IMG/VR virus record: IMGVR_UViG_3300044971_004534
Source of the DNA: a virus
DNA: 64,000 bases
Reading direction: 5' to 3' (one strand)
This document shows positions 1 through 64,000 of this stretch, piece after piece; positions within the stretch are counted from its first letter, which is position 1, and every line of letters begins with the position of its first letter. Made by a program: the position numbers and the translations under genes. The notes under the pieces were generated by a model. It had not been told where the DNA came from and did not search any database. It saw only the letters and a list, made by a program, of their open reading frames with translations.

Positions 1-87
1 TATCGTTGGAAGCTATTATGAAAAAGTTACTCGAGAAAAAACTCCATCCATGTACGATCCTGTAGAAAACGCAAAACTTGGAGCAGC

Positions 88-771
88 ATGTTAGACCCAA
101 ATGATTATGAATCTTGGCTGCTTCGTCATACCATGGATCAGTATGATCTTAAAGATCCATGGGAGGTAGTTGAAACTTTTGAAAACATCATTGCCAGCTA
201 CGCTGGTAGTAGATATGCAGTATCTGTTGACAATTGTACAGACGCTATGTTTTTGTGTCTTAAATATCTTAATGCAAATGGTATAATAGAAATACCAAAA
301 AGAACATATGTTTCTGTGCCATGCACAATTATAAATGCAGGATGTCAGGTTAAATTCAGTGACATAAGCTGGAGTGGTGCATATCAGCTTTTGCCATATC
401 CAGTTTATGATTCAGCTACTAGGATGAAGAGGGGTATGTACGTAGAGGATTCATATTATTGTTTATCTTTTCATAGGAGAAAGCATATTCCTATAGGTAA
501 GGGCGGAATGATATTGACTAATGACAAAAAAGCCTACGAATGGTTTAAAGTAGTTAGATACGAAGGCAGGCATATGGATCGTCTATACAAAGATGATCAT
601 TTTGATGCAATTGGATGGAATATGTACATGACTCCAGAGCAAGCTGCAAAAGGTATATTTTTGTTCGATAAACACGTAAAGGATGACAATCAAGATCTTG
701 AGACATCTGGAATACACAAAGATCTTTCTTTGTACCCGATTTTTACAAAATCTAATGACCGAGGAACTTAA
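88..771 (+). CDS. DegT/DnrJ/EryC1-like PLP-dependent sugar aminotransferase/dehydratase (short form)
   Basis: 227-aa ORF; 'FENIIASYAGSRYAVSVDNCTDAMFLCL' and 'SFHRRKHIPIGKGGMILTND' resemble DegT-family N-terminal and PLP-lysine motifs; shorter than typical members. Confidence 0.5.
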   Translation: MLDPNDYESWLLRHTMDQYDLKDPWEVVETFENIIASYAGSRYAVSVDNCTDAMFLCLKYLNANGIIEIPKRTYVSVPCTIINAGCQVKFSDISWSGAYQLLPYPVYDSATRMKRGMYVEDSYYCLSFHRRKHIPIGKGGMILTNDKKAYEWFKVVRYEGRHMDRLYKDDHFDAIGWNMYMTPEQAAKGIFLFDKHVKDDNQDLETSGIHKDLSLYPIFTKSNDRGT

Positions 772-776
772 GTGCT

Positions 777-1526
777 ATGTTTTCAAAAAAAGATGTAATA
801 AAAAAAATATTATTAACTGCTAGTGCAAGCAAAGAAGGTCACATACCTAGTGCTCTCTCTATATTAGATTTGCTTTACGTCATATATAGAGATTATGTAT
901 CTGTAGAAAAAGGTAGATTTGTTTTATCAAAAGGTCATGCGTCTATTGGCCTTTATGCAATACTTGATTATTTTAATATGCTTGAAGAAGATATTGGTAA
1001 TTTTTGCAAATTTGATTCCAAGCTTGGAGGCCATCCTTCATGTAGGCTAAAAAACGTAGAGTGCTCTACTGGTTCTCTTGGTCATGGTTTTCCTTTTGCG
1101 CTTGGCTTAGCAATGAGTCAAAAAATACAGGGCTCAAATAAGAAAATATTTACTATCATAGGAGATGGTGAGGCTAACGAGGGCACTATATGGGAAACTG
1201 CTTTGCTTGCCAGTCATCACAAGGTCGGCAATCTTTGCTGCATATTAGATCATAATCATTCTACAGACAGAGCTTTAGATATTGGAGACATGATTAAAAA
1301 ATTTAAATCATTTGGATGGATTTGCAGCAAAGTACATGGTCACGATCTTGTTAAGATATCAAAAGTTCTTGCAAAGTCAGATGTAGAAAAGCCACATTTC
1401 GTGCTAGCTCATACGATAAAAGGCAAGGGTATAAAATGTATGGAAAGCAATCCAGAGTGGCACCATAAGTCTCCAACTGCCAGCGACTGTGAGAATATAA
1501 TCAAGGAATTATATGACAGCATCTAA
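777..1526 (+). CDS. transketolase, N-terminal (thiamine-diphosphate-binding) subunit
   Basis: 'LSKGHASIGLYA', 'STGSLGHGFPFALGLA', 'GDGEANEGTIWE', 'LDHN' motifs of the N-terminal half of split transketolases. Confidence 0.85.
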   Translation: MFSKKDVIKKILLTASASKEGHIPSALSILDLLYVIYRDYVSVEKGRFVLSKGHASIGLYAILDYFNMLEEDIGNFCKFDSKLGGHPSCRLKNVECSTGSLGHGFPFALGLAMSQKIQGSNKKIFTIIGDGEANEGTIWETALLASHHKVGNLCCILDHNHSTDRALDIGDMIKKFKSFGWICSKVHGHDLVKISKVLAKSDVEKPHFVLAHTIKGKGIKCMESNPEWHHKSPTASDCENIIKELYDSI

Positions 1527-2358
1527 AAGCTTAATTATTAATACCAGAGAATATGGAATGTTCTCTAGTTTGTTTCAAATTATAGATAATCTAAAATTCT
1601 GTGAAATGAACAACATGAAACCAATATTGAATATTGGTGAAAAGTTTCTTTACCGCGATGGGCCGGAAAATCCATGGACTCATTATTTTAAGCCCATCAA
1701 TGACGGCAAGCCCGAGGGCGAAGTGTTTGAGGTTTCTCAGCTTACCACTACTGCTAACTTCTTTTTAGAAAACTATATAATGGCTCAGCCTTCGATTCAT
1801 GATTACCGATTAAAACTCTGGAACATGATAGCGGACAGAGACGATCTTCTTGCGCATCGTCAAGAAATAAAGTCGATGCTAGATAAGTACGTAAAACCAC
1901 TGCCAGTTATAACTGAAGAAGTGCAAAAATTTGCCAAAAAGAATTTTAAAGGTAACAGTGTATTGTCTGTTCACATAAGAAGTACAGATTATAAATTTGT
2001 CAACTTACCTTTGCTTATAGATAGAATTGATAAGATACAAAAGCAGAACAATTATAAGAAAATATTTGTTGCTTCTGATAGCTTAGAGGCAATTATGGGA
2101 ATTTATAATGCTTTTCCTAATGTGTGTTATTACGAAACAGGTCTAAGGTGTGAAAAGATTGATTCTCCAAAGCCTTTGTGTCATATTGTTTTTGGTCAAG
2201 ATAAAATAAAGCACGGGAGAGATGCTATCATAGAGTGCTTGCTTCTCTCTAAAGGAAAAGAGATAGTTTGTATCAACTCAAATGTTGCTGGTATGGCATG
2301 TTATTTAAATCCACAAATGAAAATACACTTAATGTGGAGGCAAATTCATGGGGGATAA
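1513..2358 (+). CDS. putative glycosyltransferase (fucosyltransferase-like HxRxxD motif)
   Basis: 281-aa ORF overlapping upstream stop; 'SVHIRSTDYKF' and 'IFVASDS' resemble motifs of the GT11-like gene at 11981-12760; family unresolved. Confidence 0.35.
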   Translation: MTASKSLIINTREYGMFSSLFQIIDNLKFCEMNNMKPILNIGEKFLYRDGPENPWTHYFKPINDGKPEGEVFEVSQLTTTANFFLENYIMAQPSIHDYRLKLWNMIADRDDLLAHRQEIKSMLDKYVKPLPVITEEVQKFAKKNFKGNSVLSVHIRSTDYKFVNLPLLIDRIDKIQKQNNYKKIFVASDSLEAIMGIYNAFPNVCYYETGLRCEKIDSPKPLCHIVFGQDKIKHGRDAIIECLLLSKGKEIVCINSNVAGMACYLNPQMKIHLMWRQIHGG

Positions 2359-2992
2359 AATGGAAGCAATTGAAATATCTGAAATTATTGATAATTTAAA
2401 ACAAAAAAGAGGATCGTTTCATTCATCTCCATGTCAGACTGATGAAGAGTTTTTAGTCATTGCTGACATAGTGCAAAAGTGTAATCATTTGCATGGAGAG
2501 TTTGCCGAAATAGGAGCCTACGAAGGTTTTACTAGTGAATTTATTTTGCGTTTAAAAAACAAAGACAAGGCCATATTTTTATGTGACACTTTCGAAGGAC
2601 TTGCAGATGTTGGCGATGAAGATAAGTCATTGTGCATTCCTAATGGACTTTTAAGGGTAGACTTTCAGCGATTTAATTCTACAAATGATTTTTGCAATAA
2701 CCAAAATGTTTTTATTATTAAAGGTTACTTCCCAGAATCAGCAACAGAAGAAATGAATCGGTCTAGATATGCTTTTGTTCACATAGATACAGACACATAT
2801 TTATCAACTTTAAAAAGCCTAGAATACTTCTATCCGAAAATGGTAAATGGAGGTATTATAATAGTTCATGATTACAGAAATCATACGGGAACATTGGGGG
2901 TAAAAAAAGCAGTAGATAGCTTTATGATCGATAAAGAAGATGCTCTTTCAACTAGAGGTGATACAACTCAAGGAATTATTACGAAGATATAA
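2348..2992 (+). CDS. TylF/macrocin-type SAM-dependent sugar O-methyltransferase
   Basis: 'EFAEIGAYEGFTSEF' (motif I-like) and 'HIDTDTYLSTLKSLEYFYPKMVNGGIIIVHDY'. Confidence 0.65.
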   Translation: MGDKMEAIEISEIIDNLKQKRGSFHSSPCQTDEEFLVIADIVQKCNHLHGEFAEIGAYEGFTSEFILRLKNKDKAIFLCDTFEGLADVGDEDKSLCIPNGLLRVDFQRFNSTNDFCNNQNVFIIKGYFPESATEEMNRSRYAFVHIDTDTYLSTLKSLEYFYPKMVNGGIIIVHDYRNHTGTLGVKKAVDSFMIDKEDALSTRGDTTQGIITKI

Positions 2993-2993
2993 T

Positions 2994-3872
2994 ATGAGAA
3001 AACAATTTGTAAAATCAATGAAAGAAATACTGTATGGAAATGATAAGTCCATACTTTTGCTTGGAGACATAGGCGTATTTGGTTTTAGAGAAGAGCTCAA
3101 AAATATACCAGACCGAGCATACAATATAGGCATACTTGAGCAGGCAACCGTTAGTTTAGCCGCTGGAATGGCTCGTGGAGGATTGATACCCTTCATACAC
3201 ACTATAGCTCCATTTATGGTTGAAAGAGCTTTAGAACAAATTAAGGTAGACTTTGGTTATCAAGAATTGAACGGCAATTTGATCAGTGTGGGTGCTTCTT
3301 ATGATTATGCTGGATTAGGATGCACTCATCATTGCCCAGGAGACATTCAAGCTCTTATGAGTATACCAAATATTAATATATTTGTGCCAGGGTCTTCTCA
3401 AGAGTTTGACATTTTATTGAAGCATTTTTACTTACAATCTATACCTAAATACTTTAGGTTAAGTGAGCATGAAAATCAGCAAACATATCACTGCAGTCCA
3501 GGAAGTGCTACCGTGTTGAAAAATGGAACATTAGCGACAATAGTAGTTTATGGTCCGATGTGTGACAGCGTTTTAAAGGCATGCGAAAATATTGATGTGT
3601 GTATATTGTACTATAATTCCATTTTGCCTTTTGATGGCAGTACACTTGTAAATAACTTTAATGAAACAATCATAGTGTGCGAGCCTTTTTATTGTGGTTC
3701 AACCAATTACCTTATAAATAATGCTCTAAAAAATAAAAAATATAGCATATCTAACATAGGAGTTCCGCGCCATTTCCTTCATAATTATGGCGATAAAAAG
3801 CAGCACGATCAACATTTAATGCTTGATGTAGAAGGTATAAGAAAGAGAGTAGAAGAATGCTTGAAATTATAA
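2994..3872 (+). CDS. transketolase, C-terminal (pyrimidine-binding) subunit
   Basis: ATG 2994 chosen (2 nt after upstream stop; track ORF begins 2940); 'GILEQATVSLAAGMA', 'GCTHHCPGDIQALMSIPNINIFVPGS'. Confidence 0.85.
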   Translation: MRKQFVKSMKEILYGNDKSILLLGDIGVFGFREELKNIPDRAYNIGILEQATVSLAAGMARGGLIPFIHTIAPFMVERALEQIKVDFGYQELNGNLISVGASYDYAGLGCTHHCPGDIQALMSIPNINIFVPGSSQEFDILLKHFYLQSIPKYFRLSEHENQQTYHCSPGSATVLKNGTLATIVVYGPMCDSVLKACENIDVCILYYNSILPFDGSTLVNNFNETIIVCEPFYCGSTNYLINNALKNKKYSISNIGVPRHFLHNYGDKKQHDQHLMLDVEGIRKRVEECLKL

Positions 3873-4894
3873 ATGAAGAATGCTCTAAAATAGTAGAGAA
3901 AATAGATTTTTCAAAGTTAAGAGGAAAAAGAATACTAATAACTGGGGCTTCAGGTATTGTCGGTGTGTATATGCTTTCGTGCCTTCAGGAGGTAAAAAAG
4001 AAATACAACATAGATATTTTTTGCTGGGTTAATAATGATATTGAATCAGTTTTCCAGCCTTTGTTCAAAGACTGTGCAATCATAAAGGGAGACATTTGTG
4101 ATGACAAATTGCTAGATGCTGTTTTTTCAGATTTATGTGAAAACCATTTAAGTGGATTTGATTTGATTATACACGCTGCTGGTTATGCTCAGCCTAACAA
4201 ATTTTTAGAAAACAAGGTCAAAACTATACAGCTAAATACAACTTCAACAGTGAAGTTATTTAACATGCTTAACAAGGGTGGATCTTTTGTTTTTATGAGC
4301 ACAAGTGAGCTGTACAGTGGAATAGATCATGACAACATATCTGAAGCTGACATAGGAACTTCCTCTACAAACCATCCCAGATCTTGCTATATAGAGGGGA
4401 AGAGATGCGGAGAAGCTATATGTCATGCATTTTGCAATGAAGATGCAAAAGTAAAAATTATTAGATTAAGTTTAGCGTATGGTCCTGGAACAAAGAAAAA
4501 TGATCAAAGAGTTTTGAATTCTCTTTTTCAAAAAGCATTTGAAAATGGTAAAATTAATTTGCTTGATAGTGGATCTTCAATGAGAACATATGGATACATA
4601 TCTGATATTATAGAAATGATATGGAATATATCTCTCTTTGGTAAAGAGATTGTGTATAACGTTGCAGGCGAATCAAGAACGACAATCTTAGATTTGGCAA
4701 AACAAATTGCTGGTCTTACAAATGTAGAGTTAACAGCTCCGCAAGATGATGCATCTCAGTTGGCTGGTGTGCCAAAAAATGTTAATTTAAGTTTGCAAAG
4801 ATACTGCAGTGAATTTAGTAAGCCAAATTTTGTATCTTTAGAGGATGGACTCAAAAAGACCATGGAGTGGCAGAGAGGAATTTATGTCAAATAA
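3857..4894 (+). CDS. NAD-dependent sugar epimerase/dehydratase (extended SDR)
   Basis: 'ILITGASGIVGVYM' Rossmann motif and 'YIEGKRCGE' YxxxK. Confidence 0.8.
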   Translation: MLEIINEECSKIVEKIDFSKLRGKRILITGASGIVGVYMLSCLQEVKKKYNIDIFCWVNNDIESVFQPLFKDCAIIKGDICDDKLLDAVFSDLCENHLSGFDLIIHAAGYAQPNKFLENKVKTIQLNTTSTVKLFNMLNKGGSFVFMSTSELYSGIDHDNISEADIGTSSTNHPRSCYIEGKRCGEAICHAFCNEDAKVKIIRLSLAYGPGTKKNDQRVLNSLFQKAFENGKINLLDSGSSMRTYGYISDIIEMIWNISLFGKEIVYNVAGESRTTILDLAKQIAGLTNVELTAPQDDASQLAGVPKNVNLSLQRYCSEFSKPNFVSLEDGLKKTMEWQRGIYVK

Positions 4895-5801
4895 GATAAC
4901 CGCAGAGGACATATCAAACATACTTGGGTTTGAGATCTCAGAACTCACAGCCAAAATGGTTGAGAATTTTGATTTACAATATGAAAATCTCACAGAAAAA
5001 GAAATGGATGACTACCTCATTAGGGTTACGGATGTTCTTACTGGAGATATAGTAAAAAGCGGATCTCATCGTATAGATGACTGGGAAAAAGGTTGGGGAG
5101 AAAATCTTGAGCTATACAGGAAGACTCGTGATATAAATGCACTTATACCAAAGTATCACTGTAAGAATAGGTTTGTTAGATGGATGGGCAATATAGTTAA
5201 TCCTATTACTCCGGCATTTGACTACAAGATACACATATGCTTTATAGACGCTATATTGCATCATTATCTAAAAGATGGCTACGGGAGTGTATATGAGTTT
5301 GGCTGCGGTCCTGGCTATCACCTTTTGAGGCTTCGGGAATCTCGTCCAGATTTGAATCTTACAGGCCTAGACTGGGCTACTTCCTCTCAGGAATTGATTG
5401 CCGAGATAAGCAAGTCTCTGTCAAAACCAATAGGGGCTCACAGGCTTGATTTCTTTAAGCCAGACTATAGTTTTGACATAGATCCAAATAGTATTGCGTA
5501 TACAGTTGCTGCTCTTGAGCAAACAGGAAGTAACTATGTTAAGTTCGTTGATTACTTACTTGACAAAAAGCCAAGCCTGTGCATCAATATGGAGCCTATT
5601 GCAGAATTGCTAGATGATTCTAGTCTGATAGACAATCTTTCTATAAAATACTTCAGAAAAAGAAATTATCTGCATGAGTATTTGATACATCTTGAATGGC
5701 TTGAAAGCATTGGCAAGATAAAGATTATAGATAAGAGAAGAATTTGGAGCGGAAGCTACTTTATAGAGGGTCACTCTCTCGTAGTGTGGAAGCCTCTTTA
5801 A
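4884..5801 (+). CDS. class I SAM-dependent methyltransferase
   Basis: ATG 4884 (11-nt overlap with upstream gene; track ORF begins 4845); 'VYEFGCGPGYHLLRL' SAM motif I. Confidence 0.55.
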   Translation: MSNKITAEDISNILGFEISELTAKMVENFDLQYENLTEKEMDDYLIRVTDVLTGDIVKSGSHRIDDWEKGWGENLELYRKTRDINALIPKYHCKNRFVRWMGNIVNPITPAFDYKIHICFIDAILHHYLKDGYGSVYEFGCGPGYHLLRLRESRPDLNLTGLDWATSSQELIAEISKSLSKPIGAHRLDFFKPDYSFDIDPNSIAYTVAALEQTGSNYVKFVDYLLDKKPSLCINMEPIAELLDDSSLIDNLSIKYFRKRNYLHEYLIHLEWLESIGKIKIIDKRRIWSGSYFIEGHSLVVWKPL

Positions 5802-6701
5802 TTAGCTGCCCAATATATCATTCATAATAATTTTTATTGGATTATAATGATTGAGATATAAATCTTTTGAATGATCAAGACTATAGTCTTTAAGTGATTT
5901 ATTGCTGTTAATAATTTGTTTAATGCGTTCTATTTCTCTGCCGTCGTACTCTATGTATTCGCAAGCGTTCGGATAGAACTTTTCTATATCTCTATGGCCG
6001 TTGTAAATTGGAATGGTGTTACACAAAACTGCATCAATAAATTTTTCACTTATATTACCACTTATTGAAGAATTTTCTAAACATATTGTATATTTATAGT
6101 CAATGATGCCGTGCATTTTATTTGCGAGTGGACCCTTGTATCTTTGATCATTTAAGTTCCAAGATCTACCATACATATCAAAATCTATATCTGAGTTTAA
6201 TAGTTTTGTAACAAGATCTTTTCTTTTGTTATAGTTTGTAAATGATCTTGAATCATATGGAGCATTAGAAACTATAATAGACAACTGTTTACTTTTTTCA
6301 ATAGGCTTTTTAATAACTTCTCTAGTCGTTCCTGGAACGCAATTAATTTCTCCACTTCCATCTGGATTCGCATTATATAGCCTATGTGTTCCTAGCAAGG
6401 GAGACCATATTGTTCTACCGCTTTGATATTTTTCTGGCTGATACGTCACTATCTTTTTACAGTAGTTGAGCATATTTTTATCAAAATTTTCAGACCAATA
6501 TGGCTCTATTACAATTCCATACGTGCATTCTTGATTAATTCTATATCTGCTGTTGTCAACAGAATTTAATATAACCAAGTGCGTATAATCGTCTTGGTAG
6601 GTTAAATTGTCACTGTATAATCCATCTATATTCCATATGTCATTAATAAAGGCATATATATTATAATCACTATTCCAGTATGCTACAAATTTTATCTTCA
6701 T
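5802..6701 (-). CDS. GT10-like alpha-1,3/4-fucosyltransferase
   Basis: 'YKYTICLENSSISGNISEKFIDAVLCNTIPIY' matches the GT10 ENS...EK...IP signature. Confidence 0.65.
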   Translation of the reverse strand: MKIKFVAYWNSDYNIYAFINDIWNIDGLYSDNLTYQDDYTHLVILNSVDNSRYRINQECTYGIVIEPYWSENFDKNMLNYCKKIVTYQPEKYQSGRTIWSPLLGTHRLYNANPDGSGEINCVPGTTREVIKKPIEKSKQLSIIVSNAPYDSRSFTNYNKRKDLVTKLLNSDIDFDMYGRSWNLNDQRYKGPLANKMHGIIDYKYTICLENSSISGNISEKFIDAVLCNTIPIYNGHRDIEKFYPNACEYIEYDGREIERIKQIINSNKSLKDYSLDHSKDLYLNHYNPIKIIMNDILGS

Positions 6702-6705
6702 TTTA

Positions 6706-7338
6706 TTAAGGCTTACCTTGTATTTCGCTTTGATATTTACCGTTTTGAGAACCTTGTGTTATGAATCCAGGCTCATACCAGTAGACTGTTGTATTTAGTT
6801 TAATAAATCTGTAATTTAAATCCCAATCTATGGGTAAATATGCTCTCGTTTCTTTCATGTCTTCATATATCTTTCTTGCAGCTAATGGGTGTATCATCAT
6901 GCTGTCTGTGCATTTAGATTTTAGTCTGTTATTGTTCTTTACAAATCCTTGTCCATCAACCTTTAAGCCACAGCATGTTCCAAAAAAGCAAAACTCCCAG
7001 TCTTCAGGTATTGAATTAAAATTGTGGACAAAATTATCAAGTTCTGATGGATTGAATATTACGTCATCTTCTAGAATCATTGCAGGCTCTCCGCTATCTG
7101 CTATCTTTTTAAAAGTTCTAAATTGCTTATGTATTAGAGACCTGTTGCCATTATTGATTTCTACTTTAGGAAAATCTTCTGGTAGTATATTTTTTTCTTC
7201 CATCGTAGAAAAATGTATTTCACTATGTTCAAACATAACTATTTCAAGATCTTCAACAAAATTACATTGCATAATTAATTCAATCACATTGTTCAATCTC
7301 TCTTTAAAACCCTTGCGGTGCATCAAATATACCTTCAT
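6706..7338 (-). CDS. GT25-like glycosyltransferase
   Basis: 'ILEDDVIF' and size/layout like the clearer GT25 gene at 13539-14153. Confidence 0.45.
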   Translation of the reverse strand: MKVYLMHRKGFKERLNNVIELIMQCNFVEDLEIVMFEHSEIHFSTMEEKNILPEDFPKVEINNGNRSLIHKQFRTFKKIADSGEPAMILEDDVIFNPSELDNFVHNFNSIPEDWEFCFFGTCCGLKVDGQGFVKNNNRLKSKCTDSMMIHPLAARKIYEDMKETRAYLPIDWDLNYRFIKLNTTVYWYEPGFITQGSQNGKYQSEIQGKP

Positions 7339-7459
7339 ATGCTTGCCTCCTTAAGTGCATAATTTATAATACAATTTTTTATCATATAACATTAGTTAAT
7401 AATTGATAATTTTATTATTTATCGATAAATATGACGAAATAGTTGTACAAGAGAGTTTT

Positions 7460-8293
7460 ATGATCCTATCTATATTGGTTCCAGGCAAAAATGATAATTT
7501 TAGATATAATGGTTCAAAAACCATAGAGTTTAACATACATCAAACATTAGATAATATAGAAAAATCTAAGATAAAAGACGTAGAGCTTGTGTTGTGCGAT
7601 TGGGGCAGTGAAGTAAAAATTATTGATAAAATATCAAACAAAAGAAAAAATTTTAAATGCGTATATGTACCTCCAGATATAGCAAAAAAATATAATGGAC
7701 AAGCTAATTACTCTATAGTGCATCCCATCAATACAGCTTTTAGAAATAGCTCTGGAAAATATGTATGTTTTTGGGATTCTGATTGTTTTGTTTTACTAGA
7801 TAGTTTTTTAAAGTTATATGAATTTGTTCAGCAAATGGAATCTACCCAAGATATGCATTTTTATTGGGGTTCTAGATTTAATATCCCGTATGAACAGTAT
7901 AACGAAATGCAGTCGCATAGTGAATTAGTTGCAAAAATAAAAAGTGGAATACAGGTTTATCATGACAAGATAGCTGGCGGTGGTAAATTTATGGGGGCTT
8001 CAATATCTTTACTTATGAATAGGCATCTCTGGGAAGACAGTACGGGTTGGTATGAAAATTTGCCTTATTGGGGCTGGCAAGACATTGAATTTCATCATCG
8101 TTTGATGAAAAGATATAGCTATGGTGGAGATCTAGAGGATTGGGGTATGCAATTTTTCCATCTTTTACAGCCAGCAAAAAATGATGGAAACAAAAATAAA
8201 CACTTAATGAATCCATCAATAAACGCAACTTTTTTTAGAGCTAATCCGCCAAGTTGGGGTTTAGCAAATGAGAAATTGGAGATAATAGAATGA
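7460..8293 (+). CDS. GT-A fold (GT2-like) glycosyltransferase
   Basis: ATG 7460 preferred over TTG 7403; 'LSILVPGKND' N-terminus, 'FWDSDCF' DxD-like motif. Confidence 0.45.
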   Translation: MILSILVPGKNDNFRYNGSKTIEFNIHQTLDNIEKSKIKDVELVLCDWGSEVKIIDKISNKRKNFKCVYVPPDIAKKYNGQANYSIVHPINTAFRNSSGKYVCFWDSDCFVLLDSFLKLYEFVQQMESTQDMHFYWGSRFNIPYEQYNEMQSHSELVAKIKSGIQVYHDKIAGGGKFMGASISLLMNRHLWEDSTGWYENLPYWGWQDIEFHHRLMKRYSYGGDLEDWGMQFFHLLQPAKNDGNKNKHLMNPSINATFFRANPPSWGLANEKLEIIE

Positions 8294-9195
8294 ATACTTT
8301 AATTACAGGCGGCAGAGGTCTTTTGGGCAGTGCATTTAATTTTGGACATAAGCCTTCTAAGGAAGAACTGAACTGTTTGCAATATGATAATTTAAGAAGC
8401 TATATAAAAAATAATAGCATAGACTCTATTGTGCACGCAGCAGCAAGAGTAGGTGGGGTAAAAGCAAATACGGATTTCGTTTACGATTTTTTTGCTGATA
8501 ATATTTCTATGAGCGTTAATGTAATGAACGCGTGTAGAGAATTTGAAATAAAGAGGGCAATTTTTATTGTTTCCACATGCGCATTTCCAGTGAGTGCCCC
8601 TTTACCCCTTGCTGAATCGTCTTTGCATTGTGGAGAGCCACATCATACTAATTTCGGATATGCATATGCAAAGAGGATGCTTGAGGTTGGTTCAAGAGCG
8701 CTCAGACAACAGTATGGAATAAACAGTTCATGTGTAATACCATGCAATTTATATGGTGAGCATGACAGTTATAATTTACAGAGTGGGCACGTTATTCCTA
8801 GTCTTGTGCATAAATGTTGGATAGCCAAAAATACCAACTCAACACTTGAAATATGGGGAAGTGGTAAGGCGGAAAGAGAATTTATATATGTAAACGATTT
8901 TGCTAGCATTATAGACAAGCTTATAAATGAAAAACCATATATCCCAGAAACAATGATCATATCTCCAGGAATTACTTATACTATTGAGGAAATAGTTCAT
9001 CATATAGTAAAAATATTTAAATTTGAAGGTAAAGTTTTCTTTGATAAGAGTAAGCCAGAGGGAATAATGAAGAAAAATTCTAATAACTCTATTTTTAGAA
9101 AATATTTTGAAGACTTCAAGTTTACAGATTTAGATACAGGTCTTTCTAATTCTATAGAATATTTTGTAAAAAACTATGATACATTGAGAAAGTAA
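8290..9195 (+). CDS. fcl: GDP-L-fucose synthase (GDP-4-keto-6-deoxymannose 3,5-epimerase/4-reductase)
   Basis: 'LITGGRGLLGSA', 'HAAARVGGVKAN', 'STCAFP', 'GYAYAKRM', 'NLYGEHD', 'GHVIPSL' colinear with Fcl/WcaG. Confidence 0.75.
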   Translation: MNTLITGGRGLLGSAFNFGHKPSKEELNCLQYDNLRSYIKNNSIDSIVHAAARVGGVKANTDFVYDFFADNISMSVNVMNACREFEIKRAIFIVSTCAFPVSAPLPLAESSLHCGEPHHTNFGYAYAKRMLEVGSRALRQQYGINSSCVIPCNLYGEHDSYNLQSGHVIPSLVHKCWIAKNTNSTLEIWGSGKAEREFIYVNDFASIIDKLINEKPYIPETMIISPGITYTIEEIVHHIVKIFKFEGKVFFDKSKPEGIMKKNSNNSIFRKYFEDFKFTDLDTGLSNSIEYFVKNYDTLRK

Positions 9196-9201
9196 AATTT
9201 A

Positions 9202-10143
9202 ATGAAAACTCTTGTAACGGGTGGTGCTGGATTTATTGGTTCTAACTTAGTTGATGCATTAATCAAAAATGGCCATGAAGTCACAGTTATAGATAATGAA
9301 TCATCTGATGCTCATGATCATTTTTATTGGAATTCAGAAGCAAAAAATTACAAGTATGATATAAACGACTACGAATCAGTTCTGAGACTATACGAAGGTG
9401 TCGATACTGTTTTTCACTTGGCAGCAGAAGCTCGAATTCAGCCATGCATAGTCGATCCATTGAAGGCAGTAAAGGCAAATATGCTTGGCACAGCGACGGT
9501 GCTTCAGTGCTCTCGTGTATGTGGAGTAAGGCGTGTTATATACTCTTCTACCTCATCAGCATATGGTCTCAGTAACACCCCACCTCTTGTTGAAACGATG
9601 CCAAATGACTGTCTTAACCCCTATTCAGTCACCAAAACAGGTGGAGAAGAGTTGTGTAAAATGTACTCTAAACTTTACGGTTTAGAAACAATCATTTTTA
9701 GATATTTTAATGTGTATGGTGAGCGTCAGCCATTGCGTGGGCAGTATGCTCCGGTCATAGGGATATTTCTTCGTCAAAGATCTGCTGGTCAACCAATGAC
9801 GATTGTAGGGGATGGGGAGCAACGGCGAGATTTTACGCATGTCAGTGACGTAGTAGAGGCAAATATTCATGCTCTATCTTTTGTTGCTCCAGAATACAAT
9901 GTCATCGAAAAAGGCTCTTGTAAAACTTATACTGGATGGGAATGGGGTCAAGTATATAACATAGGTACTGGGAAAAATCATTCTATTAATGAAATAGCTT
10001 CACTTATGGGTGGACCTATATCTCACATTCCGCCGCGCCTTGGTGAATCCAGGATAACTTTAGCAGATTCAGGTAAGGCCCTAGCGCAATTGGGATGGAA
10101 GCCAAAAGTACGCCTTGAAGATTGGATACTCAAAAATAGATAA
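9202..10143 (+). CDS. NAD-dependent nucleotide-sugar epimerase (GalE/WbpP-type SDR)
   Basis: 'LVTGGAGFIGSNLVDAL', 'YSVTKTGGE' YxxxK, 'RYFNVYGERQ'. Confidence 0.8.
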   Translation: MKTLVTGGAGFIGSNLVDALIKNGHEVTVIDNESSDAHDHFYWNSEAKNYKYDINDYESVLRLYEGVDTVFHLAAEARIQPCIVDPLKAVKANMLGTATVLQCSRVCGVRRVIYSSTSSAYGLSNTPPLVETMPNDCLNPYSVTKTGGEELCKMYSKLYGLETIIFRYFNVYGERQPLRGQYAPVIGIFLRQRSAGQPMTIVGDGEQRRDFTHVSDVVEANIHALSFVAPEYNVIEKGSCKTYTGWEWGQVYNIGTGKNHSINEIASLMGGPISHIPPRLGESRITLADSGKALAQLGWKPKVRLEDWILKNR

Positions 10144-10152
10144 AGAGAAAAA

Positions 10153-10872
10153 ATGACACATATACCCACACAGCCTCCAGAATGGTATGAGCATCCGCAG
10201 ATCAAATACATGAAAAATATTGATCGAAATCTTTCCAGTATAGATCAATTTTATGCAGTAAAATCTTTTGACTGGTCTGGAGAAAGAGTGCAAGTAGATT
10301 TGTTTTGCGAATTATTAAAAACTATAAAAAGTGACGTACCAAGTATGATTGAACTTGGAAGTGCTGGTGTTGGAGGCTCTTTTTATTCTGTTTTATTTGA
10401 AAAATGGTTTGATAAAAAGTGTATGATTATTAATGTAGATCCAAGAAAAGAAATGTTAGAAGAAGTAAAAACTTATTGGAAAGATTTGCATTTAACGCAA
10501 GCAAAATTTTATCATGGATATGTGGGTGTTCCAAAGCACTACCAAGCTTTGCCAGACTTTAAGACTGATCAAACGCCATTTTTGAAAATAAATAATATGT
10601 TTGAAGAAAATAAAATAACCAAGTTAGACATACTTCATGCCGACATTCAAGGATCAGAGATCTCGGTATGCGAAGAGATGAAGTCTGATGGACTACTTGA
10701 TAGGGTTAGGTATTTTTTTATAAGCACTCATTCAGGAGAGGGCATAAACACATACTATCCTTGTATGGATATTTTTTCTTCAAGCTTAAATTGTAAATTT
10801 CACTTTTCTGATCCATTGAATGGTGGATGGGGTGATGGCTTAATAGTTGTTGAAAATTTGTCATGGGAGTAA
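10153..10872 (+). CDS. possible FkbM-like methyltransferase
   Basis: 'MIELGSAGVGGSFY' and 'LHADIQGSE' loosely FkbM-like; followed by two clearer FkbM-like genes. Confidence 0.4.
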   Translation: MTHIPTQPPEWYEHPQIKYMKNIDRNLSSIDQFYAVKSFDWSGERVQVDLFCELLKTIKSDVPSMIELGSAGVGGSFYSVLFEKWFDKKCMIINVDPRKEMLEEVKTYWKDLHLTQAKFYHGYVGVPKHYQALPDFKTDQTPFLKINNMFEENKITKLDILHADIQGSEISVCEEMKSDGLLDRVRYFFISTHSGEGINTYYPCMDIFSSSLNCKFHFSDPLNGGWGDGLIVVENLSWE

Positions 10873-10875
10873 AGA

Positions 10876-11484
10876 ATGAAAAAAGAAACTTTAGATTTAT
10901 GGTATAAAAATAATGACGTTCATGATTTTCTACATGTTCATGATTTGTCTCGTGAAAGTTTGATAGTCGATATCGGCAGCTACAAGGGTAGTTGGCTTCA
11001 CCATATGAATAAACTCTATGGCTGTAAGTGCATAGGAGTAGAACCTGTCACTGATTATTTTAAAGAATCTTTAAAATTAGAATTTAACAACAAATGTGAA
11101 ATTCATGATTTTGGTTTAACAGTAGATGCTTCTGATAAGGTAAGAATGTCTTTTGACGAAGATGCATCTTCTATGGTAAAAGAGATTGATTTGAAGAAAA
11201 GCGTTGTTGTTAACACTGTAAATGCAAAAGAGTTTTTTCAAAGAATTCAAGAGCCAATAGACGTTTTACAAATCAATGCAGAAGGGCTAGAGTATTCTCT
11301 TATCCCATACATGCATGAAAATAATCTATTTGCTCCCGTAAAATTTGTGCAAATTCAGTTTCATGACATAAGTCCCGATTGTCAAAGATCCATGTATGCT
11401 TGTATAGATTTGGTAGAAAAAAGTGGATTTAATACGAAGTTTGAATATCCATTTGTTTGGTATGGTGCAGAAAGGAAGAAGTGA
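10876..11484 (+). CDS. FkbM family methyltransferase
   Basis: 'VDIGSYKGSW' and 'LQINAEGLEYSLI' motifs. Confidence 0.55.
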   Translation: MKKETLDLWYKNNDVHDFLHVHDLSRESLIVDIGSYKGSWLHHMNKLYGCKCIGVEPVTDYFKESLKLEFNNKCEIHDFGLTVDASDKVRMSFDEDASSMVKEIDLKKSVVVNTVNAKEFFQRIQEPIDVLQINAEGLEYSLIPYMHENNLFAPVKFVQIQFHDISPDCQRSMYACIDLVEKSGFNTKFEYPFVWYGAERKK

Positions 11485-11984
11485 TGCAATCTTATTCTCA
11501 ATCTGGTCAAGACGGTTATGCTTTAGAAAAATCTGGCGGTAAAACAAACGGTTTTTATATAGAAATAGGAGCTCATCATCCAATTGAAAATAGTAATTCT
11601 TTGATGCTTGAGAGACTTGGATGGAATGGTATAAGCTTTGAAATATCAGATATTTCAGCTTCTTGGGAAGCTCATAGAAAAAATAAAATTATTATATGTG
11701 ATGCAACAGATTATGATTTTGTGAGCTGTTTTTTATCTAATAATGTTCCACAAGAAATAGATTATTTATCTTTAGATATTGACGGAGCAACTTTAGATTG
11801 TTTAAAAAAACTACCTTTACACTCTTATGTTTTTAAAGCAATAACTATAGAGCACGACGAATATCATAGAGGTAGTGATGTCAAAAACGCAATGAGAGAA
11901 ATACTTAACTCACACGGATATGTTTTAGATAGGCCTGATGTTGCAAATAATGGATTTGTGTATGAAGACTGGTGGATTCATTAA
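11484..11984 (+). CDS. FkbM-like methyltransferase
   Basis: ATG 11484 forms an ATGA overlap with the upstream stop (track ORF begins 11457); 'YSQSGQDGYA', 'GFYIEIGAHHP', 'LSLDIDGATLDCL'. Confidence 0.5.
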   Translation: MQSYSQSGQDGYALEKSGGKTNGFYIEIGAHHPIENSNSLMLERLGWNGISFEISDISASWEAHRKNKIIICDATDYDFVSCFLSNNVPQEIDYLSLDIDGATLDCLKKLPLHSYVFKAITIEHDEYHRGSDVKNAMREILNSHGYVLDRPDVANNGFVYEDWWIH

Positions 11985-12760
11985 ACTCTAATCCATCTTG
12001 ATGGACATAAGTCTTTAGTGCATTCATCATGGTTGGGATGTACATCTCTGTGTGGCCATCTGTTGCCAAACCAGTTTTGTGGATAAAATACCTTTTCAGC
12101 TCTTCCTAGCCATGATGCCCACCAGCTAAAACTACTATTTGCCATTATGACATTTTTGCATTTTGACATTAGATACATAGAGGGTAGTGGGGGAAGATCG
12201 ACCATGGTGTAATCTCTTCCGCTAAAAACGTTTCTACACCATCCTAGATCATCAGAAAATACCAAGACTCTACCTATTTCTCCCATTTTTGACAAGCACA
12301 TATCGTAATGGTCTAGTCCGTATTGAGGGTATACGTCTGGATATTTTAAATAGTCTGTTCTTCTTATATGTATTGCGGTATTTAAATTACCATCCAAAAA
12401 ACATTTATATTTACCATCATAAAGCTTTTTCGTAGCCTCTACAGTATTTGTGTCAAATGAAAAGCATCTTCTGACTTCATCTTCTGCAGATAAAAAGTAT
12501 TTTTCTGATTGAAAATATCCGTCTAAATGCGTATTGTCTGCAAGACTTTCAATGCCACTATCATAATTAAATCTTCTCTCCACAAAAGACTTAGAACATC
12601 TTTTTTGTATTTTAGAAACGCCCTTGAGCTTTAACCCATGTAAGTGGCTATCATCTCCTACATAATATGGCTGTACTCCAAGTCTTTTTGCAACTGCTAT
12701 TGCAGTTGCAATTTGGAACATATTGTTACCCGTTCTCCCGTAAAGTTCTACTGTTATCAT
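11981..12760 (-). CDS. GT11 alpha-1,2-fucosyltransferase
   Basis: 'GRTGNNMFQIATAIAVAKRLG', 'AIHIRRTDY', 'VFSDDLGWC' = GT11 motifs. Confidence 0.75.
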   Translation of the reverse strand: MITVELYGRTGNNMFQIATAIAVAKRLGVQPYYVGDDSHLHGLKLKGVSKIQKRCSKSFVERRFNYDSGIESLADNTHLDGYFQSEKYFLSAEDEVRRCFSFDTNTVEATKKLYDGKYKCFLDGNLNTAIHIRRTDYLKYPDVYPQYGLDHYDMCLSKMGEIGRVLVFSDDLGWCRNVFSGRDYTMVDLPPLPSMYLMSKCKNVIMANSSFSWWASWLGRAEKVFYPQNWFGNRWPHRDVHPNHDECTKDLCPSRWIRV

Positions 12761-13542
12761 CTGAACATTTTCTCCACTATTTGATGTATGCCATCTGGTG
12801 ATTTGAAGTTTAAATTTTGAGCAATTTGTATGTTTTTTATAACAGCATGCTTTCTGCTCTCATATTCTTGCTCAAAATTAAAGCCGTTTTTTATGTGCAT
12901 AAAGTCTTTTAGCCATATTATGCCTGCTGGTTCAAAAATATTATATACTTTTTTTGTACCCCAATATATTGGTATTGTGCCAGTTAAAAAACAGTCTAAA
13001 ATCTTTTCTGTAAAGTATGTATCTATGCAGCTATTCTCCATGGCAACTGAAAATCTATAATCTCTAAGTCCATCTATTTTTGCATTTAACGAGTTTGGTC
13101 TACCGTGACCATAAAGATCTACTGATGAACTAAGCTCATTGGCAATATCTTGTCTGTATTGGTGTCCAGAGCACATCACCTTAGAAGAAGCAATCATACT
13201 TATGTTTTTTGTTTTTTCATATATGCGTTGATCATCTTTTTCTATCCATGCAGGCACGCATGGATGTATTTGTATTAAATGATTTTTAATATTCAATTTA
13301 TCGCAATGTGATATTACTGCATCATATGGTACTTTTCTGTGCTCTACAGCATTGTATATGTCTGGCTCTATTGCTCTTGGCTCAAGTAACCAAAGAGCCT
13401 TTTTTGCTTGCTGGTTAAATTTATTAATTCTATTTACAGATACTATTAAATTGGCATCATCGGGGCTAGAATTTATCCAGTTATGATGTTCTAGGGGCTG
13501 TAGAAAATAGTCCCAATCTATGAATACTTTAACTTTGCTCAT
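12757..13542 (-). CDS. GT10 alpha-1,3/4-fucosyltransferase
   Basis: 'YRFSVAMENSCIDTYFTEKILDCFLTGTIPIYWG' strong GT10 signature. Confidence 0.7.
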   Translation of the reverse strand: MSKVKVFIDWDYFLQPLEHHNWINSSPDDANLIVSVNRINKFNQQAKKALWLLEPRAIEPDIYNAVEHRKVPYDAVISHCDKLNIKNHLIQIHPCVPAWIEKDDQRIYEKTKNISMIASSKVMCSGHQYRQDIANELSSSVDLYGHGRPNSLNAKIDGLRDYRFSVAMENSCIDTYFTEKILDCFLTGTIPIYWGTKKVYNIFEPAGIIWLKDFMHIKNGFNFEQEYESRKHAVIKNIQIAQNLNFKSPDGIHQIVEKMFR

Positions 13543-14153
13543 TTTAAGAAATCGTACTTTCTATGTCCACCTTCAATGTCAGACCAGCCTTCTCTCTGCC
13601 ATGCTAAGTGGTGGCAAAATCCATAGCACGGAATTCTTTTTTGTATTTTATGAAGATGTACATCTGCTGGCAAGTTAAATATGTTACTATCAGAAAACTG
13701 CTCCATGAGCGTGTTGACTGCATTTTGATTTATAGCGTAACAATGAGTTGTAAAGGTCTTTCTTAATTTATGTACATGCTCATTTATTTTTTTAGGTGGC
13801 TCATTATGAGAGCCCCCGAAAAACAGCAAGTTCCAATCTTCTGGTACATTTTTGTAGTATTTTGAAAAAAGTTCTTTGAATCTTGGATGAAATTCTATGT
13901 CGTCTTCAAGAACTAAAACTTTTTGCAAACTTCTATCATGAAACATTTTTTCATATATTTTTTTGTGCGACAGACAGCATCCAGCAGCCCCTGGCTTAAG
14001 TCCTTTTGTGTCTGCGACCATAGAACCATCAACAGCTTCTAAAAACTCTACATTCATTCCGTGTTTGCGAAATATTTGCTCACACTCTGATTTTCTATCA
14101 GTCCTGCGTGCTAAATTTATGCAATATATTTTATTAAAATCTGAAATTTCCAT
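13539..14153 (-). CDS. GT25 glycosyltransferase (LOS/LPS galactosyltransferase-like)
   Basis: 'IYCINLARRTDR', 'GAAGCCLSHKKIY', 'VLVLEDDIEF'. Confidence 0.75.
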   Translation of the reverse strand: MEISDFNKIYCINLARRTDRKSECEQIFRKHGMNVEFLEAVDGSMVADTKGLKPGAAGCCLSHKKIYEKMFHDRSLQKVLVLEDDIEFHPRFKELFSKYYKNVPEDWNLLFFGGSHNEPPKKINEHVHKLRKTFTTHCYAINQNAVNTLMEQFSDSNIFNLPADVHLHKIQKRIPCYGFCHHLAWQREGWSDIEGGHRKYDFLK

Positions 14154-14158
14154 ATCGT

Positions 14159-15127
14159 TTATTGTATTTTATGAGAATTTGCTCCATGAAATTCTAAAAC
14201 TTTTTGTTCTTGGACTTTTAAAAATTCTTCAAACATCTTGACTAACTTTCTTTTGTCATTTAAGTTTAAGTGTATAAAATAGTTTCTAGTTTTTAAGCCT
14301 TTATTCCTAACCGGGAGCGGGGTAGCTTTTTCATTGCTTGGATGCCAAAAGTGAAACATTTCAATAGGTGGATTATTGCAGCCATAAAATTTAGTAAATA
14401 ACTCTATTTTATCAACAAAAAATTGATCTTCAATAGAGTAAGCCCAAAAATAGTATGGATCAAATCCTCCAATATTATTAAACAAATCTCTTTTAATTAC
14501 AAGAGATCCACCTGGAGCACCAGGTTTTCCCTGATGAAATGAATTTGGTTGAGAAATTGCTTGTTCTATAGTCATCTGACCAGAAAATATTTTGTTTGTT
14601 ATATCTTCATTTAAATAGTTAACTCTTCTGCCATTAAATGATTGTGCAACTTCTCTACCCTTCATATTGTGTCTTAATTCTGACCAAAAATTATTGGGAA
14701 TCCAAAGATCAACATCATGAAAATGTACATATTTGGAATCATGAATAAAGCTGCCAATATTCATGCTCAAGCATTTATTAAATAAATCTTTTTCTTTGGG
14801 TATAAAAACATAGTCAACATCATTTTCAGAACACATGTCAAGAGCTTCTTTACTATCTCCGTGTTCTACAACAACTAGTCTATGAGAGTTTTCGCTATTC
14901 TTTACTGAATTCTTCCAGCTTTGCATCACATTATGTAAATGCTTTTGTCTGCCACATTTTGGAATTACAGTCAAAAAATCATAATATGATCTTGGAGCGC
15001 ATTTGTACCTGCATCTTTCAATTCTTTCAAGAACGTTGCTTTTATTTCCAATAAAATTGTCTAATAAAAATTGTATGTTCATATTTTGTATATCGTCATT
15101 GTAAAAATAACCGCTGCCTTGCGGCAA
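14159..15127 (-). CDS. GT2/GT7-like glycosyltransferase
   Basis: 'FHDVDLW' DxD and 'GGSLVIKRDLFNNIGGFDPYYFWAYSIEDQFF' like the C-terminal region of galactosyltransferase-type enzymes. Confidence 0.55.
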   Translation of the reverse strand: MPQGSGYFYNDDIQNMNIQFLLDNFIGNKSNVLERIERCRYKCAPRSYYDFLTVIPKCGRQKHLHNVMQSWKNSVKNSENSHRLVVVEHGDSKEALDMCSENDVDYVFIPKEKDLFNKCLSMNIGSFIHDSKYVHFHDVDLWIPNNFWSELRHNMKGREVAQSFNGRRVNYLNEDITNKIFSGQMTIEQAISQPNSFHQGKPGAPGGSLVIKRDLFNNIGGFDPYYFWAYSIEDQFFVDKIELFTKFYGCNNPPIEMFHFWHPSNEKATPLPVRNKGLKTRNYFIHLNLNDKRKLVKMFEEFLKVQEQKVLEFHGANSHKIQ

Positions 15128-15208
15128 CGGATAAAAAGGGGTAGGGGGCGAAAATTTGACAAGATGTTACGCCCATAGCATCTTGGTTAGTAGAGTCAGC
15201 TGCAGGAA

Positions 15209-16021
15209 TCACGAGTACTTTCTGTCTGGATTCCTCTTCATGATCTCTCTGCCCATACTTACAAGCGCATTTTTACTTCTCATAGCATGCACGATAGCAG
15301 GATCTACAACTGACTCTTTGTGAGTCATATATTCAACAAATTTCCACGGCATACCTTGTGGTATTTTATCTTTTAAGGCCCCGGTCCATTCACTTGCCCA
15401 TATGTCCATGTATTTTTTGTGAAGCCTATTTTCATAATACATACTGAACATATGAGATAGTATCCCTATCGGAACCTCTTCTGGTAAATTAAGGCCCAAT
15501 CTTCCTTGATATTGTCTAAAATTATTGACGACCAATCTGGCTTGTTTGGCAAATTGTTTTTTACATATCCAGAATCCACCATTTGTATTGTACATCGTTT
15601 TTTGCGTAACTCCAAAGTTCTTCCACATATTGGTCATATTGTCATTTTTTACACCCCACCAGTCTCCTCTCATGGTTGATGAATCGTTAAGTGGACTTTC
15701 TAAGAAGCTGTGCCATAAGTCATCACCAATAATGTCTGAAAAATCCAGTCTAGGTTTTCTTACGAAATAATGGTCACTATCTATAAATACAAAAATATCA
15801 TAATCTAGCTCTGCTACCTTAACAAGATAGTCAAACTTCCAGTATTGTGTTTGATCCATGTTTATGTCTTTAATCATTGCTTTTGATTTACATCCATGAA
15901 GTGGTTCATCACAGTAGACCAGTACATCATGCTCTATACCACAGTTTCTCATGCTTTGAACGAGAGACTGAAGCATGTAGCGATATTCTCCCCACGCTAC
16001 TGACCATATTAAAGTTTTCAT
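15209..16021 (-). CDS. putative nucleotide-sugar transferase
   Basis: 270-aa ORF in the glycosyltransferase operon; 'VFIDSDHYF' DxD-like motif only. Confidence 0.35.
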   Translation of the reverse strand: MKTLIWSVAWGEYRYMLQSLVQSMRNCGIEHDVLVYCDEPLHGCKSKAMIKDINMDQTQYWKFDYLVKVAELDYDIFVFIDSDHYFVRKPRLDFSDIIGDDLWHSFLESPLNDSSTMRGDWWGVKNDNMTNMWKNFGVTQKTMYNTNGGFWICKKQFAKQARLVVNNFRQYQGRLGLNLPEEVPIGILSHMFSMYYENRLHKKYMDIWASEWTGALKDKIPQGMPWKFVEYMTHKESVVDPAIVHAMRSKNALVSMGREIMKRNPDRKYS

Positions 16022-17073
16022 GATTTCACCTCTATATTCTGATTCGCAAGTGCAAGCAAATTACTCCATTTGGCAAGAGCCTTTTCTTTGTTGCACCACA
16101 CGTCTTTTGCATACTCACTGGCCTTTTTCCCCATAGCAATTCTTTTGTCGTAGTCGCATATTTCTTTGGCGTAAACTCTTGCTTCCTCTAAATTATTCCA
16201 CAGGAACCCGCATTCTTTGTCAATTATCATATTAGGAAAATTCCATTTATATGGAGCAATTACTGGCGCTCCAGTAAGCTGACTTTCCATAATCGCCCTA
16301 CTTTGATTCTCAATAAATTTAAAATTGCAATTATATAAAAATACATCTAGGTCTGCAAACCATTCTTGAGTAGGCATGGCATTGGATGCATATAGTCTCC
16401 ATTTTGAATTAAAATTATGCCAGTTGTAAATTTCGGACAACTTGTCTGACCATCCAAGAATAGAAAATTCGCATTCTACACCATCACAAACTTGTTCATA
16501 AAAAATGGGGAAGTTGTCTCCAAATTTCATAGGATCATCCCTAGATACTTTGCCAAAGACTGTTTTGTTTCTGCGTTCTCTTTTTGTAAACGGCCACATA
16601 TCTGCTTCAAAATAATTTTCTATAATGAATGTTTTTTGCAACTTGTTTTGTGCTGACACATCTTTGTGCATAACAGATCTGTGAAAGGGAGAAGTGTAAG
16701 CAACAACATCTATTTGATTTTTTTTGATTGCATTTAGTTCTTCTGGAGTATGCCACATCATGTCGTTGGACCATATCATTTTAAGTCCAGATTCTTTGAT
16801 AAAGTTTATTTTCTGAAAGTCTGAGAAAATTCTGAAATTGCAATTAGCATAAGCAAATCCTTGCATCTTTTTTGGCAAATCACTCATCAGACAATACTTT
16901 ATCCCCAACTTGTCTAAAAAATCAGTATTATGCTTTTCTCTCAATCGGAATTCATCATTTGGCACACATGTTATATTGTGTGTATCTTTCAGCAATACAA
17001 GAAGTTCTTTCAGTCTTGTGTCTGCACCACCAAGATCAGATATCCACTGGAATACATATAAATTGTCTTTCAT
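16018..17073 (-). CDS. GT-B fold (GT4-like) glycosyltransferase
   Basis: 'GGADTRLKELL' near the N-terminus and 'ENQSRAIMESQLTGAPVIA' E-x7-E-like motif. Confidence 0.5.
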   Translation of the reverse strand: MKDNLYVFQWISDLGGADTRLKELLVLLKDTHNITCVPNDEFRLREKHNTDFLDKLGIKYCLMSDLPKKMQGFAYANCNFRIFSDFQKINFIKESGLKMIWSNDMMWHTPEELNAIKKNQIDVVAYTSPFHRSVMHKDVSAQNKLQKTFIIENYFEADMWPFTKRERRNKTVFGKVSRDDPMKFGDNFPIFYEQVCDGVECEFSILGWSDKLSEIYNWHNFNSKWRLYASNAMPTQEWFADLDVFLYNCNFKFIENQSRAIMESQLTGAPVIAPYKWNFPNMIIDKECGFLWNNLEEARVYAKEICDYDKRIAMGKKASEYAKDVWCNKEKALAKWSNLLALANQNIEVKS

Positions 17074-17126
17074 GTACTATTTATCGGTTTCTAGGTAAAT
17101 GTTTTAATTGGTCGAAGTAATGTTAT

Positions 17127-17789
17127 ATGGAAAATCATATTACATTTACAACAACGGCGATGGCGCGTCCAGAAATATTGGAGCAAACATATAGTAATTT
17201 TCAAGTTTGCTTAGATGTAGATATGAAAGAGTACAATTTAAGAATAAACATTGACCCGTTGCCAAAGGCAAGAAAAGTTGATCAAGTAGTAAATGTCGCA
17301 AAAAAGTTTTTTAAACATGTTGATTTTAATATTTCAGCAAATGCAAATTTCCCTAGTGCAGTTAAGTGGTGCTGGAGCGAATTGAGCACAAAGTATGTAT
17401 TTCATCTTGAGGATGACTGGGAGCTTACTAGGCGCATCTTGTTGTCAGATTTATACAATATGTTAGAAAACGCTCCAGAAATGAATCAAGTTCTACTTCG
17501 ACCATACCACGAAACTCACAAGGTAAGTTTAGTTCCTGGTTTATTAAGAAGTGATGTGGCTATGTTTCTATCTAGACATATGATTCTAAATAAAAATCCT
17601 GAAAAACAAATTCATTCAAATGAACACTGCGGAAAAGACGGAGACCCTGGATTTGATGCGAACAAAGTAATAGTGTATCCAGAAGACGTATGTTTAAGAG
17701 ACATTGGCAGAGTATGGATAAAGTCTCAGCCAGTTATTCGTCCTGGACCTGACTTTATATCTTGGGAAAAGAAAAAAGACATTTACTGA
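17127..17789 (+). CDS. hypothetical protein (possibly glycan-related)
   Basis: 220-aa ORF divergent from 16018-17073; only 'HLEDDWEL' acidic motif noted. Confidence 0.45.
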   Translation: MENHITFTTTAMARPEILEQTYSNFQVCLDVDMKEYNLRINIDPLPKARKVDQVVNVAKKFFKHVDFNISANANFPSAVKWCWSELSTKYVFHLEDDWELTRRILLSDLYNMLENAPEMNQVLLRPYHETHKVSLVPGLLRSDVAMFLSRHMILNKNPEKQIHSNEHCGKDGDPGFDANKVIVYPEDVCLRDIGRVWIKSQPVIRPGPDFISWEKKKDIY

Positions 17790-18793
17790 ACAACTTCAGA
17801 TGTTGACACGTTTTCTTTATGTCCAGAAAACTGAATGTTTACCAATTCTGTTCTTTCTCTTATAGCGTCATCTACAAATCTTTGCATGTCATATAGAGTT
17901 GCAAAATCAACTAGATTGCCGTCAAGTATGACCTTAAATACACCCACTGACTGGAGAACGTCACACTTGTTGATGACTAAATCTGTGCATCCAGAAATAC
18001 GGATAGACTCAATGAGCTTGTCAATATTTAACCAATTGACCATTCTTTTTCTGCCAGTAGTAGATCCAAATTCTTCTCCAGCACTGATAATTTTATCAAG
18101 CACCTTATCTTCCCACAAAGACTCAGGGAATAATGGATCTACTCCACTTTTAGTGTCGTATATTTTAGCAACTCCAATAAGTCGTCTAATTTTTTGTGGA
18201 GAAAAGCCAAGAGAGCATGCGCCATAAGGCATGGTTGTGCTGCTTGTAACGAAGGGATAGCAGCCATGATCTATATCGAGCCATACACTTTGAGCGCCTT
18301 CGCATAAAACTTTACCTTCAAGTACTCCATCCCAGATATATTCTTTTGGTAAAAAGTCTTTTACTCTAAGTCCTTTGCGAAGCATTTTGTCTGCGTAGCA
18401 CGGAGCTATTCCCTGACCTGTAGTGCCAAGGCTCTTTTTTAGATTATTTAAATCGAAGGAAATGTGCTCTTCCGTTATGACATGTGCATTTGGAGAAACT
18501 TTAACAAGCGAAGTATTAAAACCGGCTTCATTGAGATAATTAATTTCATCAAAAAATTTCTTTACATTAATTACACATCCAGGGCCTATGATACACTTCT
18601 TGTTCTTGAAAATACCAGAAGGTATCATATGGGTTTTATATTTTTTATCATTGACGTACACCGTATGCCCAGCATTTGGACCACCATTCCATCTGCATAC
18701 GCAATCATATTTGTCCGCAAGTGCATTTGCTATCTTTCCTTTTCCTTCATCTCCCCATGATAGTCCATAAATAACGTCAACAAATTTGATCAT
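17783..18793 (-). CDS. short-form adenylosuccinate synthetase homologue (PurA or PurZ-like)
   Basis: 336 aa; 'WGDEGKGK', 'GGPNAGHT', 'GTTGQGIAPCYADK', 'EGAQSVWLDIDHGCYPFVTSS', 'GSTTGRKR' are PurA-family motifs; about 100 aa shorter than bacterial PurA. Confidence 0.85.
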   Translation of the reverse strand: MIKFVDVIYGLSWGDEGKGKIANALADKYDCVCRWNGGPNAGHTVYVNDKKYKTHMIPSGIFKNKKCIIGPGCVINVKKFFDEINYLNEAGFNTSLVKVSPNAHVITEEHISFDLNNLKKSLGTTGQGIAPCYADKMLRKGLRVKDFLPKEYIWDGVLEGKVLCEGAQSVWLDIDHGCYPFVTSSTTMPYGACSLGFSPQKIRRLIGVAKIYDTKSGVDPLFPESLWEDKVLDKIISAGEEFGSTTGRKRMVNWLNIDKLIESIRISGCTDLVINKCDVLQSVGVFKVILDGNLVDFATLYDMQRFVDDAIRERTELVNIQFSGHKENVSTSEVVQ

Positions 18794-18897
18794 CTCGAAC
18801 CTTTCTTAAACATTTTGTATATGAACTTAAAAGACATGTGCCCAATTGCAAATGCAACGGCTAAAACGGTGATCATTGTCCATGTGTTATCGCTCAT
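18790..18897 (-). CDS. small membrane protein (35 aa)
   Basis: Sub-threshold ORF 'MSDNTWTMITVLAVAFAIGHMSFKFIYKMFKKGSR' whose stop overlaps the downstream start (ATGA); one hydrophobic helix. Confidence 0.3.
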   Translation of the reverse strand: MSDNTWTMITVLAVAFAIGHMSFKFIYKMFKKGSR

Positions 18898-18901
18898 AAA
18901 A

Positions 18902-18974
18902 CTCTCCGAACTGGGATCGAACCAGTGACATGCGAGTTAACAGCTCGCCGCTCTACCTGCTGAGCTATCGGAGA
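18902..18974 (-). tRNA. tRNA-Asn (anticodon GTT)
   Basis: Folds by hand into a cloverleaf: acceptor TCTCCGA/TCGGAGA, anticodon arm GCGAG-CTGTTAA-CTCGC, T-loop TTCGATC. Confidence 0.9.
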
Positions 18975-18978
18975 AAAA

Positions 18979-19068
18979 CGGATAGAGAGGGATTCGAACC
19001 CCCGGATGGTTTCTTGAACCATCGGCGGTTTAGTAAACCGCAGCCTTAAACCACTCGGCCATCTATCC
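18979..19068 (-). tRNA. type II tRNA, Ser-like, apparent anticodon ACT
   Basis: Acceptor GGATAGA/TCTATCC, discriminator G, long variable arm, anticodon arm GCGGT-TTACTAA-ACCGC, T-loop TTCGAAT. Confidence 0.75.
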
Positions 19069-19095
19069 ATGCCATGTATATCGGCTGCAGATCAA

Positions 19096-19623
19096 TCACA
19101 AGCCCGGAGGATTGTATGTTTGTTCGTATTCTTTTTTTGCAATTCTGTAGTATGCGCCTTCGCCCTCTTTTACAAGGTAGTCTCCTGGTTTGAGAATCAT
19201 GTCTTCGCCCCAAGAAGCCTTAAAAGTTACGGGCTCTTTGCCAGTATATTCGGCAACCATGCGTGGATTTTGCTCTGGGACAACATCCTCTCCTATTTTC
19301 CCTTGATACATTTTAGAAAACTTTGCTTGCTTAATTACATACTTTTCAGCACTGGGTCCACTCATCACAATATCGCCATTTTGTGCAGTGTTTTCTGTTT
19401 CCTTGCCGTCTGACGTAACAGTTACCACTTTGAGAGATTCTTGATCATTAACGCCATAGCTCATTGGGGGCATGCCATCAATGGCCCCATTGTTAATCTT
19501 GAAGAAAGAATATCTGCGAGCTTGTTTGCGAGTGGGTAAAAAATCAAGATTTGACGCAACCTCATTGATGCTTATGCCTGTATTTTCTCCGTCTTGCGAT
19601 TGCGATAGTTTGTACCAATTCAT
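19096..19623 (-). CDS. hypothetical protein
   Basis: 175-aa ORF starting 'MNWYKLSQ'; the + strand ORF 19069-19413 is its antisense shadow. Confidence 0.6.
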   Translation of the reverse strand: MNWYKLSQSQDGENTGISINEVASNLDFLPTRKQARRYSFFKINNGAIDGMPPMSYGVNDQESLKVVTVTSDGKETENTAQNGDIVMSGPSAEKYVIKQAKFSKMYQGKIGEDVVPEQNPRMVAEYTGKEPVTFKASWGEDMILKPGDYLVKEGEGAYYRIAKKEYEQTYNPPGL

Positions 19624-19725
19624 GAGTGATCTCCTAAGTAGTAAAAATATTTACAAAATTTTCATTAACTATACCTTGCGACATGTATTACTTAAATATA
19701 TCTCCGAAATATTTTTGGAGGTTTC

Positions 19726-19929
19726 ATGAAAAACTTAAAAATATACTACATAATCGCTTCTGCAATTTCTATCATACTTGTTTTGCTAAAATTAACTGGA
19801 TTAGTTGATATCGGATGGACTTGGATTATATGTCCACTCATTGCTCCATTTGTCGCAACTTTCTTTGCAGTAGCATTTGTTATGTGCGCAGCAATATGTA
19901 TGGCTTTTTTGTTCTTGCTTTTTAGATAA
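19726..19929 (+). CDS. small membrane protein
   Basis: 67 aa, two hydrophobic helices; 'ggaggtttcATG' SD. Confidence 0.5.
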   Translation: MKNLKIYYIIASAISIILVLLKLTGLVDIGWTWIICPLIAPFVATFFAVAFVMCAAICMAFLFLLFR

Positions 19930-19975
19930 CATTTGCATTAGCAGGATATCAATTAAAAATAAAGAACATATATTT

Positions 19976-20467
19976 ATGAACTTTAAATTTAACAAACAAC
20001 AATGGATGCGCATTGGGCACCAACTTGGTTGGCTGAAGAAGGCTGATTTAAATGCTGATGATCAAAAAATGATGGAACAAATCATGAAGGCAGAGCCAAT
20101 TCGTACCAAACAACCGTCTGACAAACTTATTCGTGATGCAGAAATCGTTGTTCAAGACGCCATGGAAAATTTACTGCATATTTCTCATGAGCTGGGCGAT
20201 GTATTGAGTGGAAATATTGCTGCCGATGACAACGTTGTTAGCATGACACGTGCTCTTGAGGAAGATTACAGATACGTCATGCAAGAACTGCCAAGCAAGC
20301 CTTTGCAATTTGCGCAAGGATTAAAAGAAGTTGTAAATCAAGCTTTGTTTCATCTTGATACGCTCACAGAGTCCATGAATCGCCATAATCTGGCGAAGAG
20401 TTCTTTAATAAACGATATTCGAAAAGATCTCATCTTTGGACGCAGAATATTGGAAAATGTAATTTAA
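19976..20467 (+). CDS. hypothetical protein
   Basis: ATG 19976 chosen (track ORF begins 19877 inside the previous gene); N-terminal 'QQWMRIGHQLGWLKKA' motif. Confidence 0.55.
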   Translation: MNFKFNKQQWMRIGHQLGWLKKADLNADDQKMMEQIMKAEPIRTKQPSDKLIRDAEIVVQDAMENLLHISHELGDVLSGNIAADDNVVSMTRALEEDYRYVMQELPSKPLQFAQGLKEVVNQALFHLDTLTESMNRHNLAKSSLINDIRKDLIFGRRILENVI

Positions 20468-21094
20468 TTACTTTAAGTAACCTGCAAGTGCTTTGTGTAT
20501 TCTTGCTGGTATTTTTCTGTGAGTATGTACTCTAAAATTTGGCGGCATTAGTGAGAGTATGTATCTGCTTGTCATTGGATCTCTACGGAAAGCCCAGAAC
20601 TTTTGTTCCTGTTCCATAATCCAATGAGAATATATGTAAATATTTGCTCTACGTGCATATCCATGTAGATTGATTGGAAGCCTAAACTTCTTGGCAACTC
20701 TGCACGCCCTTATCTCGCAATCTCTTTCCATTTCCCTTACGATATAAAATGCTTTTTCTAGTCTTTTCTTTTGTATTTTTTCTCTAGAAAACCACTTATC
20801 AATATAGATAAGGGCAGAATCAGATTGTTTGTATATTTTTGACTTATCAAGCCACTGTAGGAAGTGTGCATATTCATGCACTAGAGATTCAAGCCACAAG
20901 TTATTTTTTCTTGCTACTCTGATAACGCGTTCATCTTCAGAGAAATATGCGCTACTGGTATAGCCGCCGCACTGGACAGTAGCACCTTGACCCCATATGA
21001 GTCTCATTTTGTACTCAGCAAGATGTCTTTTTATGTGCTTTATAAAACTTTTTACGGATTTATATTTTGCTATGTGCTCACTTTTTGTTAGCAT
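20468..21094 (-). CDS. putative zinc metallopeptidase (HExxH)
   Basis: 208 aa with 'SLVHEYAHFLQW' HExxH motif; family unresolved. Confidence 0.45.
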   Translation of the reverse strand: MLTKSEHIAKYKSVKSFIKHIKRHLAEYKMRLIWGQGATVQCGGYTSSAYFSEDERVIRVARKNNLWLESLVHEYAHFLQWLDKSKIYKQSDSALIYIDKWFSREKIQKKRLEKAFYIVREMERDCEIRACRVAKKFRLPINLHGYARRANIYIYSHWIMEQEQKFWAFRRDPMTSRYILSLMPPNFRVHTHRKIPARIHKALAGYLK

Positions 21095-21212
21095 ACAAAC
21101 GCCTCCCTGTCTATATGTCGATCAAAGCTTGCCCAAGAGCAGCACTTATTATTACTTTTTTATGCACTGTTGCACCTTGGGCAGGAAAAATTAAAAAACG
21201 TAGATAAATAAC

Positions 21213-21620
21213 ATGGGAGTTTTTATGGAAAATGAATCTTTAGAAAAATCAGCGAATTTAGACCGATGGTTTAAAGAAAAATGGGTAGATATTTCCCGCA
21301 AAGACAAGCACGGGAAGCACCCTCCATGTGGTAGATCGGACGCTTCTAAGGGCTCATATCCAAAATGCCGTCCCTCTAAGAAAGTATCCAAGAAGACCCC
21401 TTCCACATCGCGTGGGATGTCTAAAAAGACTAAAGAAAAGGCTGTTAGGCAAAAAAGACAGGCTGAACAGGCTCCCAGAGTCGATAAGAAGCCTCACATG
21501 ACATCTCATCATGATTTAAAAAAGAAAAAAGCTTCCTCTGAAGTCCGTATGACTAAAGAGGCTTGGTTGGAAATAGGCCTAACGGCGGGGTGGCTAAATG
21601 AACAAAGTAATTCAGAATGA
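21213..21620 (+). CDS. basic lysine-rich protein
   Basis: 135 aa, K/R-rich centre, C-terminal 'KEAWLEIGLTAGWL' motif shared with 19976-20467. Confidence 0.55.
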   Translation: MGVFMENESLEKSANLDRWFKEKWVDISRKDKHGKHPPCGRSDASKGSYPKCRPSKKVSKKTPSTSRGMSKKTKEKAVRQKRQAEQAPRVDKKPHMTSHHDLKKKKASSEVRMTKEAWLEIGLTAGWLNEQSNSE

Positions 21621-21719
21621 AGACAAAGTCTGTCCTACAACAGAAAAGTTAAAATTTTTCTTTTGGTTTTGGACTGGATGGACTCTTGCTCTAATGTCGT
21701 GCAATAGTATAATGCACTG

Positions 21720-21950
21720 ATGTTTGGTATTAAAGTATCTGGTTACGACATTAACGGGGAACCGCTCCTGCTTGCTGATGGCATCAAAGGTGAGGGGAGA
21801 AAAATTCTTATTTTTTCAACCAAAGAAGCGGCTGAAAAAGACTGTCGTGAGATGAACTCCATCAGAGCACGGATGAAGACTCCCACCAACTACGAAGTGA
21901 TTAAGATTAAAAAAGAGTGGATTGAGGGGATGCCAGTAGAGTATCTGTAA
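21720..21950 (+). CDS. hypothetical protein
   Basis: 76-aa ORF in the co-directional gene train. Confidence 0.45.
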   Translation: MFGIKVSGYDINGEPLLLADGIKGEGRKILIFSTKEAAEKDCREMNSIRARMKTPTNYEVIKIKKEWIEGMPVEYL

Positions 21951-21984
21951 TGTTTGTGAAAACATGAAAAGTTTTCTACAGCAC

Positions 21985-22012
21985 TTGACAGAGCGTACAA
22001 ACTGTGTATAGT
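21985..22012 (+). promoter_or_regulatory. sigma70-like promoter
   Basis: TTGACA-16 nt-TATAGT. Confidence 0.45.
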
Positions 22013-22150
22013 ACATGCACAAGGCCGTTACTGACGTTCATGTAACGCCTCTTGTGTCAGGGACTTGCAGTATTTTCAGCCGTTACCGAATCTACTGCCA
22101 CACTGATACGAATCAAAAAGTGCCTGCTGTACTTTAGGAGAGTAAGCTCA

Positions 22151-22759
22151 ATGGTCAAGTTTATCGCCACTCAGGATCTCAAGTCTGCCAACATCGGCAA
22201 GTCTATGACTCTGTATGAAATGTACGAGTACATTAGAGCGCACCGGGTTGAGCTTGCTGCCATGAAAAGACAAGCAGCAAATACTCGAGTTGAGTTGGAG
22301 CATTTGGTCGCAGAGATGACTTACAAGGTCGCCTCTGTGGATTGCTCCAAAAAGGCAAACAGGCTGAGAGTTTCCTTGGACGAACTTGTGAAAAACATTC
22401 GTGCCATTGAATCGTGTTCAAAAGAGATTGGTGGTCTTGACGATCAGGCAAAGTCTAAGTCTGCCAAGAAAGACGGGAAAAAGCCTTTCAGAGAATGTGT
22501 TGAGCAGTTTGTTCAGCTCAAGGGTTCTGAGCCTTTTGAGCCCACTGAAGTTGCAAGATTTGTTGCTGAATCTAGAGGGCAAGAGCTTACTAATTCTCTT
22601 AGAGTGTTTACTCACCGGATCATCAAGGACTTTGTTCTTGAGAAGCGAATCATTCAGCTTGCTCACGGCTTGTACGAAAGTTCTAGTGCCGTGAATCTTT
22701 TCTCCGAATCTGACACTTCTGTTTCGCTTGAGGATGCTGCAAAAGCAAATTGCGCTTAA
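22151..22759 (+). CDS. hypothetical protein
   Basis: ATG 22151 with 'aggagagtaagctcaATG' SD (track ORF begins 22052). Confidence 0.55.
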   Translation: MVKFIATQDLKSANIGKSMTLYEMYEYIRAHRVELAAMKRQAANTRVELEHLVAEMTYKVASVDCSKKANRLRVSLDELVKNIRAIESCSKEIGGLDDQAKSKSAKKDGKKPFRECVEQFVQLKGSEPFEPTEVARFVAESRGQELTNSLRVFTHRIIKDFVLEKRIIQLAHGLYESSSAVNLFSESDTSVSLEDAAKANCA

Positions 22760-22809
22760 ATTAAAAAGAATATTGCCTTCGTTGTTTTGCTTGTTGTCGA
22801 TATAGGTGG

Positions 22810-23028
22810 ATGAACGACACACAAAGCAACGAAGGCGATATTATTTCTGTATTAGAACAGATTGACTACATACTTCAAAACCTGGATGTTGTACCACTTC
22901 CAGGGCATGTTGTGGCAACTTTATGTCAGTCTAGAAGATACATACAGTATTTAGAAACTGAAGTTCTTAAAAACATGCAACAGCCAATTCAGCACGAAGC
23001 AGAGTTGGTCGAAAAAAACGAAAACTAA
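22810..23028 (+). CDS. hypothetical protein
   Basis: 72-aa ORF with 'aggtgg' SD. Confidence 0.45.
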   Translation: MNDTQSNEGDIISVLEQIDYILQNLDVVPLPGHVVATLCQSRRYIQYLETEVLKNMQQPIQHEAELVEKNEN

Positions 23029-23048
23029 AAATTAGATGGAGATTTATT

Positions 23049-23399
23049 ATGTCAGATCATATAGTGAAATTAGATAACGACAATTTTGAAAAACAGGTTT
23101 ATCAAAGTGATTTACCTTATTTTGTGCAATTCAGCACTCCATGGTGCGCCCCATGCAGAACATTTGCGCCAATAATGCTATCTCTTGCTGAGCAGTTTGA
23201 CGGCAAGTGCAGGTTTGGGAAAGTTGACGCGGAAGAAAATATGGATTTGGCTTACAGGTTCAATATTGTCTCGGTTCCCACTATGATTATTTTTCATAAA
23301 GATAAAATAGTTGATAGAATCAACGGCTTGATTGGAAGAGAAAACGTTGTCGCCAAGATCGAAAATGCGCTTCAGTCTGCTTCATCTGAGAGAGTTTAA
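23049..23399 (+). CDS. trxA: thioredoxin
   Basis: 'FSTPWCAPCRTFAP' WCxxC active site, 'VPTMIIF'. Confidence 0.9.
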   Translation: MSDHIVKLDNDNFEKQVYQSDLPYFVQFSTPWCAPCRTFAPIMLSLAEQFDGKCRFGKVDAEENMDLAYRFNIVSVPTMIIFHKDKIVDRINGLIGRENVVAKIENALQSASSERV

Positions 23400-23407
23400 T
23401 AATCTAT

Positions 23408-24403
23408 ATGCAAAAAACAGCAGTTATTACAGGAGTGAATGGCCAAGATGGTTCTTACCTTTCTGAGCTATTGCTTTCAAAAGGCTATAAAGTAATAGGA
23501 CTTAAGCGTAGGACTTCCACGATTAATACGTCAAGAGTTGACCATCTAATGTCTAACTCAGATTTTCAATTACGATATTATGATCTTCAAGATGGGCCTT
23601 GTATCACTCATTTACTCAATACGTACCGTGTAGATGAGCTGTACAACTTGGCTGCTCAATCTCATGTAGGTGTATCTTTTGAGATCCCGGAGTACACCTC
23701 GTATGGAATTTGCCAGGGAACAATAAAGATACTAGAAGCAATACGCTCTTCAAGTCCGCACACAAAGTTCTATCAGGCTTCTTCTTCTGAGATGTATGGA
23801 GACAGCACTGATTATGATGACAATCAGGCTTTCAATGAGGAAAGTCGAATGCTTCCGGTATCTCCGTATGCATGCTCTAAATTGCACGCACACCACATGA
23901 CTCGTGTTTATCGTAATGCCTATGGGATGCATGCTTCTTCAGGAATACTTTTTAATCACGAAAGTCCGCGTCGTGGAGAAACTTTTGTAACACGAAAGAT
24001 TACGATGGCTGCTGCGAAGATTAAACTTGGGAAGCAAAGAAAGTTGAGTCTAGGAAATTTGGATGCCCAAAGAGACTGGGGTCATGCCGCTGACTACGTA
24101 GAAGCGATGTGGTTAATGCTACAGCAGTCCACTGGAGATGATTACGTGGTTGCAACGAATGAAACTTACACGGTCAGAGATTTCTTAAAAGTAGTTTTTG
24201 ACTATGCTGGACTAGGAGATTACAACCAATATGTCGTAATAGATCAGCGTCTTTTTAGGCCTAATGAAGTTCCTTTCTTGAAGGGAAACCCAGCAAAGGC
24301 CATATCAAGATTGGGGTGGAAGCCGAAGCATAGCATGGAGTCTCTTGCAAAGAGCATGTTTGATGAAGATCTAAAACTTTTAACAGAAAAGGTTTCAATA
24401 TGA
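23408..24403 (+). CDS. gmd: GDP-mannose 4,6-dehydratase
   Basis: 'ITGVNGQDGSYLSELLL', 'NLAAQSHVGVSFE', 'FYQASSSEMYG', 'SPYACSKL', 'GILFNHESPRRGETFVTRKIT'. Confidence 0.9.
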   Translation: MQKTAVITGVNGQDGSYLSELLLSKGYKVIGLKRRTSTINTSRVDHLMSNSDFQLRYYDLQDGPCITHLLNTYRVDELYNLAAQSHVGVSFEIPEYTSYGICQGTIKILEAIRSSSPHTKFYQASSSEMYGDSTDYDDNQAFNEESRMLPVSPYACSKLHAHHMTRVYRNAYGMHASSGILFNHESPRRGETFVTRKITMAAAKIKLGKQRKLSLGNLDAQRDWGHAADYVEAMWLMLQQSTGDDYVVATNETYTVRDFLKVVFDYAGLGDYNQYVVIDQRLFRPNEVPFLKGNPAKAISRLGWKPKHSMESLAKSMFDEDLKLLTEKVSI

Positions 24404-24801
24404 GTAAGAAAAAAGATAGTTCAAAGAAGAGCGGGGGAAAGAAGCAGTCCAAGAAAGATGTGAAGAAGGAAAAGAAGTCGGCAAAGAAGACTGAGCCTAA
24501 GCCAATGAAGCCACAATTTGTGTGGCCAAAAGACGAGCCTGCCATGAAGAAAGATCCAGTCGTTTCTGAAGAAGTAAAAGAAGAGACTCTTCATCCAGAA
24601 GAAGCAGGTTTTGCGTCTTTTGAAGAGCCAAAGCTAAATGGCACTGAAACTCCGTTTGTATTTACAAGTCATGTTTCAGTGAGTACTTCTGCTAATTTTG
24701 ATCACGTGAAAGAAAAAGCAGCAAATTTTGCTGAAAAAACTCAGAATGACATCAAGAAAATGTGGAAGACTTTCATCAGAAAGATGAAGGGGTTGGCTTG
24801 A
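24400..24801 (+). CDS. lysine-rich hypothetical protein
   Basis: 133 aa, N-terminal 40 aa mostly K/S; ATGA overlap with gmd stop. Confidence 0.5.
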   Translation: MSKKKDSSKKSGGKKQSKKDVKKEKKSAKKTEPKPMKPQFVWPKDEPAMKKDPVVSEEVKEETLHPEEAGFASFEEPKLNGTETPFVFTSHVSVSTSANFDHVKEKAANFAEKTQNDIKKMWKTFIRKMKGLA

Positions 24802-24833
24802 TTAAAGTATTTTGAGCCATAGGCTTTCGCCTT

Positions 24834-25019
24834 ATGCATGCATACTTGTATAAATTTGCAGTCCCGCTGGTAAGCTTACTTACGGTGGCTGCAATTTTTA
24901 TTTACATTCAAAGTAAAAAACAAAAAAATACATTTTCAAGTAATGATGCACTGAAAAAAGCGCAAACGCTTGAGGACATTAAAAAAATAGAAAAAGCCCT
25001 TTACGATGGAGAGGGCTAA
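24834..25019 (+). CDS. small membrane protein
   Basis: 61 aa, one hydrophobic helix. Confidence 0.4.
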   Translation: MHAYLYKFAVPLVSLLTVAAIFIYIQSKKQKNTFSSNDALKKAQTLEDIKKIEKALYDGEG

Positions 25020-25044
25020 TCTCTAAAAATTTGTCTCTCACGCA

Positions 25045-25073
25045 TTGACAAGAGTATAGCACAGTGCTATGCT
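25045..25073 (+). promoter_or_regulatory. sigma70-like promoter upstream of csrA
   Basis: TTGACA-17 nt-TATGCT, about 45 nt upstream of ATG 25119. Confidence 0.55.
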
Positions 25074-25118
25074 ACTTATGAAAGCACGGTGCTTTCAACA
25101 CTCTAGCCAAGGAAGGTT

Positions 25119-25304
25119 ATGCAAAAAGAAAAAAAGGTTTTGGTAGTTTCTAGAAAAGTCGGTGAAGTGGTCGTGATTGGAGAGCCCACCAACCCTCTCG
25201 GTGAAGTCGAAATCGTGAAGGTTGAGGGTGGAAAGGTCAGAATCGCGTTCCGCTTTCCAGAAGACGTGAAAATCAATCGTGAAGAAGTTGCGCTGACTAA
25301 GTAA
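25119..25304 (+). CDS. csrA: carbon storage regulator CsrA/RsmA homologue
   Basis: 'VLVVSRKVGEVVVIGE...VEIVKVEGGKVRIAFRFPEDVKINREEV' colinear with CsrA 'LILTRRVGE..IGD..V.VL.V.G.QVR.G..AP..V.V.REE'. Confidence 0.8.
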   Translation: MQKEKKVLVVSRKVGEVVVIGEPTNPLGEVEIVKVEGGKVRIAFRFPEDVKINREEVALTK

Positions 25305-25323
25305 TCTTTTTCACTCAGCATTT

Positions 25324-25363
25324 AAAGGCTGTACACAAAAATGTGTGCAGCCTTTATCTTTTT
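25324..25363 (+). terminator. rho-independent terminator after csrA
   Basis: 14-bp stem AAAGGCTGTACACA/TGTGTGCAGCCTTT (one G-U), AAAA loop, then ATCTTTTT. Confidence 0.65.
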
Positions 25364-25400
25364 ACCACGCTCATGGATATTAACCAATACGGAGATATCC

Positions 25401-26045
25401 ATGGGAGCGAACGATCCAACTACCGCTTACATCATAATTGAACACTCTGACGGCAAGTATTATTCTTATCGTGAAAGCGTTGATCATTTCAAAGTAGCAG
25501 AGGAAACCAGAAGCAAGTCTGGTCTTAAAAAAGTTTCAGAAACACTGCTAGATGAAGACTGCGATCTATCAAGTCTTCCAAACAACACTTATATTGTATT
25601 AAATGTTAATTCAAAGCAGTCTTGTGGAAACGCAAGAAGCACCGATTTGATGATCGATATGTGGGGAGAAAAGTGCGAAGAGTACGAATCATTGTGCTCT
25701 GCCTGCATAGCTTGGACTATTTATGAATCAACGGGCACTGTTCCCTTGACTAGTGAAGTTTCAGAAAAAATCCAAGCACTAAAAAGAAATTCATCTTCAA
25801 CTTCAAAGGCTGCAAACATATCTCACTGGAACTGCAGGCTCGTTAGAAAATTCTATGAAGAATCTGACGAATACTACGTTGCGGTCTATGAGGTTTACTA
25901 TGACGAAAATGGTGATCCTATTTTACGTACTGAAGAGCCAGTTCATGTTGACGGCAGCACTGTAAAAGAAGTTGAGAAATATCTCAAATTGATCAAAAAG
26001 GCAATGAAAAAGCCTGTACTGGATGATTCTATTTTTAACAAGTGA
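25401..26045 (+). CDS. hypothetical protein
   Basis: ATG 25401 with 'ggagatatccATG' SD; the track start 25341 lies inside the csrA terminator. Confidence 0.55.
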   Translation: MGANDPTTAYIIIEHSDGKYYSYRESVDHFKVAEETRSKSGLKKVSETLLDEDCDLSSLPNNTYIVLNVNSKQSCGNARSTDLMIDMWGEKCEEYESLCSACIAWTIYESTGTVPLTSEVSEKIQALKRNSSSTSKAANISHWNCRLVRKFYEESDEYYVAVYEVYYDENGDPILRTEEPVHVDGSTVKEVEKYLKLIKKAMKKPVLDDSIFNK

Positions 26046-26052
26046 GGAAAAT

Positions 26053-26511
26053 ATGGCTATTACTTTTGGTTATTCTATACTTTATGGCGTTGGTAACAAG
26101 GTAACTGAATCAAATGCAGAAGGATCTACATATGTAGATTTTTCGTATACATCTCCACTTTCTTTCACTGGAGCACTGGAGCATCCTGTTCCAACAAATG
26201 AGGGGATTTATACACCCACCGTTGGACATTCGTATCCTAACGTAGTTTTTATGGGAGTTGCTGACGGGTTCTGGGTGCACAGGGTGTTTCTTGATGGACA
26301 TCTTGTCCAGACTTTCACATTCATGGATCAGCATTTTACGATACCAATACAGTTCGATTTTGTTGAAAGCGTTGCTATGCAGATTTCTCCAACAAACGGT
26401 GGAATTGGCTGTGCAACTGCTGACTGTGACGTTCCTGGGCCTGCAAGCTTAATTACTCTTTGCGCCAGTGCAGCACTAATTTTTAACAAGAGAAAAAGAT
26501 GTTCTCTGTAA
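26053..26511 (+). CDS. hypothetical protein with PEP-CTERM-like C-terminal anchor
   Basis: ATG 26053; C-terminus 'VPGPASLITLCASAALIFNKRKR' resembles the PEP-CTERM motif/hydrophobic span/basic tail. Confidence 0.5.
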   Translation: MAITFGYSILYGVGNKVTESNAEGSTYVDFSYTSPLSFTGALEHPVPTNEGIYTPTVGHSYPNVVFMGVADGFWVHRVFLDGHLVQTFTFMDQHFTIPIQFDFVESVAMQISPTNGGIGCATADCDVPGPASLITLCASAALIFNKRKRCSL

Positions 26512-26668
26512 ATCTAACGGGTGTCAAGCCTACTGTCGATAAATAATACATGGAACCAATTTTACAATTATCTATCATATTTGTTTTAGGAGCACTTGGT
26601 TTTACTATTATCTTGAACGAAGTTCCAAGAAGCATGGTAAAGAGTAGGCAAAAGAAAGCAAAAAAGAA

Positions 26669-27022
26669 ATGAAAGTAATTATAGCTGGATCTAGAAGCAT
26701 AACTGACAAAGATGTCGTGAATCAAGCAATTAAGGATTCAGGTTTTAAAATTACAGAAATTCTTTGTGGATGTGCAAAAGGTGTTGATGATCTCGGTAGA
26801 CAATATGGTGAGCAAAACAAGATTTTGGTGACTGAATATCCACCTAATTGGCACAAGTATGGCAACGCCGCTGGCATCATGCGAAACATTGTGATGGCAA
26901 AGAAGTGCGACGCCTTAATAGCGGTGTGGGATGGAAAGTCTAGGGGTACTAAGCACATGATTGAGTGCATAGAAAAATTAAAATTACCACTTTATGTAAA
27001 AGATATGTCACATGGACAGTGA
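26669..27022 (+). CDS. SLOG/DUF2493-type Rossmann protein (DprA/LOG-like)
   Basis: 'MKVIIAGSRSITD', 'CGCAKGVDDLG', 'GNAAGIMRN', 'LIAVWDGKSRGTKHMI' typical of DUF2493 phage proteins. Confidence 0.6.
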   Translation: MKVIIAGSRSITDKDVVNQAIKDSGFKITEILCGCAKGVDDLGRQYGEQNKILVTEYPPNWHKYGNAAGIMRNIVMAKKCDALIAVWDGKSRGTKHMIECIEKLKLPLYVKDMSHGQ

Positions 27023-27503
27023 GAAAGAAAAAAAGAATAATAGCCTCTCTAAGGCACTGTCTGAAATAGGAGAACTGCAGGAGCAGAGCAAATCTCAATA
27101 TGCTGCTAATGCAGATGCTTGGTGGAACAATCTGTCATATGATGACAAGTTGAAGGCTTTTTACTCAGTGTGTTCAAGGATACACAAAGGCGATTTCATT
27201 GAAGGAAAATCCTACCGGGGTGTTTTGTACGATATTTTTGATTTTGGACTGGATTCGTATAGCATAGGCATGATGTGTGGATATTTAGAGATACACAACT
27301 CAATTGTCCCAGAAAGGAATCAAAAAATGCAAGACATCGCCTCACAGTTTATAGCCAACTTTCCAACAGAGGAAATCCCTCCAAGCGTTTTTGGTCTATG
27401 GCAGCAGTGGATTGTTCACGGAGGAGTCCCAAATGGATGGAGTGAAGAACAGGCTTATTACATGTTTAAGGAATTTGAAAAAAACGGTAATGAAGAAAAG
27501 TAA
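27012..27503 (+). CDS. hypothetical protein
   Basis: 163-aa ORF overlapping upstream stop. Confidence 0.55.
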   Translation: MDSEKEKKNNSLSKALSEIGELQEQSKSQYAANADAWWNNLSYDDKLKAFYSVCSRIHKGDFIEGKSYRGVLYDIFDFGLDSYSIGMMCGYLEIHNSIVPERNQKMQDIASQFIANFPTEEIPPSVFGLWQQWIVHGGVPNGWSEEQAYYMFKEFEKNGNEEK

Positions 27504-27521
27504 TCTCAAAAGGAGAAACAC

Positions 27522-27689
27522 ATGAACAGCACAGAAATGACAACAAAAAAAGAAATGAATGCAGAAGAGCTAAGAGCTATTATTCGTGAAGCACTGAATA
27601 AGTTGGAAAATGCTCCGAATCATATTTTTACTACTTCAAAGCACGCAATATTTATATACGAGCTTGAGAAGATTTTGCGCAAGGCTTGA
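27522..27689 (+). CDS. small hypothetical protein (55 aa)
   Basis: Sub-threshold ORF with 'aaggag' SD 7 nt upstream. Confidence 0.35.
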   Translation: MNSTEMTTKKEMNAEELRAIIREALNKLENAPNHIFTTSKHAIFIYELEKILRKA

Positions 27690-27698
27690 TATTAGTTC

Positions 27699-27851
27699 AT
27701 GAAATACATCAAGCAGCTAGTGATAGCTCGAAAAATAAAACCATTTGAAATGGTGATGTCTATTACAGATTTGGTGATAGACGGATTCTTGGCTATGATG
27801 ATTGTTTTAATATTGATCGCAACGATTAGTTGGATTGCTAATCATTTTTGA
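27699..27851 (+). CDS. small membrane protein (50 aa)
   Basis: Sub-threshold ORF with a hydrophobic C-terminal half. Confidence 0.3.
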   Translation: MKYIKQLVIARKIKPFEMVMSITDLVIDGFLAMMIVLILIATISWIANHF

Positions 27852-27872
27852 AGCACTGTTACTAAAAGTACA

Positions 27873-28424
27873 ATGGAAACTCGTAACATAATAGATCACT
27901 ATGCATACTGGAACGATGACGCTATTAGAGCTGATCTTGATGATAAGCGTTTTAACTATTCAGTTGTGTGCTGCAATATTGGGAACGATTTTAATATTGC
28001 AACCGTTATTCGCAACGCTAATGCGTTTCTTGCGAAAGAAGTCGTAATTTATGGCAACAAAAAGTACGATAGGCGTGGGACTGTTGGAACGCATCACTAC
28101 ACCAATTTTCGTCATGTTAAGTCTGTTGACGATCTTTCTGCTTATTTTTGCTCACTGGGGGGAGTACATGATGTCGAAAGAGTCCAAATCATCGGAATAG
28201 ATAATGTGGGTCATTCGGAAAACATCAATGATTTTTCATTTGACCCATCAGTTTACTATGTGATGATTTTCGGTCAGGAGCAAATAGGCATCCCGACAGA
28301 AGTTCTTGAGATGTGCGATCATGTCCTCTACATTCCTCAGTACGGGTCTGTGAGGAGTATTAATGTGGGGTCTGCCAGCGCAATCGCCATGAATGCCTAC
28401 TGTGCCTCTTGCGCGCTTGTGTAA
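27873..28424 (+). CDS. SpoU/TrmH family RNA 2'-O-methyltransferase
   Basis: 'NDFNIATVIRNANAF', 'IFGQEQIGIPTEVLEMCDHVLYIPQYGSVRSINVGSASAIAM' = SpoU motifs. Confidence 0.75.
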   Translation: METRNIIDHYAYWNDDAIRADLDDKRFNYSVVCCNIGNDFNIATVIRNANAFLAKEVVIYGNKKYDRRGTVGTHHYTNFRHVKSVDDLSAYFCSLGGVHDVERVQIIGIDNVGHSENINDFSFDPSVYYVMIFGQEQIGIPTEVLEMCDHVLYIPQYGSVRSINVGSASAIAMNAYCASCALV

Positions 28425-28484
28425 TCTACAAAAAAGTACCATACACCCCTTGACAGACCCGTTCTCCTGCACTACCTTCCGTGC

Positions 28485-28745
28485 ATGAGCATTGAGACAG
28501 TCTTCAAGCGCATGACCGCCAAGGGGTACAGTTTTTCCGTTGGCACCATGGATGGAAATTTTGCAAAATTAATTTTGCCTGCGATGCACATTACTGGAGG
28601 AACAGTAATGATCCCCATGTGGGTCAAGTCGCAGAACGAAAAGGAAGTCGTGTGTGTTCTAGGGTCTGAGCCAACAGAGTCTCACCCTGAGCAAAAAATC
28701 CCAAGAAGTTATTTTAGCAGCATCGTTTCATTGCCCAAGCCATGA
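28485..28745 (+). CDS. hypothetical protein
   Basis: 86-aa ORF; first gene of the GC-richer segment. Confidence 0.45.
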   Translation: MSIETVFKRMTAKGYSFSVGTMDGNFAKLILPAMHITGGTVMIPMWVKSQNEKEVVCVLGSEPTESHPEQKIPRSYFSSIVSLPKP

Positions 28746-29224
28746 GTAGACCATACACTTCATCTGAATGGCTTGTGCGTGGCAGGGAACTTCTTGCCCA
28801 AAAGTCTTCTGTTCAACCAAATGGTTGTATTGTGTGGAACGGATATGTCCACAAGACCTGTGGATACGGTGTGCAGAAGTTTATGGGCATGCCAAGGGAT
28901 GTTCGTCGCATCGCCCTTATGTGTGCAGGTATGCCACACGCAAAAGGAGTTGTGATGCCGTCTTGCGGCAATCGCCTTTGCATTAATCCCAGTCATCTTG
29001 TGCTTGTGAACAGGCAGACTTGGAGAGAGCGAAGGTTCCCAACCGTTTTTCCTATTGGTGCTGGAGAGAAAAATGGCAGAGCTGTTTTGAATGAAAAACT
29101 TGTTCAAAAGATGAGAGATGAAAGGACTGGAGGCAAGAAAGTTTCCATGCTTGCCTTGGAGTACGGGGTGTGCGAAAGCACCGTGAGAGACATCATTAGC
29201 AAAAATCTCTGGAAGCATTGCTAG
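28742..29224 (+). CDS. HNH-type homing endonuclease-like protein with C-terminal HTH
   Basis: 'NGCIVWNGYVHKTCGYGV...SCGNRLCINPSHL' HNH_3-like (usual His before Cys is Ser); 'MLALEYGVCESTVRDII' HTH. Confidence 0.6.
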   Translation: MSRPYTSSEWLVRGRELLAQKSSVQPNGCIVWNGYVHKTCGYGVQKFMGMPRDVRRIALMCAGMPHAKGVVMPSCGNRLCINPSHLVLVNRQTWRERRFPTVFPIGAGEKNGRAVLNEKLVQKMRDERTGGKKVSMLALEYGVCESTVRDIISKNLWKHC

Positions 29225-29233
29225 GAGAACAGC

Positions 29234-30022
29234 ATGAGCACTGAAAACGAAGAGCCGTTCGGAATCGAAGTGACCACCAGTCCTCTTGAAGGAATGGTTG
29301 ACGGTGACAAAATCTCTGACTGGATGGAGCGCAGGGAGGAAAAGGCGGGCGTCAAAGAACTGATTGATATTCTTTCCAATCGTGCTTTCGCCGCCATGCG
29401 TTCCTACAAGAGAGAGAACAATAGCGACATGCCTTGTCATGCCGCTTGTTACTACAGTGGGGGTGTGGCTTTCATTTCTCCCGTGAAGATTGAAAGCGTG
29501 GAGGATAAGGAAAAGTTCTTTGAGGCGTCTTCAGAGATTGCTTACGAGGTTGGCCGTCAGTACGATGACCAGCCTATCATTGTCACTTTTACTTCAACCG
29601 CTTGGTCTTGCTTTTTCCGCAAGGAAGCCATCAGGGATATCGAAATGGCGATTTCCAAGGTTGACGCAAAAATGGACCCCAAGAAGGCGAACGAAGCAAA
29701 AGCATTCCTTTTGAACGAAATTGTTGATTCCTACGGAAGCATGGAAAATGTTCCCGAAGATCACCCCTTGGTGGGCAAGATGGATTTGATGCTTTTTTCA
29801 GCTCACTTCTTGTCTATGGATGGACCCATTCAGGTCACAAAAACAAGCTTGACAAACCGAGAAGTTTTTTCTGAATTGGATGATGAGCAGAAGATGATGC
29901 TTGATGTCTACATGGTCACGGACATGCCTCGTAACCGGATTAACTTTGATGTGAGTGAATACGAACCCGTGTCCTATAAAAAGGGCGATTTTGGGAACAG
30001 CGAATTTACTCTGGGTGCCTAA
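29234..30022 (+). CDS. hypothetical protein
   Basis: 262-aa ORF; 'aggagaacagcATG' SD. Confidence 0.6.
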   Translation: MSTENEEPFGIEVTTSPLEGMVDGDKISDWMERREEKAGVKELIDILSNRAFAAMRSYKRENNSDMPCHAACYYSGGVAFISPVKIESVEDKEKFFEASSEIAYEVGRQYDDQPIIVTFTSTAWSCFFRKEAIRDIEMAISKVDAKMDPKKANEAKAFLLNEIVDSYGSMENVPEDHPLVGKMDLMLFSAHFLSMDGPIQVTKTSLTNREVFSELDDEQKMMLDVYMVTDMPRNRINFDVSEYEPVSYKKGDFGNSEFTLGA

Positions 30023-30087
30023 AAAAAGTTTGAGAAAAACATTCGCTTTCACTACCACTCAGGCCCGTCTTGGTGTATGATACAATC

Positions 30088-30288
30088 ATGGAAAGCACAG
30101 ATTCGATTACAGCCATCTCCACTCAATCCGACTTGCTCCGTGCTTCGTTAGATATTTCCATGGGGGCAAACAAAGGATGGGTGCTGGTGGGAAAAAGCGG
30201 CAGAAAATATGACTTGCATGAACTTCTTGAAGCAGTGAACAAGATGATTGAGGGGGTTCTTCCCCACTATGAGCCTGAAGACAAGTGA
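30088..30288 (+). CDS. hypothetical protein (candidate leaderless)
   Basis: ATG 30088 preferred over TTG 30070; 'TGTATGAT' lies 6 nt upstream of the ATG. Confidence 0.4.
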   Translation: MESTDSITAISTQSDLLRASLDISMGANKGWVLVGKSGRKYDLHELLEAVNKMIEGVLPHYEPEDK

Positions 30289-30598
30289 CGAACACATGAA
30301 GGTAGCCAAAGTAAAAGTCAAGACTGTCCCGCATGAAGGAAAAAGACTTCCTTTCGGTATTTTTTCTTTCAGGGTTGTCGTAGACGCAAGCAAGGAAAGC
30401 TTGCTTCACGAAGCGTTTTCCAATCTGCATAGTCATCTTCATGAAACAGGTCGTGGTTTTCACAAGAGTGGTGGCAGTGTTAGTGTTGAATTCAGGTGTC
30501 AGGGTGCAATTCGCAAAACAAAGATCATTGAGCATTTCATTTCAATGTTAAAAGACTGCAAGATTCAGCATTCAATCGACGGAAAGTTTGAAAGATAA
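30269..30598 (+). CDS. hypothetical protein
   Basis: Start uncertain: ATG 30269 (GAGGGGG 11 nt upstream) or ATG 30296; track ORF begins TTG 30248. Confidence 0.4.
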   Translation: MSLKTSDEHMKVAKVKVKTVPHEGKRLPFGIFSFRVVVDASKESLLHEAFSNLHSHLHETGRGFHKSGGSVSVEFRCQGAIRKTKIIEHFISMLKDCKIQHSIDGKFER

Positions 30599-30600
30599 AA

Positions 30601-31518
30601 ATGAGCAAAAACATTGAACAACTCGTAGCGGAAAATGAACTTCTCAAGAAGCGCATAGACATCATGCGCTACATCATGGTTGAACAAAATGAAGAAGATT
30701 CTTTCTATGATGATCGCCGCCTGAAGGCGCTTGGTGAGTCACGGAAAGACTACAGCAAATTCGTTTTCAGGTATCGCAGTGCAGACTGGAAGTTCTGTTT
30801 CCGTTGGGATAGTGACGAAGGATGCGGTCTTGATAATGAAGGCAACATCCATACGTGGAAGGGTAACGTCTTTGGCATTCACACCCTGAAGGTCGATGGA
30901 GCCAAGAAGGTTGTGTGCAACGGAGACACGGAAAAGAACAATTTTATTGCTTGCTTGACCGATGACGGCAGCGTTGTCTGCATCAACATCGAAGAGGATG
31001 GTGAAGAAAAGTCTCGCTTTGTTGTTGACGAGCCAAATTCATTCACGAACATACTCATGTGTAGGGAACACGCCATTCTTGAGAAGAAGAACGGGGATGT
31101 CGTTATCTTTGACGGAAAAACTTCTACTCCAGTGAATAGGATTAAGTCCTTCTTCAAGAGCAAGCATGGCTCTGGAGACAGGCTTTCATACGCGCACATC
31201 CTGACGGAAGACAACAAACTTTATGTCGTCAGCTACGGGCTGAAATCTTACTGCTCAGTCAATCGCTTCGTCAATTTGTTCGGTGGCGATGTCATGGGCG
31301 TAAATGATCTAGGCAAGGTGTTTAGCACGGAAGATGGCGTTGCTGTCATTCCTCGTACTTTAAAATTGACCCACAAGCAGTATCTTTACGTTGCGAAAAA
31401 GTTCTACTGGATCAAGTCGTCCGAATTCCCCAGTTCCGTTCGCAACACGAATGAGTACAGGGAGATCCGCAAGACTCAGCGAGCAAAGCGCTTGCTTGGC
31501 AAACTTTATTTAGATTGA
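30601..31518 (+). CDS. hypothetical protein (possible beta-propeller repeats)
   Basis: 305 aa; N-terminal coiled coil, then repeated 'DDGSVVCIN', 'EDNKLYVVSYG'-type strands. Confidence 0.55.
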   Translation: MSKNIEQLVAENELLKKRIDIMRYIMVEQNEEDSFYDDRRLKALGESRKDYSKFVFRYRSADWKFCFRWDSDEGCGLDNEGNIHTWKGNVFGIHTLKVDGAKKVVCNGDTEKNNFIACLTDDGSVVCINIEEDGEEKSRFVVDEPNSFTNILMCREHAILEKKNGDVVIFDGKTSTPVNRIKSFFKSKHGSGDRLSYAHILTEDNKLYVVSYGLKSYCSVNRFVNLFGGDVMGVNDLGKVFSTEDGVAVIPRTLKLTHKQYLYVAKKFYWIKSSEFPSSVRNTNEYREIRKTQRAKRLLGKLYLD

Positions 31519-31519
31519 C

Positions 31520-31858
31520 ATGAACTACAAGGATCTACAATACCGTCTACGCTGCCATACCAAGCGCACAGATCTTCCCTCTGATGTTCTGCGGGACATT
31601 GGTGAGGCGTATGCAGAGATCGCAGATCTTTCCAAACGCATCATAGACATACAGGTTTTGTACGAACGCTTGATAGAGGTCGAGCTAGCTGCTTCTTTGG
31701 AGCGTGACGAGGCGAGGCGTGAGTTGTGCAGGAATGAGGCAATCATCCGTTTGCAACGGCATCGTGTCCATAGAGACAGCGAAGATGTCGTGGGTCTGGC
31801 AAAGGAGATAGCGGTTGAGCGCGGATGGGACTGCTTCAAGGAGAACGCGGATGTTTGA
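31520..31858 (+). CDS. ERDEAR...GWDCFKEN family small protein
   Basis: 'LERDEARRELC...AVERGWDCFKENADV'; C-terminal 53 aa identical to 36575-36865. Confidence 0.65.
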   Translation: MNYKDLQYRLRCHTKRTDLPSDVLRDIGEAYAEIADLSKRIIDIQVLYERLIEVELAASLERDEARRELCRNEAIIRLQRHRVHRDSEDVVGLAKEIAVERGWDCFKENADV

Positions 31859-31932
31859 AAGAGGAAACTACGAATGAGCAATCTTTCAAAGCCTGTTAAC
31901 ACACGTTATTACAAGCCTCTAGAAAATCCAAC
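31699..31932 (+). repeat. 234-bp exact direct repeat, copy 1
   Basis: Identical by eye to 36706-36939 (offset 5007 bp); spans gene 3' end, intergenic SD and the next gene's 5' end. Confidence 0.85.
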
Positions 31933-32164
31933 CCGATACCCTCTTGAGTTGTGTTCTGACCATCATATTTGCCTATGGTCGGAGGATGGAAAATTCAAGT
32001 GGTCGATAGCATATTTCATAAAGGGTAAAGAAGGATATGATTTGATGTTTGTCGGAGATAGGCCGCTTGACTCCCGTGTAGATTGGAATCATTTCAGAGA
32101 ACTTGTGGTTCTTGGTCAAAGGCTTGCAGATGAAAAGTGGCAGAATGAAGGAAACTACGAATGA
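31874..32164 (+). CDS. hypothetical protein, paralogue of 36881-37186
   Basis: 'MSNLSKPVNTRYYKPLENPTRYPLELCSDHHICLWSEDGKFKW' shared with the second copy. Confidence 0.6.
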   Translation: MSNLSKPVNTRYYKPLENPTRYPLELCSDHHICLWSEDGKFKWSIAYFIKGKEGYDLMFVGDRPLDSRVDWNHFRELVVLGQRLADEKWQNEGNYE

Positions 32165-32778
32165 TTGAACCAACAGAAGGTGAAATTGTTGATGTTCTGA
32201 ACAACTACCTCAACAGCGGTAACCGAGATACATTTCATCAGATTTTGATTGGTCGTGCCATTGCTGAGATCAAGCATCTCCGCATGCGTGTTGCCGATCT
32301 CAAAAATGGATTTGAAGGTTCATGCACTGCATGTGAGCCTGTTGCTGAGATGAATAGAAAGTTGATGGAGGAGCGGGATGAAGCAAGGTGGGAAGTCTGT
32401 GGTTTCCATCACCTGACTGGATTCCTTGCAGGAGATTACGCAATCTCCCGTGGTTGGAATTATTTCAATGATGAAAGAAAGTGGCCAAAGTTTCCACAAT
32501 CGGTAACTGATTTCAAGCTGTTCCTTGAAGGTCAAGATAAGATTTTTCTTGAAAGTAATGATCGACTCCGCAAGGAACGGGACGAGGCGAGGCGGCTCCT
32601 GAAGGCTGTCGTAGACATGATGCGCGACAACATGGCTCCCGATGCCACGCACCCGAAGCATGTGTGCGACTTCATTTACTGCCCCGAAATCGCTACATGC
32701 ATGGTGTGCGAGAACTGGACTGACGCACTAGTGATGTGCTACCCCGATGATTTTCAGGACGAGGAGGAAACCAAATGA
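32161..32778 (+). CDS. ERDEAR family protein (two modules)
   Basis: 'MEERDEARWEVC...AISRGWNYFNDE' and 'RKERDEARRLL'; ATGA overlap. Confidence 0.6.
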   Translation: MIEPTEGEIVDVLNNYLNSGNRDTFHQILIGRAIAEIKHLRMRVADLKNGFEGSCTACEPVAEMNRKLMEERDEARWEVCGFHHLTGFLAGDYAISRGWNYFNDERKWPKFPQSVTDFKLFLEGQDKIFLESNDRLRKERDEARRLLKAVVDMMRDNMAPDATHPKHVCDFIYCPEIATCMVCENWTDALVMCYPDDFQDEEETK

Positions 32779-32996
32779 TTGAATACAAATGGAAAGAACT
32801 AAAAGACAAGCGGCTACTGCTGACTGACAGGATCACAAGAATCAAACGCAGCGAATGGACGCTGCTTGAAATCTCTCCAAACAGCAAGGTGGGAAAGTTC
32901 CGCAACGAACTTGCCGACACCTGTTTTTGGACTGACCTTGATGATCTCGTCGTGATGGATGTGCTTCACGACATGTACAAGGAGGAAACCAAGTGA
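32775..32996 (+). CDS. hypothetical protein
   Basis: 73 aa; ATGA overlap, 'ggaggaaaccaaATG' SD. Confidence 0.5.
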   Translation: MIEYKWKELKDKRLLLTDRITRIKRSEWTLLEISPNSKVGKFRNELADTCFWTDLDDLVVMDVLHDMYKEETK

Positions 32997-33229
32997 ACGA
33001 ACACGATGCCATCGCAAGGATCAAGAGACTGTCTCACAGCATCAACTGTGCCGATGAGATCGCAGAAGTGATTGAGCGGCTAATCAAGGAGCGTGATGAG
33101 TTACGCTGCGAGGTTTGTGATTGGGTGGGCAACCACTTCAAGGAGCCACCGCAGGATGTAGCAAAGAGAAACGGCTGGGACTGCTTTGATACGGGTGTTT
33201 GGGATTGCTACAAGGAGAAAAGCAAGTGA
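32993..33229 (+). CDS. ERDEAR family small protein
   Basis: GTG start in a GTGA overlap; 'IKERDELRCEVC...AKRNGWDCFD'. Confidence 0.55.
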   Translation: MNEHDAIARIKRLSHSINCADEIAEVIERLIKERDELRCEVCDWVGNHFKEPPQDVAKRNGWDCFDTGVWDCYKEKSK

Positions 33230-33597
33230 CCCCACACAATCTCAACATCTTGCTTGGACTTTCCACAGTCGGATTCGTCGTGGTGTCCCTGCTCTACATG
33301 ATTCACTTGCATGACACCAAGTGGAAACTCTTGAGCAAGGACAACAAGATTCGTCACCTTGAATCCGAGTTGCGCCACTACAGCAGTCTCTACTTTTCGG
33401 GATGCGCTTGCAAGAAGAGCCACGCACACACCGAGGAAGCGGAGAGCAAGCCCAATGAGAAGCACAGCAGCGGATGGTTCTCGTCCCTATTGAAAATGGG
33501 TATCTTGGCGGCGATTGCCTACCTTGCCTATTTCCTGTACAAGAAGTACAAGCAACGCTCAAAACCCGTTCCCGTCACAACAGAAGTAATCAACTGA
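33226..33597 (+). CDS. membrane protein
   Basis: GTG 33226 (GTGA overlap; 'aaggagaaaagcaaGTG'); N- and C-terminal hydrophobic helices, ends 'YFLYKKYKQR...'. Confidence 0.5.
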   Translation: MTPHNLNILLGLSTVGFVVVSLLYMIHLHDTKWKLLSKDNKIRHLESELRHYSSLYFSGCACKKSHAHTEEAESKPNEKHSSGWFSSLLKMGILAAIAYLAYFLYKKYKQRSKPVPVTTEVIN

Positions 33598-33617
33598 AAC
33601 ACAGAAAGGAGAAAGCC

Positions 33618-33719
33618 ATGAATAACTTTTGGAAGTACATCAAAGCCGCAGCCATCGTTGCTGGAGTGTCAATGGTGGCATACTACGGCTACAAAAAGAT
33701 CCGCAAGATGTTTGCTTGA
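33618..33719 (+). CDS. small membrane protein (33 aa)
   Basis: 'aaaggagaaagccATG'; 'MNNFWKYIKAAAIVAGVSMVAYYGYKKIRKMFA'. Confidence 0.35.
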   Translation: MNNFWKYIKAAAIVAGVSMVAYYGYKKIRKMFA

Positions 33720-33744
33720 CAGCACACCATTTACCTGCTATACT
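33716..33744 (+). promoter_or_regulatory. sigma70-like promoter
   Basis: TTGACA-17 nt-TATACT; same architecture and flanks as 34925-34953. Confidence 0.6.
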
Positions 33745-33765
33745 CTAACAACAAGGAGACTGACA

Positions 33766-34047
33766 ATGACTAAGACTGCAACAAAGAACAAGACCAACAA
33801 GACCGTTACCACAAGTGCATCTGACCTCTACGACATCGCAAAGACGATGGAGGGTCTGTTCGCAAAGATTACTAAACTCAACAATAATGTCTCGTCACGC
33901 TCCATCAGCGGTCGTGATATTGAGAAGGCATGTGATGACATCTCAGAGGAGATGGGTGAGGCATTCGACACCCTGAAGACCATCCTCATTCAGAATGAAG
34001 TTGTCAGCGGACCTTCCTACCCCCTCACTCTGCCCAAGAAGATTTGA
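33766..34047 (+). CDS. T/K-rich N-terminus small protein
   Basis: 'caaggagactgacaATG'; 'MTKTATKNKTNKTV' N-terminus shared with 34975-35472. Confidence 0.55.
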   Translation: MTKTATKNKTNKTVTTSASDLYDIAKTMEGLFAKITKLNNNVSSRSISGRDIEKACDDISEEMGEAFDTLKTILIQNEVVSGPSYPLTLPKKI

Positions 34048-34064
34048 TAACAAGGAGAACAACA

Positions 34065-34238
34065 ATGACTAACACCTGCGCCATGACACTCGCACAGAAG
34101 TCCGACCGCATCCTCGCGCAGACGCGAGGCTTGAGCGGAGCGACACCGAACGCCACGCAACTCATCGAAGAACTGCGGTGGGCGTTGGAGGAAAACATGA
34201 AGGAAGTGCAGCGGCTACGGAAGGAGGAAAGCAAGTGA
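34065..34238 (+). CDS. small coiled-coil protein (57 aa)
   Basis: 'caaggagaacaacaATG' junction cassette. Confidence 0.45.
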   Translation: MTNTCAMTLAQKSDRILAQTRGLSGATPNATQLIEELRWALEENMKEVQRLRKEESK

Positions 34239-34357
34239 GCGACGATTTCGGAATCGGAGTGATTGTCGGCATCGTCCTGACGATGCTGTGTTGCCTCGCA
34301 GGGATCGGGATAAGCGTGCTGTTTCCAAGACGCCCGAAGAAGGAGGACGGCAAGTGA
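34235..34357 (+). CDS. small membrane protein (40 aa)
   Basis: GTG start in a GTGA overlap after 'aaggaggaaagcaa'; hydrophobic 'GIGVIVGIVLTMLCCLAGIGISVLF'. Confidence 0.35.
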   Translation: MSDDFGIGVIVGIVLTMLCCLAGIGISVLFPRRPKKEDGK

Positions 34358-34599
34358 AGGACACAGACATCATTGCGGCGATTGCGCCCGATGCGGTATC
34401 GCTGATGGACAAGGCAATTGCGGAGATCAAGCGTCTGCGGCAGGAGAACGCAACCCTCACCGCCGAGCGAGATGAGGCACGACAGGAAGTGTGTTTTCTG
34501 TTGTCTCGTAATGTCACACAGGGATGTGACGGAGACACCCCAGAGTTTCATGCCACCGCCCGTGGGTGGTGCTACCTACTTGAGGAGGACGACGAATGA
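34354..34599 (+). CDS. ERDEAR family small protein
   Basis: GTG 34354 (GTGA overlap); 'LTAERDEARQEVC...TARGWCYLLEE'. Confidence 0.55.
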   Translation: MKDTDIIAAIAPDAVSLMDKAIAEIKRLRQENATLTAERDEARQEVCFLLSRNVTQGCDGDTPEFHATARGWCYLLEEDDE

Positions 34600-34928
34600 G
34601 CAACACCCAAACACCTCGCACCGACGCAGCAGAAACAAACTGGTGGAGTGAGGACGGTCTGCGGTCGGCGTTCATTGTTCGTGCAAATTTTGCCCGTGAA
34701 CTGGAGCGGGAGAACGCAATCCTCACCGCCGAGCGCGACGAGGCGAGGAGATATTCTTGCGATCTAGAAGCACGGATCATCGTGCTTGAGGAGGATCGTC
34801 GTGATACATCAAATAAATTTGGTACGAATCCCTGTTCAGAGATTATTCTGCCAGACTATCCTCTTGCAAGAGAGCCTAAAGAGATCGCAAAGCAAAAGGG
34901 CTGGGACTGCTTCAAAGATAACGCTTGA
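34596..34928 (+). CDS. ERDEAR family small protein
   Basis: ATGA overlap; 'LTAERDEARRYSC...AKQKGWDCFKDNA'. Confidence 0.6.
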   Translation: MSNTQTPRTDAAETNWWSEDGLRSAFIVRANFARELERENAILTAERDEARRYSCDLEARIIVLEEDRRDTSNKFGTNPCSEIILPDYPLAREPKEIAKQKGWDCFKDNA

Positions 34929-34953
34929 CAACACCCATAGACTGTACTATACT
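34925..34953 (+). promoter_or_regulatory. sigma70-like promoter
   Basis: TTGACA-17 nt-TATACT overlapping the upstream stop. Confidence 0.6.
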
Positions 34954-34974
34954 ATAACAACAAGGAGATTGACA

Positions 34975-35472
34975 ATGCCTAAGACTGCAACCAAGACCAA
35001 GAACATCACCGTTCATTCCGATGAGATCATTACCGCCTCATCTACCCGCCCCTCTCGCACCATCACCAACACCAACAACGATAGGAAGAACATGAGCATT
35101 GACAAGACCATCACCGTCACGGGCATCAAGTTTTGGAACTGGACGATCACGGCAAAGGTGATTGCAACCTTTGCGTACAATCCCAACACCAACACCTTCT
35201 CTCACACGCAGAACAGCATCGGAACCAACGATGGCGACATCTTTGGTCAGGGCAACGATTCGTCCGTTCCCAACATCTCGTTCAGCAACCATGTCAGCGT
35301 TGACGCTGTTCGTTGGGCAAAGATGAATGCCGATGCAGGAATGAACATCGGGCAGCAAGATGATTGGATTGATGCCATCTACACTTCTGCCGAGTTGAAC
35401 GCTGCTGTGACGGCAGAGTTGGAGTTGCTGAATACCGCTTCCACGATTGTCAAGGAGAACAACAATGACTAA
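34975..35472 (+). CDS. T/K-rich N-terminus protein
   Basis: 'caaggagattgacaATG'; 'MPKTATKTKNITV'; ends 'KENNND' encoded by the next gene's SD+ATG. Confidence 0.55.
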   Translation: MPKTATKTKNITVHSDEIITASSTRPSRTITNTNNDRKNMSIDKTITVTGIKFWNWTITAKVIATFAYNPNTNTFSHTQNSIGTNDGDIFGQGNDSSVPNISFSNHVSVDAVRWAKMNADAGMNIGQQDDWIDAIYTSAELNAAVTAELELLNTASTIVKENNND

Positions 35473-35830
35473 TCACAACAAGATCGCAGCAGATGAGTTT
35501 TGCAACAAGACGCACACTTCACCGATTGAGGCTTATGTCGCCAACAGAATCTATGAGTTGGAGACGCAGGTGAATCGGCTGAAGCAAGAGCGGGATGAAG
35601 CCCGTGCAGCCATTGAAATGCCTGCACAGAAGGCAAGCAAGTTCCGCAACCTGACTCAACAGGCCAACGATGTGCTTGACCTTGCCCGTGGCTATGACCC
35701 CAACTCCCTTGTAGGCAAGTTGGCTTCCCTTTTGGAGCAGACCACTTTCTACAAGGATCTCTACTACAACACGCTGACTCCTGCACAGCGTGAGAATCCG
35801 AATCTCGGTAGCATGGAGGACAGCAAGTGA
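35465..35830 (+). CDS. ERDEAR-containing protein (no GWDCF tail)
   Basis: ATG 35465 in the 'caaggagaacaacaATGACTAA' junction; 'LKQERDEARAAIE'. Confidence 0.5.
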   Translation: MTNHNKIAADEFCNKTHTSPIEAYVANRIYELETQVNRLKQERDEARAAIEMPAQKASKFRNLTQQANDVLDLARGYDPNSLVGKLASLLEQTTFYKDLYYNTLTPAQRENPNLGSMEDSK

Positions 35831-36132
35831 GCAAGACCAAGAAGAAGACCAAGACCACCCGCATCACCAAGACGGAGCGTCTGTGTATTGCAGCAGAGAA
35901 GACCCGTCCAACGGGCATAACCGTTGCTGTGGGAAGACAGTACGAGGTGGAGATCGTCCCGATGTACGACCCCTTTACGCACAAGCGCATGACAGGGGTT
36001 CGTGCGGACCAGTGGGGCGACCCCGATGACACCGCCGCCCCCACCGTCTACATGGAAAGCCCGCATCAGTTGCGAATTCTTGCACAGGCTTTGAATCGGG
36101 CAGCAGATTGGATGGAGGAGGAGATCAAGTGA
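35827..36132 (+). CDS. hypothetical protein with K/T-rich N-terminus
   Basis: GTGA overlap; 'SKTKKKTKTTRITKTER'. Confidence 0.5.
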   Translation: MSKTKKKTKTTRITKTERLCIAAEKTRPTGITVAVGRQYEVEIVPMYDPFTHKRMTGVRADQWGDPDDTAAPTVYMESPHQLRILAQALNRAADWMEEEIK

Positions 36133-36353
36133 GCGACATCACAGACATCGTTTCTCGCCTGCGTAGGACTGACGAGAACAGAGGAGTTGCAATCTGTTCA
36201 GAGGCAGCCGACACCATCGAACAACTCCGCAAAGAGCGTGACGAGGCGAGGCGGCTCTACTGCGTGATGCGCGATGGCGATGACGGTGCGAGTTGCGCGG
36301 ATTGGGCAAAGCGCAAGGGATGGGATTGCTTCAAGGAGAACACCAATGACTAA
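36129..36353 (+). CDS. ERDEAR family small protein
   Basis: GTG 36129 (GTGA overlap); 'RKERDEARRLYC...AKRKGWDCFKENTND'. Confidence 0.55.
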   Translation: MSDITDIVSRLRRTDENRGVAICSEAADTIEQLRKERDEARRLYCVMRDGDDGASCADWAKRKGWDCFKENTND

Positions 36354-36582
36354 AAATAAAACCATCAAGACTGATACCGAGACAATCACTAAGATTTCTG
36401 ACTTTGTTTGGGAACTCTCTACTGAGATGGATGCCATTAAGGATCAGATGGAGGTTTTGCAACTTCGTATGCTTTCTGTTCGCAAGATGCTACAGATAAT
36501 GGAAGACCCCAAGAACGGAACCGCACAAGACCATGCCACCCGACGCGGCTGGGACTGCTTCAAGGAAAACAACAATGATTGA
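36346..36582 (+). CDS. GWDCFKEN-tail small protein
   Basis: ATG 36346 in the junction cassette; 'MTKNKTIKTD...ATRRGWDCFKENNND'. Confidence 0.5.
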   Translation: MTKNKTIKTDTETITKISDFVWELSTEMDAIKDQMEVLQLRMLSVRKMLQIMEDPKNGTAQDHATRRGWDCFKENNND

Positions 36583-36865
36583 CGACGACAAGAACGAAAC
36601 CATTACCTCTCTCCTACACACGATTGCTCTGATACGGGAAGCCGCAGGGGTCGGTGAGAAGCCCATGCTTTCGGAACTGCCCGATGTCATTCGGAAGTTG
36701 CGGAAGGAGCGTGACGAGGCGAGGCGTGAGTTGTGCAGGAATGAGGCAATCATCCGTTTGCAACGGCATCGTGTCCATAGAGACAGCGAAGATGTCGTGG
36801 GTCTGGCAAAGGAGATAGCGGTTGAGCGCGGATGGGACTGCTTCAAGGAGAACGCGGATGTTTGA
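36575..36865 (+). CDS. ERDEAR...GWDCFKEN family small protein
   Basis: ATG 36575; C-terminal half identical to 31520-31858. Confidence 0.6.
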   Translation: MIDDDKNETITSLLHTIALIREAAGVGEKPMLSELPDVIRKLRKERDEARRELCRNEAIIRLQRHRVHRDSEDVVGLAKEIAVERGWDCFKENADV

Positions 36866-36939
36866 AAGAGGAAACTACGAATGAGCAATCTTTCAAAGCC
36901 TGTTAACACACGTTATTACAAGCCTCTAGAAAATCCAAC
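36706..36939 (+). repeat. 234-bp exact direct repeat, copy 2
   Basis: Identical by eye to 31699-31932; homology continues in diverged form to about 37170. Confidence 0.85.
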
Positions 36940-37186
36940 TAGATACCCCCTTGAATTATGTTCGGATCACCACATCTGTCTTTGGTCAGAGGACGGAAAA
37001 TTTAAGTGGACGATAGCGTATTTCGTAAAGCATAAAGAAGGTTACGATTTGACGTTCATTGGAGATAGACCTCTTGACTCCCGCGTAAACTGGGATCATT
37101 TCAGAGAACTTGTAGTTATTGGTCAACAATTTGCAGATAAAGAGTGGGAAAACGAACACAAGGAAACTAAGAATGAACAATTATAA
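36881..37186 (+). CDS. hypothetical protein, paralogue of 31874-32164
   Basis: First 19 codons identical in DNA to the first copy, then diverged. Confidence 0.6.
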   Translation: MSNLSKPVNTRYYKPLENPTRYPLELCSDHHICLWSEDGKFKWTIAYFVKHKEGYDLTFIGDRPLDSRVNWDHFRELVVIGQQFADKEWENEHKETKNEQL

Positions 37187-37367
37187 TAATTCAACGAGCA
37201 AGCAATTCAACTATGTTTTCATTTCAATTACTGTTTTGTTTTTGATGATGTTGGTCAATTGTGTTATTCTTTTTGGCATCATCAATATGTGTGATGGAAT
37301 GAATATGAGAATCAGTGAAATTGAGACACTAAACGGATTTGCAATTGATAAGGATCTTACGCAATGA
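37173..37367 (+). CDS. small membrane protein (64 aa)
   Basis: ATG 37173; hydrophobic 'YVFISITVLFLMMLVNCVILFGII'; AT-rich patch. Confidence 0.4.
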   Translation: MNNYNNSTSKQFNYVFISITVLFLMMLVNCVILFGIINMCDGMNMRISEIETLNGFAIDKDLTQ

Positions 37368-37543
37368 GTGACGATCAACCAAAGACCATTAAGGAAATGG
37401 TTACGGATGCACTGACAAGCGTTGTCACGGAGATGTGGCGGGAAGAAAACCCGTACCTAGATCCGCAGGATTATGCTTATGACTTTCAGCGATTCTGTGA
37501 GAGGAAGTTGTTTTGTGCCATGGGACTAAGAGGGAAGCAGTGA
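37364..37543 (+). CDS. small hypothetical protein (59 aa)
   Basis: Sub-threshold ORF, ATGA overlap upstream and TGATG overlap downstream. Confidence 0.35.
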   Translation: MSDDQPKTIKEMVTDALTSVVTEMWREENPYLDPQDYAYDFQRFCERKLFCAMGLRGKQ

Positions 37544-38130
37544 TGGCATACAAACAGGCATGGCTCATTGGCTGCACCCATTTCGGTCACGATGCCATGT
37601 ATACGTTCAGGAGAAAAAACGGCGAGAAGGTTCGTCCATACCAAAACGCAGCGGAAGGCGATGAGGTGATGGTTGAGAACTGGAATCGTGTGGTAAAACC
37701 CGGTGACAAGGTGTACGTCCTTGGAGATGTCGCTTTCCGTCCTGAGCATCTTGCCGTGATGAATAGCCTGAACGGATCAAAGGTTCTCATCAAGGGAAAC
37801 CACGATGACTTGCAGATGTCTGTCTACGCGAAGTACTTCAGGGACATCCGTGCCACACATCAGTTGGAGAACGAAATACTTTCCCATATCCCGCTGCATC
37901 CGCAGTCTCTTTACAGGCACAAGACTGGCGGCTACTGGCTGAACATCCATGCACATCTTCATGCTGAAGCGGTGATGGAGGGAGATGAAGGATGCCCTGA
38001 TGACCTGATGCGACCGCACATGTCTGAAGATCCCAGGTATTTCTCCGTGTGTGTCGAGCGCATCGGCTACACTCCCATATCCATTGACGAGATCAGGAGC
38101 AGGCTTGACAGGACTGCGAAGGAATCATAA
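37543..38130 (+). CDS. calcineurin-like metallophosphoesterase
   Basis: 'LIGCTHFGHD', 'VYVLGDV', 'LIKGNHD', 'HAHLH' motifs. Confidence 0.75.
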   Translation: MAYKQAWLIGCTHFGHDAMYTFRRKNGEKVRPYQNAAEGDEVMVENWNRVVKPGDKVYVLGDVAFRPEHLAVMNSLNGSKVLIKGNHDDLQMSVYAKYFRDIRATHQLENEILSHIPLHPQSLYRHKTGGYWLNIHAHLHAEAVMEGDEGCPDDLMRPHMSEDPRYFSVCVERIGYTPISIDEIRSRLDRTAKES

Positions 38131-38131
38131 A

Positions 38132-38419
38132 ATGAACAGGCTGCAACGGATAGAAAAAGGCATCATCGACAGGATGGTTCCAGATGAGCAGTACGACTAC
38201 AATCAGATCATGTTCGCTGCTTCTGAGTACGTGTATGCTGGAGTCAATTCTGTTGAGGTGGATGAAGTTCTTCTTATCCTCATCAAGAGAGGAGTGATCA
38301 TGCCAGTGTCAAAGAAGGGCGGCAAATCTTCTCTTCGGCAAATACTCCATGACGAGTGCATGTTCGTTCTCAATCCGTTCGGAGAACTCCTTGAAAAGGC
38401 AAAAAGCTACAATGCGTGA
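38132..38419 (+). CDS. small winged-helix-like protein, family 'NPF.ELL..AKS.N'
   Basis: ATG 38132; C-terminus 'LNPFGELLEKAKSYNA' shared with 38412-38684 and 39048-39344. Confidence 0.5.
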   Translation: MNRLQRIEKGIIDRMVPDEQYDYNQIMFAASEYVYAGVNSVEVDEVLLILIKRGVIMPVSKKGGKSSLRQILHDECMFVLNPFGELLEKAKSYNA

Positions 38420-38684
38420 AGGCAGCAAGAAACTCTGCGTTGTTGAAGAGGACATCTTGTCCAGCATCGTGTCTGCACGAAAGATTGAGTATCACGCCCT
38501 GTACAGGCGTGTGAAGAAAAAACACGGCAATTTCAACCTGAACGACTTCAGCGTTTATCTGTCGAATCTTTTGCGTGAGAACTACATCACGGAAGACAGG
38601 TTCAGGGACGCAATGGGAAGAGTGTCTTTTGTGGAAATTTCACCCACGCCGTTCTACGAATTGCTGAAAGCCGCCAAAAATTGA
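38412..38684 (+). CDS. small winged-helix-like protein, same family
   Basis: ATG 38412; ends 'SPTPFYELLKAAKN'. Confidence 0.5.
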   Translation: MREGSKKLCVVEEDILSSIVSARKIEYHALYRRVKKKHGNFNLNDFSVYLSNLLRENYITEDRFRDAMGRVSFVEISPTPFYELLKAAKN

Positions 38685-38726
38685 AGTTTTCGTGGCGATA
38701 CGGCATATGTTCGGTTACTGGTTAGT

Positions 38727-38894
38727 ATGAGCCCTGAATTCGCCATGGTGTTGTCTTTTGTTGCCATTCCTGCCTTCATTGCGTTCCTTGGATACGCCAT
38801 GTACAACGAGGTCTGGCCTTTTGAGCCCAAAGTAAATTACCCCAAAAAGAATTTTGGAGCAAAGAACTATGTCTACCCCCAAAGAAAAGTCTGA
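38727..38894 (+). CDS. small membrane protein (55 aa)
   Basis: Sub-threshold + strand ORF 'MSPEFAMVLSFVAIPAFIAFLGYAMY...'; preferred over the antisense track ORFs. Confidence 0.35.
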   Translation: MSPEFAMVLSFVAIPAFIAFLGYAMYNEVWPFEPKVNYPKKNFGAKNYVYPQRKV

Positions 38895-39021
38895 ATACAT
38901 CACCGTTTCCGTTCCTGTCTCTGCGATCAAGTCTGTTGTCATTACTGCATTCACCGCTTGGGGCATCTGGATTCTGTACCTGATGGTGCAGATGATGGCA
39001 AGCATGCCCGTGAAAAAGTAA
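38869..39021 (+). CDS. small membrane protein (50 aa)
   Basis: 'ggagcaaagaactATG'; hydrophobic 'VVITAFTAWGIWILYLMVQMM'. Confidence 0.35.
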   Translation: MSTPKEKSEYITVSVPVSAIKSVVITAFTAWGIWILYLMVQMMASMPVKK

Positions 39022-39047
39022 TGCATCGTTCAGGAGGTGCGTGAGTA

Positions 39048-39344
39048 TTGAAGCGCTCCGTGAATCCATCCATAAAAGCGCTGGAAGAAAAGATACTTTT
39101 CTTCATCATGCACCATGACAGAACAAGGCCTGTTTCTTTTTTCGATATCTACACACACGCAGAAATTGAGTTCGGCGTTAACGCACTGGACCGCACCAAG
39201 AGGCACATGTTCTCTAACAGGGTGCATAATGCCGTGAACAGGCTTCAGCGCAAGGGTCGCATCTATACGGTGGGCGGAACTTTCACTCTTTTCATGGCGA
39301 ATCCTTTCAGCGAGATCATCGACATCGCCAAGAGCAAGAATTAA
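39048..39344 (+). CDS. small winged-helix-like protein, same family
   Basis: TTG start 10 nt after 'aggagg'; ends 'ANPFSEIIDIAKSKN'. Confidence 0.5.
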   Translation: MKRSVNPSIKALEEKILFFIMHHDRTRPVSFFDIYTHAEIEFGVNALDRTKRHMFSNRVHNAVNRLQRKGRIYTVGGTFTLFMANPFSEIIDIAKSKN

Positions 39345-39349
39345 CTTAC

Positions 39350-39769
39350 ATGTTTATTCTTCCAGGGACAAAGCTTCGTGTGACCGTCTACCGAAACCTG
39401 CAAAAGCAGTGTTGGTCTGTAAAAGATAGGTACACGGGAAGAGTCATTGCCCATCTGCCTTCTCTTTGTCTTGAAGGTGAAGGGGGCTGCGTTTTCAAGG
39501 TGTCACAGTCAGGGCGCGAGCGCGTTCTTCGTGAGCGGGTAAAGAATGTCCATGCGGGAGTGTGGAGTGAGTGGACGGCAACCGATCACCCTTGGCAGTA
39601 CACGCCACTGAAAAAGGCAGTCAAAGTGTCTTACAATCCGTACAGAGCGCCCCACTTCGTCACTGTCCACAACAAGCCTGTCTTGAGTGCAAAAAGAGTG
39701 GAATTTCGTCCAGACGGGACAGCGTGGGCAGAAGATGTAATCTATGGGAAAGTAGCGTACATTCCTTGA
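39350..39769 (+). CDS. hypothetical protein
   Basis: 139-aa ORF. Confidence 0.55.
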   Translation: MFILPGTKLRVTVYRNLQKQCWSVKDRYTGRVIAHLPSLCLEGEGGCVFKVSQSGRERVLRERVKNVHAGVWSEWTATDHPWQYTPLKKAVKVSYNPYRAPHFVTVHNKPVLSAKRVEFRPDGTAWAEDVIYGKVAYIP

Positions 39770-39794
39770 CGCGGGGACGCAGGGGGTGTACAAT
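39766..39794 (+). promoter_or_regulatory. sigma70-like promoter, predicted leaderless transcript
   Basis: TTGACG-17 nt-TACAAT (preceded by TG); -10 ends 6 nt before ATG 39801. Confidence 0.5.
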
Positions 39795-39800
39795 CGTGTC

Positions 39801-39995
39801 ATGGCTACCAAATCCGCTATTCTTATCCCAAAAGAAGATTACAAAAAGTTACGTTCAATCCTGAAGGGCAGGAATCCAGAGGCTATTAGAAACTCTCGCA
39901 AGCGGACTGCGAGACTGTGCAAGTCCATTGCTGCACACCGATCTTCCATTCGTGCCAGTGTGCGCTCCCTCAAGTCTGCAAGAGACAGTCGTTGA
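39801..39995 (+). CDS. small basic protein (64 aa), candidate leaderless
   Basis: ATG 39801 (track ORF begins 39786); R/K/S-rich. Confidence 0.4.
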   Translation: MATKSAILIPKEDYKKLRSILKGRNPEAIRNSRKRTARLCKSIAAHRSSIRASVRSLKSARDSR

Positions 39996-39997
39996 GC

Positions 39998-40462
39998 ATG
40001 GAGCCGTTTGACTACGGGGTTGATTTCTCTTCCGTTGATTTCAGGAAGAATCCCCATCTGTACAAAGTGGGCAGGGGAGAACAGGGCGTTCTCCTTGTGG
40101 AGCCGTACAAGAGCGAGATTCTTCCCCATTGGCGTTTCAGGAATCCTGCCATTGCACGTGAGTCTGCCCAAAAGATTTACAGAATGTTCCTGTCGTACAT
40201 CTCGCAGGGAGATTTCGTTGGTGCTGACATGGCGAGAAAGTACCTGATGATGGGTTGGACTCGCGCAAGAAGGTACGCAAACTACTCCGGTGGTAAAAAG
40301 TACGGAAGTGACGGAAAGCTCAACGAGCGTCTTCCCGATCACGACACATCGGAAAAGGCTCAATCCGCCGCCGTATTCAAGGAGTACTACGAGATGGCAA
40401 AATCAAACAAAGAATATGGGCAGATGCTCATTTTTTGGGGGAAGACAAATGCTGTCTCCTGA
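39998..40462 (+). CDS. DUF4385-like protein
   Basis: ATG 39998; 'HLYKVGRGEQGVLLVEPYKSEILPHWRF', 'GDFVGADMARKYLMMGWTRARRYANYSGGKKY' as I recall for DUF4385. Confidence 0.55.
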   Translation: MEPFDYGVDFSSVDFRKNPHLYKVGRGEQGVLLVEPYKSEILPHWRFRNPAIARESAQKIYRMFLSYISQGDFVGADMARKYLMMGWTRARRYANYSGGKKYGSDGKLNERLPDHDTSEKAQSAAVFKEYYEMAKSNKEYGQMLIFWGKTNAVS

Positions 40463-40754
40463 AGAAAAGGAAAAGCGTCTCCGAGCAATCCGGGAAGTCT
40501 ACGAGAGGGCGCGTGATGATTGGGAGCGTGAAGGCGGCTTTGAAGGAAGGCGTGGCTGGACTCACAGAGCACGCAGTTGCTATGAACACGCAAAGGCGCG
40601 TTATGAATGGGCTCTCAAGGGGTATTTTCATTGGGAGCCAGGTTACGGCTTGATGACAGAAGAACAGCGTCAAGAGAACGAAACCCGTCAAGAGAAGTGG
40701 ATGCAGAATTTTTTTGCAGAAGTAGACGAGTGGAAGAAGACGCGGGGCTTCTAA
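40449..40754 (+). CDS. hypothetical protein
   Basis: ATG 40449 overlapping the upstream end; charged helical sequence. Confidence 0.45.
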   Translation: MLSPEEKEKRLRAIREVYERARDDWEREGGFEGRRGWTHRARSCYEHAKARYEWALKGYFHWEPGYGLMTEEQRQENETRQEKWMQNFFAEVDEWKKTRGF

Positions 40755-40975
40755 AACTCCAATTCGCTCCTCCATAAGCAAAATCCACTTCATAAGAAAA
40801 TTCGGGGCAAGGAAAGTACACATCAACACTACTTATAGTATTTTTTCATTTACAATCCACTACCTATTGGTATTGCGTCTAAAATGCTACTTCTTTCCTT
40901 CCTTTTTTACACCCCAGTCTTTAAGCTTAAAAAGCTGCAAAATTATTCTTAAAACTTAAAAACCTTTCTCCTTGT

Positions 40976-41281
40976 ATGTCGTGTATGATGGAATACGTGG
41001 ACACAGACCGCCTGACTCCCCTACAGGTGGAGGCGATGAAGAGCGAGATGCTGTCTCTTGTGCATGATATCAGTCACGGAGGGTGGGTAAGCGTACAGTT
41101 GTTGTGGAGTGCGTGTGACACTTCCCTTTCCCCCAAGCAGCAGCAGTATTTCTACAAGGTGATGTACGAGTTGTTTGACGAGGGAAAGATCGAAAGCAGG
41201 AAGTCCACCAATCCCAAGGAGTGGGACATCAGGATCTGCCCCTTGTACTCCCTCCTCCTCTCTTCAAAAACACGTTCTTAA
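40976..41281 (+). CDS. hypothetical protein (possible winged helix)
   Basis: 101-aa ORF after a 220-bp AT-rich non-coding gap. Confidence 0.45.
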   Translation: MSCMMEYVDTDRLTPLQVEAMKSEMLSLVHDISHGGWVSVQLLWSACDTSLSPKQQQYFYKVMYELFDEGKIESRKSTNPKEWDIRICPLYSLLLSSKTRS

Positions 41282-41300
41282 GAAAATTCGGGCAAACAAG

Positions 41301-41603
41301 ATGACCACCAATACTACCACGCAGAAACTACTAGAAGACCTGAAAAGCCCTGAACGGAATGTCCGCATGGATGCAGCAAGGAATCCCAATGCCACTCCCG
41401 AAGTACTTCTTATTGCGATGAAAGACGAGTATCAGTATGTCCGCCAAGTAGCAGCAGCCAATTCCAATGCCACTCCCCAAGTGCTTCTTATTGCCCTGAA
41501 AGACGAGGATTATTTTGTCCGCAGAGCAGCAAAATGGGCAATAGAAGAAAATCCCTTCTTAGCACTCCAAATCGCTGCTCTCCAAGGAAAAGCCTCTTCT
41601 TAA
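41301..41603 (+). CDS. HEAT/leucine-rich-repeat-variant repeat protein
   Basis: ATG 41301; two 'VR..AA.N.NATP.VLLIA.KDE' repeats. Confidence 0.55.
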   Translation: MTTNTTTQKLLEDLKSPERNVRMDAARNPNATPEVLLIAMKDEYQYVRQVAAANSNATPQVLLIALKDEDYFVRRAAKWAIEENPFLALQIAALQGKASS

Positions 41604-41697
41604 GAAAATTCGGGGGAAAGGTATATCACTTCAAAAAAACAGAATATGACCAAAATTTCACCCCTCTTTCCCTCCCTTCCCATCCCGATAAAGCCGT

Positions 41698-42327
41698 ATG
41701 GCAGAAAAGGAAGAAGTACAAGACAGCTTGTTCTCCCATGTAACCCTTTGGGAAGAACTGAGAGCGTGTAGCAAATGCTCCTCCATGCACCCTCTTTCCC
41801 ACTACAAGTGCATAGATAAAAGGGATAAGAAAGGATACTACCTACGAGGGAAGTGCCGTTTGTGCAAAAAGATTGAGTTTGACCAAAAATACGAACGCAA
41901 GTTGGCAGCAAACTTGTTCCCAGACAAAAGGGAATGCATCGTATGCAAGAAGGAAAAGCACCGCAACCAGTTCAATGTTCACAAGAAAGCAAAGAGCGGA
42001 CTGTACGGTGTATGCAAATCATGTTATGTAAAAAAGAATTACTTTTTCCGCCACTCCCAATCCAATCCCACTCAAGAAGATTTTGAGCGCTATTGCAAAG
42101 CCACTTGCTGCGAATGCTGTGGAGAGCCATTCCAAAAACAGGGGAAAAGAAAAAAGTGTCAAGACCATGACCACGACACAAATGCACTCAGAGGCATCAT
42201 TTGCCAGCAATGCAACTGGGGTGAAGGCTTACTGAAGCATGGTTCAAAATGCATTTCTGAACATTCCCGTTCGTGTGTCTTGAAGTACATGGAGAAGTGG
42301 GGAATCACCCCCAAAGATCCCGCATGA
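41698..42327 (+). CDS. recombination endonuclease VII-like protein
   Basis: 'CCECCGEPF...CQDHDHDTNALRGIICQQCNWGEGLL' = Endo VII signature; extra N-terminal Cys-rich region. Confidence 0.75.
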   Translation: MAEKEEVQDSLFSHVTLWEELRACSKCSSMHPLSHYKCIDKRDKKGYYLRGKCRLCKKIEFDQKYERKLAANLFPDKRECIVCKKEKHRNQFNVHKKAKSGLYGVCKSCYVKKNYFFRHSQSNPTQEDFERYCKATCCECCGEPFQKQGKRKKCQDHDHDTNALRGIICQQCNWGEGLLKHGSKCISEHSRSCVLKYMEKWGITPKDPA

Positions 42328-42436
42328 ATCCCATGTCCGATCAAGATGTGCCGCCCGAGTATTGGGTGTACTGGTGCGGTCTTCCAATCCTCGTAAGGGC
42401 GTGACAGCGTTTGGCTCAACGCAACTGCAGCAATAA

Positions 42437-42593
42437 CCCTCATTCCGATCTCTGTAGCAAAAGGGGTTTATTAGAAATATACCCCCCTCATTTTCACTTC
42501 TGTAGCAAAAGGGGTTTATTAGAAATATACCCCCCTCATTTGGATCTCCGTAGCAAGGTTTATTAGAAATATACCCCCCTCATTTGGATCTCT
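42437..42593 (+). repeat. tandem direct repeats, 3.2 copies of a 48-bp unit (48, 48, 44 bp)
   Basis: CCCTCATT recurs at 42437, 42485, 42533, 42577; unit 'TCTGTAGCAAAAGGGGTTTATTAGAAATATACCCCCCTCATT' contains a GGGGT/ACCCC inverted repeat. Confidence 0.85.
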
Positions 42594-42733
42594 ACTTGCC
42601 GCCCATCTGCGCCATGGAATTTTCTTATATTAGATAATTCGCTGCCCCACTTCCCTCCACACTGCCCCACATTGCAACACACTTCATCACACTTCTTACA
42701 AAATTCACGGCCCACTGGGGGAGGTTTTCCCTC

Positions 42734-43432
42734 ATGTCCGATGAATATAAAATCATGAACTGGTATTCAATTATGAAATTAGCTGATGCTCTTACGGGCG
42801 ATGATGACGAGGCGTTGTGGCGGGAGATAGGGGAAGCTGGCCCTCGCCCGCTGGGTGGGTATGGCCGTGAAGACCTGAGCGGGGAATACTCCAGACGCCA
42901 ACAATTCACCCACCGTTATGGTTGGGCTGTTCCTTCACGTGGAGCACTGAAGAAGATGAAGGAATGGATTGGCGGTGGCAAGGTGATAGAGGTGGGAGGG
43001 GGTAGGGGTCTATGGAGTCGCTTGCTTCGTGGTATGGGGGTAACGGTTGAGGTGTCTGATGCGTATGGGGCAAAGGAGAATTTCTTCCTGAAGGACAGGT
43101 TCAAGGAGAAGGACGAGGGTTCTGACCACACGTGGACGGAGGTTCAGCAGATGAGTGGTGAGGACCATGCTGCTACGGGTGGACCGAACGACGTGTTGAT
43201 GATGATCTGGCCGTACATGGAAGACGAGGGTGCAAAGGGAGACTGGCAGGGTGAGGCACTGAGGCGCTTTGGGGGCAGGAAGTTCATCTACGTTGGGGAG
43301 AGTGAAGGTGGGGCCACTGGATCACCTGGTTTGTGGGCTGAGCTGAACAAGGGATGGCGTGTTGTGGGCGAGGTTGAAATTCCTCGTTGGTGGGGAATGC
43401 ACGACTGGGTGGTTTTTTACGAGAGGAATTGA
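42734..43432 (+). CDS. hypothetical protein, possible SAM-dependent methyltransferase
   Basis: 'KVIEVGGGRGLWSRLL' motif I-like; internal 'MNWYSIMKLA' alternative start. Confidence 0.45.
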   Translation: MSDEYKIMNWYSIMKLADALTGDDDEALWREIGEAGPRPLGGYGREDLSGEYSRRQQFTHRYGWAVPSRGALKKMKEWIGGGKVIEVGGGRGLWSRLLRGMGVTVEVSDAYGAKENFFLKDRFKEKDEGSDHTWTEVQQMSGEDHAATGGPNDVLMMIWPYMEDEGAKGDWQGEALRRFGGRKFIYVGESEGGATGSPGLWAELNKGWRVVGEVEIPRWWGMHDWVVFYERN

Positions 43433-43472
43433 TTTTTTTGGTCGTCTAGGTACGATAGATGGATATAGAAGT

Positions 43473-43498
43473 GAGTTCCCTTGGGGAACTCATCTTTG
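43473..43498 (+). terminator. putative terminator
   Basis: GAGTTCCC/GGGAACTC stem followed by ATCTTTGG. Confidence 0.4.
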
Positions 43499-43526
43499 GT
43501 GCGGTGTGTGCTAGGATTAAAAAACT

Positions 43527-43601
43527 GGCCCTGTCGTCTAGCCTGGTCTAGGACACCTCCCTTTCACGGAGGTAACAGGGGTTCGAATCCCCTCAGGGTC
43601 A
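43527..43601 (+). tRNA. tRNA-Glu (anticodon TTC)
   Basis: Acceptor GGCCCTG/CAGGGTC, anticodon arm CCTCC-CTTTCAC-GGAGG, T-loop TTCGAAT. Confidence 0.9.
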
Positions 43602-43620
43602 CTTTCTTAGGATTTTAAAC

Positions 43621-44325
43621 ATGATTAGGCGTCACATGGACGTGAGCAGAGTAACTCACGCAAGCTGGCAGTACGTGGCGTTCCATGAGAGCGCTGATGT
43701 ACGTGACAAGTGGGGGCTGCGCTCTAGTGAATACGGCATGCAGGCTGTGCGTCGTATGCGGTACATCTGGGGCTGGCATTTTCATTTCAAGTCTATGGGT
43801 GACATTGACTTGTTTGATCGGCTGGGAGCTCGCAAGCACCGTGAGTGGATGGAAAAGGGGGTTACGTTGACCCCTCGTGAGGAGTCTTTGCTGTGCCGTT
43901 GGGGTGATGAGGTCTTTGGGAGTTGGTGTGACGAGGAGGTTTGGGGGTGTGGGGCCATGCGGAAGCGGGTGAAGGCAAAGGGTCGTTGTCCTACTCCTGC
44001 GATGGTGTGGGTAACGACTGTTGTGGGGAGTAAATGGTGGACGGACAGAATGGGGGTGTCTGATTTTACTTTGCGCCCCAAAATGGTCCATGTTCCACCT
44101 GGTGCGAAGCGGTTCGTGAGGGTGAAGGACGATGAGTGCGATAAGTTTGTTCCCCCTTGGGGTATGAACGCGGTGGGGTTTGCGTTGGAATTATTGCGGG
44201 AAAAAAAAGACTCTCCCATTCCCGTCAAGCGCTTTGAGGCGTTTGCTCGCAGATTCTGGGGGGCAGAGCTGAGAGGTGGGGGAATTGAGAGAGTCCGTGA
44301 GCTGGGAGGGAAGGGTCTCTTGTAA
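43621..44325 (+). CDS. hypothetical protein
   Basis: 234-aa W/R-rich ORF; preferred over two low-complexity antisense ORFs. Confidence 0.45.
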   Translation: MIRRHMDVSRVTHASWQYVAFHESADVRDKWGLRSSEYGMQAVRRMRYIWGWHFHFKSMGDIDLFDRLGARKHREWMEKGVTLTPREESLLCRWGDEVFGSWCDEEVWGCGAMRKRVKAKGRCPTPAMVWVTTVVGSKWWTDRMGVSDFTLRPKMVHVPPGAKRFVRVKDDECDKFVPPWGMNAVGFALELLREKKDSPIPVKRFEAFARRFWGAELRGGGIERVRELGGKGLL

Positions 44326-44398
44326 TTCCCTAGCGAGAAGGGAAAGCGCTCGAAAGCGGTGTCCAAGAGACCCTTATCACTCTCAGGGGGGTTTTTAT

Positions 44399-45430
44399 TT
44401 ATCGGCACGGATGGAGAAATTTAAGGAAGTCTTCAGATACTTTTTTCCATGTGTGACCGCTTGCGTGCCTGATTGCTCCTTGAGGGGAGCAGTGGATAAT
44501 GGCTAGCACTGTGGCGAGTTTCAGTGCTGGGAGTGAGCCATCAAAGGCGAGGTATCCGTTCTTCCCGTTCTGGACCCAGTCTTTTGGTCCTGTGACGGGG
44601 TATCCCACAACGGGGAGGCCGCATGCATTTGCTTCCAGCATGACGAGTCCAAAGGTGTCGTTTTTTGATGGGAACACGAAGATGTCGGCATTGCGCAGAG
44701 CTCTCCCCACACCTTCTGGTGGGAGTGGGCCACTGAAATGAACTTTGGGGTATTTCTTTTTAAGTGTATTAAGGTACGAGCCACCGCCTACAAAAGTGCA
44801 GTGGAACCCACTGTTGGAGAGTTCGCAGAAGTCGTCTAAGCCTTTCTCTGGGTGGGCTCTGGACACGCATATAAGGCGCTTGGAGTGAATCTTGAGGGCA
44901 TTACGCTTCCACGCAGGCGGGAAGAAGTAGGACTCGTCTACGCCCCTTCCCCAGACGGCAATGCGGTGGGCTGGTGCGAGTAGGTACGACTCGTTGACGA
45001 GCTCGCCCTTTGTGGAGCGTGTGGGTACGAGAATTTTCTTAGAAAGTTTGTGGAACCACTTGAGGTAGCACTGGGTCAAGGACTGGGGGATGCCGTACCA
45101 GTCGTTTAAGATATCGGGAAATTTAGTGTGGTATCCTGTTGTGAAATGGAGGCGGGAGCTCGAGCATGCTCTCCTAGCACTGAAGCCCAGAGGTCCTTCA
45201 GTGAAAATGTGTATATGATCAGGGTTAAAGTCTTTGATTTTTTTCTTTAGGAAGGGGAAGACGAGTTTGACGCCACCGGTGAATGGCAATTGTATTCCCC
45301 AGAAGAGACCTGGATGAAGAAGCAGCACTTCGTGACCCAGCTGGGTAAGTGCTGAAGCTGTATTTTTAACTGTGGTGTAGACGCCATTGATCTGGGGCTC
45401 CCAGGCGTCTGTGACAAGGATAATCCGCAT
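44399..45430 (-). CDS. GT4 family glycosyltransferase (GT-B)
   Basis: 'MRIILVTDAWEPQINGV' and 'FVFPSKNDTFGLVMLEANACGLPVVG' GT4 signatures. Confidence 0.85.
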   Translation of the reverse strand: MRIILVTDAWEPQINGVYTTVKNTASALTQLGHEVLLLHPGLFWGIQLPFTGGVKLVFPFLKKKIKDFNPDHIHIFTEGPLGFSARRACSSSRLHFTTGYHTKFPDILNDWYGIPQSLTQCYLKWFHKLSKKILVPTRSTKGELVNESYLLAPAHRIAVWGRGVDESYFFPPAWKRNALKIHSKRLICVSRAHPEKGLDDFCELSNSGFHCTFVGGGSYLNTLKKKYPKVHFSGPLPPEGVGRALRNADIFVFPSKNDTFGLVMLEANACGLPVVGYPVTGPKDWVQNGKNGYLAFDGSLPALKLATVLAIIHCSPQGAIRHASGHTWKKVSEDFLKFLHPCR

Positions 45431-45449
45431 GGGTAAGACCCCTTTCTAA

Positions 45450-45477
45450 AATGAATTTCTATGTATAGAAATTCATT
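45450..45477. promoter_or_regulatory. 28-bp palindromic operator, copy 1
   Basis: AATGAATTTCTAT-GT-ATAGAAATTCATT, 13-bp perfect arms, 20 nt upstream of the GT4 start. Confidence 0.75.
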
Positions 45478-45516
45478 CAAAAACGAGGTGTCTCCTTCTT
45501 ATTTCTGCCCCGATTT

Positions 45517-46269
45517 TTATAATTCTGTCCAGAAGACTAGTTTTATTTCGCCTTCTTCTGTTTCAACGAGGGCACTGAACGACTCAACCCAGTCGCCACA
45601 GTTGTAGTAGGAAATCCCGTTGAGGTCGCGCACTTCAGGCTTATGGATGTGTCCGCACACGACACCGTCGTATCCACGACGCTTTGTATATTCAGAGATG
45701 TGATGCTCAAAATGAAAAACGAAGTTTGTTGCCTGCTTAAAGTTCTGCTTAATGAACTTGGAGAACGACCAGTTCTTCTTGCCGAAAAGACGTAAAGCTT
45801 TTCCTACCAGTCGGTTAGATACAACAAGGAAGTCGTATGCCGTTGATCCCAGAGCACTGATCAGAGGGTTGAGGCGGACAGCAGAGTCAAAAACATCGCC
45901 ATGAAGAACAAGGATCTTCTTACCACCGAGGGTTGTGTGGGAAGCTTCGTTCTTGAACTTGATGTCTCCAAGGGTGATTTTTGTCGGTAGCCATAGACGG
46001 ATGAATTCATCGTGGTTTCCTGGAAGATAGGTAACGTGGGCACCCTGCTTTACCTTCTTCAGTATTTTACGGACAGTAGTGGAATTGGCATTAGGCCAGT
46101 GCCATCGTGATTTGAGGCGCCATCCGTCAATGATATCACCTACAAGATACAGGGAGTCGCAGGTGAATGAATCAAGAAAGTCGTTGACCTTATGAGGGTT
46201 GGCGCAGTCAGCTCCGAGGTGCAGGTCAGAGATCCAGACTGCTCTAAAGTGGTTTTTTGATTTTTTCAT
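45517..46269 (-). CDS. LpxH-family metallophosphoesterase (UDP-2,3-diacylglucosamine hydrolase-like)
   Basis: Start 46269 'MKKSKNHFRAVWISDLHLG' chosen (track ORF extends to 46395); 'LYLVGDIIDGW', 'YLPGNHDEF', 'LHGD', 'CGHIHKP' colinear with LpxH. Confidence 0.7.
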   Translation of the reverse strand: MKKSKNHFRAVWISDLHLGADCANPHKVNDFLDSFTCDSLYLVGDIIDGWRLKSRWHWPNANSTTVRKILKKVKQGAHVTYLPGNHDEFIRLWLPTKITLGDIKFKNEASHTTLGGKKILVLHGDVFDSAVRLNPLISALGSTAYDFLVVSNRLVGKALRLFGKKNWSFSKFIKQNFKQATNFVFHFEHHISEYTKRRGYDGVVCGHIHKPEVRDLNGISYYNCGDWVESFSALVETEEGEIKLVFWTEL

Positions 46270-46885
46270 TTGAAATAAGCTCTTGAGTGCGAAGGCCAGA
46301 TCGTCGAGCACTGTTCCATAGAAGATCAGCCCAGAGAGCGCCTGCCTGTATATCGGATGGGAAGTGGAGTCCGCCATCGACTCTGCTCTGGCCAACTAAA
46401 TCGGCCATCTTCATAAACGTACTTTCCTTGTGGGGGAAATTTTCAGCAAGGGCATGAGCCATGATTCGGGCGCATGCCATGTGTCCAGAGGGGTACGAGG
46501 GTGAATGGTCTGTATCTGATGTTGCTGGCTCAAAGTCCATCTGCAGGCGCTTTGCTACTTCTTTCGGCCTGGGACGATTGTGATAGATTTTTTCTTTTAG
46601 AACAAGGGTTTCTGTATCTGATGCGATGAGCTCGAGCAGCGGGCGAAATACTGGGCCTGAACCCTGAGGTAATAATCTTAAAAAGTCATCTACGAATGAA
46701 GTATCGAAGACTTGGACCAAGAGCACCCTTTCTGGGTCGTCTTGAGCATCTCGCATCTGCTGAACAACTTGAAGGAGTTCCGTAGCACTGTCTGGCGGAG
46801 ACGGAAGATGAGGTGGATTTTCCTTCAGTATGACTGTGGGTCTGTGGAGCGCGACGTGATGTTCTGGGGAGAGTGGGCGTGGCAT
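46244..46885 (-). CDS. PAP2 superfamily phosphatase
   Basis: Start 46885 (track start 46921 lies inside the palindrome); 'KIYHNRPRP', 'SYPSGH', 'SRVDGGLHFPSD' = PAP2 motifs. Confidence 0.75.
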   Translation of the reverse strand: MPRPLSPEHHVALHRPTVILKENPPHLPSPPDSATELLQVVQQMRDAQDDPERVLLVQVFDTSFVDDFLRLLPQGSGPVFRPLLELIASDTETLVLKEKIYHNRPRPKEVAKRLQMDFEPATSDTDHSPSYPSGHMACARIMAHALAENFPHKESTFMKMADLVGQSRVDGGLHFPSDIQAGALWADLLWNSARRSGLRTQELISNEKIKKPL

Positions 46886-46890
46886 AGTAA

Positions 46891-46918
46891 AATGAATTTC
46901 TATACGTAGAAATTCATT
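46891..46918. promoter_or_regulatory. 28-bp palindromic operator, copy 2
   Basis: AATGAATTTCTA-TACG-TAGAAATTCATT, 12-bp perfect arms, 6 nt upstream of the PAP2 start; flanks also shared with copy 1. Confidence 0.75.
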
Positions 46919-46966
46919 CAAAAAGGGGCCATCTCCTCCCCAAAAAATTGTATTTGAGCGGTTTTT

Positions 46967-47368
46967 TCAACGACCCTGAGGTAAGGTCGTGTGACCGGTC
47001 AAGCGCTGGTACGCGTCAACGTAGGCAATGTTTTCGGTACCCACTGCGATGCGCAGCTTCTCGTACCACATGTCAGTTTCTGCTTTTGTCATCTTCCCTT
47101 CGTGGGAGTAGATAGACAGATCCCGAACAATCCCCTGACGAGCAAGCATGGCTTCTTCTGCGTTGTATCGAAGCTTGTCCGAGTTCATGGAGCACCGAAT
47201 GGACTCCACCAGATCGTCATGGTATTTAAACCACGTGACCATGATCCGCTCTTCACGTGATTGACGCGTCGCACCTGCGTTGGTGGCACTGTTTGGGGTG
47301 GTTTGGCATCCAGAAGAAAAAAGCGACAACGCAACAACTAAGCTCGTAAGGCCAATGCTTTTTTTCAT
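46967..47368 (-). CDS. lipoprotein
   Basis: 'MKKSIGLTSLVVALSLFSSGC' signal peptide with lipobox Cys. Confidence 0.65.
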   Translation of the reverse strand: MKKSIGLTSLVVALSLFSSGCQTTPNSATNAGATRQSREERIMVTWFKYHDDLVESIRCSMNSDKLRYNAEEAMLARQGIVRDLSIYSHEGKMTKAETDMWYEKLRIAVGTENIAYVDAYQRLTGHTTLPQGR

Positions 47369-47650
47369 TTAGGATGCCCCAATCAGTTCTTGAGTGACGA
47401 CCTCGAGCTCACGAGACCGCACTGAAACGGTTGCGTGAAGATTGAGGTACAGATCGCTTGCGGTGCGGAAGTCATCATCTGACACGTGTCCCTCATGAAC
47501 GAGTGTCGCCATGCGGTCCATCGCAATGGCTCCAGCCCTGAGGATTCCCTCAAGTTCGATAGATGATGTCAGTTCGTCCACCGTATAGATGGCGTAACTG
47601 AAGAATCCAAGAAGTTTGTCGCCGTCAATAGCTTCGTCTTCTGAAAGCAC
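47369..47650 (-). CDS. hypothetical protein
   Basis: 93-aa acidic ORF abutting the lipoprotein gene start. Confidence 0.45.
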   Translation of the reverse strand: MLSEDEAIDGDKLLGFFSYAIYTVDELTSSIELEGILRAGAIAMDRMATLVHEGHVSDDDFRTASDLYLNLHATVSVRSRELEVVTQELIGAS

Positions 47651-47748
47651 GAGTCTGGTCTCCTTTTTTAATTCAGGGGACCAAACATCGCACTGCGGAC
47701 CCCACTTCGCGCACCGCTTGAAGGCGAGCGATACCTCTTAGTAACCAC

Positions 47749-48468
47749 TCATTCTTCAGACTGACCAACCAAATCCAGCTTTTCGACATTCGGTAGCACT
47801 GCGTCTGGCAAAGGGTGGAAGGGGCCTTTTTTCATCCAAACCTTGGTATACGTCTTCAGGTTCTCCCTCCACGCACCGCGCACCGAGTCGCATCTCCATA
47901 GGGGCATGGACCAACGAAGGCGCACTGCGTTCGTCATAAAGCGGCCTGTCATACCATTCAAATTAAAAAATGGGGAAAACGAGGCGATCCAGAACTGGCT
48001 GTGCCACGCCCAGAGAGCAATCTCCTTTTGGAGGGGGAGTGGAGAGAAGCCCCTTTCCAGATAGTCCAAGGCTTTGGCGTCATGGGCGGCAAACTGGCAT
48101 GCCCATTCCTCTACTAACTTCTCCCCTGGTGTGTGCTCGAAGTAGGTTTTTTTATCTACGATGTGGATAACGGGGTGATCTGGTGGCAGCCCCTCATCTG
48201 TAAGGCCCAGCTCTTCAGCTGCGCCCTTTCGAAGCATCTCGTTTACTTTTTGAGTTGTCTCCCATATCGAGACGGCTCCCTCAGCAGTTACGAAGTTCCA
48301 GATCTCATTGCAGCAGTTTGTCATGGCAAGGGCAAGTTGCCGAGGCGCAGGTGATGTCCTGACTCTGAGGAGCTCGTTCTCGCTCACCAGATAGTTGTCG
48401 ATCTCCGCTGAATTTGCTAAGAAAGATGTCCAATCGGCCATCTCCGGGATATGTATGTGACGGGGCAT
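47749..48468 (-). CDS. Fic/DOC-fold protein with degenerate active-site motif
   Basis: 'SPFFNLNGMTGRFMTN' aligns without gaps to Fic 'HPFxDGNGRxGRLLxN', with His to Ser and Arg to Met. Confidence 0.4.
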   Translation of the reverse strand: MPRHIHIPEMADWTSFLANSAEIDNYLVSENELLRVRTSPAPRQLALAMTNCCNEIWNFVTAEGAVSIWETTQKVNEMLRKGAAEELGLTDEGLPPDHPVIHIVDKKTYFEHTPGEKLVEEWACQFAAHDAKALDYLERGFSPLPLQKEIALWAWHSQFWIASFSPFFNLNGMTGRFMTNAVRLRWSMPLWRCDSVRGAWRENLKTYTKVWMKKGPFHPLPDAVLPNVEKLDLVGQSEE

Positions 48469-48507
48469 GTCTCTTTATCGGATTGCCATGTCATGGTTGG
48501 AAGTTCC

Positions 48508-48540
48508 CTCTTTTTCCCCCTCCCGAGGGGAGATTGGCGA
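48508..48540 (+). promoter_or_regulatory. 33-nt promoter-like module, copy 1 (57-nt leader)
   Basis: CTCTTTTTCCCCC + TCCCGAGGGGAGATTGGCGA; TT at spacer positions 14-15. Confidence 0.5.
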
Positions 48541-48597
48541 AAAGCGGCAACGGTCGCTTCCACTACCCAAACTTTGATGTAATCTATCGGCAGTCCC

Positions 48598-49572
48598 ATG
48601 AGCGCAGACTTCAGCCTTCAAGACATCCCCTTTGAGTCACTACCCACGGAGACAGTTCGCAGTCTGTGCGAGATCGCCGTCCGTCACATGGGAAGCAATG
48701 TCCGTTACTACGACCACGGGCTGATTGCTCAGGTTGCCAAGATGGACTATCGCGTTCCTGCGACCATGCGTATCGCTCAGGGGTATGGGTATGGTTCTAC
48801 GAGCGCCGTATGGGGAGCCTTGAGCGAAAACAAGGAAGCGGTTATGACGCTTCTGAACGCTGTGCTTAGTGACCGCAAGGGTGGTTCACAGCGTCATACC
48901 ATGCTTGGCAAGAGCGATATCGCTCCGTCTGTCATCACGAACCCGGACATCTTGTCCTTTGTCTTGAGCGAATCGGACTTTGGCGGTGGTCGCAATGGAA
49001 GCGGCTGCATGGAAAGTCAGGTTTTCGTTCAGGTTACGGACAATCAATGGAACGGGCTTTTTGAGGATCATCCTGCGCTTGTCGCCAAGGCTTTTGCCTC
49101 TCGCCCGTTCCTTCTCAATCGTTTCGTCCGTAATCGTTCTATGCCGAAGGATCGCATCCTGCAAGTTGCAAAGACTGCGCTTGGCTTTACTCATGCGTTC
49201 GACATGGATGCTCCCACCACCCTGAGCCGTGAGGGGCTTTCGGATAGTTCTGTCCGCCCTGACATGGAGGAGATTTACGACGATCTTTTCATGCACATTT
49301 GCACGATCTGCCGCAAGGACAGGGAGAATATGCAGCGCATCAAGGGTGATCTTGACAACCACAGCGTTGGTGGCAAAAAGACCCGCCGCCGTGATGCTGG
49401 CTGGATGACTTCCTACCTGAACGGCAAGTGGGAAGGTGGTCACAAGGATTTCGTGATTCGTACCTGTCGCCTTATTCCGCCTTTTTTCAACCTGATGCAC
49501 AGCAGCGCAAAGGTTTCGGGTGAGATGCGAACCTTGAGGCGGATGTACCAACTAAGTGGAGATGCAAACTGA
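48598..49572 (+). CDS. hypothetical protein
   Basis: 324-aa ORF; the antisense 221-aa ORF is rejected. Confidence 0.6.
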   Translation: MSADFSLQDIPFESLPTETVRSLCEIAVRHMGSNVRYYDHGLIAQVAKMDYRVPATMRIAQGYGYGSTSAVWGALSENKEAVMTLLNAVLSDRKGGSQRHTMLGKSDIAPSVITNPDILSFVLSESDFGGGRNGSGCMESQVFVQVTDNQWNGLFEDHPALVAKAFASRPFLLNRFVRNRSMPKDRILQVAKTALGFTHAFDMDAPTTLSREGLSDSSVRPDMEEIYDDLFMHICTICRKDRENMQRIKGDLDNHSVGGKKTRRRDAGWMTSYLNGKWEGGHKDFVIRTCRLIPPFFNLMHSSAKVSGEMRTLRRMYQLSGDAN

Positions 49573-49611
49573 AAAAAGTTTGTAATCTATCAAAAAGCGG
49601 CAAGAATATGC

Positions 49612-49639
49612 TTGCACGATAGCATACACAGGCTATAAT
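49612..49639 (+). promoter_or_regulatory. sigma70-like promoter
   Basis: TTGCAC-16 nt-TATAAT, 17 nt upstream of ATG 49657. Confidence 0.55.
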
Positions 49640-49656
49640 CACAGGTTGCACTTTTT

Positions 49657-50601
49657 ATGCCACGAACATCAATCCCAGTCGAAGGAATGCTTGGAAGCCT
49701 GAGTCTCAACCGTGAAGTTGAGTTCATGGTCCAAATGCTTGGTTGGAGTGAATCTCAGATTGTAAGCGCAGTCTTGAGCGCACACCCTGAACTGAAGTCA
49801 GATCAACAGTCCCTTATCAACCATATTCGCGTATGCCGTTCACGGTATCGCACAGATCAGAAAGAGAATGCAGAAGTGAGCGCACTTATTGGCGGTGGAA
49901 CGGTCACCTCACTTGACAAGATTGCAGACAAGAAACTTGTCCGCTTTGCTTGTGGTATCGACCACATTGATATGCTGTGGGGTTTTTCAGAAGATGGGAA
50001 GATCAAGGGATTTCCTCGCGGGCAAATCAGCCTGATTGCGGGAAGCCCCGGCGTGGGCAAGACTCGCGCCATGATCGCTGTCTGCGGCAAGATCAGCGCA
50101 CCGGACTATCGACCTGCACTCAAGGCACTTTATTGGCAAAATGAGTTTGCACTTGAGCAGTTCAAGACTGTATCAAAGTCTCAAATCAAGTCAGGCGCAC
50201 GGTTTAGGTGCGGAGACATCCGCTCTTTGAAGGAGCAGTTGAAGGTCGTTGACAAGGAGAAGCCCGATCTTGTCGTGGTTGACTCTATTCAGATGCTTGA
50301 AGAAGCAAAGAACAAGACAGGCATGGAACGCTGCATCGCGGCTTACAAGGCTGCTGCCGTGGAACACAACATCCATGTCGTTCTTGTCGGTCAGTTGAAC
50401 AAGCGCGAACAAGTCGCAGGAAGTCGTGTGTTGGAACATCTTGTGGACTCTGTATTTACGGCAGTTCGTGACCGTGATACGGGAGGATTCGCCATCCGTT
50501 GTACGAAAAACAGATGGGGAATGTCAGGTATCCAAGGTTGCTTCAAGCACACAGCAACGGGCATTGAGCCTGTCGGAGACATCACCCAATCGGAGGATTG
50601 A
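49657..50601 (+). CDS. RadA/Sms-like RecA-superfamily ATPase (no Zn finger or Lon domain)
   Basis: 'ISLIAGSPGVGKTR' Walker A, 'DLVVVDSIQML' Walker B, 'VVLVGQLNK', 'KNRWG' RadA-type motif. Confidence 0.7.
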   Translation: MPRTSIPVEGMLGSLSLNREVEFMVQMLGWSESQIVSAVLSAHPELKSDQQSLINHIRVCRSRYRTDQKENAEVSALIGGGTVTSLDKIADKKLVRFACGIDHIDMLWGFSEDGKIKGFPRGQISLIAGSPGVGKTRAMIAVCGKISAPDYRPALKALYWQNEFALEQFKTVSKSQIKSGARFRCGDIRSLKEQLKVVDKEKPDLVVVDSIQMLEEAKNKTGMERCIAAYKAAAVEHNIHVVLVGQLNKREQVAGSRVLEHLVDSVFTAVRDRDTGGFAIRCTKNRWGMSGIQGCFKHTATGIEPVGDITQSED

Positions 50602-50882
50602 ACATGAATAACGAAACAAGTTTGGTAAACAACAAGCCCACATTCAAGCCGCTTCCCATGTACAAGGTGATTGTTCACAACGATGATGTGAACACCTACA
50701 ATCACGTTATTGGGACTTTCATGGAAATCATCAAAATGGACAAGCAGACCGCCCTCCTCAAGACTGTTGAAGTCGATAAGGAAGGGATGTCCGTGGTGTC
50801 CGTGACGCACAAGGAACACGCTGAACTGTTACAGGATCAGTTGAAGTCCAAGGCTCTCACGGTCACTATTGAGCCGGATTGA
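50598..50882 (+). CDS. clpS: ClpS, ATP-dependent Clp protease adaptor
   Basis: 'PMYKVIVHNDDVNTYNHVIGTFMEI...A..K..EV...G...V.V...E.AE' colinear with E. coli ClpS '[23 protein letters not shown]'. Confidence 0.8.
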   Translation: MNMNNETSLVNNKPTFKPLPMYKVIVHNDDVNTYNHVIGTFMEIIKMDKQTALLKTVEVDKEGMSVVSVTHKEHAELLQDQLKSKALTVTIEPD

Positions 50883-50894
50883 TTACAAAAGACT

Positions 50895-50966
50895 GCGGTT
50901 GTCGTATAATGGCTATTACGCGGGTTTTCCAAACCCGTCATGGGAGTTCGATCCTCCCCTACCGCA
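50895..50966 (+). tRNA. tRNA-Gly (anticodon TCC)
   Basis: Acceptor GCGGTTG/CTACCGC (one mismatch), anticodon arm CGGGT-TTTCCAA-ACCCG, T-loop TTCGATC. Confidence 0.85.
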
Positions 50967-50970
50967 TTCC

Positions 50971-51003
50971 CTCTTTTTCCCCCTCCGGTGGGGGATTTGA
51001 GGG
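50971..51003 (+). promoter_or_regulatory. 33-nt promoter-like module, copy 2 (59-nt leader)
   Basis: CTCTTTTTCCCCC + TCCGGTGGGGGATTTGAGGG; starts 5 nt after tRNA-Gly. Confidence 0.5.
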
Positions 51004-51062
51004 CGTTGGGACTCCAGCGGGGAGAACCATACAATCGTTTCTAAAGTTTGGAGCAATAACAA

Positions 51063-52085
51063 ATGAATCTCGTTGAGAAGATCAAGCGCAACCGCAAGAC
51101 GGGTGTTCCCACCTTCATCTTTGGTGCGCCCGGTGTTGGCAAGTCGCAGATGGTTCATCAGGCAGCGGACGGGGACACCGTGATTGATGTCCGTCTGTCC
51201 ATGCTTGATCCGGTTGACCTGCGTGGTCTGCCGACCGTCAAGCAGAACGGCGATGGTGAGTCCGTGGTTGAGTGGGCGCGTCCTGAGTTCATCCCGGCTG
51301 AAGGCAAGGGCATCATCTTCTTTGATGAGTTGAACACCGCCCCCGCTGCCGTGCAGAACGCTGCGCTTCAGATCATCCTTGATCGCAAGTGTGGTCCGCA
51401 TAAGTTGGGCGATGGTTGGTACATCGTGGCTGCGGGAAACAAGGCTTCCCACAAGGCTCATGTCAACCCGCTCTCCGCACCGCTCCGCAACCGCTTTGCC
51501 GTGGTTGAGTACGAGCCGTCCGTTGAGGCTTGGTCTGCGTGGGCGATGGGTGCGGGAGTTCACGACCATGTGATCGGCTTCCTCAACTTCCGCCCCGGTC
51601 TGCTCACGACCGATCCGAAGGACGAGTACGCCAACTTTGCCTCCCCCCGTTCGTGGGATCGCGTGTCGAAGTTCCTTCAGGCGGGTCTTGACGAGCAGGA
51701 GGACATGGAGCCTCTTGTCGGCAAGGGTGCTGCTGCGGAGTTCACGGCGTATCGGACGGAGATTCGGGATATGCCCGACATTGACGCTCTGATTGCGAAG
51801 AAGGCTGAGTTCAAGGAGAACCCCAAGAAGATCAGCATTTCCTACGCTGTGGCGATGGCTCTCGCTTCCCGCCTGTCCCGTGGTGACAAGAAGTTCGTGA
51901 CCACGAACGCGGATCGGTGCTGTGAGATCGTGTCTGCCCTGTCCCCGGAGATCGCGTGTCTGTTCTTTGTCCGTACTCTCACCTCCGATCCTCATGTCAA
52001 GACCGCTGTGTGTGAGAGCAAGTCTGCTCACAAGTGGGTGCTGACCCATGAGAAGTTGCTGACGAAGTACGGGATCAAGAAGTAA
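51063..52085 (+). CDS. MoxR/AAA_5-type AAA+ ATPase
   Basis: 'FIFGAPGVGKSQ' Walker A, 'IIFFDELNTAPAAVQNAALQIILDR' Walker B/sensor, 'APLRNRF'. Confidence 0.8.
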   Translation: MNLVEKIKRNRKTGVPTFIFGAPGVGKSQMVHQAADGDTVIDVRLSMLDPVDLRGLPTVKQNGDGESVVEWARPEFIPAEGKGIIFFDELNTAPAAVQNAALQIILDRKCGPHKLGDGWYIVAAGNKASHKAHVNPLSAPLRNRFAVVEYEPSVEAWSAWAMGAGVHDHVIGFLNFRPGLLTTDPKDEYANFASPRSWDRVSKFLQAGLDEQEDMEPLVGKGAAAEFTAYRTEIRDMPDIDALIAKKAEFKENPKKISISYAVAMALASRLSRGDKKFVTTNADRCCEIVSALSPEIACLFFVRTLTSDPHVKTAVCESKSAHKWVLTHEKLLTKYGIKK

Positions 52086-52132
52086 TCCCCCCGCAGGAGT
52101 GGGGGGAGGGCGGCAACGCTCTCCCCCTCTCC

Positions 52133-52165
52133 CTCTTTTTCCCCCTTCCCCGAAGGACTTGGGAC
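52133..52165 (+). promoter_or_regulatory. 33-nt promoter-like module, copy 3 (ends at ATG)
   Basis: CTCTTTTTCCCCC + TTCCCCGAAGGACTTGGGAC, then ATG 52166. Confidence 0.55.
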
Positions 52166-53416
52166 ATGGCAAAGAAGAAGAACAACTCCACCGCAACCGC
52201 CGCTCCTGCTGCCGACAACGCTCAGGATGTCGGACTCACGCCTTCTGAACTCAACGAACTCCGTGAGCGCATGAAGGGCATCGTGTTCCGTATGTACCGC
52301 TTCTTTCCCTTTTGGGGACTGCTTGCGGAGAACTGCAAGGTGTCGATCAAGTCCGACAAGGATGTTCCGACCGCCTGTGTTGACCGATACGGCAACATCA
52401 GTTTCGGAGCAAAGTTCTTCAAGGACTTGACCGAAGATCAGGCGTTGTTCGTCCTCGCGCATGAGATCGGTCACGCTGCGTTCAGTCACATTGATCGCCG
52501 TCAGAGCCGTGATCCGCTGCTTTGGAATGTTGCGATTGACTACGCCATCAACCTCCTCCTGTCGGACAACTTCAACGATTCCAAGTATCTGCCGAAGGGT
52601 GTCCTGCTTGACAAGAAGTACGCGGGGATGTCCGCTGAGGAGATTTACGAAGATGTCATCCGCAACGCCAAGACCGTGAAGGTCTACACGCTTTCGGGCG
52701 ATGTTGACTACAGCGACAAGGGCGAGGATGGCGATGGCGATGGCGATGGCATCGTGATCCGTGATCGCCGTGCCGAAAAGAAGGGCAACGAGCAGGGTTG
52801 GGATCAGGCAATCGCCTTGAGCCATGCCCGTGCAAAGATGCAGGGCGATATGCCTGAGTCTCTTGATCGTGCCGTGTCGGAGAAGTTGGGCAGCAAGATT
52901 GATTGGCGCGAAGCACTCAAGCAGTACCTCCGCTTTGGCGTGACTCGCATCCTGCGGGATCACTACACCTTCATGCCCCCGAACCGCCGCTTTGTCCATC
53001 AGGGTCTTTACTTGCCGTCCATGTACGGCAACGATGCCCCGAAGATCGGCTTTGCCGTGGACACCTCCGGTTCGATTGGTGAGTCAGAGATGGCTCAGGC
53101 AATCGCTGAGATTGATGAGATTCGCCGTCAGTTCAACTGCCCTCTTTACCTTGTGGAGTGTGATGCGGAAGTCCATGACGGGCGTTGGATCAGTCCCGAT
53201 CAGTCCTGCCCAACGGCGTTCAAGGGCGGCGGCGGAACCGATTTCCGTCCCGTGTTTGACCACCTCAAGGAGCAGAAAGTCCCCGTGGACATTATGGTGT
53301 ACCTCACCGATGGCTACGGCGAGTTTGGAGATCAGCCCGAAGTCGATGTCCTTTGGGTCACGACCACGAATGTCAAGCCGCCTTATGGCGACCACATTCA
53401 AGTGGGTGTGGGCTAA
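52166..53416 (+). CDS. metallopeptidase-like + von Willebrand factor A domain protein (DUF2201-type)
   Basis: 'LAHEIGHAAFSH' HExxH and 'FAVDTSGSIGESE' MIDAS DxSxS; typical partner of MoxR ATPases. Confidence 0.75.
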   Translation: MAKKKNNSTATAAPAADNAQDVGLTPSELNELRERMKGIVFRMYRFFPFWGLLAENCKVSIKSDKDVPTACVDRYGNISFGAKFFKDLTEDQALFVLAHEIGHAAFSHIDRRQSRDPLLWNVAIDYAINLLLSDNFNDSKYLPKGVLLDKKYAGMSAEEIYEDVIRNAKTVKVYTLSGDVDYSDKGEDGDGDGDGIVIRDRRAEKKGNEQGWDQAIALSHARAKMQGDMPESLDRAVSEKLGSKIDWREALKQYLRFGVTRILRDHYTFMPPNRRFVHQGLYLPSMYGNDAPKIGFAVDTSGSIGESEMAQAIAEIDEIRRQFNCPLYLVECDAEVHDGRWISPDQSCPTAFKGGGGTDFRPVFDHLKEQKVPVDIMVYLTDGYGEFGDQPEVDVLWVTTTNVKPPYGDHIQVGVG

Positions 53417-53446
53417 TATGGGGGACAGGGGCGAAAGCCCCTCTCC

Positions 53447-53479
53447 CTCTTTTTCCCCCTCCGTGGGGGAAGTTGGAGA
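53447..53479 (+). promoter_or_regulatory. 33-nt promoter-like module, copy 4 (83-nt leader)
   Basis: CTCTTTTTCCCCC + TCCGTGGGGGAAGTTGGAGA; follows an AGGGGC-GAAA-GCCCCT hairpin. Confidence 0.5.
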
Positions 53480-53562
53480 GTCAGCCGGATGTTCCGGTTG
53501 ACAGTAGCACTTGAGAGCCACAAACCAAGTCGCATGACTTGTTTAGGTGGCAAGGAGAAAAG

Positions 53563-54213
53563 ATGGCTAACACCATCAGCAACGCATCGGTCGTCGTCAG
53601 CAACGCTCAGGCTCACGCCCTGATCCGTACCTCCCTCGCTAAGAGCGGTTCGTGCAAGACGATGAAGGGTAACTCCACGGCTGACACCATGTTGGTGGAC
53701 AAGTCGCGTGGTGAGAAGTACGCCATTGACGCGACCGTTCGCATGACGGGAACGATCAGCGTGGAGCAGAACGGCACGATCAAGAAGCGTCTTGATCGGT
53801 TCAAGTTGTTCACTCAGGCTGTCATCAATCTGACTCGTCAGGGTGCGCCCATCAACAAGGCTCTCATCATCGGTGAGATGGATCGCCTGTGGACGCTTCA
53901 CAAGGACAACCGTGACCTCAAGCAGATCGACAGCGAGACTTTCGATTCTGTCCTTGGGGAACTCTTTGGACGGGATTTCTGCGACCGGATGTACGCTCCG
54001 GTTGACGAGTCCGCTCCGAAGGCGGGTGACTTCAGCGTGAGCGACCTCAGCATCGACATCCTCAACTCCATCGTTGGGGCTGTCGGGTCGGAGAATCCCG
54101 CTGTGTGGAACATCACTCCCACTCCGGTTGCAGCCGTCACTCATGCTGCGGGTGGACCGCAGAATGATGCGGATGCTAAGAACAGCAAGCCTGTTCGCAG
54201 GAAGCGGAAGTGA
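53563..54213 (+). CDS. hypothetical protein
   Basis: ATG 53563 with 'caaggagaaaagATG' SD (track ORF begins TTG 53539); basic C-terminal tail. Confidence 0.55.
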   Translation: MANTISNASVVVSNAQAHALIRTSLAKSGSCKTMKGNSTADTMLVDKSRGEKYAIDATVRMTGTISVEQNGTIKKRLDRFKLFTQAVINLTRQGAPINKALIIGEMDRLWTLHKDNRDLKQIDSETFDSVLGELFGRDFCDRMYAPVDESAPKAGDFSVSDLSIDILNSIVGAVGSENPAVWNITPTPVAAVTHAAGGPQNDADAKNSKPVRRKRK

Positions 54214-54263
54214 CCAATAATCGGGCGGGGAGTGGGGGTAAAACCCCCTCCCCGTTCGATACG

Positions 54264-54296
54264 CTCGTTTTCCCCCTTCCCTCTTTAGGTTGGGGT
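54264..54296 (+). promoter_or_regulatory. 33-nt promoter-like module, copy 5 (153-nt leader)
   Basis: CTCGTTTTCCCCC + TTCCCTCTTTAGGTTGGGGT; upstream of the sigma70-like promoter at 54341. Confidence 0.45.
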
Positions 54297-54340
54297 ATAA
54301 GAAAAATCAAGAATCTTCTTACATTTGTTACTAACATCAC

Positions 54341-54368
54341 TTGACACAAATAAGAAGCGTTCTATGAT
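54341..54368 (+). promoter_or_regulatory. sigma70-like promoter
   Basis: TTGACA-16 nt-TATGAT. Confidence 0.55.
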
Positions 54369-54449
54369 TTGCTCATATTGATCCATCGCTGCCGAGGGTC
54401 AATCTGATTCATCCAATCGGCAGTTCTTACTAACAGGAGTTTCTTCAAA

Positions 54450-55121
54450 ATGAAGAACAGCAACACGGGCATGGTTCTTGCCCCGAACCCGGCTGACATC
54501 ATCAGCCGTCAGTTGAAGTTGGACCGCAACACTTTCCTTCAGGCTGTCAACCTCTACAACTCGCTGACGCAGTTGGATCAGTCAGCGACGGTTGCCGCCC
54601 CGAACGAAGGTGGCGAGGAGGACACGGGCAAGCGTGGTCCCGGTCGCCCGAAGGGGTCGAAGAACCGGAAGCCCGGTCGCCCGAAGGCGAAGCGTGGTCC
54701 CGGTCGCCCGAAGAAGAAGCGTGGTCCGGGTCGCCCCAAGGCGAAGAAGGGTCCGGGTCGCCCCGCTGCCAAGCGTGGTCCCGGTCGCCCGAAGGGGTCG
54801 GTTGCCAAGCGCAAGACGGTGAAGGGTGGCGCAACCGCCTCTCGCCGTGGTCGCAAGGCGAAGAACCCGAACGGCATGACCATGCGCGATGCGGTCACTA
54901 ACGCTCTCCGCAACGCCAATGGTCCGGTGAAGGCTCCTGCCATCGCTGAAACCCTCAAGGGTCAGGGCTTTACGAGCAAGTCGCTCAACACTCAGGTGGC
55001 TCAGGAGTTGAGCCGCATGGTGACTGATGGACTTGCCAGCCGCCCTGAGCGTGGTTCGTATGCTTGGTCGGGCAGCAACGCCCCGGCAGAGCAGACGGCT
55101 GAAGTCGCTCAGACCGCCTGA
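54450..55121 (+). CDS. AT-hook repeat DNA-binding protein with C-terminal H1-like winged helix
   Basis: Six '(K/R)(R/K)GPGRPK' AT-hooks at aa 61-116; the C-terminal 'MRDAVTNALRNANGPVKAPAIAETLK...RPERGSYAW' resembles a linker-histone globular domain. Confidence 0.7.
   Translation: MKNSNTGMVLAPNPADIISRQLKLDRNTFLQAVNLYNSLTQLDQSATVAAPNEGGEEDTGKRGPGRPKGSKNRKPGRPKAKRGPGRPKKKRGPGRPKAKKGPGRPAAKRGPGRPKGSVAKRKTVKGGATASRRGRKAKNPNGMTMRDAVTNALRNANGPVKAPAIAETLKGQGFTSKSLNTQVAQELSRMVTDGLASRPERGSYAWSGSNAPAEQTAEVAQTA
54630..54797 (+). repeat. coding tandem repeats (about 30 bp) encoding the AT-hooks
   Basis: Reiterated AAGCGTGGTCCCGGTCGCCCGAAG variants; they create spurious ORFs in other frames. Confidence 0.8.
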
Positions 55122-55140
55122 GTCTGATTGAAAAAGTTCC

Positions 55141-55184
55141 AACGGCGGGTCGCCCTAAAAAAGCGACTCGCCGTTGTGCTTTTG
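55141..55184 (+). terminator. rho-independent terminator
   Basis: 13-bp stem AACGGCGGGTCGC/GCGACTCGCCGTT (one mismatch), then GTGCTTTTG. Confidence 0.7.
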
Positions 55185-55221
55185 TATCACTTGCGAGAAA
55201 TCTTGGATAGTACCCAATGAG

Positions 55222-55470
55222 ATGCCCGAACCTCGTATCAATCAGGCTACGCAAACCATTGGGAACGGAATCGCTTGGGACTCCATCAAGGGTCTTATCA
55301 CGCATTTTATTTCTAGTGACGGCAAGACCGTGTGTGGCAAAGATGTGAGTGGCGGCGCCTCTTACGGATGGTATCCAAGCAAGAAGGATGAAAAAACCAG
55401 GATTTGTCCTGACTGCGCTAAACGCAAAACTGTTCCCGTAGCTCAACTGGATAGAGCAGCCGCCTTCTAA
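55222..55470 (+). CDS. hypothetical zinc-ribbon protein (doubtful)
   Basis: ATG 55222; 'CGKD...ICPDCAKRK'; the last 39 nt overlap tRNA-Arg, so the true 3' end or coding status is uncertain. Confidence 0.3.
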   Translation: MPEPRINQATQTIGNGIAWDSIKGLITHFISSDGKTVCGKDVSGGASYGWYPSKKDEKTRICPDCAKRKTVPVAQLDRAAAF

Positions 55471-55505
55471 GCGGCAGGTTACTGGTTCGAGCCCAGTCGG
55501 GAACG
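55432..55505 (+). tRNA. tRNA-Arg (anticodon TCT)
   Basis: Acceptor GTTCCCG/CGGGAAC, anticodon arm GCCGC-CTTCTAA-GCGGC, T-loop TTCGAGC. Confidence 0.9.
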
Positions 55506-55538
55506 CTTAGTCTCATAATAAAAGTGGACAGAATGGAC

Positions 55539-55567
55539 TTGACACTCCATTGAACCAACGCTATACT
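55539..55567 (+). promoter_or_regulatory. sigma70-like promoter
   Basis: TTGACA-17 nt-TATACT. Confidence 0.6.
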
Positions 55568-55618
55568 ATGTATGTCTGAGTTTTATTCTTCATTTACCTT
55601 TTACAAAAGGAGTTCAAC

Positions 55619-55909
55619 ATGAGTCACATTTCTGTTCGCAGTTCGTCTATTCGTCTGACTGAAGAAAATGCAACACCTCGTCAGAGGCTTCATGGATGGG
55701 TGTTCCCTCCAAGTCCTGTCACGCAGGGAGTTCTTGTGGGCATGAACGATGCTCTTGCTGAGGAGATCATCGGCATGATCCGTGACTGCTGCTCTGATGA
55801 CAATGGCAACATGATTCTTGATGGATCAAATGCCGATCTGCTGACTTTTGCTAGCCGTCTTGAGCAGAACATTGCTCAGAAGGCGATGCGGAAAACAGAT
55901 CGTGAGTAA
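55619..55909 (+). CDS. hypothetical protein
   Basis: 96-aa ORF with 'aaaggagttcaacATG' SD. Confidence 0.5.
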   Translation: MSHISVRSSSIRLTEENATPRQRLHGWVFPPSPVTQGVLVGMNDALAEEIIGMIRDCCSDDNGNMILDGSNADLLTFASRLEQNIAQKAMRKTDRE

Positions 55910-55947
55910 AGGACTTTTCCCAGTTCCATAGAAATATGGGCTGTGAA

Positions 55948-56302
55948 GGGGCTGAACTGGTTTCGATTGCTGAAGGACTATTCGATACTGCACGACGAGG
56001 CTGATGGGCAACTCGTAAAAAGCCGATCAAACAACAACCGCCAACGAATCGTTGATGGCTGTCGCTGCTTGATGCAGCAAAGTTCTTAGAAGTTGGACAC
56101 TTGCTTCTAAGAACTGTCTGAAGTGTCGATCAGCGTACTGCGAAGTTCCAACGCATAAGGCGCTGAAGTTAATATTATATGATTTGGAACTTTCAAAGGA
56201 CTCATGGTACGAGGACTCCTTTGATCGACGGACTCGTACCTAGCGTGGAGAAGGTGCGATAGGACTTTTGCCAACACAGGGGTTCGACTCCCCTCGGCTC
56301 CA
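55948..56302 (+). ncRNA. ssrA: tmRNA (SsrA), one-piece
   Basis: 5' GGGGCTGAACTGGTTTCGA pairs with 3' CGGCTCC + A (G3:U wobble); T-arm GGGGTTCGACTCCCC; tag ORF 56022-56072 'ADQTTTANESLMAVAA*' preceded by in-frame TAA; CCA not encoded. Confidence 0.85.
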
Positions 56303-56311
56303 TTCAGCAAG

Positions 56312-56346
56312 CCCTCGTTCAGAGAAATCTGGGCGAGGGATTTTCT
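56312..56346 (+). terminator. rho-independent terminator after tmRNA
   Basis: 12-bp stem CCCTCGTTCAGA/TCTGGGCGAGGG (two G-U), GAAA tetraloop, ATTTTCT. Confidence 0.7.
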
Positions 56347-56368
56347 ACTAAATACAGAAAGGGATTCA

Positions 56369-56611
56369 ATGGAAATGGTTTACGGGATCGGTATCGCTAT
56401 TTGCTCTGTGGCTTCCGCTTACTTTGGCTGGAAGTTCGGTTACGCTCAGGGAAACAAAGACGGACACAAAACCGGGTACGATCATGGGGTGACTGCTGCC
56501 ATTCACGCTAACAAAAACGCTATTTTCCGTCAGAGTAAGCCAAGGCTTATGTATGGCGCAAAAAAGATCGTGAATGAAAAAAGCAAGCAAGAAGAAGTCT
56601 GGATTGGTTGA
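56369..56611 (+). CDS. small membrane protein
   Basis: 80 aa, N-terminal hydrophobic helix. Confidence 0.45.
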   Translation: MEMVYGIGIAICSVASAYFGWKFGYAQGNKDGHKTGYDHGVTAAIHANKNAIFRQSKPRLMYGAKKIVNEKSKQEEVWIG

Positions 56612-56651
56612 GATTCCGTATCACTTCTCTATCTGTTGGATATTACTAGGT

Positions 56652-56725
56652 GGGAGATTAGCTCAGCGGTCAAGAGCAGGCGACTCATAATCGCTTGGTC
56701 GTGGGTTCGAACCCCACATCTCCCA
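56652..56725 (+). tRNA. tRNA with CAT anticodon, probably tRNA-Ile2 (lysidine type) rather than Met
   Basis: Acceptor GGGAGAT/ATCTCCC. Anticodon arm GGCGA-CTCATAA-TCGCT plus flanking 'GAGCAGGCGACTCATAATCGCTTGGTCG' matches my recollection of E. coli ileX, not elongator or initiator Met. Confidence 0.8.
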
Positions 56726-56799
56726 TTATGCCTAGACGGATAAAGCTTTTACCGTGGCGTATGCCTAGTCACTTTTACGAATATCAAGGAGAAGAAAAA

Positions 56800-57132
56800 A
56801 TGAACGAAAGAAACAAGACCTCTGTGATCCTTTTCAGCATCGGTGCAGGAATGCTGTTTGGTTCTGCTGCCACCATGAGTGCGCCGCAGTATTCCATGTA
56901 TTTTCTGTTTGGTTCGCAGTTCTTCATCATTGCTGGTGCAATCGCCAGTTCCGCTCACTTCACTCGTCGTTTTGATGAGATGAATGTTGAAACTGACAAC
57001 AATCGGCGTGATATGTACAATCACGTTAGTTCCGTTGAAGACAGCATCCAGAGAGATGTTGATGGAGTGCGCCGTGAACTGGCTCAGGTTGAGAGTCGCA
57101 TCTGCACGAACAAACAGAAAGACGCTCGCTGA
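56800..57132 (+). CDS. membrane protein
   Basis: ATG 56800 with 'caaggagaagaaaaaATG' (the track ORF start runs through the tRNA); two hydrophobic helices. Confidence 0.5.
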   Translation: MNERNKTSVILFSIGAGMLFGSAATMSAPQYSMYFLFGSQFFIIAGAIASSAHFTRRFDEMNVETDNNRRDMYNHVSSVEDSIQRDVDGVRRELAQVESRICTNKQKDAR

Positions 57133-57449
57133 TGTCGCGCCGCCCAAGTAACTCCAAAGGTGGTCTTGACCGCCTTGCGGTTTTGAACGGAGATAGTGCA
57201 GGACAGTATGTTCGCGTTTGCGAAGATGCCGTCAGCACCGTTGAGTTCAAGCCAGGTGTCTACGCTCGCTCAGTCAACGACAACGGATGGGCTTGCCCCC
57301 GTGGTCTTGAGGAAGTGAAGACGCAGGGACTCATCAAGAGCGCTGCGTGGGCGATTCGGGCAATCAAGAGGCGCGCTGAGTCTGGCGATGCTGAAGCGCA
57401 GATCATCATTCAGAACTTGAACGAGATTATCGGACAAGCTTCTGCGTAA
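57132..57449 (+). CDS. hypothetical protein
   Basis: ATGA-type overlap with the upstream stop. Confidence 0.5.
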   Translation: MSRRPSNSKGGLDRLAVLNGDSAGQYVRVCEDAVSTVEFKPGVYARSVNDNGWACPRGLEEVKTQGLIKSAAWAIRAIKRRAESGDAEAQIIIQNLNEIIGQASA

Positions 57450-57472
57450 GAGCCAAGGAGAGAGGGATGGGG

Positions 57473-57509
57473 TAGCCCCGATTGTCGGAGATCGGGGCTA
57501 TCTTTTTTT
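57473..57509 (+). terminator. rho-independent terminator
   Basis: Perfect 10-bp stem TAGCCCCGAT/ATCGGGGCTA followed by TCTTTTTTT. Confidence 0.8.
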
Positions 57510-57588
57510 AATCTACGATGGTCAACTTTCTTGGGAAAAATGGAGAGATTTCGTACCAAGAAGAATGTAGACTTGTATACTAATAGAC

Positions 57589-57855
57589 ATGGAGCGCAAT
57601 CCTCTATACAGTAAGAGTCGAAAGACAAGCCGTATCATCAATCAGGTTGATAATACGCCGTCTTTGCCTCAGCCAATCCTCAGTCCGATGGTGCGAGTTG
57701 GACTGTACAACTTGGTAACTGGAAGGAATGCGAGTCCTGTTGCGGGTAGCGGTGCTTCATTGAACCAGTATTATGATTCTTTGGACGCTCAGGGTATTGC
57801 GTATCCTGAGTTCGGACCCAATCTTGTGAAACTCAATAAGCCCCCGGAAGGGTGA
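57589..57855 (+). CDS. hypothetical protein (candidate leaderless)
   Basis: 'TGTATACT' ends 7 nt before ATG 57589; no SD. Confidence 0.4.
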   Translation: MERNPLYSKSRKTSRIINQVDNTPSLPQPILSPMVRVGLYNLVTGRNASPVAGSGASLNQYYDSLDAQGIAYPEFGPNLVKLNKPPEG

Positions 57856-57889
57856 GGGGTTGAGGGTTCGCCCTCCCCCTCACCTTTTT
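57851..57889 (+). terminator. rho-independent terminator
   Basis: Compound hairpin GGTGAGGGG-TT-GAGGG-TTCG-CCCTC-C-CCCTCACC followed by TTTTT. Confidence 0.7.
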
Positions 57890-57922
57890 CTCTTTTTCCC
57901 CCACGATGGGGAAGGTTGTGGC
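57890..57922 (+). promoter_or_regulatory. 33-nt promoter-like module, copy 6 (13-nt leader)
   Basis: CTCTTTTTCCCCC + ACGATGGGGAAGGTTGTGGC; followed by 'agcaaggacgatcATG'. Confidence 0.5.
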
Positions 57923-57935
57923 AGCAAGGACGATC

Positions 57936-58853
57936 ATGCCCATCCGACACCTCGGTTATGCCTGTCAGAATATGACCCTCGGGGAGACTAAGCCAGTCTC
58001 CAAGCGTGTCTTTACGGACAGAACGCTTCGGATGGACGGGTTTAGTCTGCGGCGAGTAAATGAACTTGCCCTGTCGAACTCCCGTGATCTGCTCAAGATC
58101 ATGTGGTGGAATGTTGAAAATAAAATCAACTTCTTCCGCATTGGTTCAGGGATGTTTCCGTTCATGGATCATCCCGAACTGAAGTACGGTCTTGATGACC
58201 TCGCTACTGCGTTCACGATCAAGGGCGTGTTTCAGAATGTCGGCAACCTTGCCCGTGAGCATGGTATCCGGCTGTCAATGCACCCCGGTCCATACACCTG
58301 TCTTGCATCCCCTGATGAGGCAGTTGTCGCTAAGTCCTTGCTGTGCGTGGAGATGCACTCAATGGTTGGCGATCTTCTTGGAATGGATGACTTCCCAATC
58401 AACATCCACATTGGTGGTGTGTATGACGGCAAGGAAGGGTGTGCAGAGCGGTTTGTCCACAACTTCTCCCGACTTTCTCCACGCGCTCAATCAAGGCTGA
58501 CGCTTGAAAACGATGACAAGGAGGGAATGTGGACGATTCGTGACCTTCTTCCGGTGCATGAAAAGACAGGTATTCCACTTGTTCTTGACATTCATCACCA
58601 CTCGCTCAACACAGGTGGAGATGAACTGACAGCCGTAGCAGACATCGCTCTTTCCACTTGGAACGGAAAAACTCCAAAAGTTCATTATAGTGAACCTAAA
58701 GAGGGTTGCCGTCCCCAAGCACATTCCGACTACATCGTGAATGAGATTCCCGAACTTTGTCCAGTCAGACAATACGATGTGATGATTGAGGCAAAGGCAA
58801 AGGAACTCGCTCTCCTCAAATACAGAAACCTCTTTTTCCCCCTCTCTCGGTGA
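57936..58853 (+). CDS. uvdE: UV damage endonuclease UvdE/UvsE
   Basis: ATG 57936 preferred (ATG 57906 lies inside the module); 'LGYACQN', 'INIHIGG', 'TLENDD', 'DIHHH', 'HSDY', 'MIEAKAKELAL'. Confidence 0.8.
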   Translation: MPIRHLGYACQNMTLGETKPVSKRVFTDRTLRMDGFSLRRVNELALSNSRDLLKIMWWNVENKINFFRIGSGMFPFMDHPELKYGLDDLATAFTIKGVFQNVGNLAREHGIRLSMHPGPYTCLASPDEAVVAKSLLCVEMHSMVGDLLGMDDFPINIHIGGVYDGKEGCAERFVHNFSRLSPRAQSRLTLENDDKEGMWTIRDLLPVHEKTGIPLVLDIHHHSLNTGGDELTAVADIALSTWNGKTPKVHYSEPKEGCRPQAHSDYIVNEIPELCPVRQYDVMIEAKAKELALLKYRNLFFPLSR

Positions 58854-58862
58854 ACTTACGAT
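58830..58862 (+). promoter_or_regulatory. 33-nt promoter-like module, copy 7 (ends at ATG; inside the uvdE 3' end)
   Basis: CTCTTTTTCCCCC + TCTCTCGGTGAACTTACGAT, then ATG 58863. Confidence 0.55.
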
Positions 58863-59975
58863 ATGCCCGCACGCATCTACGACAATCTCTCTGTTGATTC
58901 GGTCAGCGTCAGCAACTCTCACTCTGCTGCCCTTATTGGTGACAGCATCCTTGGGTGGGGTAGCCGCGCCAAGAGCAAGTTGGACTTCCCGGTTGGCAAG
59001 TTCGTGAGCGCAGCCTGTGGCTTCTCTCACTCTGCCGCCGTTGACTCCAACGGCAGTCTTTTCACCATTGGCAACGCGCTTGGTGGCAAGTTGAACAGCG
59101 GCAATCTGAACAGTCGTGGCAAGTTCAAGACCGTTCGCTGCTCTCGCAACTACACCGCTGCGACCATTGAGTACGGTGACGGAAAGCATCGGATTGCCGT
59201 GTTTGGCGATCAGAAGCCGTACAGCGTTCTCCCGTCCACGATTTACTCCAAGACGGCTAAGGATGAAGGTGTGTTCACCTTTGACTCCAACATCGGAGAC
59301 TTTGACATTGATGACAACGGGACTCTCGTTGTTGATGATCTCAAGGGTTCGATCTCCGTCATTCGTGGCAGCATTTGCAGCCTGAGCGGACTTCCCGGTA
59401 AAGTTACCAAGGTTCGTTGCGGCGACCCCAACACCACGACCATTGCAATCGCCCATGTGAATGACAGGGCATATCTGCTCACCCGCACCCACACGGGAAC
59501 TCAGCAGATTGCGGAGATTGCGGGTGATGTCACCGATGTGATCTGTGCAAACAAGTTCTATGGATATGTTGTTTCCAAGCGTGAACTCGTTGTCGTTGGA
59601 GAGCATTTCGGAAACATTCGCCTTCCCGATGGTTGGTCGATTGAGAGCGCCGATGGCGGCAATAATGGTTATGCAATCTGTGTGAGCGACAATGAAGGCA
59701 GTCGCCATCTTGTCCTTGTTGGAGACAACACCAAGAACAAGGAACTTGTGATCGAAGGTCACGATCATCGTGAATGCCCCCGCAAGGACGGCATGATCTA
59801 TGAGATTCGTGAGGACAAGACCGCCAAGGCGAAGCCGATTGTCGTTGCCGCTGTCAGCGCGATCACCGATGATTGCGATGATTCCGACTACGAGTGTGAG
59901 CCGTGCAAGTTCCGCTTTGTCGCAAAGTCCCCTGTTTGCCCGATGTGTAAGGGCGAGGTGGCGGTCAATGTTTGA
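58863..59975 (+). CDS. RCC1-like repeat (beta-propeller) protein with C-terminal zinc ribbon
   Basis: Repeats such as 'DSILGWGSRAKSKLDFP', 'NGSLFTIGNALGGKLNSG', 'RELVVVGEHFGN'; 'CEPCKFRF...CPMCKGE'. Confidence 0.45.
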   Translation: MPARIYDNLSVDSVSVSNSHSAALIGDSILGWGSRAKSKLDFPVGKFVSAACGFSHSAAVDSNGSLFTIGNALGGKLNSGNLNSRGKFKTVRCSRNYTAATIEYGDGKHRIAVFGDQKPYSVLPSTIYSKTAKDEGVFTFDSNIGDFDIDDNGTLVVDDLKGSISVIRGSICSLSGLPGKVTKVRCGDPNTTTIAIAHVNDRAYLLTRTHTGTQQIAEIAGDVTDVICANKFYGYVVSKRELVVVGEHFGNIRLPDGWSIESADGGNNGYAICVSDNEGSRHLVLVGDNTKNKELVIEGHDHRECPRKDGMIYEIREDKTAKAKPIVVAAVSAITDDCDDSDYECEPCKFRFVAKSPVCPMCKGEVAVNV

Positions 59976-60113
59976 ACGCAAGTGGTATTCCAACATTGAA
60001 CCGATCATGGATTGGTGGATCAGCAATACTCCAAAGTGGATGCAGCCTCATTTTGTTTGGACTGCCTACTTTTTTGCCATCGACCGATTTCCTTGAACCG
60101 ATAAATCGTTGAA

Positions 60114-60197
60114 GGCTCTGTGGCGGAACTGGCAGACGCAGCGGACTCAAAATCCGCCGCCGTAAAAAGCGTGTGGGTTCGACCCCCACCGGAGCCA
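60114..60197 (+). tRNA. tRNA-Leu (anticodon CAA)
   Basis: Type II; acceptor GGCTCTG/CGGAGCC, 'TGGCGGAACTGGCAGACGC' D-arm, anticodon arm GCGGA-CTCAAAA-TCCGC. Confidence 0.9.
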
Positions 60198-60200
60198 TTC

Positions 60201-60285
60201 GGGACTGTGGCGGAATCGGCATACGCAGCAGACTTAAAATCTGCCGACCTCAAAAGTCTTGTGGGTTCAAGTCCCACCAGTCCCA
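60201..60285 (+). tRNA. tRNA-Leu (anticodon TAA)
   Basis: Type II; acceptor GGGACTG/CAGTCCC, anticodon arm GCAGA-CTTAAAA-TCTGC; 3 nt after the previous tRNA. Confidence 0.9.
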
Positions 60286-60318
60286 CTCTTTTTCCCCCTC
60301 TCCCGGTAGGATTGCGGC
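60286..60318 (+). promoter_or_regulatory. 33-nt promoter-like module, copy 8 (ends at ATG)
   Basis: CTCTTTTTCCCCC + TCTCCCGGTAGGATTGCGGC, then ATG 60319; starts right after tRNA-Leu. Confidence 0.55.
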
Positions 60319-61029
60319 ATGACCAAGGTTTTGGACAACGCATCCGTAGTGAAGGCTTACCGATCACTCCTCAAGGAGTCAAAGGATTGGGGGCATCGTT
60401 TCTCAACTCCCGCCGTTCGTGGCGTACTGAATCGACTTTTTGGTCTTGATGCACTGAGGCTTGATTATTCCAACGAGGAATATGCACTTGCCTTGATTCG
60501 CAGCGATCCCAACTCAATCTCTTGCATTCCTGAGCAAGTTTGGGAAAAGATCAAGGATGACGCAGACAACATCCTCACGCTTCAGCGTGTGGGTGGAGCG
60601 ATGCCTCACAACACGGAGGGTATTCAGTTTTGCCTTGTTGTTGACGAAGGATGGGAGTTGCTTGGGTGGCAACCTCTTGCCTTGATTCTCGCTGCCGGGG
60701 CAATCAAGATGGACATTTACACCATCGGCTCAGGCATTGATGGTGATGATTCCATTGACATCACCTTCTTCAAGGATGTGAACAAGCCGATTGATCTTGA
60801 CTACGAGACTTGGACTTGGGACATCAATGATTGGCTCATCAACTCGTATGCGTACAGGAATGTGGCAATCACCATCCATGTTGACATTCTCAAGTTGAAT
60901 GTCACCTGCGAGGGAGAGATGGCAGTTCGCAGAAGTTTCGCGGAAAAAATGAGTATTTCCAACAAGAACAATCTTGTTCAGTCAGTTGATGACATCTTGG
61001 TGTCAGTTGGCAAAAAACTGACTACTTGA
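60319..61029 (+). CDS. hypothetical protein
   Basis: 236-aa ORF. Confidence 0.55.
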   Translation: MTKVLDNASVVKAYRSLLKESKDWGHRFSTPAVRGVLNRLFGLDALRLDYSNEEYALALIRSDPNSISCIPEQVWEKIKDDADNILTLQRVGGAMPHNTEGIQFCLVVDEGWELLGWQPLALILAAGAIKMDIYTIGSGIDGDDSIDITFFKDVNKPIDLDYETWTWDINDWLINSYAYRNVAITIHVDILKLNVTCEGEMAVRRSFAEKMSISNKNNLVQSVDDILVSVGKKLTT

Positions 61030-61034
61030 CCCTT

Positions 61035-61067
61035 CTCGTTTTCCCCCTCTAGCCGTGGGTTTGAGGT
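61035..61067 (+). promoter_or_regulatory. 33-nt promoter-like module, copy 9 (ends at ATG)
   Basis: CTCGTTTTCCCCC + TCTAGCCGTGGGTTTGAGGT, then ATG 61068. Confidence 0.55.
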
Positions 61068-62270
61068 ATGAGCATCAAGGTCGATTCTTTCTTCAGCGGA
61101 CACAGCGCCGCCGCATTCACCCTGAGTGATGGCAGCATTCGCATGGTCGGAGAAGCGGGTCGTGAGGGAGCCTTTGGCTTCTACTCCAAGGGGTGTCACT
61201 CGTACACGAAGATTTCTCCCAACGGAGTGATTGTCGGCAGCATCAGCAACAAGTATTTCCACGCTCCTCCTCAGCACATCGGTCACATCGTGAAGTGCGT
61301 GACCATGTGGGGAATGACTTTCGCCATTGATAACACGGGCAGACTGTACGCTTGGGGTACATTCAAGAAGCGTCAATGGGACTCTATCCCATTTGACCGT
61401 ACTTTCAAGAACATCATGTGCGTTGGATGGGGGACCATTCTCTTTACTCAAACGGATGGAACGAGCGTTCCCATGTTCTTGCGTGAAGAAGGTCCGTCAA
61501 CGACCATGTTCTTCCAACACGCTAAGTCATTTCCTGCAATCAAGTCTGCTGCGATTGCGCGAGACAGCGGGTACATGATGGGTGAAGATGGCAGTCTCCT
61601 TTACTATTGGGACAAGAACGGTTCAGATAGCGACAAGAGTTGTGACTGGAAGTGCAAGACCGTAAGTGATTGCATTTGGGCTTCATTCAGCGATGGAAGC
61701 CTGATCTATAGGGACGGAAGGGGTGTGCATATTGCCATGAGGGGCAACAACAAGTGGAGTACCTCCATGAGTATCGCTGCCGTTGAGGACAAGGAAAGCC
61801 CTATTCATCGTGCAGTTGCATCAGCGGATCATTTCACTAACGACAATCAGGCATTCTTGCTTGACGATAACTCCATTCTGCGTTGCATCAACGGCAGATT
61901 CCGTGGAGACAAGTGCGAAGGCAGCATCACTCCTGTGTTTGAGGATGGAGTGAAGCAGTTTGACTGCAACTTTGTCCTTACGAACAAAGGTGTAATCATC
62001 CCGATTTCTGATGAGGCTTGGAGTCGTACTGACATGGTTCTGTCAGCCTTTGACGAATGGGCTGATGACGAGGACATCGTGTACGGAATGTGCAAGATTG
62101 CCCCTCGCAACTTCCTGTGTGCCTCTAATCGTCTACGCAAGGATGTTGACTTCTGCAAGAAGATTGCACAACTTGGACCCCATGCGTATCAGTACATTGA
62201 TGGCATGGTCAGAAGGAATCGTGAACTGCGTCCATACAAGCATATGTATGCGATGGCAGGAGATCGGTAG
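61068..62270 (+). CDS. hypothetical protein (possible RCC1-like repeats)
   Basis: 400 aa; 'DGSIRMVGEAGREGAFG', 'TGRLYAWGTFKKRQW' repeat-like strands. Confidence 0.5.
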   Translation: MSIKVDSFFSGHSAAAFTLSDGSIRMVGEAGREGAFGFYSKGCHSYTKISPNGVIVGSISNKYFHAPPQHIGHIVKCVTMWGMTFAIDNTGRLYAWGTFKKRQWDSIPFDRTFKNIMCVGWGTILFTQTDGTSVPMFLREEGPSTTMFFQHAKSFPAIKSAAIARDSGYMMGEDGSLLYYWDKNGSDSDKSCDWKCKTVSDCIWASFSDGSLIYRDGRGVHIAMRGNNKWSTSMSIAAVEDKESPIHRAVASADHFTNDNQAFLLDDNSILRCINGRFRGDKCEGSITPVFEDGVKQFDCNFVLTNKGVIIPISDEAWSRTDMVLSAFDEWADDEDIVYGMCKIAPRNFLCASNRLRKDVDFCKKIAQLGPHAYQYIDGMVRRNRELRPYKHMYAMAGDR

Positions 62271-62273
62271 ACC

Positions 62274-62306
62274 CTCGTTTTCCCCCACCGCACCGGAACT
62301 TACGAC
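62274..62306 (+). promoter_or_regulatory. 33-nt promoter-like module, copy 10 (ends at ATG)
   Basis: CTCGTTTTCCCCC + ACCGCACCGGAACTTACGAC, then ATG 62307. Confidence 0.55.
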
Positions 62307-62726
62307 ATGAGCCACCCTTACTACCACGCCAAGAGTTCCGCCAAGAAGTTTGGTGGTCAGCCGGAAGATTACATCGCTCTACATGAATGGTTCGATCAGA
62401 CGAAGGCTCATCTTCCCGATGCGCGTCACCGCTCTGTTCTCCATTCGTCTTTCGGCATCTACATGGCGCAGCAAGTCTTTGGTGAGGTGATCGTTCGCAA
62501 GTCAGACGGCAAGCCTGTCCCCACCCGAATGCTTGGCGAACAGCACGTTCTTGAGGACATGGGTATGATTCCCACGCTTCAAGATTGGCTCAAGGAACTC
62601 CCCCTGCGTTCGTGGATGATCCGTGGCGCAAAGGCTTTGAGCAAGGAGCAAGACTCTGCTGAAGGCGGTATGTGTGAGCCGAATCAGCACGAAGTTATTG
62701 GACAGCCTGTGACTACAGAAAGTTGA
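62307..62726 (+). CDS. conserved phage/bacterial protein of unknown function
   Basis: 'HPYYHAKSSAKKFGGQPEDYIALHEWFDQTKAHLPDARHRSVLH' is a motif I recall from a widespread DUF family (name not certain). Confidence 0.55.
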   Translation: MSHPYYHAKSSAKKFGGQPEDYIALHEWFDQTKAHLPDARHRSVLHSSFGIYMAQQVFGEVIVRKSDGKPVPTRMLGEQHVLEDMGMIPTLQDWLKELPLRSWMIRGAKALSKEQDSAEGGMCEPNQHEVIGQPVTTES

Positions 62727-62782
62727 CCTAAAAGTTGATATCCCGTATCAGATGAGTTTTGAAAGGGATATCAATAGGTAAC

Positions 62783-62855
62783 GAGACTGTAGCTCAGTTG
62801 GTAGAGCAATCGGCTTTTAACCGATTGGTCATGGGTTCAAGTCCCATCAGTCTCA
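62783..62855 (+). tRNA. tRNA-Lys (anticodon TTT)
   Basis: Acceptor GAGACTG/CAGTCTC, anticodon arm ATCGG-CTTTTAA-CCGAT, T-loop TTCAAGT. Confidence 0.9.
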
Positions 62856-62860
62856 TTCAA

Positions 62861-63106
62861 ATGAAAAAAGAACGATCCAACACCTTTGCTGTGGTGGATG
62901 GCGTTCTGTTCTTGGGCAAAAACGGTGATATTGTCGGGGTGGATAAATCGGGCAAGGAAACACAGCGGATTCCGCTAGACAACATTGCTGAATGTTGTAG
63001 ACTAGTATCCGCACATCCCGGCATATACAACATACTTCCGAAATCGCTTAGAAATAACAAAGAGATAAAGTCAACCTACCTGATAGCAAAGTTAGGTAAG
63101 GGCTGA
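62861..63106 (+). CDS. hypothetical protein
   Basis: ATG 62861 just after the tRNA (the track ORF start runs through the tRNA). Confidence 0.45.
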   Translation: MKKERSNTFAVVDGVLFLGKNGDIVGVDKSGKETQRIPLDNIAECCRLVSAHPGIYNILPKSLRNNKEIKSTYLIAKLGKG

Positions 63107-63139
63107 CTCGTTTTCCCCCTCCACGGCAGGACTTGAGAC
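63107..63139 (+). promoter_or_regulatory. 33-nt promoter-like module, copy 11 (ends at ATG)
   Basis: CTCGTTTTCCCCC + TCCACGGCAGGACTTGAGAC, then ATG 63140. Confidence 0.55.
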
Positions 63140-63850
63140 ATGGCAAAGAAGAAGGCTACCAAGACCGTCAAGACCGCATCCGAGTCCAAGTTTGATTGGC
63201 TTGCTCATTTCAACAAGCCGCAGACTCGCAAGACCATTGTTCGACTCATTAGCATTTGCTCTGATGAGGAAGTCAAGATTGACACGAACGCGAAGCCCGA
63301 GCAGTTCGCAGAGCAGATCATCTCGTACTCTCCGAACTCTTGGAAGTTCATGCCCAAGTCTCTTATTCCTGATACGGAGCGGCGCAAGGTTCTTGAGACT
63401 TTGAACAAGTTGGCTTCACCCGAAGGGGAAAAGTCTTGGTATCGCCGCGACAACGCGGCTATTCCTCCCGCGATCCTCGCTCTTATGTCGCGTGGCGTGA
63501 AGTCTCTTGACTTCCAATACAGCGGTGGTTGGGATGAAACTTCCTATGACGAAGGCGCTCCTACGGTCGATTTCTTCCCTGATGCCCTGTCGAAGGCTGA
63601 TGAAAAGCGACTCAACAGCAACAAGTGGGATACTTTGCAGAAGTTCTACGGTGAACTTTTTGATTGGCTGAAGAACGAAACGGGAGTCGAAGCACGGGAC
63701 ATTCTGTACGCTTTCCTTGATGACTCCGGCGCAGGAGATGGGAACACCTACTCGCAGATGATGAAGATTGACCTTGAGAAGTGGTCAGTTCACCTTCACG
63801 ACTACGAGCAGGATGAGTACGAAGATGACGAGGAGGAGAGCGAGGAGTGA
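63140..63850 (+). CDS. hypothetical protein with acidic C-terminal tail
   Basis: 236 aa, ends 'YEQDEYEDDEEESEE'. Confidence 0.55.
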   Translation: MAKKKATKTVKTASESKFDWLAHFNKPQTRKTIVRLISICSDEEVKIDTNAKPEQFAEQIISYSPNSWKFMPKSLIPDTERRKVLETLNKLASPEGEKSWYRRDNAAIPPAILALMSRGVKSLDFQYSGGWDETSYDEGAPTVDFFPDALSKADEKRLNSNKWDTLQKFYGELFDWLKNETGVEARDILYAFLDDSGAGDGNTYSQMMKIDLEKWSVHLHDYEQDEYEDDEEESEE

Positions 63851-63854
63851 TGTC

Positions 63855-63887
63855 CTCGTTTTCCCCCTACAAGCAAGAGGTTGCAGC
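63855..63887 (+). promoter_or_regulatory. 33-nt promoter-like module, copy 12 (ends at ATG)
   Basis: CTCGTTTTCCCCC + TACAAGCAAGAGGTTGCAGC, then ATG 63888. Confidence 0.55.
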
Positions 63888-64000
63888 ATGAAAGAGCCAG
63901 CGACAATCCAACATTCTCTTGATAAGGCAAAGGAAGCGTTCCTTGAGTGGCATCAGATCGCCACAGGAGAGTTTCCCGACATCAAGGATCGTGAGGAAAA
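63888..64000 (+). CDS. hypothetical protein (5' fragment, runs off the window)
   Basis: ATG placed exactly as in the other module-linked genes; open to the window end. Confidence 0.4.
   Translation, partial: MKEPATIQHSLDKAKEAFLEWHQIATGEFPDIKDREE

What the first reader, a model, noticed from the sequence alone, without database searches (positions are those of the whole stretch)
31520..37186. Six-kb translationally coupled array of small 'ERDEAR...C...GWDCFKEN' paralogues
At least nine adjacent small genes (74-205 aa) share a coiled-coil segment ending in (K/A)ERDEAR(R)xxC. Most also share a C-terminal (R/K)GW(D/N)CF(K)EN tail, so two Cys positions are conserved. They are joined by ATGA/GTGA overlaps behind GGAGGA. 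They are also joined by a recurring junction cassette CAAGGAGAACAACAATGAC, seen at about 34051, 35451, 36332 and 36561, where the next gene's SD+ATG encodes the previous protein's 'KENNND' end. Tiny membrane proteins and T/K-rich N-terminus proteins are interleaved. I do not recognise this family. Such local expansions in large phages are often host-interaction or anti-defence loci, but that is speculation.
Basis: partly seen in the sequence, partly recalled or inferred. Interest (0 to 1): 0.7.

Follow-up and report, generated by a model that had tools for sequence, protein, structure and literature searches.

The report
Shuffled small-protein cassette array in phage
A 5.7-kb run of tightly coupled small genes in a ~406-kb freshwater phage belongs to a large, undescribed, virus-only protein family whose front and back halves are swapped like cassettes at one invariant 18-base joint, even between giant phages and small T7-like phages; what the proteins do is still unknown.

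Summary
Window 31520-37186 holds 19 same-strand genes. Eight carry ERDE[AL]R (nine motifs, none elsewhere in the 64 kb), a ninth keeps only GWDCFKEN, and 12 of 19 junctions overlap by 4 or 8 nt behind an SD.

No library recognises the family (Pfam, PHROGs, NCBIfam, PADLOC, PDB by sequence and by fold, GenBank phages, literature). It is nevertheless large: 2,607 clusters at 50% identity. It is virus-restricted, found mostly in the replication/early block of freshwater T7-like podophages.

The new finding is mosaicism. N- and C-halves reassort at ERDEAR: 227 N-types x 172 C-types, one C-type with 36 N-partners, 37 complete four-gamete rectangles. The 18-nt joint GAGCGCGACGAGGCGAGG is conserved even at synonymous sites. 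The KE(N) tail doubles as SD and start of the next gene in 78 of 89 cases. A 36-kb T7-like contig shares 96-100% identical segments with this array, with ends at the conserved blocks.

Function is untested. The most likely role is small oligomerising accessory (host-takeover or anti-defence) proteins. An apparent array-less variant could not be separated from assembly ambiguity at a 234-nt exact repeat.

The parts
31520..31858 (+). g1, family member (112 aa): N-module YRLRCHTKRTDLP...; ERDEARRELC; C-module ...ERGWDCFKENADV
   Evidence: identical to P0004, seen on 19 contigs
31699..32140 (+). Direct repeat copy 1 (C-module of g1 plus most of g2); left edge is the first codon of ERDEAR
   Evidence: 442 nt, 40 mismatches against copy 2, first 234 nt identical
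31874..32164 (+). g2, orphan 96-aa gene, paralogue of g19 (86% aa identity)
   Evidence: no Pfam or PHROG match
32161..32778 (+). g3, two-module family member (205 aa): ERDEARWEVC...RGWNYF, then ERDEARRLLK... with a Cys/His-rich tail HPKHVCDFIYCPEIATCMVCENW
   Evidence: AF2 model all-helical but low confidence
32775..32996 (+). g4, orphan 73-aa gene; 100% aa identical copy in T7-like contig L029
32993..33229 (+). g5, family member (78 aa, GTG start): ERDELRCEVC...NGWDCFDTGVWDCYKEKSK
   Evidence: its N-module is found fused to three other C-modules (P0070, P0094, P0140)
33226..33597 (+). g6, small protein with two hydrophobic segments (start uncertain: GTG 33226 or TTG 33199)
   Evidence: N-part shared with L067 at 93%
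33618..33719 (+). g7, 33-aa weakly hydrophobic peptide
   Evidence: (called by JGI)
33716..33744 (+). Promoter-like site TTGACA-17-TATACT (11 of 12); the -35 hexamer overlaps the g7 stop; part of a repeated promoter+SD+start cassette
   Evidence: D8
33766..34047 (+). g8, orphan 93-aa gene with T/K-rich N-terminus (MTKTATKNKTNKT...)
34065..34238 (+). g9, truncated N-module (57 aa) ending LRKEESK* just where ERDEAR would begin; a full-length version exists (P0147)
   Evidence: 34070-34207 shared with 12 or more loci at 90-99%
34235..34357 (+). g10, 40-aa single-pass hydrophobic peptide (GTGA overlaps on both sides); not called by JGI
   Evidence: (95% in L080)
34354..34599 (+). g11, family member (81 aa from GTG 34354; alternative 103-aa start at 34288): AERDEARQEVC...ARGWCYLLEEDDE
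34596..34928 (+). g12, family member (110 aa): AERDEARRYSC...QKGWDCFKDNA; C-module 97% identical in DNA to L029
34925..34953 (+). Promoter-like site TTGACA-17-TATACT (11 of 12); the -35 hexamer overlaps the g12 stop
34975..35472 (+). g13, orphan 165-aa gene with T/K-rich N-terminus; ends ...VKENNND with the junction cassette
35465..35830 (+). g14, divergent member (121 aa): QERDEARAAIE, no Cys and no GWDCF
   Evidence: weak phrog_5915 match over the coiled coil
35827..36132 (+). g15, orphan 101-aa gene with T/K-rich N-terminus (MSKTKKKTKTTRITK...)
36129..36353 (+). g16, canonical compact member (74 aa): DIVSRLR...AADTIEQLRKERDEARRLYC...RKGWDCFKENTND
   Evidence: AF2 three-helix model with pLDDT 78.7
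36346..36582 (+). g17, member with T/K-rich N-module, no ERDEAR, C-end RRGWDCFKENNND; DNA 100% identical to L029 over 36306-36585
36575..36865 (+). g18, family member (96 aa); C-module identical to that of g1
36706..37147 (+). Direct repeat copy 2 (C-module of g18 plus most of g19)
36881..37186 (+). g19, orphan 101-aa gene, paralogue of g2

Best explanation
The interval is a hyperplastic accessory-gene array of a ~406-kb freshwater phage. It is built from members of an undescribed, virus-restricted family of small helical proteins, about 70-110 aa per module.

**Module architecture.**
- A variable N-half, often D-I-V-x-R-L-R, a loop, then AADEIERLRK.
- One invariant heptad, ERDEAR(R)xxC.
- A hypervariable insert of 18-40 aa.
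- (R/K)GWDCFKE.
- A 4-7-aa tail whose codons (AAG GAG ... ATG/GTG) are the Shine-Dalgarno sequence and start codon of the next gene.

**Shown here.**
- Diversity arises by cassette exchange. N- and C-halves reassort at the ERDEAR joint, and whole genes reassort at the GWDCFKEN/SD/start joint.
- Exchange occurs within genomes and between unrelated phage types, namely this huge phage and T7-like podophages.
- The 18-nt joint is conserved at the DNA level beyond what the amino acids require.

**Inferred.**
- Exchange is by homologous or short-homology recombination at these blocks.
- The genes are expressed early, from host-type promoters plus translational coupling.
- The proteins oligomerise through the central helix, with E at heptad position g, R at a, A at d and R at e. 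The two conserved Cys possibly form a shared metal or disulfide site.
- They act as dispensable, fast-evolving binders of host or phage proteins, in host takeover or anti-defence.
For: **Family and motifs.**

**Size and virus restriction.**
- At least 4,750 hits in the word-indexed search.
- 2,607 clusters at 50% identity with E<=1e-3, all 69-278 aa with 1-4 modules.
- At least 298 confirmed stretches in IMG/VR, against 6 short MAG contigs among 185,579 species genomes.
- Tandem arrays of 2-7 copies in 35 of 86 loci.

**Mosaicism.**
- Among proteins that share one C-module, mean pairwise identity is <=0.15 upstream of position -11 and 1.0 in the motif.
- That C-type has 36 N-partners. There are 227 N x 172 C clusters, 363 combinations and 37 complete rectangles.

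**DNA evidence.**
- L029 is T7-like, with RNA_pol, SBB_T7, RusA, Helic-prim_T7 and DNA_pol_A. It shares window 32573-33217 (95.7%), 34727-34922 (96.9%) and 36306-36585 (100%), joined in a different order.
- 17 of 28 breakpoints fall in blocks that cover 16% of the array (p=1e-7).
- L012 is 97% identical to the window up to 31620 and then carries a different array.

**Synonymous-site conservation.**
- Motif codon use is GAG 89%, CGC 73%, GAC 85%, GAG 92%, GCG 79% and AGG 78%. The background for the same codons is about 50%, 28%, 53%, 50%, 25-33% and 9-13%.
- As an internal control, the Gly codon of GWDCF is unbiased.
- The exact 18-mer ending in AGG gives at least 55 family hits (row-capped). 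The CGC synonym gives 4.

**Coupling.** The next start overlaps or abuts the stop in 78 of 89 instances, and 74 of 87 have an SD-like sequence.

**Promoters.**

**Helical model.**

**Coiled-coil character.** Only sub-threshold coiled-coil hits, including the Prp19 segment 'RL.KERDEAR'.
Against: - No experiment or homology links the family to any activity, so the host-interaction role rests on genomic niche and evolutionary tempo alone.
- Oligomerisation and metal binding are untested. Only monomer models were available and no coordinates could be inspected.
- Metagenomic contigs can be chimeric. The one case I could examine closely, array present or absent, turned out ambiguous because the flanking repeat is 234 nt identical and all four junction combinations occur.
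- Synonymous-site conservation might reflect a cis-acting DNA or RNA function, or homogenisation by gene conversion, rather than selection for recombination.
- The codon statistics treat instances as independent although they are related.
Confidence: 0.6

Rival explanations
1. The cassettes are essentially selfish or neutral. They are small genes that persist because they recombine easily into phage genomes at short conserved joints. Insertion is harmless because each cassette brings the SD and start codon for whatever gene lies downstream. The encoded proteins would give the phage no specific benefit.
For: - The tail supplies the translation-initiation region of the next gene in 78 of 89 cases.
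- Downstream genes include essential ones such as primase-helicase, DNA polymerase and the exonuclease.
- Copy number varies from 1 to 9.
- Truncated or partial modules exist: g9, g14, g17.
- The joint is conserved at the DNA level.
Against: - ERDEAR, Cys+4 and GWDCF are conserved as amino acids across 2,607 clusters while everything else varies. The Gly codon of GWDCF is free. This points to purifying selection on a folded, functional protein.
- The compact AF2 model has reasonable confidence.
Confidence: 0.15
2. They are accessory components or regulators of the phage replication/recombination machinery. Examples would be adaptors that bind helicase, SSB, polymerase or DNA ends. The variable halves would track the variants of those partner proteins.
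For: - In T7-like contigs the family always lies inside the DNA-metabolism block, between SSB/RusA, primase-helicase, DNA polymerase and the 5'-3' exonuclease.
- It is often translationally coupled to one of those genes.
Against: - The same cassettes, 96-100% identical in DNA, are present in a 406-kb phage and in T7-like phages with unrelated replication proteins.
- Multiple divergent copies co-exist in one genome.
- No nucleic-acid-binding or enzyme domain is detectable.
Confidence: 0.12
3. The array is a polymorphic effector/immunity-like or superinfection-exclusion locus. ERDEAR would play the role that VENN or PxxxxDPxGL motifs play in CdiA and Rhs, demarcating exchangeable effector ends. 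The interleaved small membrane or orphan genes would be cognate partners.
For: - A conserved demarcation motif with exchangeable C-ends.
- Arrays that contain partial, orphan-like modules.
- Small hydrophobic proteins g6 and g10 interleaved with family genes.
Against: - No secretion or delivery domain and no recognisable toxin domain. The proteins are only 70-110 aa.
- N-halves vary as much as C-halves.
- The downstream neighbour is not a fixed partner class.
- Most loci have no adjacent membrane gene.
Confidence: 0.06
4. The apparent mosaicism is an artefact of metagenome assembly (chimeric joins at short repeats), and the array is an ordinary set of diverged tandem duplicates.
For: - At the one long repeat (234 nt identical), all four junction combinations are found in contigs from different samples. 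Assembler ambiguity would produce this pattern.
- The JGI 406-kb contig ends inside the repeat.
Against: - The joints are 18-40 nt, shorter than the final k-mers of the assemblers.
- Identical mosaic proteins recur on many independent contigs. For example, P0153 is on 41 contigs, P0128 on 26, P0158 on 27 and P0004 on 19.
- 37 complete rectangles were found among 431 unique modules.
- Within the window itself the paralogues have unrelated N-halves joined to related C-halves.
Confidence: 0.04

Closest known systems
Polymorphic toxin loci (CdiA-CT with the VENN motif; Rhs with PxxxxDPxGL) and their orphan-module arrays (from my own knowledge; not tested against those families' models beyond Pfam)
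   Same: - A short invariant peptide motif marks the boundary between exchangeable protein parts.
- Its coding DNA gives the homology for swapping.
- Downstream arrays contain partial, orphan-like modules.
   Different: - The proteins here are tiny, cytoplasmic-looking and phage-encoded.
- There is no delivery domain, toxin domain or fixed immunity partner.
- Both halves vary, not only the C-end.
- The joint lies inside a continuous helix.
Small class II accessory genes of T7-like phages (the slots of T7 genes 3.8-5.9; from my own knowledge) and hyperplastic regions of large phages
   Same: - The same genomic niche: small, dispensable, fast-turnover genes between replication genes.
- Tight translational coupling.
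- In T7 that niche holds host-takeover and anti-defence inhibitors.
   Different: - No sequence similarity to any PHROG with a known function.
- A single family that occupies these slots across thousands of phages.
- An intragenic recombination joint.
Prp19/Pso4 coiled-coil (Pfam PF08606; PDB 8xi2, 3jb9)
   Same: Local sequence match '(A)A..(V)I.RL.KERDEAR' within a coiled-coil oligomerisation helix.
   Different: - E=0.002-0.03, and below the Pfam gathering score.
- Only about 25-55 residues match.
- No U-box or WD40 domain.
- Only 1 of 49 members gives even a weak hit.
- Probably convergence of a charged heptad.
Mosaic evolution of phage genomes through short conserved boundary sequences, and cassette-type gene conversion systems such as pilin and VlsE (from my own knowledge)
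   Same: Variable segments flanked by short conserved DNA blocks that act as crossover points. Combinatorial diversity is generated from a shared pool.
   Different: - One of the joints is inside the reading frame, in the middle of a helix.
- It is conserved at synonymous sites across a very large family.
- The pool is shared between unrelated virus types rather than held as silent copies in one genome.

Membership tests
Any curated protein family (Pfam-A, NCBIfam, PHROGs, PADLOC) | Score at or above the family threshold, or a significant E-value, against a profile HMM | tested here: not met
   All nine members and ten interleaved proteins were scanned. Only sub-threshold coiled-coil hits were found. 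The best were ZapB at 19 bits against a 31.5 cut-off, and phrog_5915 (unknown function) at E=6.7e-5 over 24 residues.
Prp19/Pso4-like (PF08606) | Match to the Prp19 domain at the gathering score (22.7 bits), with the U-box/WD40 architecture | tested here: not met
   g5 scores 14.9 bits (E=0.027). Only 1 of 49 members of A3 hits at E=0.013. The PDB profile search gives E=0.002 over the coiled coil only.
Polymorphic toxins (CDI / Rhs type) | N-terminal delivery or trafficking region and a C-terminal toxin domain | tested here: not met
   The proteins are 69-278 aa with no recognisable domain.
Polymorphic toxins (CDI / Rhs type) | Conserved demarcation motif preceding exchangeable C-terminal parts, with orphan modules downstream | tested here: met
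   ERDEAR marks the exchange point. Partial modules g9, g14 and g17 are present in the array.
Polymorphic toxins (CDI / Rhs type) | Cognate immunity gene immediately downstream of each variable end | tested here: inconclusive
   Downstream neighbours are heterogeneous: another family member, orphan genes, primase-helicase, polymerase. No co-variation test was possible.
Diversity-generating retroelement target | Variable region differing from a nearby template repeat mainly at adenines; reverse transcriptase nearby | tested here: not met
   The variable parts differ in length and are unrelated in sequence. The only long repeat in the region is the 442-nt direct repeat. A reverse transcriptase was not specifically searched for outside the ORFs scanned.
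Solved or predicted structural families | Foldseek match of the AF2 model | tested here: not met
   There were no PDB matches at E<=10. BFVD returned only uncharacterised 'uncultured Caudovirales phage' proteins with 28-40% identity; the two best (36-40% identity) appear to be family members.
Known anti-defence proteins (anti-CRISPR, anti-RM and others) | Homology to a characterised inhibitor | not testable with these tools
   No anti-defence library was available. PHROGs and Pfam, which include some such families, gave nothing.

The most novel reading that the evidence does not exclude
The ERDEAR-coding 18-mer and the GWDCFKEN/SD/start block are functional recombination joints of a community-wide cassette-shuffling system. 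Half-gene modules of small host-targeting proteins would be continually reassorted among co-infecting phages of very different types, from huge phages to T7-like podophages. That would generate combinatorial binding specificities. Because all members share the same dimerisation heptad, heteromers between co-expressed paralogues are also possible. The synonymous-site conservation of the joint would then be maintained by selection for exchangeability, or by a dedicated nuclease or annealase that recognises it.
Probability: 0.3. Interest if true: 0.85.

Novelty: new variant of a known kind. Interest (0 to 1): 0.66.

Why it matters
Three things would matter if this is confirmed.

1. It defines a very large phage protein family (2,607 clusters at 50% identity) that no database names. 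The family sits in the genomic niche where T7-type phages keep their host-takeover and anti-defence inhibitors, so it is a rich candidate pool for new phage-host interaction factors.

2. It gives an unusually clean natural example of intragenic module shuffling. The joint is defined to 18 nt, lies in the middle of a helix and is conserved even at synonymous sites. Modules move between phages as different as a 406-kb phage and 36-kb podophages. That makes two questions directly testable: how short a homology suffices for productive exchange in nature, and whether sequence can be selected for exchangeability.

3. The dual-use C-terminal tail (protein end plus the next gene's ribosome-binding site and start codon) shows how a mobile gene can insert upstream of essential genes without polar effects.

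Tried and rejected
**Searches that found nothing.**
- Megablast and tblastn against 50,697 GenBank phage records gave no match.
- Pfam, PHROGs, NCBIfam and PADLOC gave nothing significant, on single proteins and on the 49-member alignment.
- The PDB profile search gave only a marginal Prp19 coiled-coil match. Foldseek gave no PDB match, and BFVD returned only uncharacterised 'uncultured Caudovirales phage' proteins.
- Full-text searches for ERDEAR, ERDEARR, GWDCF, GWDCFKE, KERDEARR, ADEIERLR and DIVERLR returned no relevant paper. A search for a description of the source phage was not followed up.
- Rfam found only the tRNAs and the tmRNA, and nothing in the array.

**Attempts that failed or were weak.**
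- The search for related loci with the broad alignment A1 failed because it was too divergent. It worked with A2.
- The AF2 model of the two-module protein g3 was too poor to use (pLDDT 67.6, pTM 0.34), so I ran no further search on it.

**Claims withdrawn or rejected.**
- Array-less variant. I first took five contigs that join 31698 to 36706 as proof of an array-less strain. I then found that the repeat is identical for 234 nt and that the reciprocal junction also occurs. That claim is withdrawn to 'unresolved'.
- DGR-type diversification. The variable parts are unrelated in sequence and differ in length.
- DNA mimicry. By my own residue count g16 is only slightly acidic (about 17 acidic against 14 basic residues).
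- Internal in-frame restart after the GAGG-rich motif. g16 has GTG ATG downstream, but other members do not.

Full report
**1. What is in the window**

Window 31520-37186 contains 19 consecutive + strand genes, labelled g1-g19.

ERDE[AL]R occurs nine times in a six-frame translation of the whole 64 kb. All nine are on the + strand inside this interval. They lie in eight genes: g1, g3 (twice), g5, g11, g12, g14, g16 and g18. GW[DN][CY]F-type motifs occur seven times. g17 has RRGWDCFKENNND without ERDEAR. That makes nine family genes, interleaved with ten others:
- g2 and g19, which are paralogues;
- g4;
- the hydrophobic g6, g7 and g10;
- g8, g13 and g15, which have T/K-rich N-termini;
- g9.

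Twelve of the 19 junctions overlap. Nine are ATGA/GTGA overlaps behind AAGGAGG-like sequences. Three are 8-nt overlaps of the ATGACTAA type.

**2. Setting**

The window carries nine tRNAs and a tmRNA, a sugar-modification gene cluster in a low-GC first 28 kb, endonuclease VII, a DnaB/KaiC-like ATPase and DUF2201.

Its proteins occur on 406-kb contigs held by NCBI and JGI. It is a huge freshwater phage. GenBank phages contain nothing similar, in DNA or in protein.

Inside the array, the only two ~47-nt gaps each hold a near-consensus sigma70-type promoter, TTGACA-17-TATACT (11 of 12 matches). In each, the -35 hexamer overlaps the preceding stop codon. Each promoter is followed by a conserved SD and start that leads into a T/K-rich gene. 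No intrinsic terminator was found on the + strand.

**3. The family**

No curated library recognises any member: Pfam, PHROGs, NCBIfam, PADLOC. None of its conserved strings appears in the searchable literature.

The family is nevertheless very large.
- A profile search of the 5.8-billion-protein set gave at least 4,750 hits.
- An exhaustive HMM search of 1.84 billion representatives gave 2,607 clusters at E<=1e-3 and 659 at E<=1e-10. All of the top 150 are 69-278 aa with 1-4 modules, and none shows a fused domain.

It is virus-restricted. IMG/VR holds at least 298 confirmed stretches, whereas 185,579 species genomes give 6 hits, all on short contigs of freshwater MAGs.

In 140 diverse representatives:
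- ERDEAR is exact in 134 of 145 modules;
- Cys lies at motif+4 in 133 of 145;
- a GW.C.-type motif follows in 127 of 145, after an insert mostly 18-40 aa long (median 25);
- the tail is 4-7 aa.

The consensus is xxDIVxRLR-x(~12)-EAADxIERLRKERDEARRExC-x(15-50)-AxxRGWDCFKENxxx.

An AF2 model of g16 has pLDDT 78.7 and pTM 0.61. It shows three helices: 7-18, 21-48 (which carries ERDEAR at 36-41) and 56-63. It has no structural neighbour in the PDB. In BFVD it matches only uncharacterised 'uncultured Caudovirales phage' proteins; the two best, at 36-40% identity, appear to be family members.

The only outside resemblance is a marginal local match to the Prp19 coiled coil, '...RL.KERDEAR'. In heptad terms the motif reads E(g) R(a) D(b) E(c) A(d) R(e). 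That pattern fits an oligomerising helix with g-e' ion pairs. This is inference and was not tested.

**4. Genomic niche elsewhere**

Recurrent neighbours in the viral loci are:
- T7-type RNA polymerase, T7 helicase-primase, T7 SSB, family A DNA polymerase, 5'-3' exonuclease, RusA and a C5-methylase;
- ThyX, a Mu Gam-like protein, dNMP kinase, a metallophosphoesterase and a repair exonuclease.

The family occupies the small-gene slots between SSB/RusA and primase-helicase, between primase-helicase and polymerase, or between polymerase and exonuclease. 35 of 86 loci carry 2-7 tandem same-strand copies.

**5. Mosaicism: the main new result**

Homologues are combinations of a limited pool of N-halves and C-halves, joined at ERDEAR. 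Examples:
- P0070 is the N-half of g5 plus the C-half of g11.
- P0094 is the N-half of g5 plus the second C-half of g3.
- P0114 is the N-half of g18 plus the same C-half.
- P0147 is the N-half of g9 plus the C-half of g16. This shows that g9 is a module cut off just before the motif.

Among proteins that share the g1/g18 C-half, mean pairwise identity is <=0.15 upstream of position -11, 0.15-0.65 (mostly 0.3-0.4) from -10 to -1, 1.0 in the motif, and about 0.85 after it.

I pooled all collected sequences into 431 unique modules and clustered them at >=75% identity over >=80% of length. This gave 227 N-types and 172 C-types in 363 combinations. 51 N-types have at least two C-partners (maximum 15). 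57 C-types have at least two N-partners (maximum 36). There are 37 complete N1C1/N1C2/N2C1/N2C2 rectangles. Divergence alone cannot produce rectangles.

**6. DNA-level evidence and exchange between phage types**

L029 is a 35.8-kb T7-like contig. It shares three segments with the array:
- 32573-33217 at 95.7%;
- 34727-34922 at 96.9%;
- 36306-36585 at 100%.

They are joined differently in L029, where the C-half of g12 runs directly into g17. Their ends lie 2-4 nt from ERDEAR codons or inside the GWDCF/junction blocks.

L080 shares g9-g10 at 98.6%. The g9 N-module is shared with 12 or more loci at 90-99%, and the shared stretch ends where ERDEAR would start.

Of 28 unique breakpoints, 17 fall in conserved blocks that cover 16% of the array (p=1e-7). 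Several of the rest miss by 1-6 nt.

L012 is a fragment of a closely related large phage. It is 97% identical to the window up to 31620 and then carries a different set of seven family genes.

**7. The joint is conserved as DNA**

In 130 unique ERDEAR instances, codon use is:

| Motif position | Codon | Share in motif | Background for that codon |
|---|---|---|---|
| E | GAG | 89% | about 50% |
| R | CGC | 73% | 28% |
| D | GAC | 85% | 53% |
| E | GAG | 92% | about 50% |
| A | GCG | 79% | 25-33% |
| R | AGG | 78% | 9-13% |

The background is usage in the same genes outside the motif and in neighbouring genes. The first Arg is never AGG. Third positions of flanking codons are saturated. As an internal control, the equally conserved Gly of GWDCF uses GGC, GGA and GGT almost evenly.

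The synonym ending in CGC, which is the commonest Arg codon, gave 76 stretches of which 4 are family genes.

The AGG set also shows AADEIERLxxERDEAR N-halves joined to C-parts without GWDCF. The joint therefore serves a pool wider than the family as defined here.

**8. The tail is a translation-initiation region**

In 89 unique instances, K-E after GWDCF is AAG GAG in 58 and 55 cases respectively. The next gene's start overlaps or abuts the stop in 78 cases (offset -1 in 43, -5 in 20). 74 of 87 have an SD-like sequence. So the 'KENxND' conservation is largely explained by the overlapping ribosome-binding site and start codon. This block is also the second recombination joint.

**9. A claim I had to weaken**

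Five contigs from five samples join window 31698 directly to 36706, with 100% identical flanks. That suggested a strain lacking the array. However, the two repeat copies are identical for 234 nt, which is longer than assembler k-mers. The reciprocal junction, g18 followed by g2-g3, also occurs in L289 and L292, so all four combinations exist.

This is what unequal recombination would produce (a deletion plus a duplication or an excised circle). It is equally what assembler ambiguity would produce. It cannot be resolved without reads.

The cross-genome evidence rests on joints of 18-40 nt and on mosaic proteins seen on up to 41 independent contigs. It is much less exposed to this problem.

**10. 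Interpretation**

- *Shown:* a new, very large, virus-restricted family; a defined modular architecture; reassortment at two defined joints, including between unrelated phage types; DNA-level conservation of the intragenic joint; conserved translational coupling.
- *Inferred:* exchange by homologous or short-homology recombination; early expression; oligomerisation through the ERDEAR helix; an accessory role in host takeover or anti-defence. The last rests on the genomic niche, small size, copy-number variation and rapid modular turnover.

The rivals are selfish cassettes, replisome accessories, an effector/immunity-like locus and assembly artefact. They are weighed in the dedicated fields. 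None is excluded for function, but the artefact reading is unlikely for the mosaicism as a whole.

**11. Novelty**

Mosaic accessory regions and boundary-sequence recombination are known in phages. Motif-demarcated exchangeable ends are known in polymorphic toxins. What is new here:
- the family itself;
- the position of the joint inside a helix;
- the joint's synonymous-site conservation across thousands of clusters;
- documented sharing of near-identical cassettes between a 406-kb phage and T7-like podophages.

I rate it a new variant of a known kind, with moderately high interest.

Noticed in passing
window 1-28000 vs 28001-64000: There is a sharp compositional shift. GC is 0.30-0.41 in the first 28 kb, which carries GDP-mannose dehydratase/epimerase-type sugar genes; the remainder is 0.46-0.56 GC and also carries a GT4 glycosyltransferase at 44399-45430. 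The low-GC part looks like an acquired polysaccharide-modification island in the phage.
   Followed up: partly
window 55948-56305 (+), and tRNAs at 18901-19069, 43527, 50894, 55432, 56651, 60114-60286, 62783: The phage encodes a tmRNA (Rfam 85.9 bits; tag ANESLMAVAA) and nine tRNAs. One is a tRNA-Ser that ARAGORN reads with the unusual anticodon ACT.
   Followed up: partly
window 33716-33799 and 34925-35008: A duplicated cassette that contains a promoter-like site (TTGACA-17-TATACT), an SD, a start codon and a T/K-rich N-terminus. In both copies the -35 hexamer overlaps the stop codon of the previous gene (GCTTGACA). A related copy is in L047.
   Followed up: partly
window g8, g13, g15, g17 N-termini; L012 8736-9083 and 9010-9366: The T/K-rich N-termini are encoded by (ACNAAR)n-like hexanucleotide repeats. 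In the related phage fragment L012 they expand to MTMTKTKTKTKTKTKTKTKTK... They could be slippage-prone, or could simply reflect A-rich, unstructured starts that favour initiation.
   Followed up: no
window 32680-32778 (g3 C-terminus): The second module of g3 replaces GWDCF with a Cys/His-rich stretch, HPKHVCDFIYCPEIATCMVCENW...C, that looks like a small metal-binding knuckle. The same C-module is fused to other N-modules (P0094, P0114). AF2 could not model it (pLDDT <50).
   Followed up: partly
L001 (JGI Ga0453198_0000001) end = window 36832: The 406,003-bp JGI contig ends exactly 127 nt into repeat copy 2, so the assembly broke at the array's flanking repeat.
   Followed up: yes
window ~25119-25304, 23049-23399, 27873-28424 (from JGI calls on L001): The phage encodes a CsrA-like protein (PF02599), a thioredoxin and a SpoU-type methylase just upstream of the array region.
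   Followed up: no
window 60201-60287 vs L072 6074-6160: A tRNA-Leu gene of the huge phage is 95% identical to a stretch in an unrelated viral contig that also carries the family. This is another hint of a shared host or gene pool.
   Followed up: no
loci L096-L211: The exact ERDEAR 18-mer also occurs in phage coiled-coil proteins that have the AADEIERLxx N-half but no GWDCF end, such as L096 and L099. It also occurs in other coiled-coil proteins. The joint may serve a broader superfamily of modules.
   Followed up: partly
window 37540-38130 and L012 8048-8674: The phosphoesterase g22 (phrog_547) and the small gene g21 lie downstream of the array in the window. In the related fragment L012 they are embedded in the middle of the array, so the hyperplastic zone extends on both sides of them there.
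   Followed up: partly

Follow-up and report, generated by a model that had tools for sequence, protein, structure and literature searches.

The present study reveals a 33-nt module, repeated in one orientation ahead of the genes of an uncultured phage, that is likely to be a bipartite, phage-specific promoter with its +1 at module position 34, read by a phage-encoded specificity determinant. Many messages of this phage probably begin exactly at the start codon. The promoter reading, drawn from sequence comparison, follows from the co-orientation of modules and genes, the presence of one module per transcription unit, the bimodal leader lengths and the Y(-1)/R(+1) signature, and from apparent selection on the core and its spacing, but not on the 13-nt stretch (N13) inside the module. 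Since the upstream box is replaced by lineage while host-type promoters stay constant, the promoter appears to be phage-specific.

Results

The window, i.e., the whole stretch of 64,000 nt analysed here, contains 12 exact matches to CTCKTTTTCCCCC, all on the + strand (Table 1), against an expectation of 0.01; none of 100 shuffles reached 12. No further copy with the TTTTCCCCC core was found elsewhere in the window on either strand. Counting from the C5 run, positions 14-15 are TT and position 16 is G or A in every copy. An ATG directly follows the 33-nt module in seven copies (binomial P ~2e-10, with 1/64 per site). For six of the seven, no earlier start codon lies between the in-frame stop and the ATG, and the ORFs opened are 139 to 416 aa long; the seventh (63888) opens a called gene whose ORF leaves the window. 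Independent gene calls made on metagenome contigs arrive at identical starts. The remaining five copies have leaders of 13 to 153 nt, with AAGGA/GGAG before the ATGs at 57936, 53563, 51063, and 54450. These counts and positions agree with the initial annotation, to which the site at 54450 is an addition. In most cases, the gap between two genes is no more than the module and 3 to 6 nt.

Table 1. Modules and associated features in the window, and the corresponding elements of deeper lineages. Module coordinates begin at the CTCKTTTTCCCCC match.
Feature	Coordinates	Strand	Description
Module 1	48508-48540	+	First of array; 57-nt leader, ATG 48598 (324-aa ORF)
Module 2	50971-51003	+	59-nt leader with GGAG, ATG 51063 (MoxR-type AAA ATPase)
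Module 3	52133-52165	+	Abuts ATG 52166 (DUF2201/vWA metallopeptidase-like, 416 aa)
Module 4	53447-53479	+	83-nt leader with AAGGA, ATG 53563; -17 kcal/mol stem-loop from +1
Module 5	54264-54296	+	153-nt leader, ATG 54450; leader includes sigma70-like promoter (54341-54368)
Module 6	57890-57922	+	13-nt leader agcAAGGAcgatc, ATG 57936 (UvdE endonuclease)
Module 7	58830-58862	+	Overlaps last codons of UvdE gene; abuts ATG 58863 (RCC1-like, 370 aa)
Module 8	60286-60318	+	First base is last base of tRNA-Leu (60201-60286); abuts ATG 60319 (236 aa)
Module 9	61035-61067	+	6 nt after preceding stop; abuts ATG 61068 (400 aa, DUF4116)
Module 10	62274-62306	+	4 nt after preceding stop; abuts ATG 62307 (DUF6915, 139 aa)
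Module 11	63107-63139	+	Abuts ATG 63140 (236 aa)
Module 12	63855-63887	+	5 nt after preceding stop; abuts ATG 63888 (109-aa gene leaving window)
GC hairpin	52096-52132	+	-32.6 kcal/mol, directly 5' of module 3
Similar hairpins	53420-53449, 54225-54255, 57850-57885		
Host-type promoter TTGACA-16-TATGAT	54341-54368	+	Drives leadered gene with strong SD
Other host-type promoters	55539-55567, 33716-33744, 34925-34953, 38105-38133		
L259 upstream box			CTAGAATCCCCCC
L258 upstream box			CTAGATTCTCCCT
L266, L268 upstream box			CCCGAAWCCCGAAAACGGGR; ~40 copies over 35 kb of a single contig
L262 upstream box			AACATTTTGCCCGAAATCGG; 14 copies
L263 module			ACCGGCGCGCA-N10-GACA-N5, then ATG; 15 copies

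The window covers only the start of the array. Within the ~74 kb read of this ~280-kb genome there are 26 copies, at about 48.5 to 73.9 kb; 14 lie beyond the window within the next 10 kb, two of them being GACTTTTTCCCCC variants. All 26 copies, across 25 kb, lie on the coding strand. One module heads nearly every unit of 1-3 genes in an array of ~25-35 kb. A start codon occupies module position 34 in 16 of the 26 copies (15 ATG, 1 GTG), and the other 10 carry leaders of at least 13 nt, with an AAGGA/GGAG Shine-Dalgarno (SD) sequence in eight. For the nine copies with an assignable start, the leaders measure 13, 13, 31, 43, 49, 57, 59, 83, and 153 nt. Leader length is bimodal (0 or at least 13 nt), no start among the 26 copies being offset by +1 to +12. 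Five of the seven leaders of at least 31 nt have a stem-loop starting at +1, +2, or +5; that of module 1 begins at +2 of the transcript as predicted here, and the leader of module 2 holds a CTCC-AGCG-GGAG hairpin that other lineages retain.

Both with and without an ATG behind the module, a pyrimidine occupies -1 in 22 of 25 copies and a purine occupies +1 in 24 of 25 (A in 21). Conservation runs up to -1/+1, and -11 is G, rather than A, in 20 of 25 copies; these features make the module unlike housekeeping-sigma promoters. No conserved element able to serve as a promoter was found upstream of the module. Six of the 26 modules directly follow terminator-like hairpins; the GC hairpin preceding module 3 forms, with the T-run of that module, an intrinsic-terminator-like structure. 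Two modules directly follow tRNAs, module 2 starting 4 nt after a tRNA-Gly (50894-50967).

The array serves genes for a DnaB-like helicase, ClpS, the MoxR ATPase, vWA/DUF2201, and UvdE, as well as many small DUF932/DUF6011-type ORFs. Since this content is non-structural, it suggests early or middle, not late, expression of largely accessory genes, and the 'middle/late' timing given in the initial annotation is doubtful. None of the GTDB representative genomes has more than one module+ATG match, and the 25 single matches are close to the number estimated from chance.

All 12 modules have orthologues, with unchanged spacing, in a relative that shares ~75% nucleotide identity and carries 30 modules in 32 kb. 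Identity between orthologous modules is 95% in the core, 89% in the TTR, 65% in the N4, and 46% in the N13, and that of the flanking coding sequence is 72%. This pattern points to purifying selection on the core and spacing, not on N13. Module 8 is kept although the downstream protein is only 42% identical. The same relative lacks one module (68429), and small indels within the array set relatives apart.

In deeper relatives with syntenic gene arrays, different upstream boxes occupy the same coordinates (Table 1), and a core of GG-TTR-GGnY followed by ATG, with rigid spacing, is common to most of these lineages. Orthologues keep their class: the DUF2201 gene abuts its module in six lineages (this phage and five others), and the MoxR gene is leadered in this phage, L256, and L268. 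A sister lineage has a fixed hairpin-plus-GAAAGG leader straight after the module. In L262, positions 34-36 are RTG in 12 of 14 copies and the annotated ORF does not open there; RTG at +1 can therefore be a promoter feature and not a start codon, a point against the reading proposed here. The sigma70-like promoters of the tRNA/tmRNA island, on the other hand, stay TTGACA/TAnnnT in related lineages. This contrast supports the earlier separation of the module from the TTGACA-N17-TATACT class.

The search for phage transcription machinery, proposed along with the initial annotation, returned no sigma or RNA polymerase gene over the ~74 kb read of this genome and ~70 kb of a relative. Specifically, Pfam and PHROGs detected no RNA polymerase, sigma, MotA-like, or AsiA-like gene among the window ORFs. 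The precomputed Pfam calls of the flanking 10 kb on each side list none, and none was found along ~70 kb of an L266-lineage contig, much of which was screened by ORF size only.

Discussion

The module combines an upstream box, c-CTCKTTTTCCCCC-Tcc (roughly -34 to -18), with a core next to the start, G-11 R-10 R-9 n T-7 T-6 G-5 n G-3 G-2 C-1 followed by A+1; the two are held exactly 13 bp apart and, in our model, would direct transcription from position 34. Messages would be leaderless, and presumably translated as such, where this position is the A of an ATG (7 of 12 copies in the window; 16 of 26 overall, counting the GTG). Where position 34 is not part of a start codon, the transcript would carry a leader of 13 nt or more that has an AAGGA/GGAG SD, often after a stem-loop from +1/+2. 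The putative reader would be a phage-encoded determinant co-evolving with the upstream box; it could be an RNA polymerase of the phage, or else a sigma-like or appropriating factor that works on the host enzyme. The initial annotation had likewise proposed a phage-specific promoter with +1 right after the module. Co-orientation, bimodal leaders, Y-1/R+1, and conservation strengthen that proposal, while the +1 itself is still one that we infer.

The same annotation had stated that the genes abutting a module have no normally spaced strong SD, which is only partly true. In most copies, the 3' half of N13 is purine-rich (e.g., GAAGGA, TAGGA, CAGGA, AGAGG), the tract ending 7-9 nt before the ATG, and this SD-like tract in most leaderless copies counts against the promoter model. 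The predicted anti-SD pairing of N13 averages -6.8 kcal/mol vs -3.1 for random 20-mers. Furthermore, the sole GTG-start copy has a perfect AAGGAGGTG, as would be expected if N13 were transcribed. The module consensus CCCCCTCC resembles the anti-SD sequence, and pairing between the C-run and the G-tract reaches -4.9 kcal/mol, vs -2.78 ± 0.39 for N13 shuffles (0 of 300 match); this hairpin potential could point to a role at the RNA level.

These observations favor a module that is transcribed and acts in translation, with transcription starting upstream of or within the 13-mer. The purine tract would then be a real SD, its distance from the ATG reflecting ribosome geometry, and the pyrimidine 13-mer a translational enhancer or standby site (e.g., for S1) or an anti-SD-like arm masking the SD. 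We consider this explanation unlikely. The tract is equally strong (-6.5 kcal/mol) in the 10 copies without an ATG behind the module, and these copies have had to acquire another SD, in some cases just 4 nt past the module. SD spacing tolerates several nucleotides, yet the ATG is fixed to the base in 16 copies and in diverged orthologues. The leaderless and leadered classes share a conserved TTG at -7 to -5 and the conserved Y-1/R+1 signature. The lack of a conserved candidate promoter upstream, and the modules placed directly after terminator-like hairpins or tRNAs, also argue against it. The SD-like tract may instead serve translation on read-through transcripts or form part of a promoter dyad or hairpin.

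It is rather improbable that the 13-mer is an operator-type site at which a phage DNA-binding regulator silences or times the array, without being a promoter itself. Cluster A mycobacteriophages, with their asymmetric, transcription-oriented 'stoperators', provide the model for such a site, and the module resembles them in its asymmetric 13-bp sequence, tens of copies, single orientation relative to transcription, and location in short intergenic gaps; a partial dyad is also present. However, an operator explains neither why another conserved element lies at a constant 13 bp from the first, nor the fixed start-codon distance, nor Y-1/R+1, and most gaps leave no room for another promoter. An activator site that forms part of a promoter would be compatible with our model.

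We give very little credence to the module as an RNA processing signal, at which a phage or host endoribonuclease would cut polycistronic RNA 20 nt after the C-run to yield leaderless or short-leader monocistronic mRNAs. The rigid spacing between the conserved box and the start of the coding region would suit such a signal. Small GC hairpins recur in several lineages (CCCG-AAAA-CGGG, CCC-GCAA-GGG, C5...G5), and some modules abut tRNAs, themselves processed. On the contrary, only 8 of this phage's 26 copies have a strong hairpin, and none of the modules is covered by an Rfam family. The six terminator-like hairpins make a single upstream promoter for the 25-kb array unlikely, and no upstream + strand transcript is expected at module 1, which lies at a divergent junction with minus-strand genes ending at 48468. 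Translational enhancement and RNA processing, both raised at the outset, are thus weakened only.

Equally improbable are modules that are primarily recombination cassettes, in which terminator-promoter repeats of the PeSL type (PMC2839356, PMC4122927) shuffle small accessory genes and gene conversion preserves the module: the many small accessory ORFs, the six composite hairpin-plus-module copies, the indels, and the missing module of the relative fit, but gene conversion would homogenise N13, which differs among paralogous copies as well as between orthologues, and PeSLs are also promoters, so that recombination would be an added role and not an alternative.

Of the known systems, the PeSLs of T4-like phages resemble the array in being regulatory units that recur in plastic regions, between small early genes of accessory type, with a terminator stem-loop fused to a promoter. 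In contrast, PeSLs contain host sigma70 early promoters and give leadered mRNAs, whereas the promoter proposed here is non-canonical and abuts start codons, with a stem-loop in only 6 of 26 copies. The N4 virion-RNAP promoters (PMC4496689) likewise have small GC-rich inverted repeats inside the promoter and serve early genes. Their hairpin, however, is centred at -11 in only three promoters at the genome end, whereas here the centre of the dyad falls near -18 to -20, only a third of this phage's copies have a strong one, and the copies number in the tens. A MoxR/DUF2201 gene pair is common to this phage and N4-like phages.

The MotA/AsiA middle promoters of T4, which depend on sigma appropriation (PMC4496689), are also bipartite, with a phage-specific box centred near -30 replacing the -35 element and a start-proximal element. 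Unlike them, the module has neither the MotA box nor the sigma70 -10 (TAnnnT), and no MotA or AsiA homologue was detected in the window. In the Thermus phages YS40 and Lalka27a, variant promoters specific to the phage yield transcripts that are mostly leaderless (bioRxiv 10.64898/2026.04.20.719267). As in these phages, where start sites were measured, transcripts would begin with the A or G of the start codon, and a conserved C lies near -25, a phage factor being presumed to retarget transcription. In Lalka27a, the start also lies 6 nt past the last T of a G-rich -10-like element (TAGGGT there, nGRRnT here). In contrast, YS40 and Lalka27a keep the TAnnnT frame of host sigma-A, whereas -11 is mostly G here, and only the present module has an essential-looking 13-bp upstream box; those phages and their hosts are unrelated in sequence to this phage.

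T7-type promoters consist of a single uninterrupted block that spans about -17 to +6. The module differs from them in its two blocks (-33 to -21 and -11 to +1) around a variable 13-bp stretch, and from phage-RNAP systems in general in that the sequence read here yielded no polymerase gene and the transcripts are predicted to be often leaderless. Nevertheless, like promoters of the T7/T3/SP6 group and the gp96/gp64 motifs of P23-45, a phage whose own polymerases have strongly conserved motifs (PMC10770324), the modules are near-identical repeats in one orientation before transcription units. Similar to phage-RNAP promoters, they are absent from host genomes and conserved up to the start site, and their sequence varies by lineage at constant positions, a pattern consistent with promoters co-evolving with a polymerase.

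An array of start-proximal modules

The module is a 33-nt signal built of a 13-mer box, a variable stretch (N13), TTR and N4. Its last base is position -1, and position 34, the base right after it, is the putative +1. Exact matches to the box, CTCKTTTTCCCCC, number 12 in the 64-kb window, all on the + strand, against 0.01 expected by chance from dinucleotide-preserving shuffles of the window. Allowing two mismatches added only five matches in the window, which are unrelated and lie on the minus strand, and the TTTTCCCCC core has no other occurrence there on either strand. The initial annotation had listed these 12 copies and seen none elsewhere, which our counts bear out. They likewise reproduce its fixed TT at module positions 27-28 followed by G or A at position 29 (12/12 copies), its seven copies with ATG at position 34, and its five leadered copies together with their AAGGA/GGAG boxes. 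In six of the seven abutting cases, the ATG is the first start codon past an in-frame stop, and the ORFs span 139-416 aa. The seventh ORF, at 63888, extends past the window end and is called as a 109-aa gene. Independent gene calls on metagenome contigs place these starts at the same codons.

When the next 10 kb of the genome is included, the array comprises 26 copies, 26/26 on the + strand, two of which carry GAC in place of CTC at their 5' end. The start codon lies at position 34 in 16/26 (15 ATG, 1 GTG). In the other ten, a leader of 13 nt or longer follows, with AAGGA/GGAG 5-10 nt before the start in eight, and none of the 26 has a start codon at +1 to +12. Copy spacing in the window (717-3626 nt) tracks gene lengths, with none of the regular repeat-spacer periodicity of a CRISPR or tandem repeat. 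Intergenic gaps mostly amount to the module plus 3-6 nt, and two modules begin at tRNA 3' ends. An Rfam search, also at relaxed threshold, placed no family over any module and matched only tRNAs and the tmRNA. The module signal is real, non-random and clearly functional.

Conservation and replacement of the upstream box

In a relative of about 75% nucleotide identity (locus L256 and IMG/VR contigs), 12/12 orthologous modules are kept with unchanged spacing. The core (module positions 4-13) is 95% identical and TTR 89%, compared with 65% for N4, 46% for N13 and 72% for the first 30 nt downstream. Ahead of the gene at 60319, the module is retained even though protein identity is just 42%, and the orthologue of the sole GTG-start module starts with ATG. 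This relative has 30 modules in 32 kb. Since its first three module positions vary (AAC, TAC, GTC, CAC and others), the true core is C-K-TTTTCCCCC.

Deeper relatives were reached through homologues of two window proteins. In their syntenic arrays, other upstream boxes occupy the coordinates that the box has here, counted from the start codon. The start-proximal core GG-TTR-GGnY/A (the slash marks the module end here and below) is common to most lineages. Orthologues do not switch between the leaderless and leadered classes: in six lineages the DUF2201 gene follows its module directly, and the MoxR gene has a leader in this phage, L256 and L268. The sigma70-like promoters of the tRNA/tmRNA island, on the other hand, still read TTGACA/TAnnnT in L258 and L259. 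Thus, only the phage-specific class changes with lineage, a pattern that recognition of the upstream box by a phage-encoded protein would predict; analogously, T7, T3 and SP6 have different promoters. Relatives of at most 38% aa identity showed no such module arrays; L257 and L270-L276 are relatives without modules.

Upstream boxes in the arrays of deeper relatives
Locus	Identity (aa)	Module	Copies
L259	56%	CTAGAATCCCCCC-N13-TTR-N4/G	3
L258	63%	CTAGATTCTCCCT-CTCCCGCAAGGGT-CTR-N4/ATG	3
L268, L266	74%	CCCGAAWCCCGAAAACGGGR-6 nt-TTR-GGnn/ATG; CGGGR to ATG exactly 13 nt	10 in L268
L262 (38% GC)	74%	AACATTTTGCCCGAAATCGGRAAAAC-TTT-RGRR/RTG	14
L263	53%	ACCGGCGCGCA-N10-GACA-N5/ATG	15; ATG exactly 19 nt past the box in 8

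Array density can be high. A contig of the L266 lineage holds roughly 40 copies over 35 kb. Their density reaches one per ~400 bp in an array of small paralogous genes, where every leader opens with a hairpin followed by GAAAGG. In a sister lineage (L278, L280), 24 modules in 10 kb precede paralogous ORFs of ~100-190 aa, and all 24 have nearly the same leader, RYMAGCGGCACAGCCGCAGAAAGG, made of a 5-bp hairpin and an SD; this array ends abruptly at contig position ~45.7 kb. Leaders in L262 contain a second conserved element, CGCACCGCAA, recurring ~25-30 nt downstream of the module, and several L262 modules are followed by start-stop mini-ORFs (GTG-TAG, GTG-TAA, ATG-AAA-TGA). A minus-strand box in L263 may be an antisense promoter.

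An origin of the motif in host genomes was rejected. A scan of GTDB reference genomes (bacteria and archaea) found no genome with more than one module+ATG match, and the 25 single matches are about as many as estimated from chance, none of them clustered; apart from one thioredoxin match, none shows homology to the phage. Loci L089 and L101 and most single-copy metagenome and IMG/VR matches were treated as chance or low-complexity.

Anatomy of the probable promoter and its putative start site

The position weight matrix of 25 copies reads c-CTCKTTTTCCCCC-Tcc..G..GRRn-TTG-nGGC/A. Conservation is strongest from -33 to -21, weak from -20 to -8 and absent upstream of the module (before position 0). 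A pyrimidine occupies -1 in 22/25 copies and a purine +1 in 24/25, independently of whether the copy is leaderless (start codon at position 34) or leadered. In the copies that open on ATG or GTG, the start codon lies 6 nt after the invariant T at -7, a geometry that, with Y-1/R+1, is compatible with a leaderless unit. The all-or-nothing leader pattern is what a start at position 34 predicts, because a leaderless message needs a 5'-terminal start codon and a leadered one needs room for an SD. Most probably, the module is a phage-specific promoter of bipartite build, with position 34 as +1 and leaderless mRNAs for ~60% of the units. Transcription would begin at position 34, the mRNA being leaderless wherever that base opens ATG or GTG, and a phage-encoded determinant co-evolving with the upstream box would read the module.

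A less likely alternative is a purely translational role. The initial annotation had held that the abutting genes have no normally spaced strong SD. This is only partly right, as most copies have a purine-rich, SD-like tract in the 3' half of N13, and a perfect AAGGAGGTG precedes the sole GTG start. An SD-only explanation was rejected on the anti-SD duplex energies, which are the same in both classes. The tract is equally strong in copies without an ATG behind them and thus belongs to the module, not just to translation of the next gene. Furthermore, the start codon is placed more strictly after the module than SD spacing by itself would require. Pairing of the purine tract with the C-run exceeds the expectation from composition, and at this place sister lineages have fixed small GC dyads (CCCG-AAAA-CGGG, CCCG-AAAT-CGGG and CCC-GCAA-GGG). 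In the promoter, the tract may act as a DNA dyad or hairpin; on read-through transcripts it may act as an SD, and both may apply. In L262, positions 34-36 are RTG in 12/14 copies without the annotated ORF being opened there; the RTG preference at +1 may be a property of the initiating enzyme, exploited by genes afterwards.

The T-run could also be a mere terminator tail, and it does complete a terminator-like structure with a strong GC hairpin directly upstream in 6/26 copies. A terminator is missing before most modules, and a looser hairpin threshold did no better than random positions, so this reading was rejected.

Genome context and host-type promoters

The window belongs to an uncultured phage-like genome, independent assemblies of which are ~280 kb long (280,008 bp, JBFDDZ010001906.1, and 281,172 bp, MEHR18-4_SAMD00112394 scaffold_2) and mutually permuted. 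The phage is present in the samples JGI 3300042945 and 3300059473, in ENA ERZ27272085/87/96 and ERZ28616809, and in the reads assembled as GCA_043529205.1. Two independent NCBI assemblies (L002 and L003; 27-kb and 280-kb contigs) both start exactly at the ATG of a DnaB-like gene, ~1.1 kb past the first module; this may mark a physical end, a repeat boundary or re-orientation by a pipeline. The genes behind the modules are non-structural and encode a DnaB-like ATPase, ClpS, a MoxR-type AAA ATPase, DUF2201/vWA and UvdE, and further RCC1-like, DUF4116 and DUF6915 proteins. Past the window, numerous small ORFs are of DUF932, DUF6011, DUF4241 and DUF1281 types.

Near-consensus host-type promoters (TTGACA-N16/17-TATACT/TATGAT/TAAAAT) occur beside the modules, and leaders with a strong AAGGAG-type SD follow at least four of the five. 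The two promoter-like classes reported in the initial annotation do coexist in the window. At one sigma70-like site, the ATG of a 64-codon ORF lies 6 nt on, possibly a leaderless gene under a host-type promoter; this ORF overlaps the 5' part of a DUF4385 ORF in another frame. A small paralogous gene family ends in GGGACTGCTTCAAGGAGAAC (…GWDCFKEN), a tail from which the following gene takes its SD. Nine tRNAs and a tmRNA are encoded in the window; the tmRNA and two tRNAs occupy a 3.6-kb island that breaks the module array, and the promoters serving this island are sigma70-like.

The G+C content is ~34% at 1-20 kb versus ~50% at 28-64 kb. Together with the 10 kb preceding it, the low-GC block forms a sugar-modification island (DegT aminotransferase, transketolase halves, TylF methyltransferase, several epimerases/dehydratases and glycosyltransferases), and a sister lineage likewise has 35% GC after its module array. 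Besides the window, these observations cover L228 and L283 10987-20987. A CsrA homologue is conserved in the distant module-bearing L263. CsrA blocks leaders containing GGA/SD, and leaderless phage messages might, speculatively, be immune to it. A sub-threshold PrrB/RsmZ match just upstream of module 5 overlaps the end of gene 53563-54213 and the terminator hairpin of that gene; it may be an sRNA that titrates CsrA, or a chance match.

Coordinates of features in the window, its flank (L227) and the loci of relatives
Feature	Position	Strand	Remark
Module starts	48508, 50971, 52133, 53447, 54264, 57890, 58830, 60286, 61035, 62274, 63107, 63855	+	window copies
Whole array	48,508-73,488	+	window and next 10 kb
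Module pair	L227 15290-15401 (= 68429-68540)	+	79 nt apart; first module not present in relative; second without TT here, with TT in relative
GTG-start module	L227 19302 (72441)	+	orthologue in relative starts with ATG
Shared assembly start	49657		
Host-type promoters	33716, 34925, 38105, 54341, 55539		near-consensus
Sigma70-like site and 64-codon ORF	39766-39995		TTGACG-17-TACAAT
Direct repeat	31699-31998 and 36706-37005		300 nt, 95% identical, 5,007 bp apart
Two paralogues of the small family	33738-33799, 34947-35008		identical TTGACA-17-TATACT promoters, 22-nt leaders
CsrA homologue	25119-25304	+	Pfam E 5e-11
CsrA homologue in L263	16680-16970		
PrrB/RsmZ match	54156-54256	+	26 bits vs gathering score 44; E 0.013
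223-aa protein	54450-55121		module and TTGACA-16-TATGAT promoter upstream
tRNA/tmRNA island	54.3-57.9 kb		
tmRNA	55948-56305		86 bits; tag ANESLMAVAA
tRNAs	18901-19069, 43527, 50894, 55432, 56651, 60114, 60201, 62783		
Sister-lineage modules	L278 10800-20400; L280 11045		
CGCACCGCAA examples	L262 1975-2000, 13095-13115, 15810-15830, 16850-16875		
L263-type box	L263 19546	minus	inside + strand gene
G6PD, 2-hydroxyacid dehydrogenase, PcfJ-like, SAM-lyase-like and AcrVA2-like genes (jointly)	L280 17553-19866; L283 10987-13176, 19957-20802; L262 2008-2994; L263 6312-7379		

Search for putative reading machinery

Homologues of RNAP, sigma, MotA and AsiA were found neither in the window and its flanks nor in ~70 kb of the sister genome. 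The sigma/RNAP search used Pfam or PHROGs on about 55 window ORFs; for the sister, ~50 kb were walked along IMG/VR UViG_3300018050_001860, with Pfam on 19 ORFs beyond the array. The sole very large ORF on the walked stretch (1305 aa) has a faint SNF2-helicase match. In the window, a 223-aa protein has a C-terminus (~90 aa) with faint similarity to the Rok DNA-binding domain (PDB 5zuz, E 0.03), and Pfam HARE-HTH is present in one of its remote homologues. It was considered as reader of the module and rejected as not module-specific, since L257, syntenic but free of modules, has a 38% homologue.

A more far-reaching and, in our view, rather unlikely reading takes the modules as promoters of an unrecognised transcription system in a clade of uncultured ~280-kb phages. 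A polymerase or specificity subunit invisible to Pfam/PHROGs would read the lineage box (often with a small GC dyad) and the shared GG-TTR-GGnY initiator and start on the A of ATG, and leaderless messages would escape SD-targeted control, for instance by the phage's CsrA homologue. If this were true, the module would serve to flag early anti-defence genes in metagenomic sequence.

Accessory genes and significance

In relatives, genes for glucose-6-phosphate dehydrogenase (G6PD) and 2-hydroxyacid dehydrogenase come right after the array. G6PD as an auxiliary gene is known mainly from cyanophages, and its presence hints at a cyanobacterial host. Further products of relatives are PcfJ-like, SAM-lyase-like and AcrVA2-like proteins, which fits anti-defence or early functions.

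If +1 is position 34, this array, with ~60% of its units, would be among the most extensive phage uses of leaderless mRNAs, and the clade a clean natural series of promoter-specificity switches. With at least six upstream boxes on one geometry (those of this phage, L259, L258, L266/L268, L262 and L263), the cognate polymerase or factor should be findable by co-variation. Small early genes that evolve fast fill the 25-35-kb array marked by the module; their products in this phage or its relatives include DUF932, DUF6011, PcfJ-like, SAM-lyase-like and AcrVA2-like proteins; therefore, a motif scan could mine metagenomes for anti-defence and host-takeover genes. According to one report (PMC11065993), regulatory sequences of archaeal viruses have already been used to mine such genes. 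The value of the clade thus lies both in this specificity series and in a sequence tag for early genes.

Comparison with known systems

A literature search for the motif string returned irrelevant matches only. Megablast of 48-64 kb against GenBank phages gave only tRNA matches, and tblastn of the DUF2201 protein reached at best 36% identity (Thermus phage phiFa, Bacillus phage G, N4-like phages); GenBank phages thus include no described close relative.

In place of a sigma70/sigmaA -35 element, the module reads (g/c)cCTCK at -35 to -30, and its strongly conserved TTTTCCCCC at -29 to -21 falls in the non-specific spacer zone of sigma70 promoters. T-7 (25/25) would suit a -10 element (TAnnnT), but -11 is G in 20/25 copies (A in 2/25) and -12 is T in just 6/25. 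The G at -11, the conservation up to -1/+1 and the strong block at -29 to -21 make the module unlike housekeeping-sigma promoters. Stoperators of cluster A mycobacteriophages, 13-bp asymmetric repressor sites oriented with transcription, have no fixed relation to start codons; the module shares the orientation bias and differs in its second element at fixed spacing and its fixed start-codon distance. T7-type promoters form a contiguous block (about -17 to +6), whereas the module has the variable N13 and its strongest block at -33 to -21. It also lacks the obligatory hairpin of N4 virion-RNAP promoters (5-7 bp, 3-nt loop, centred at -11; PMC4496689). Hairpins of -7 kcal/mol or stronger form in 8/26 copies; their loops measure 5-6 nt and are centred near -18. 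Some dyad tendency is retained, as pairing exceeds that of shuffles. Neither the TGCTT core at ~-30 nor the sigma70 -10 of T4 MotA middle promoters is present, and MotA and AsiA have no PHROG or Pfam match among window ORFs. The PeSL cassettes of T4-like phages fuse a stem-loop terminator to a sigma70 early promoter between small ORFs (PMC2839356, PMC4122927), whereas the promoter part of the module is not of sigma70 type and the upstream hairpin is confined to the minority of copies mentioned. The giant phage phiKZ, with its own polymerases, has no leaderless transcripts (PMC8244752).

The module does not show the sequence hallmarks of any of these families and is best kept out of all of them. 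In function, its closest analogues are the phage-specific promoters of phage-encoded or phage-retargeted polymerases, and in genome architecture the PeSL terminator-promoter cassettes. In outcome, it comes closest to the leaderless units of Thermus phages YS40 and Lalka27a, where the TSS lies 6 nt past a G-rich TAGGGT with a conserved C at -25 (bioRxiv 10.64898/2026.04.20.719267).
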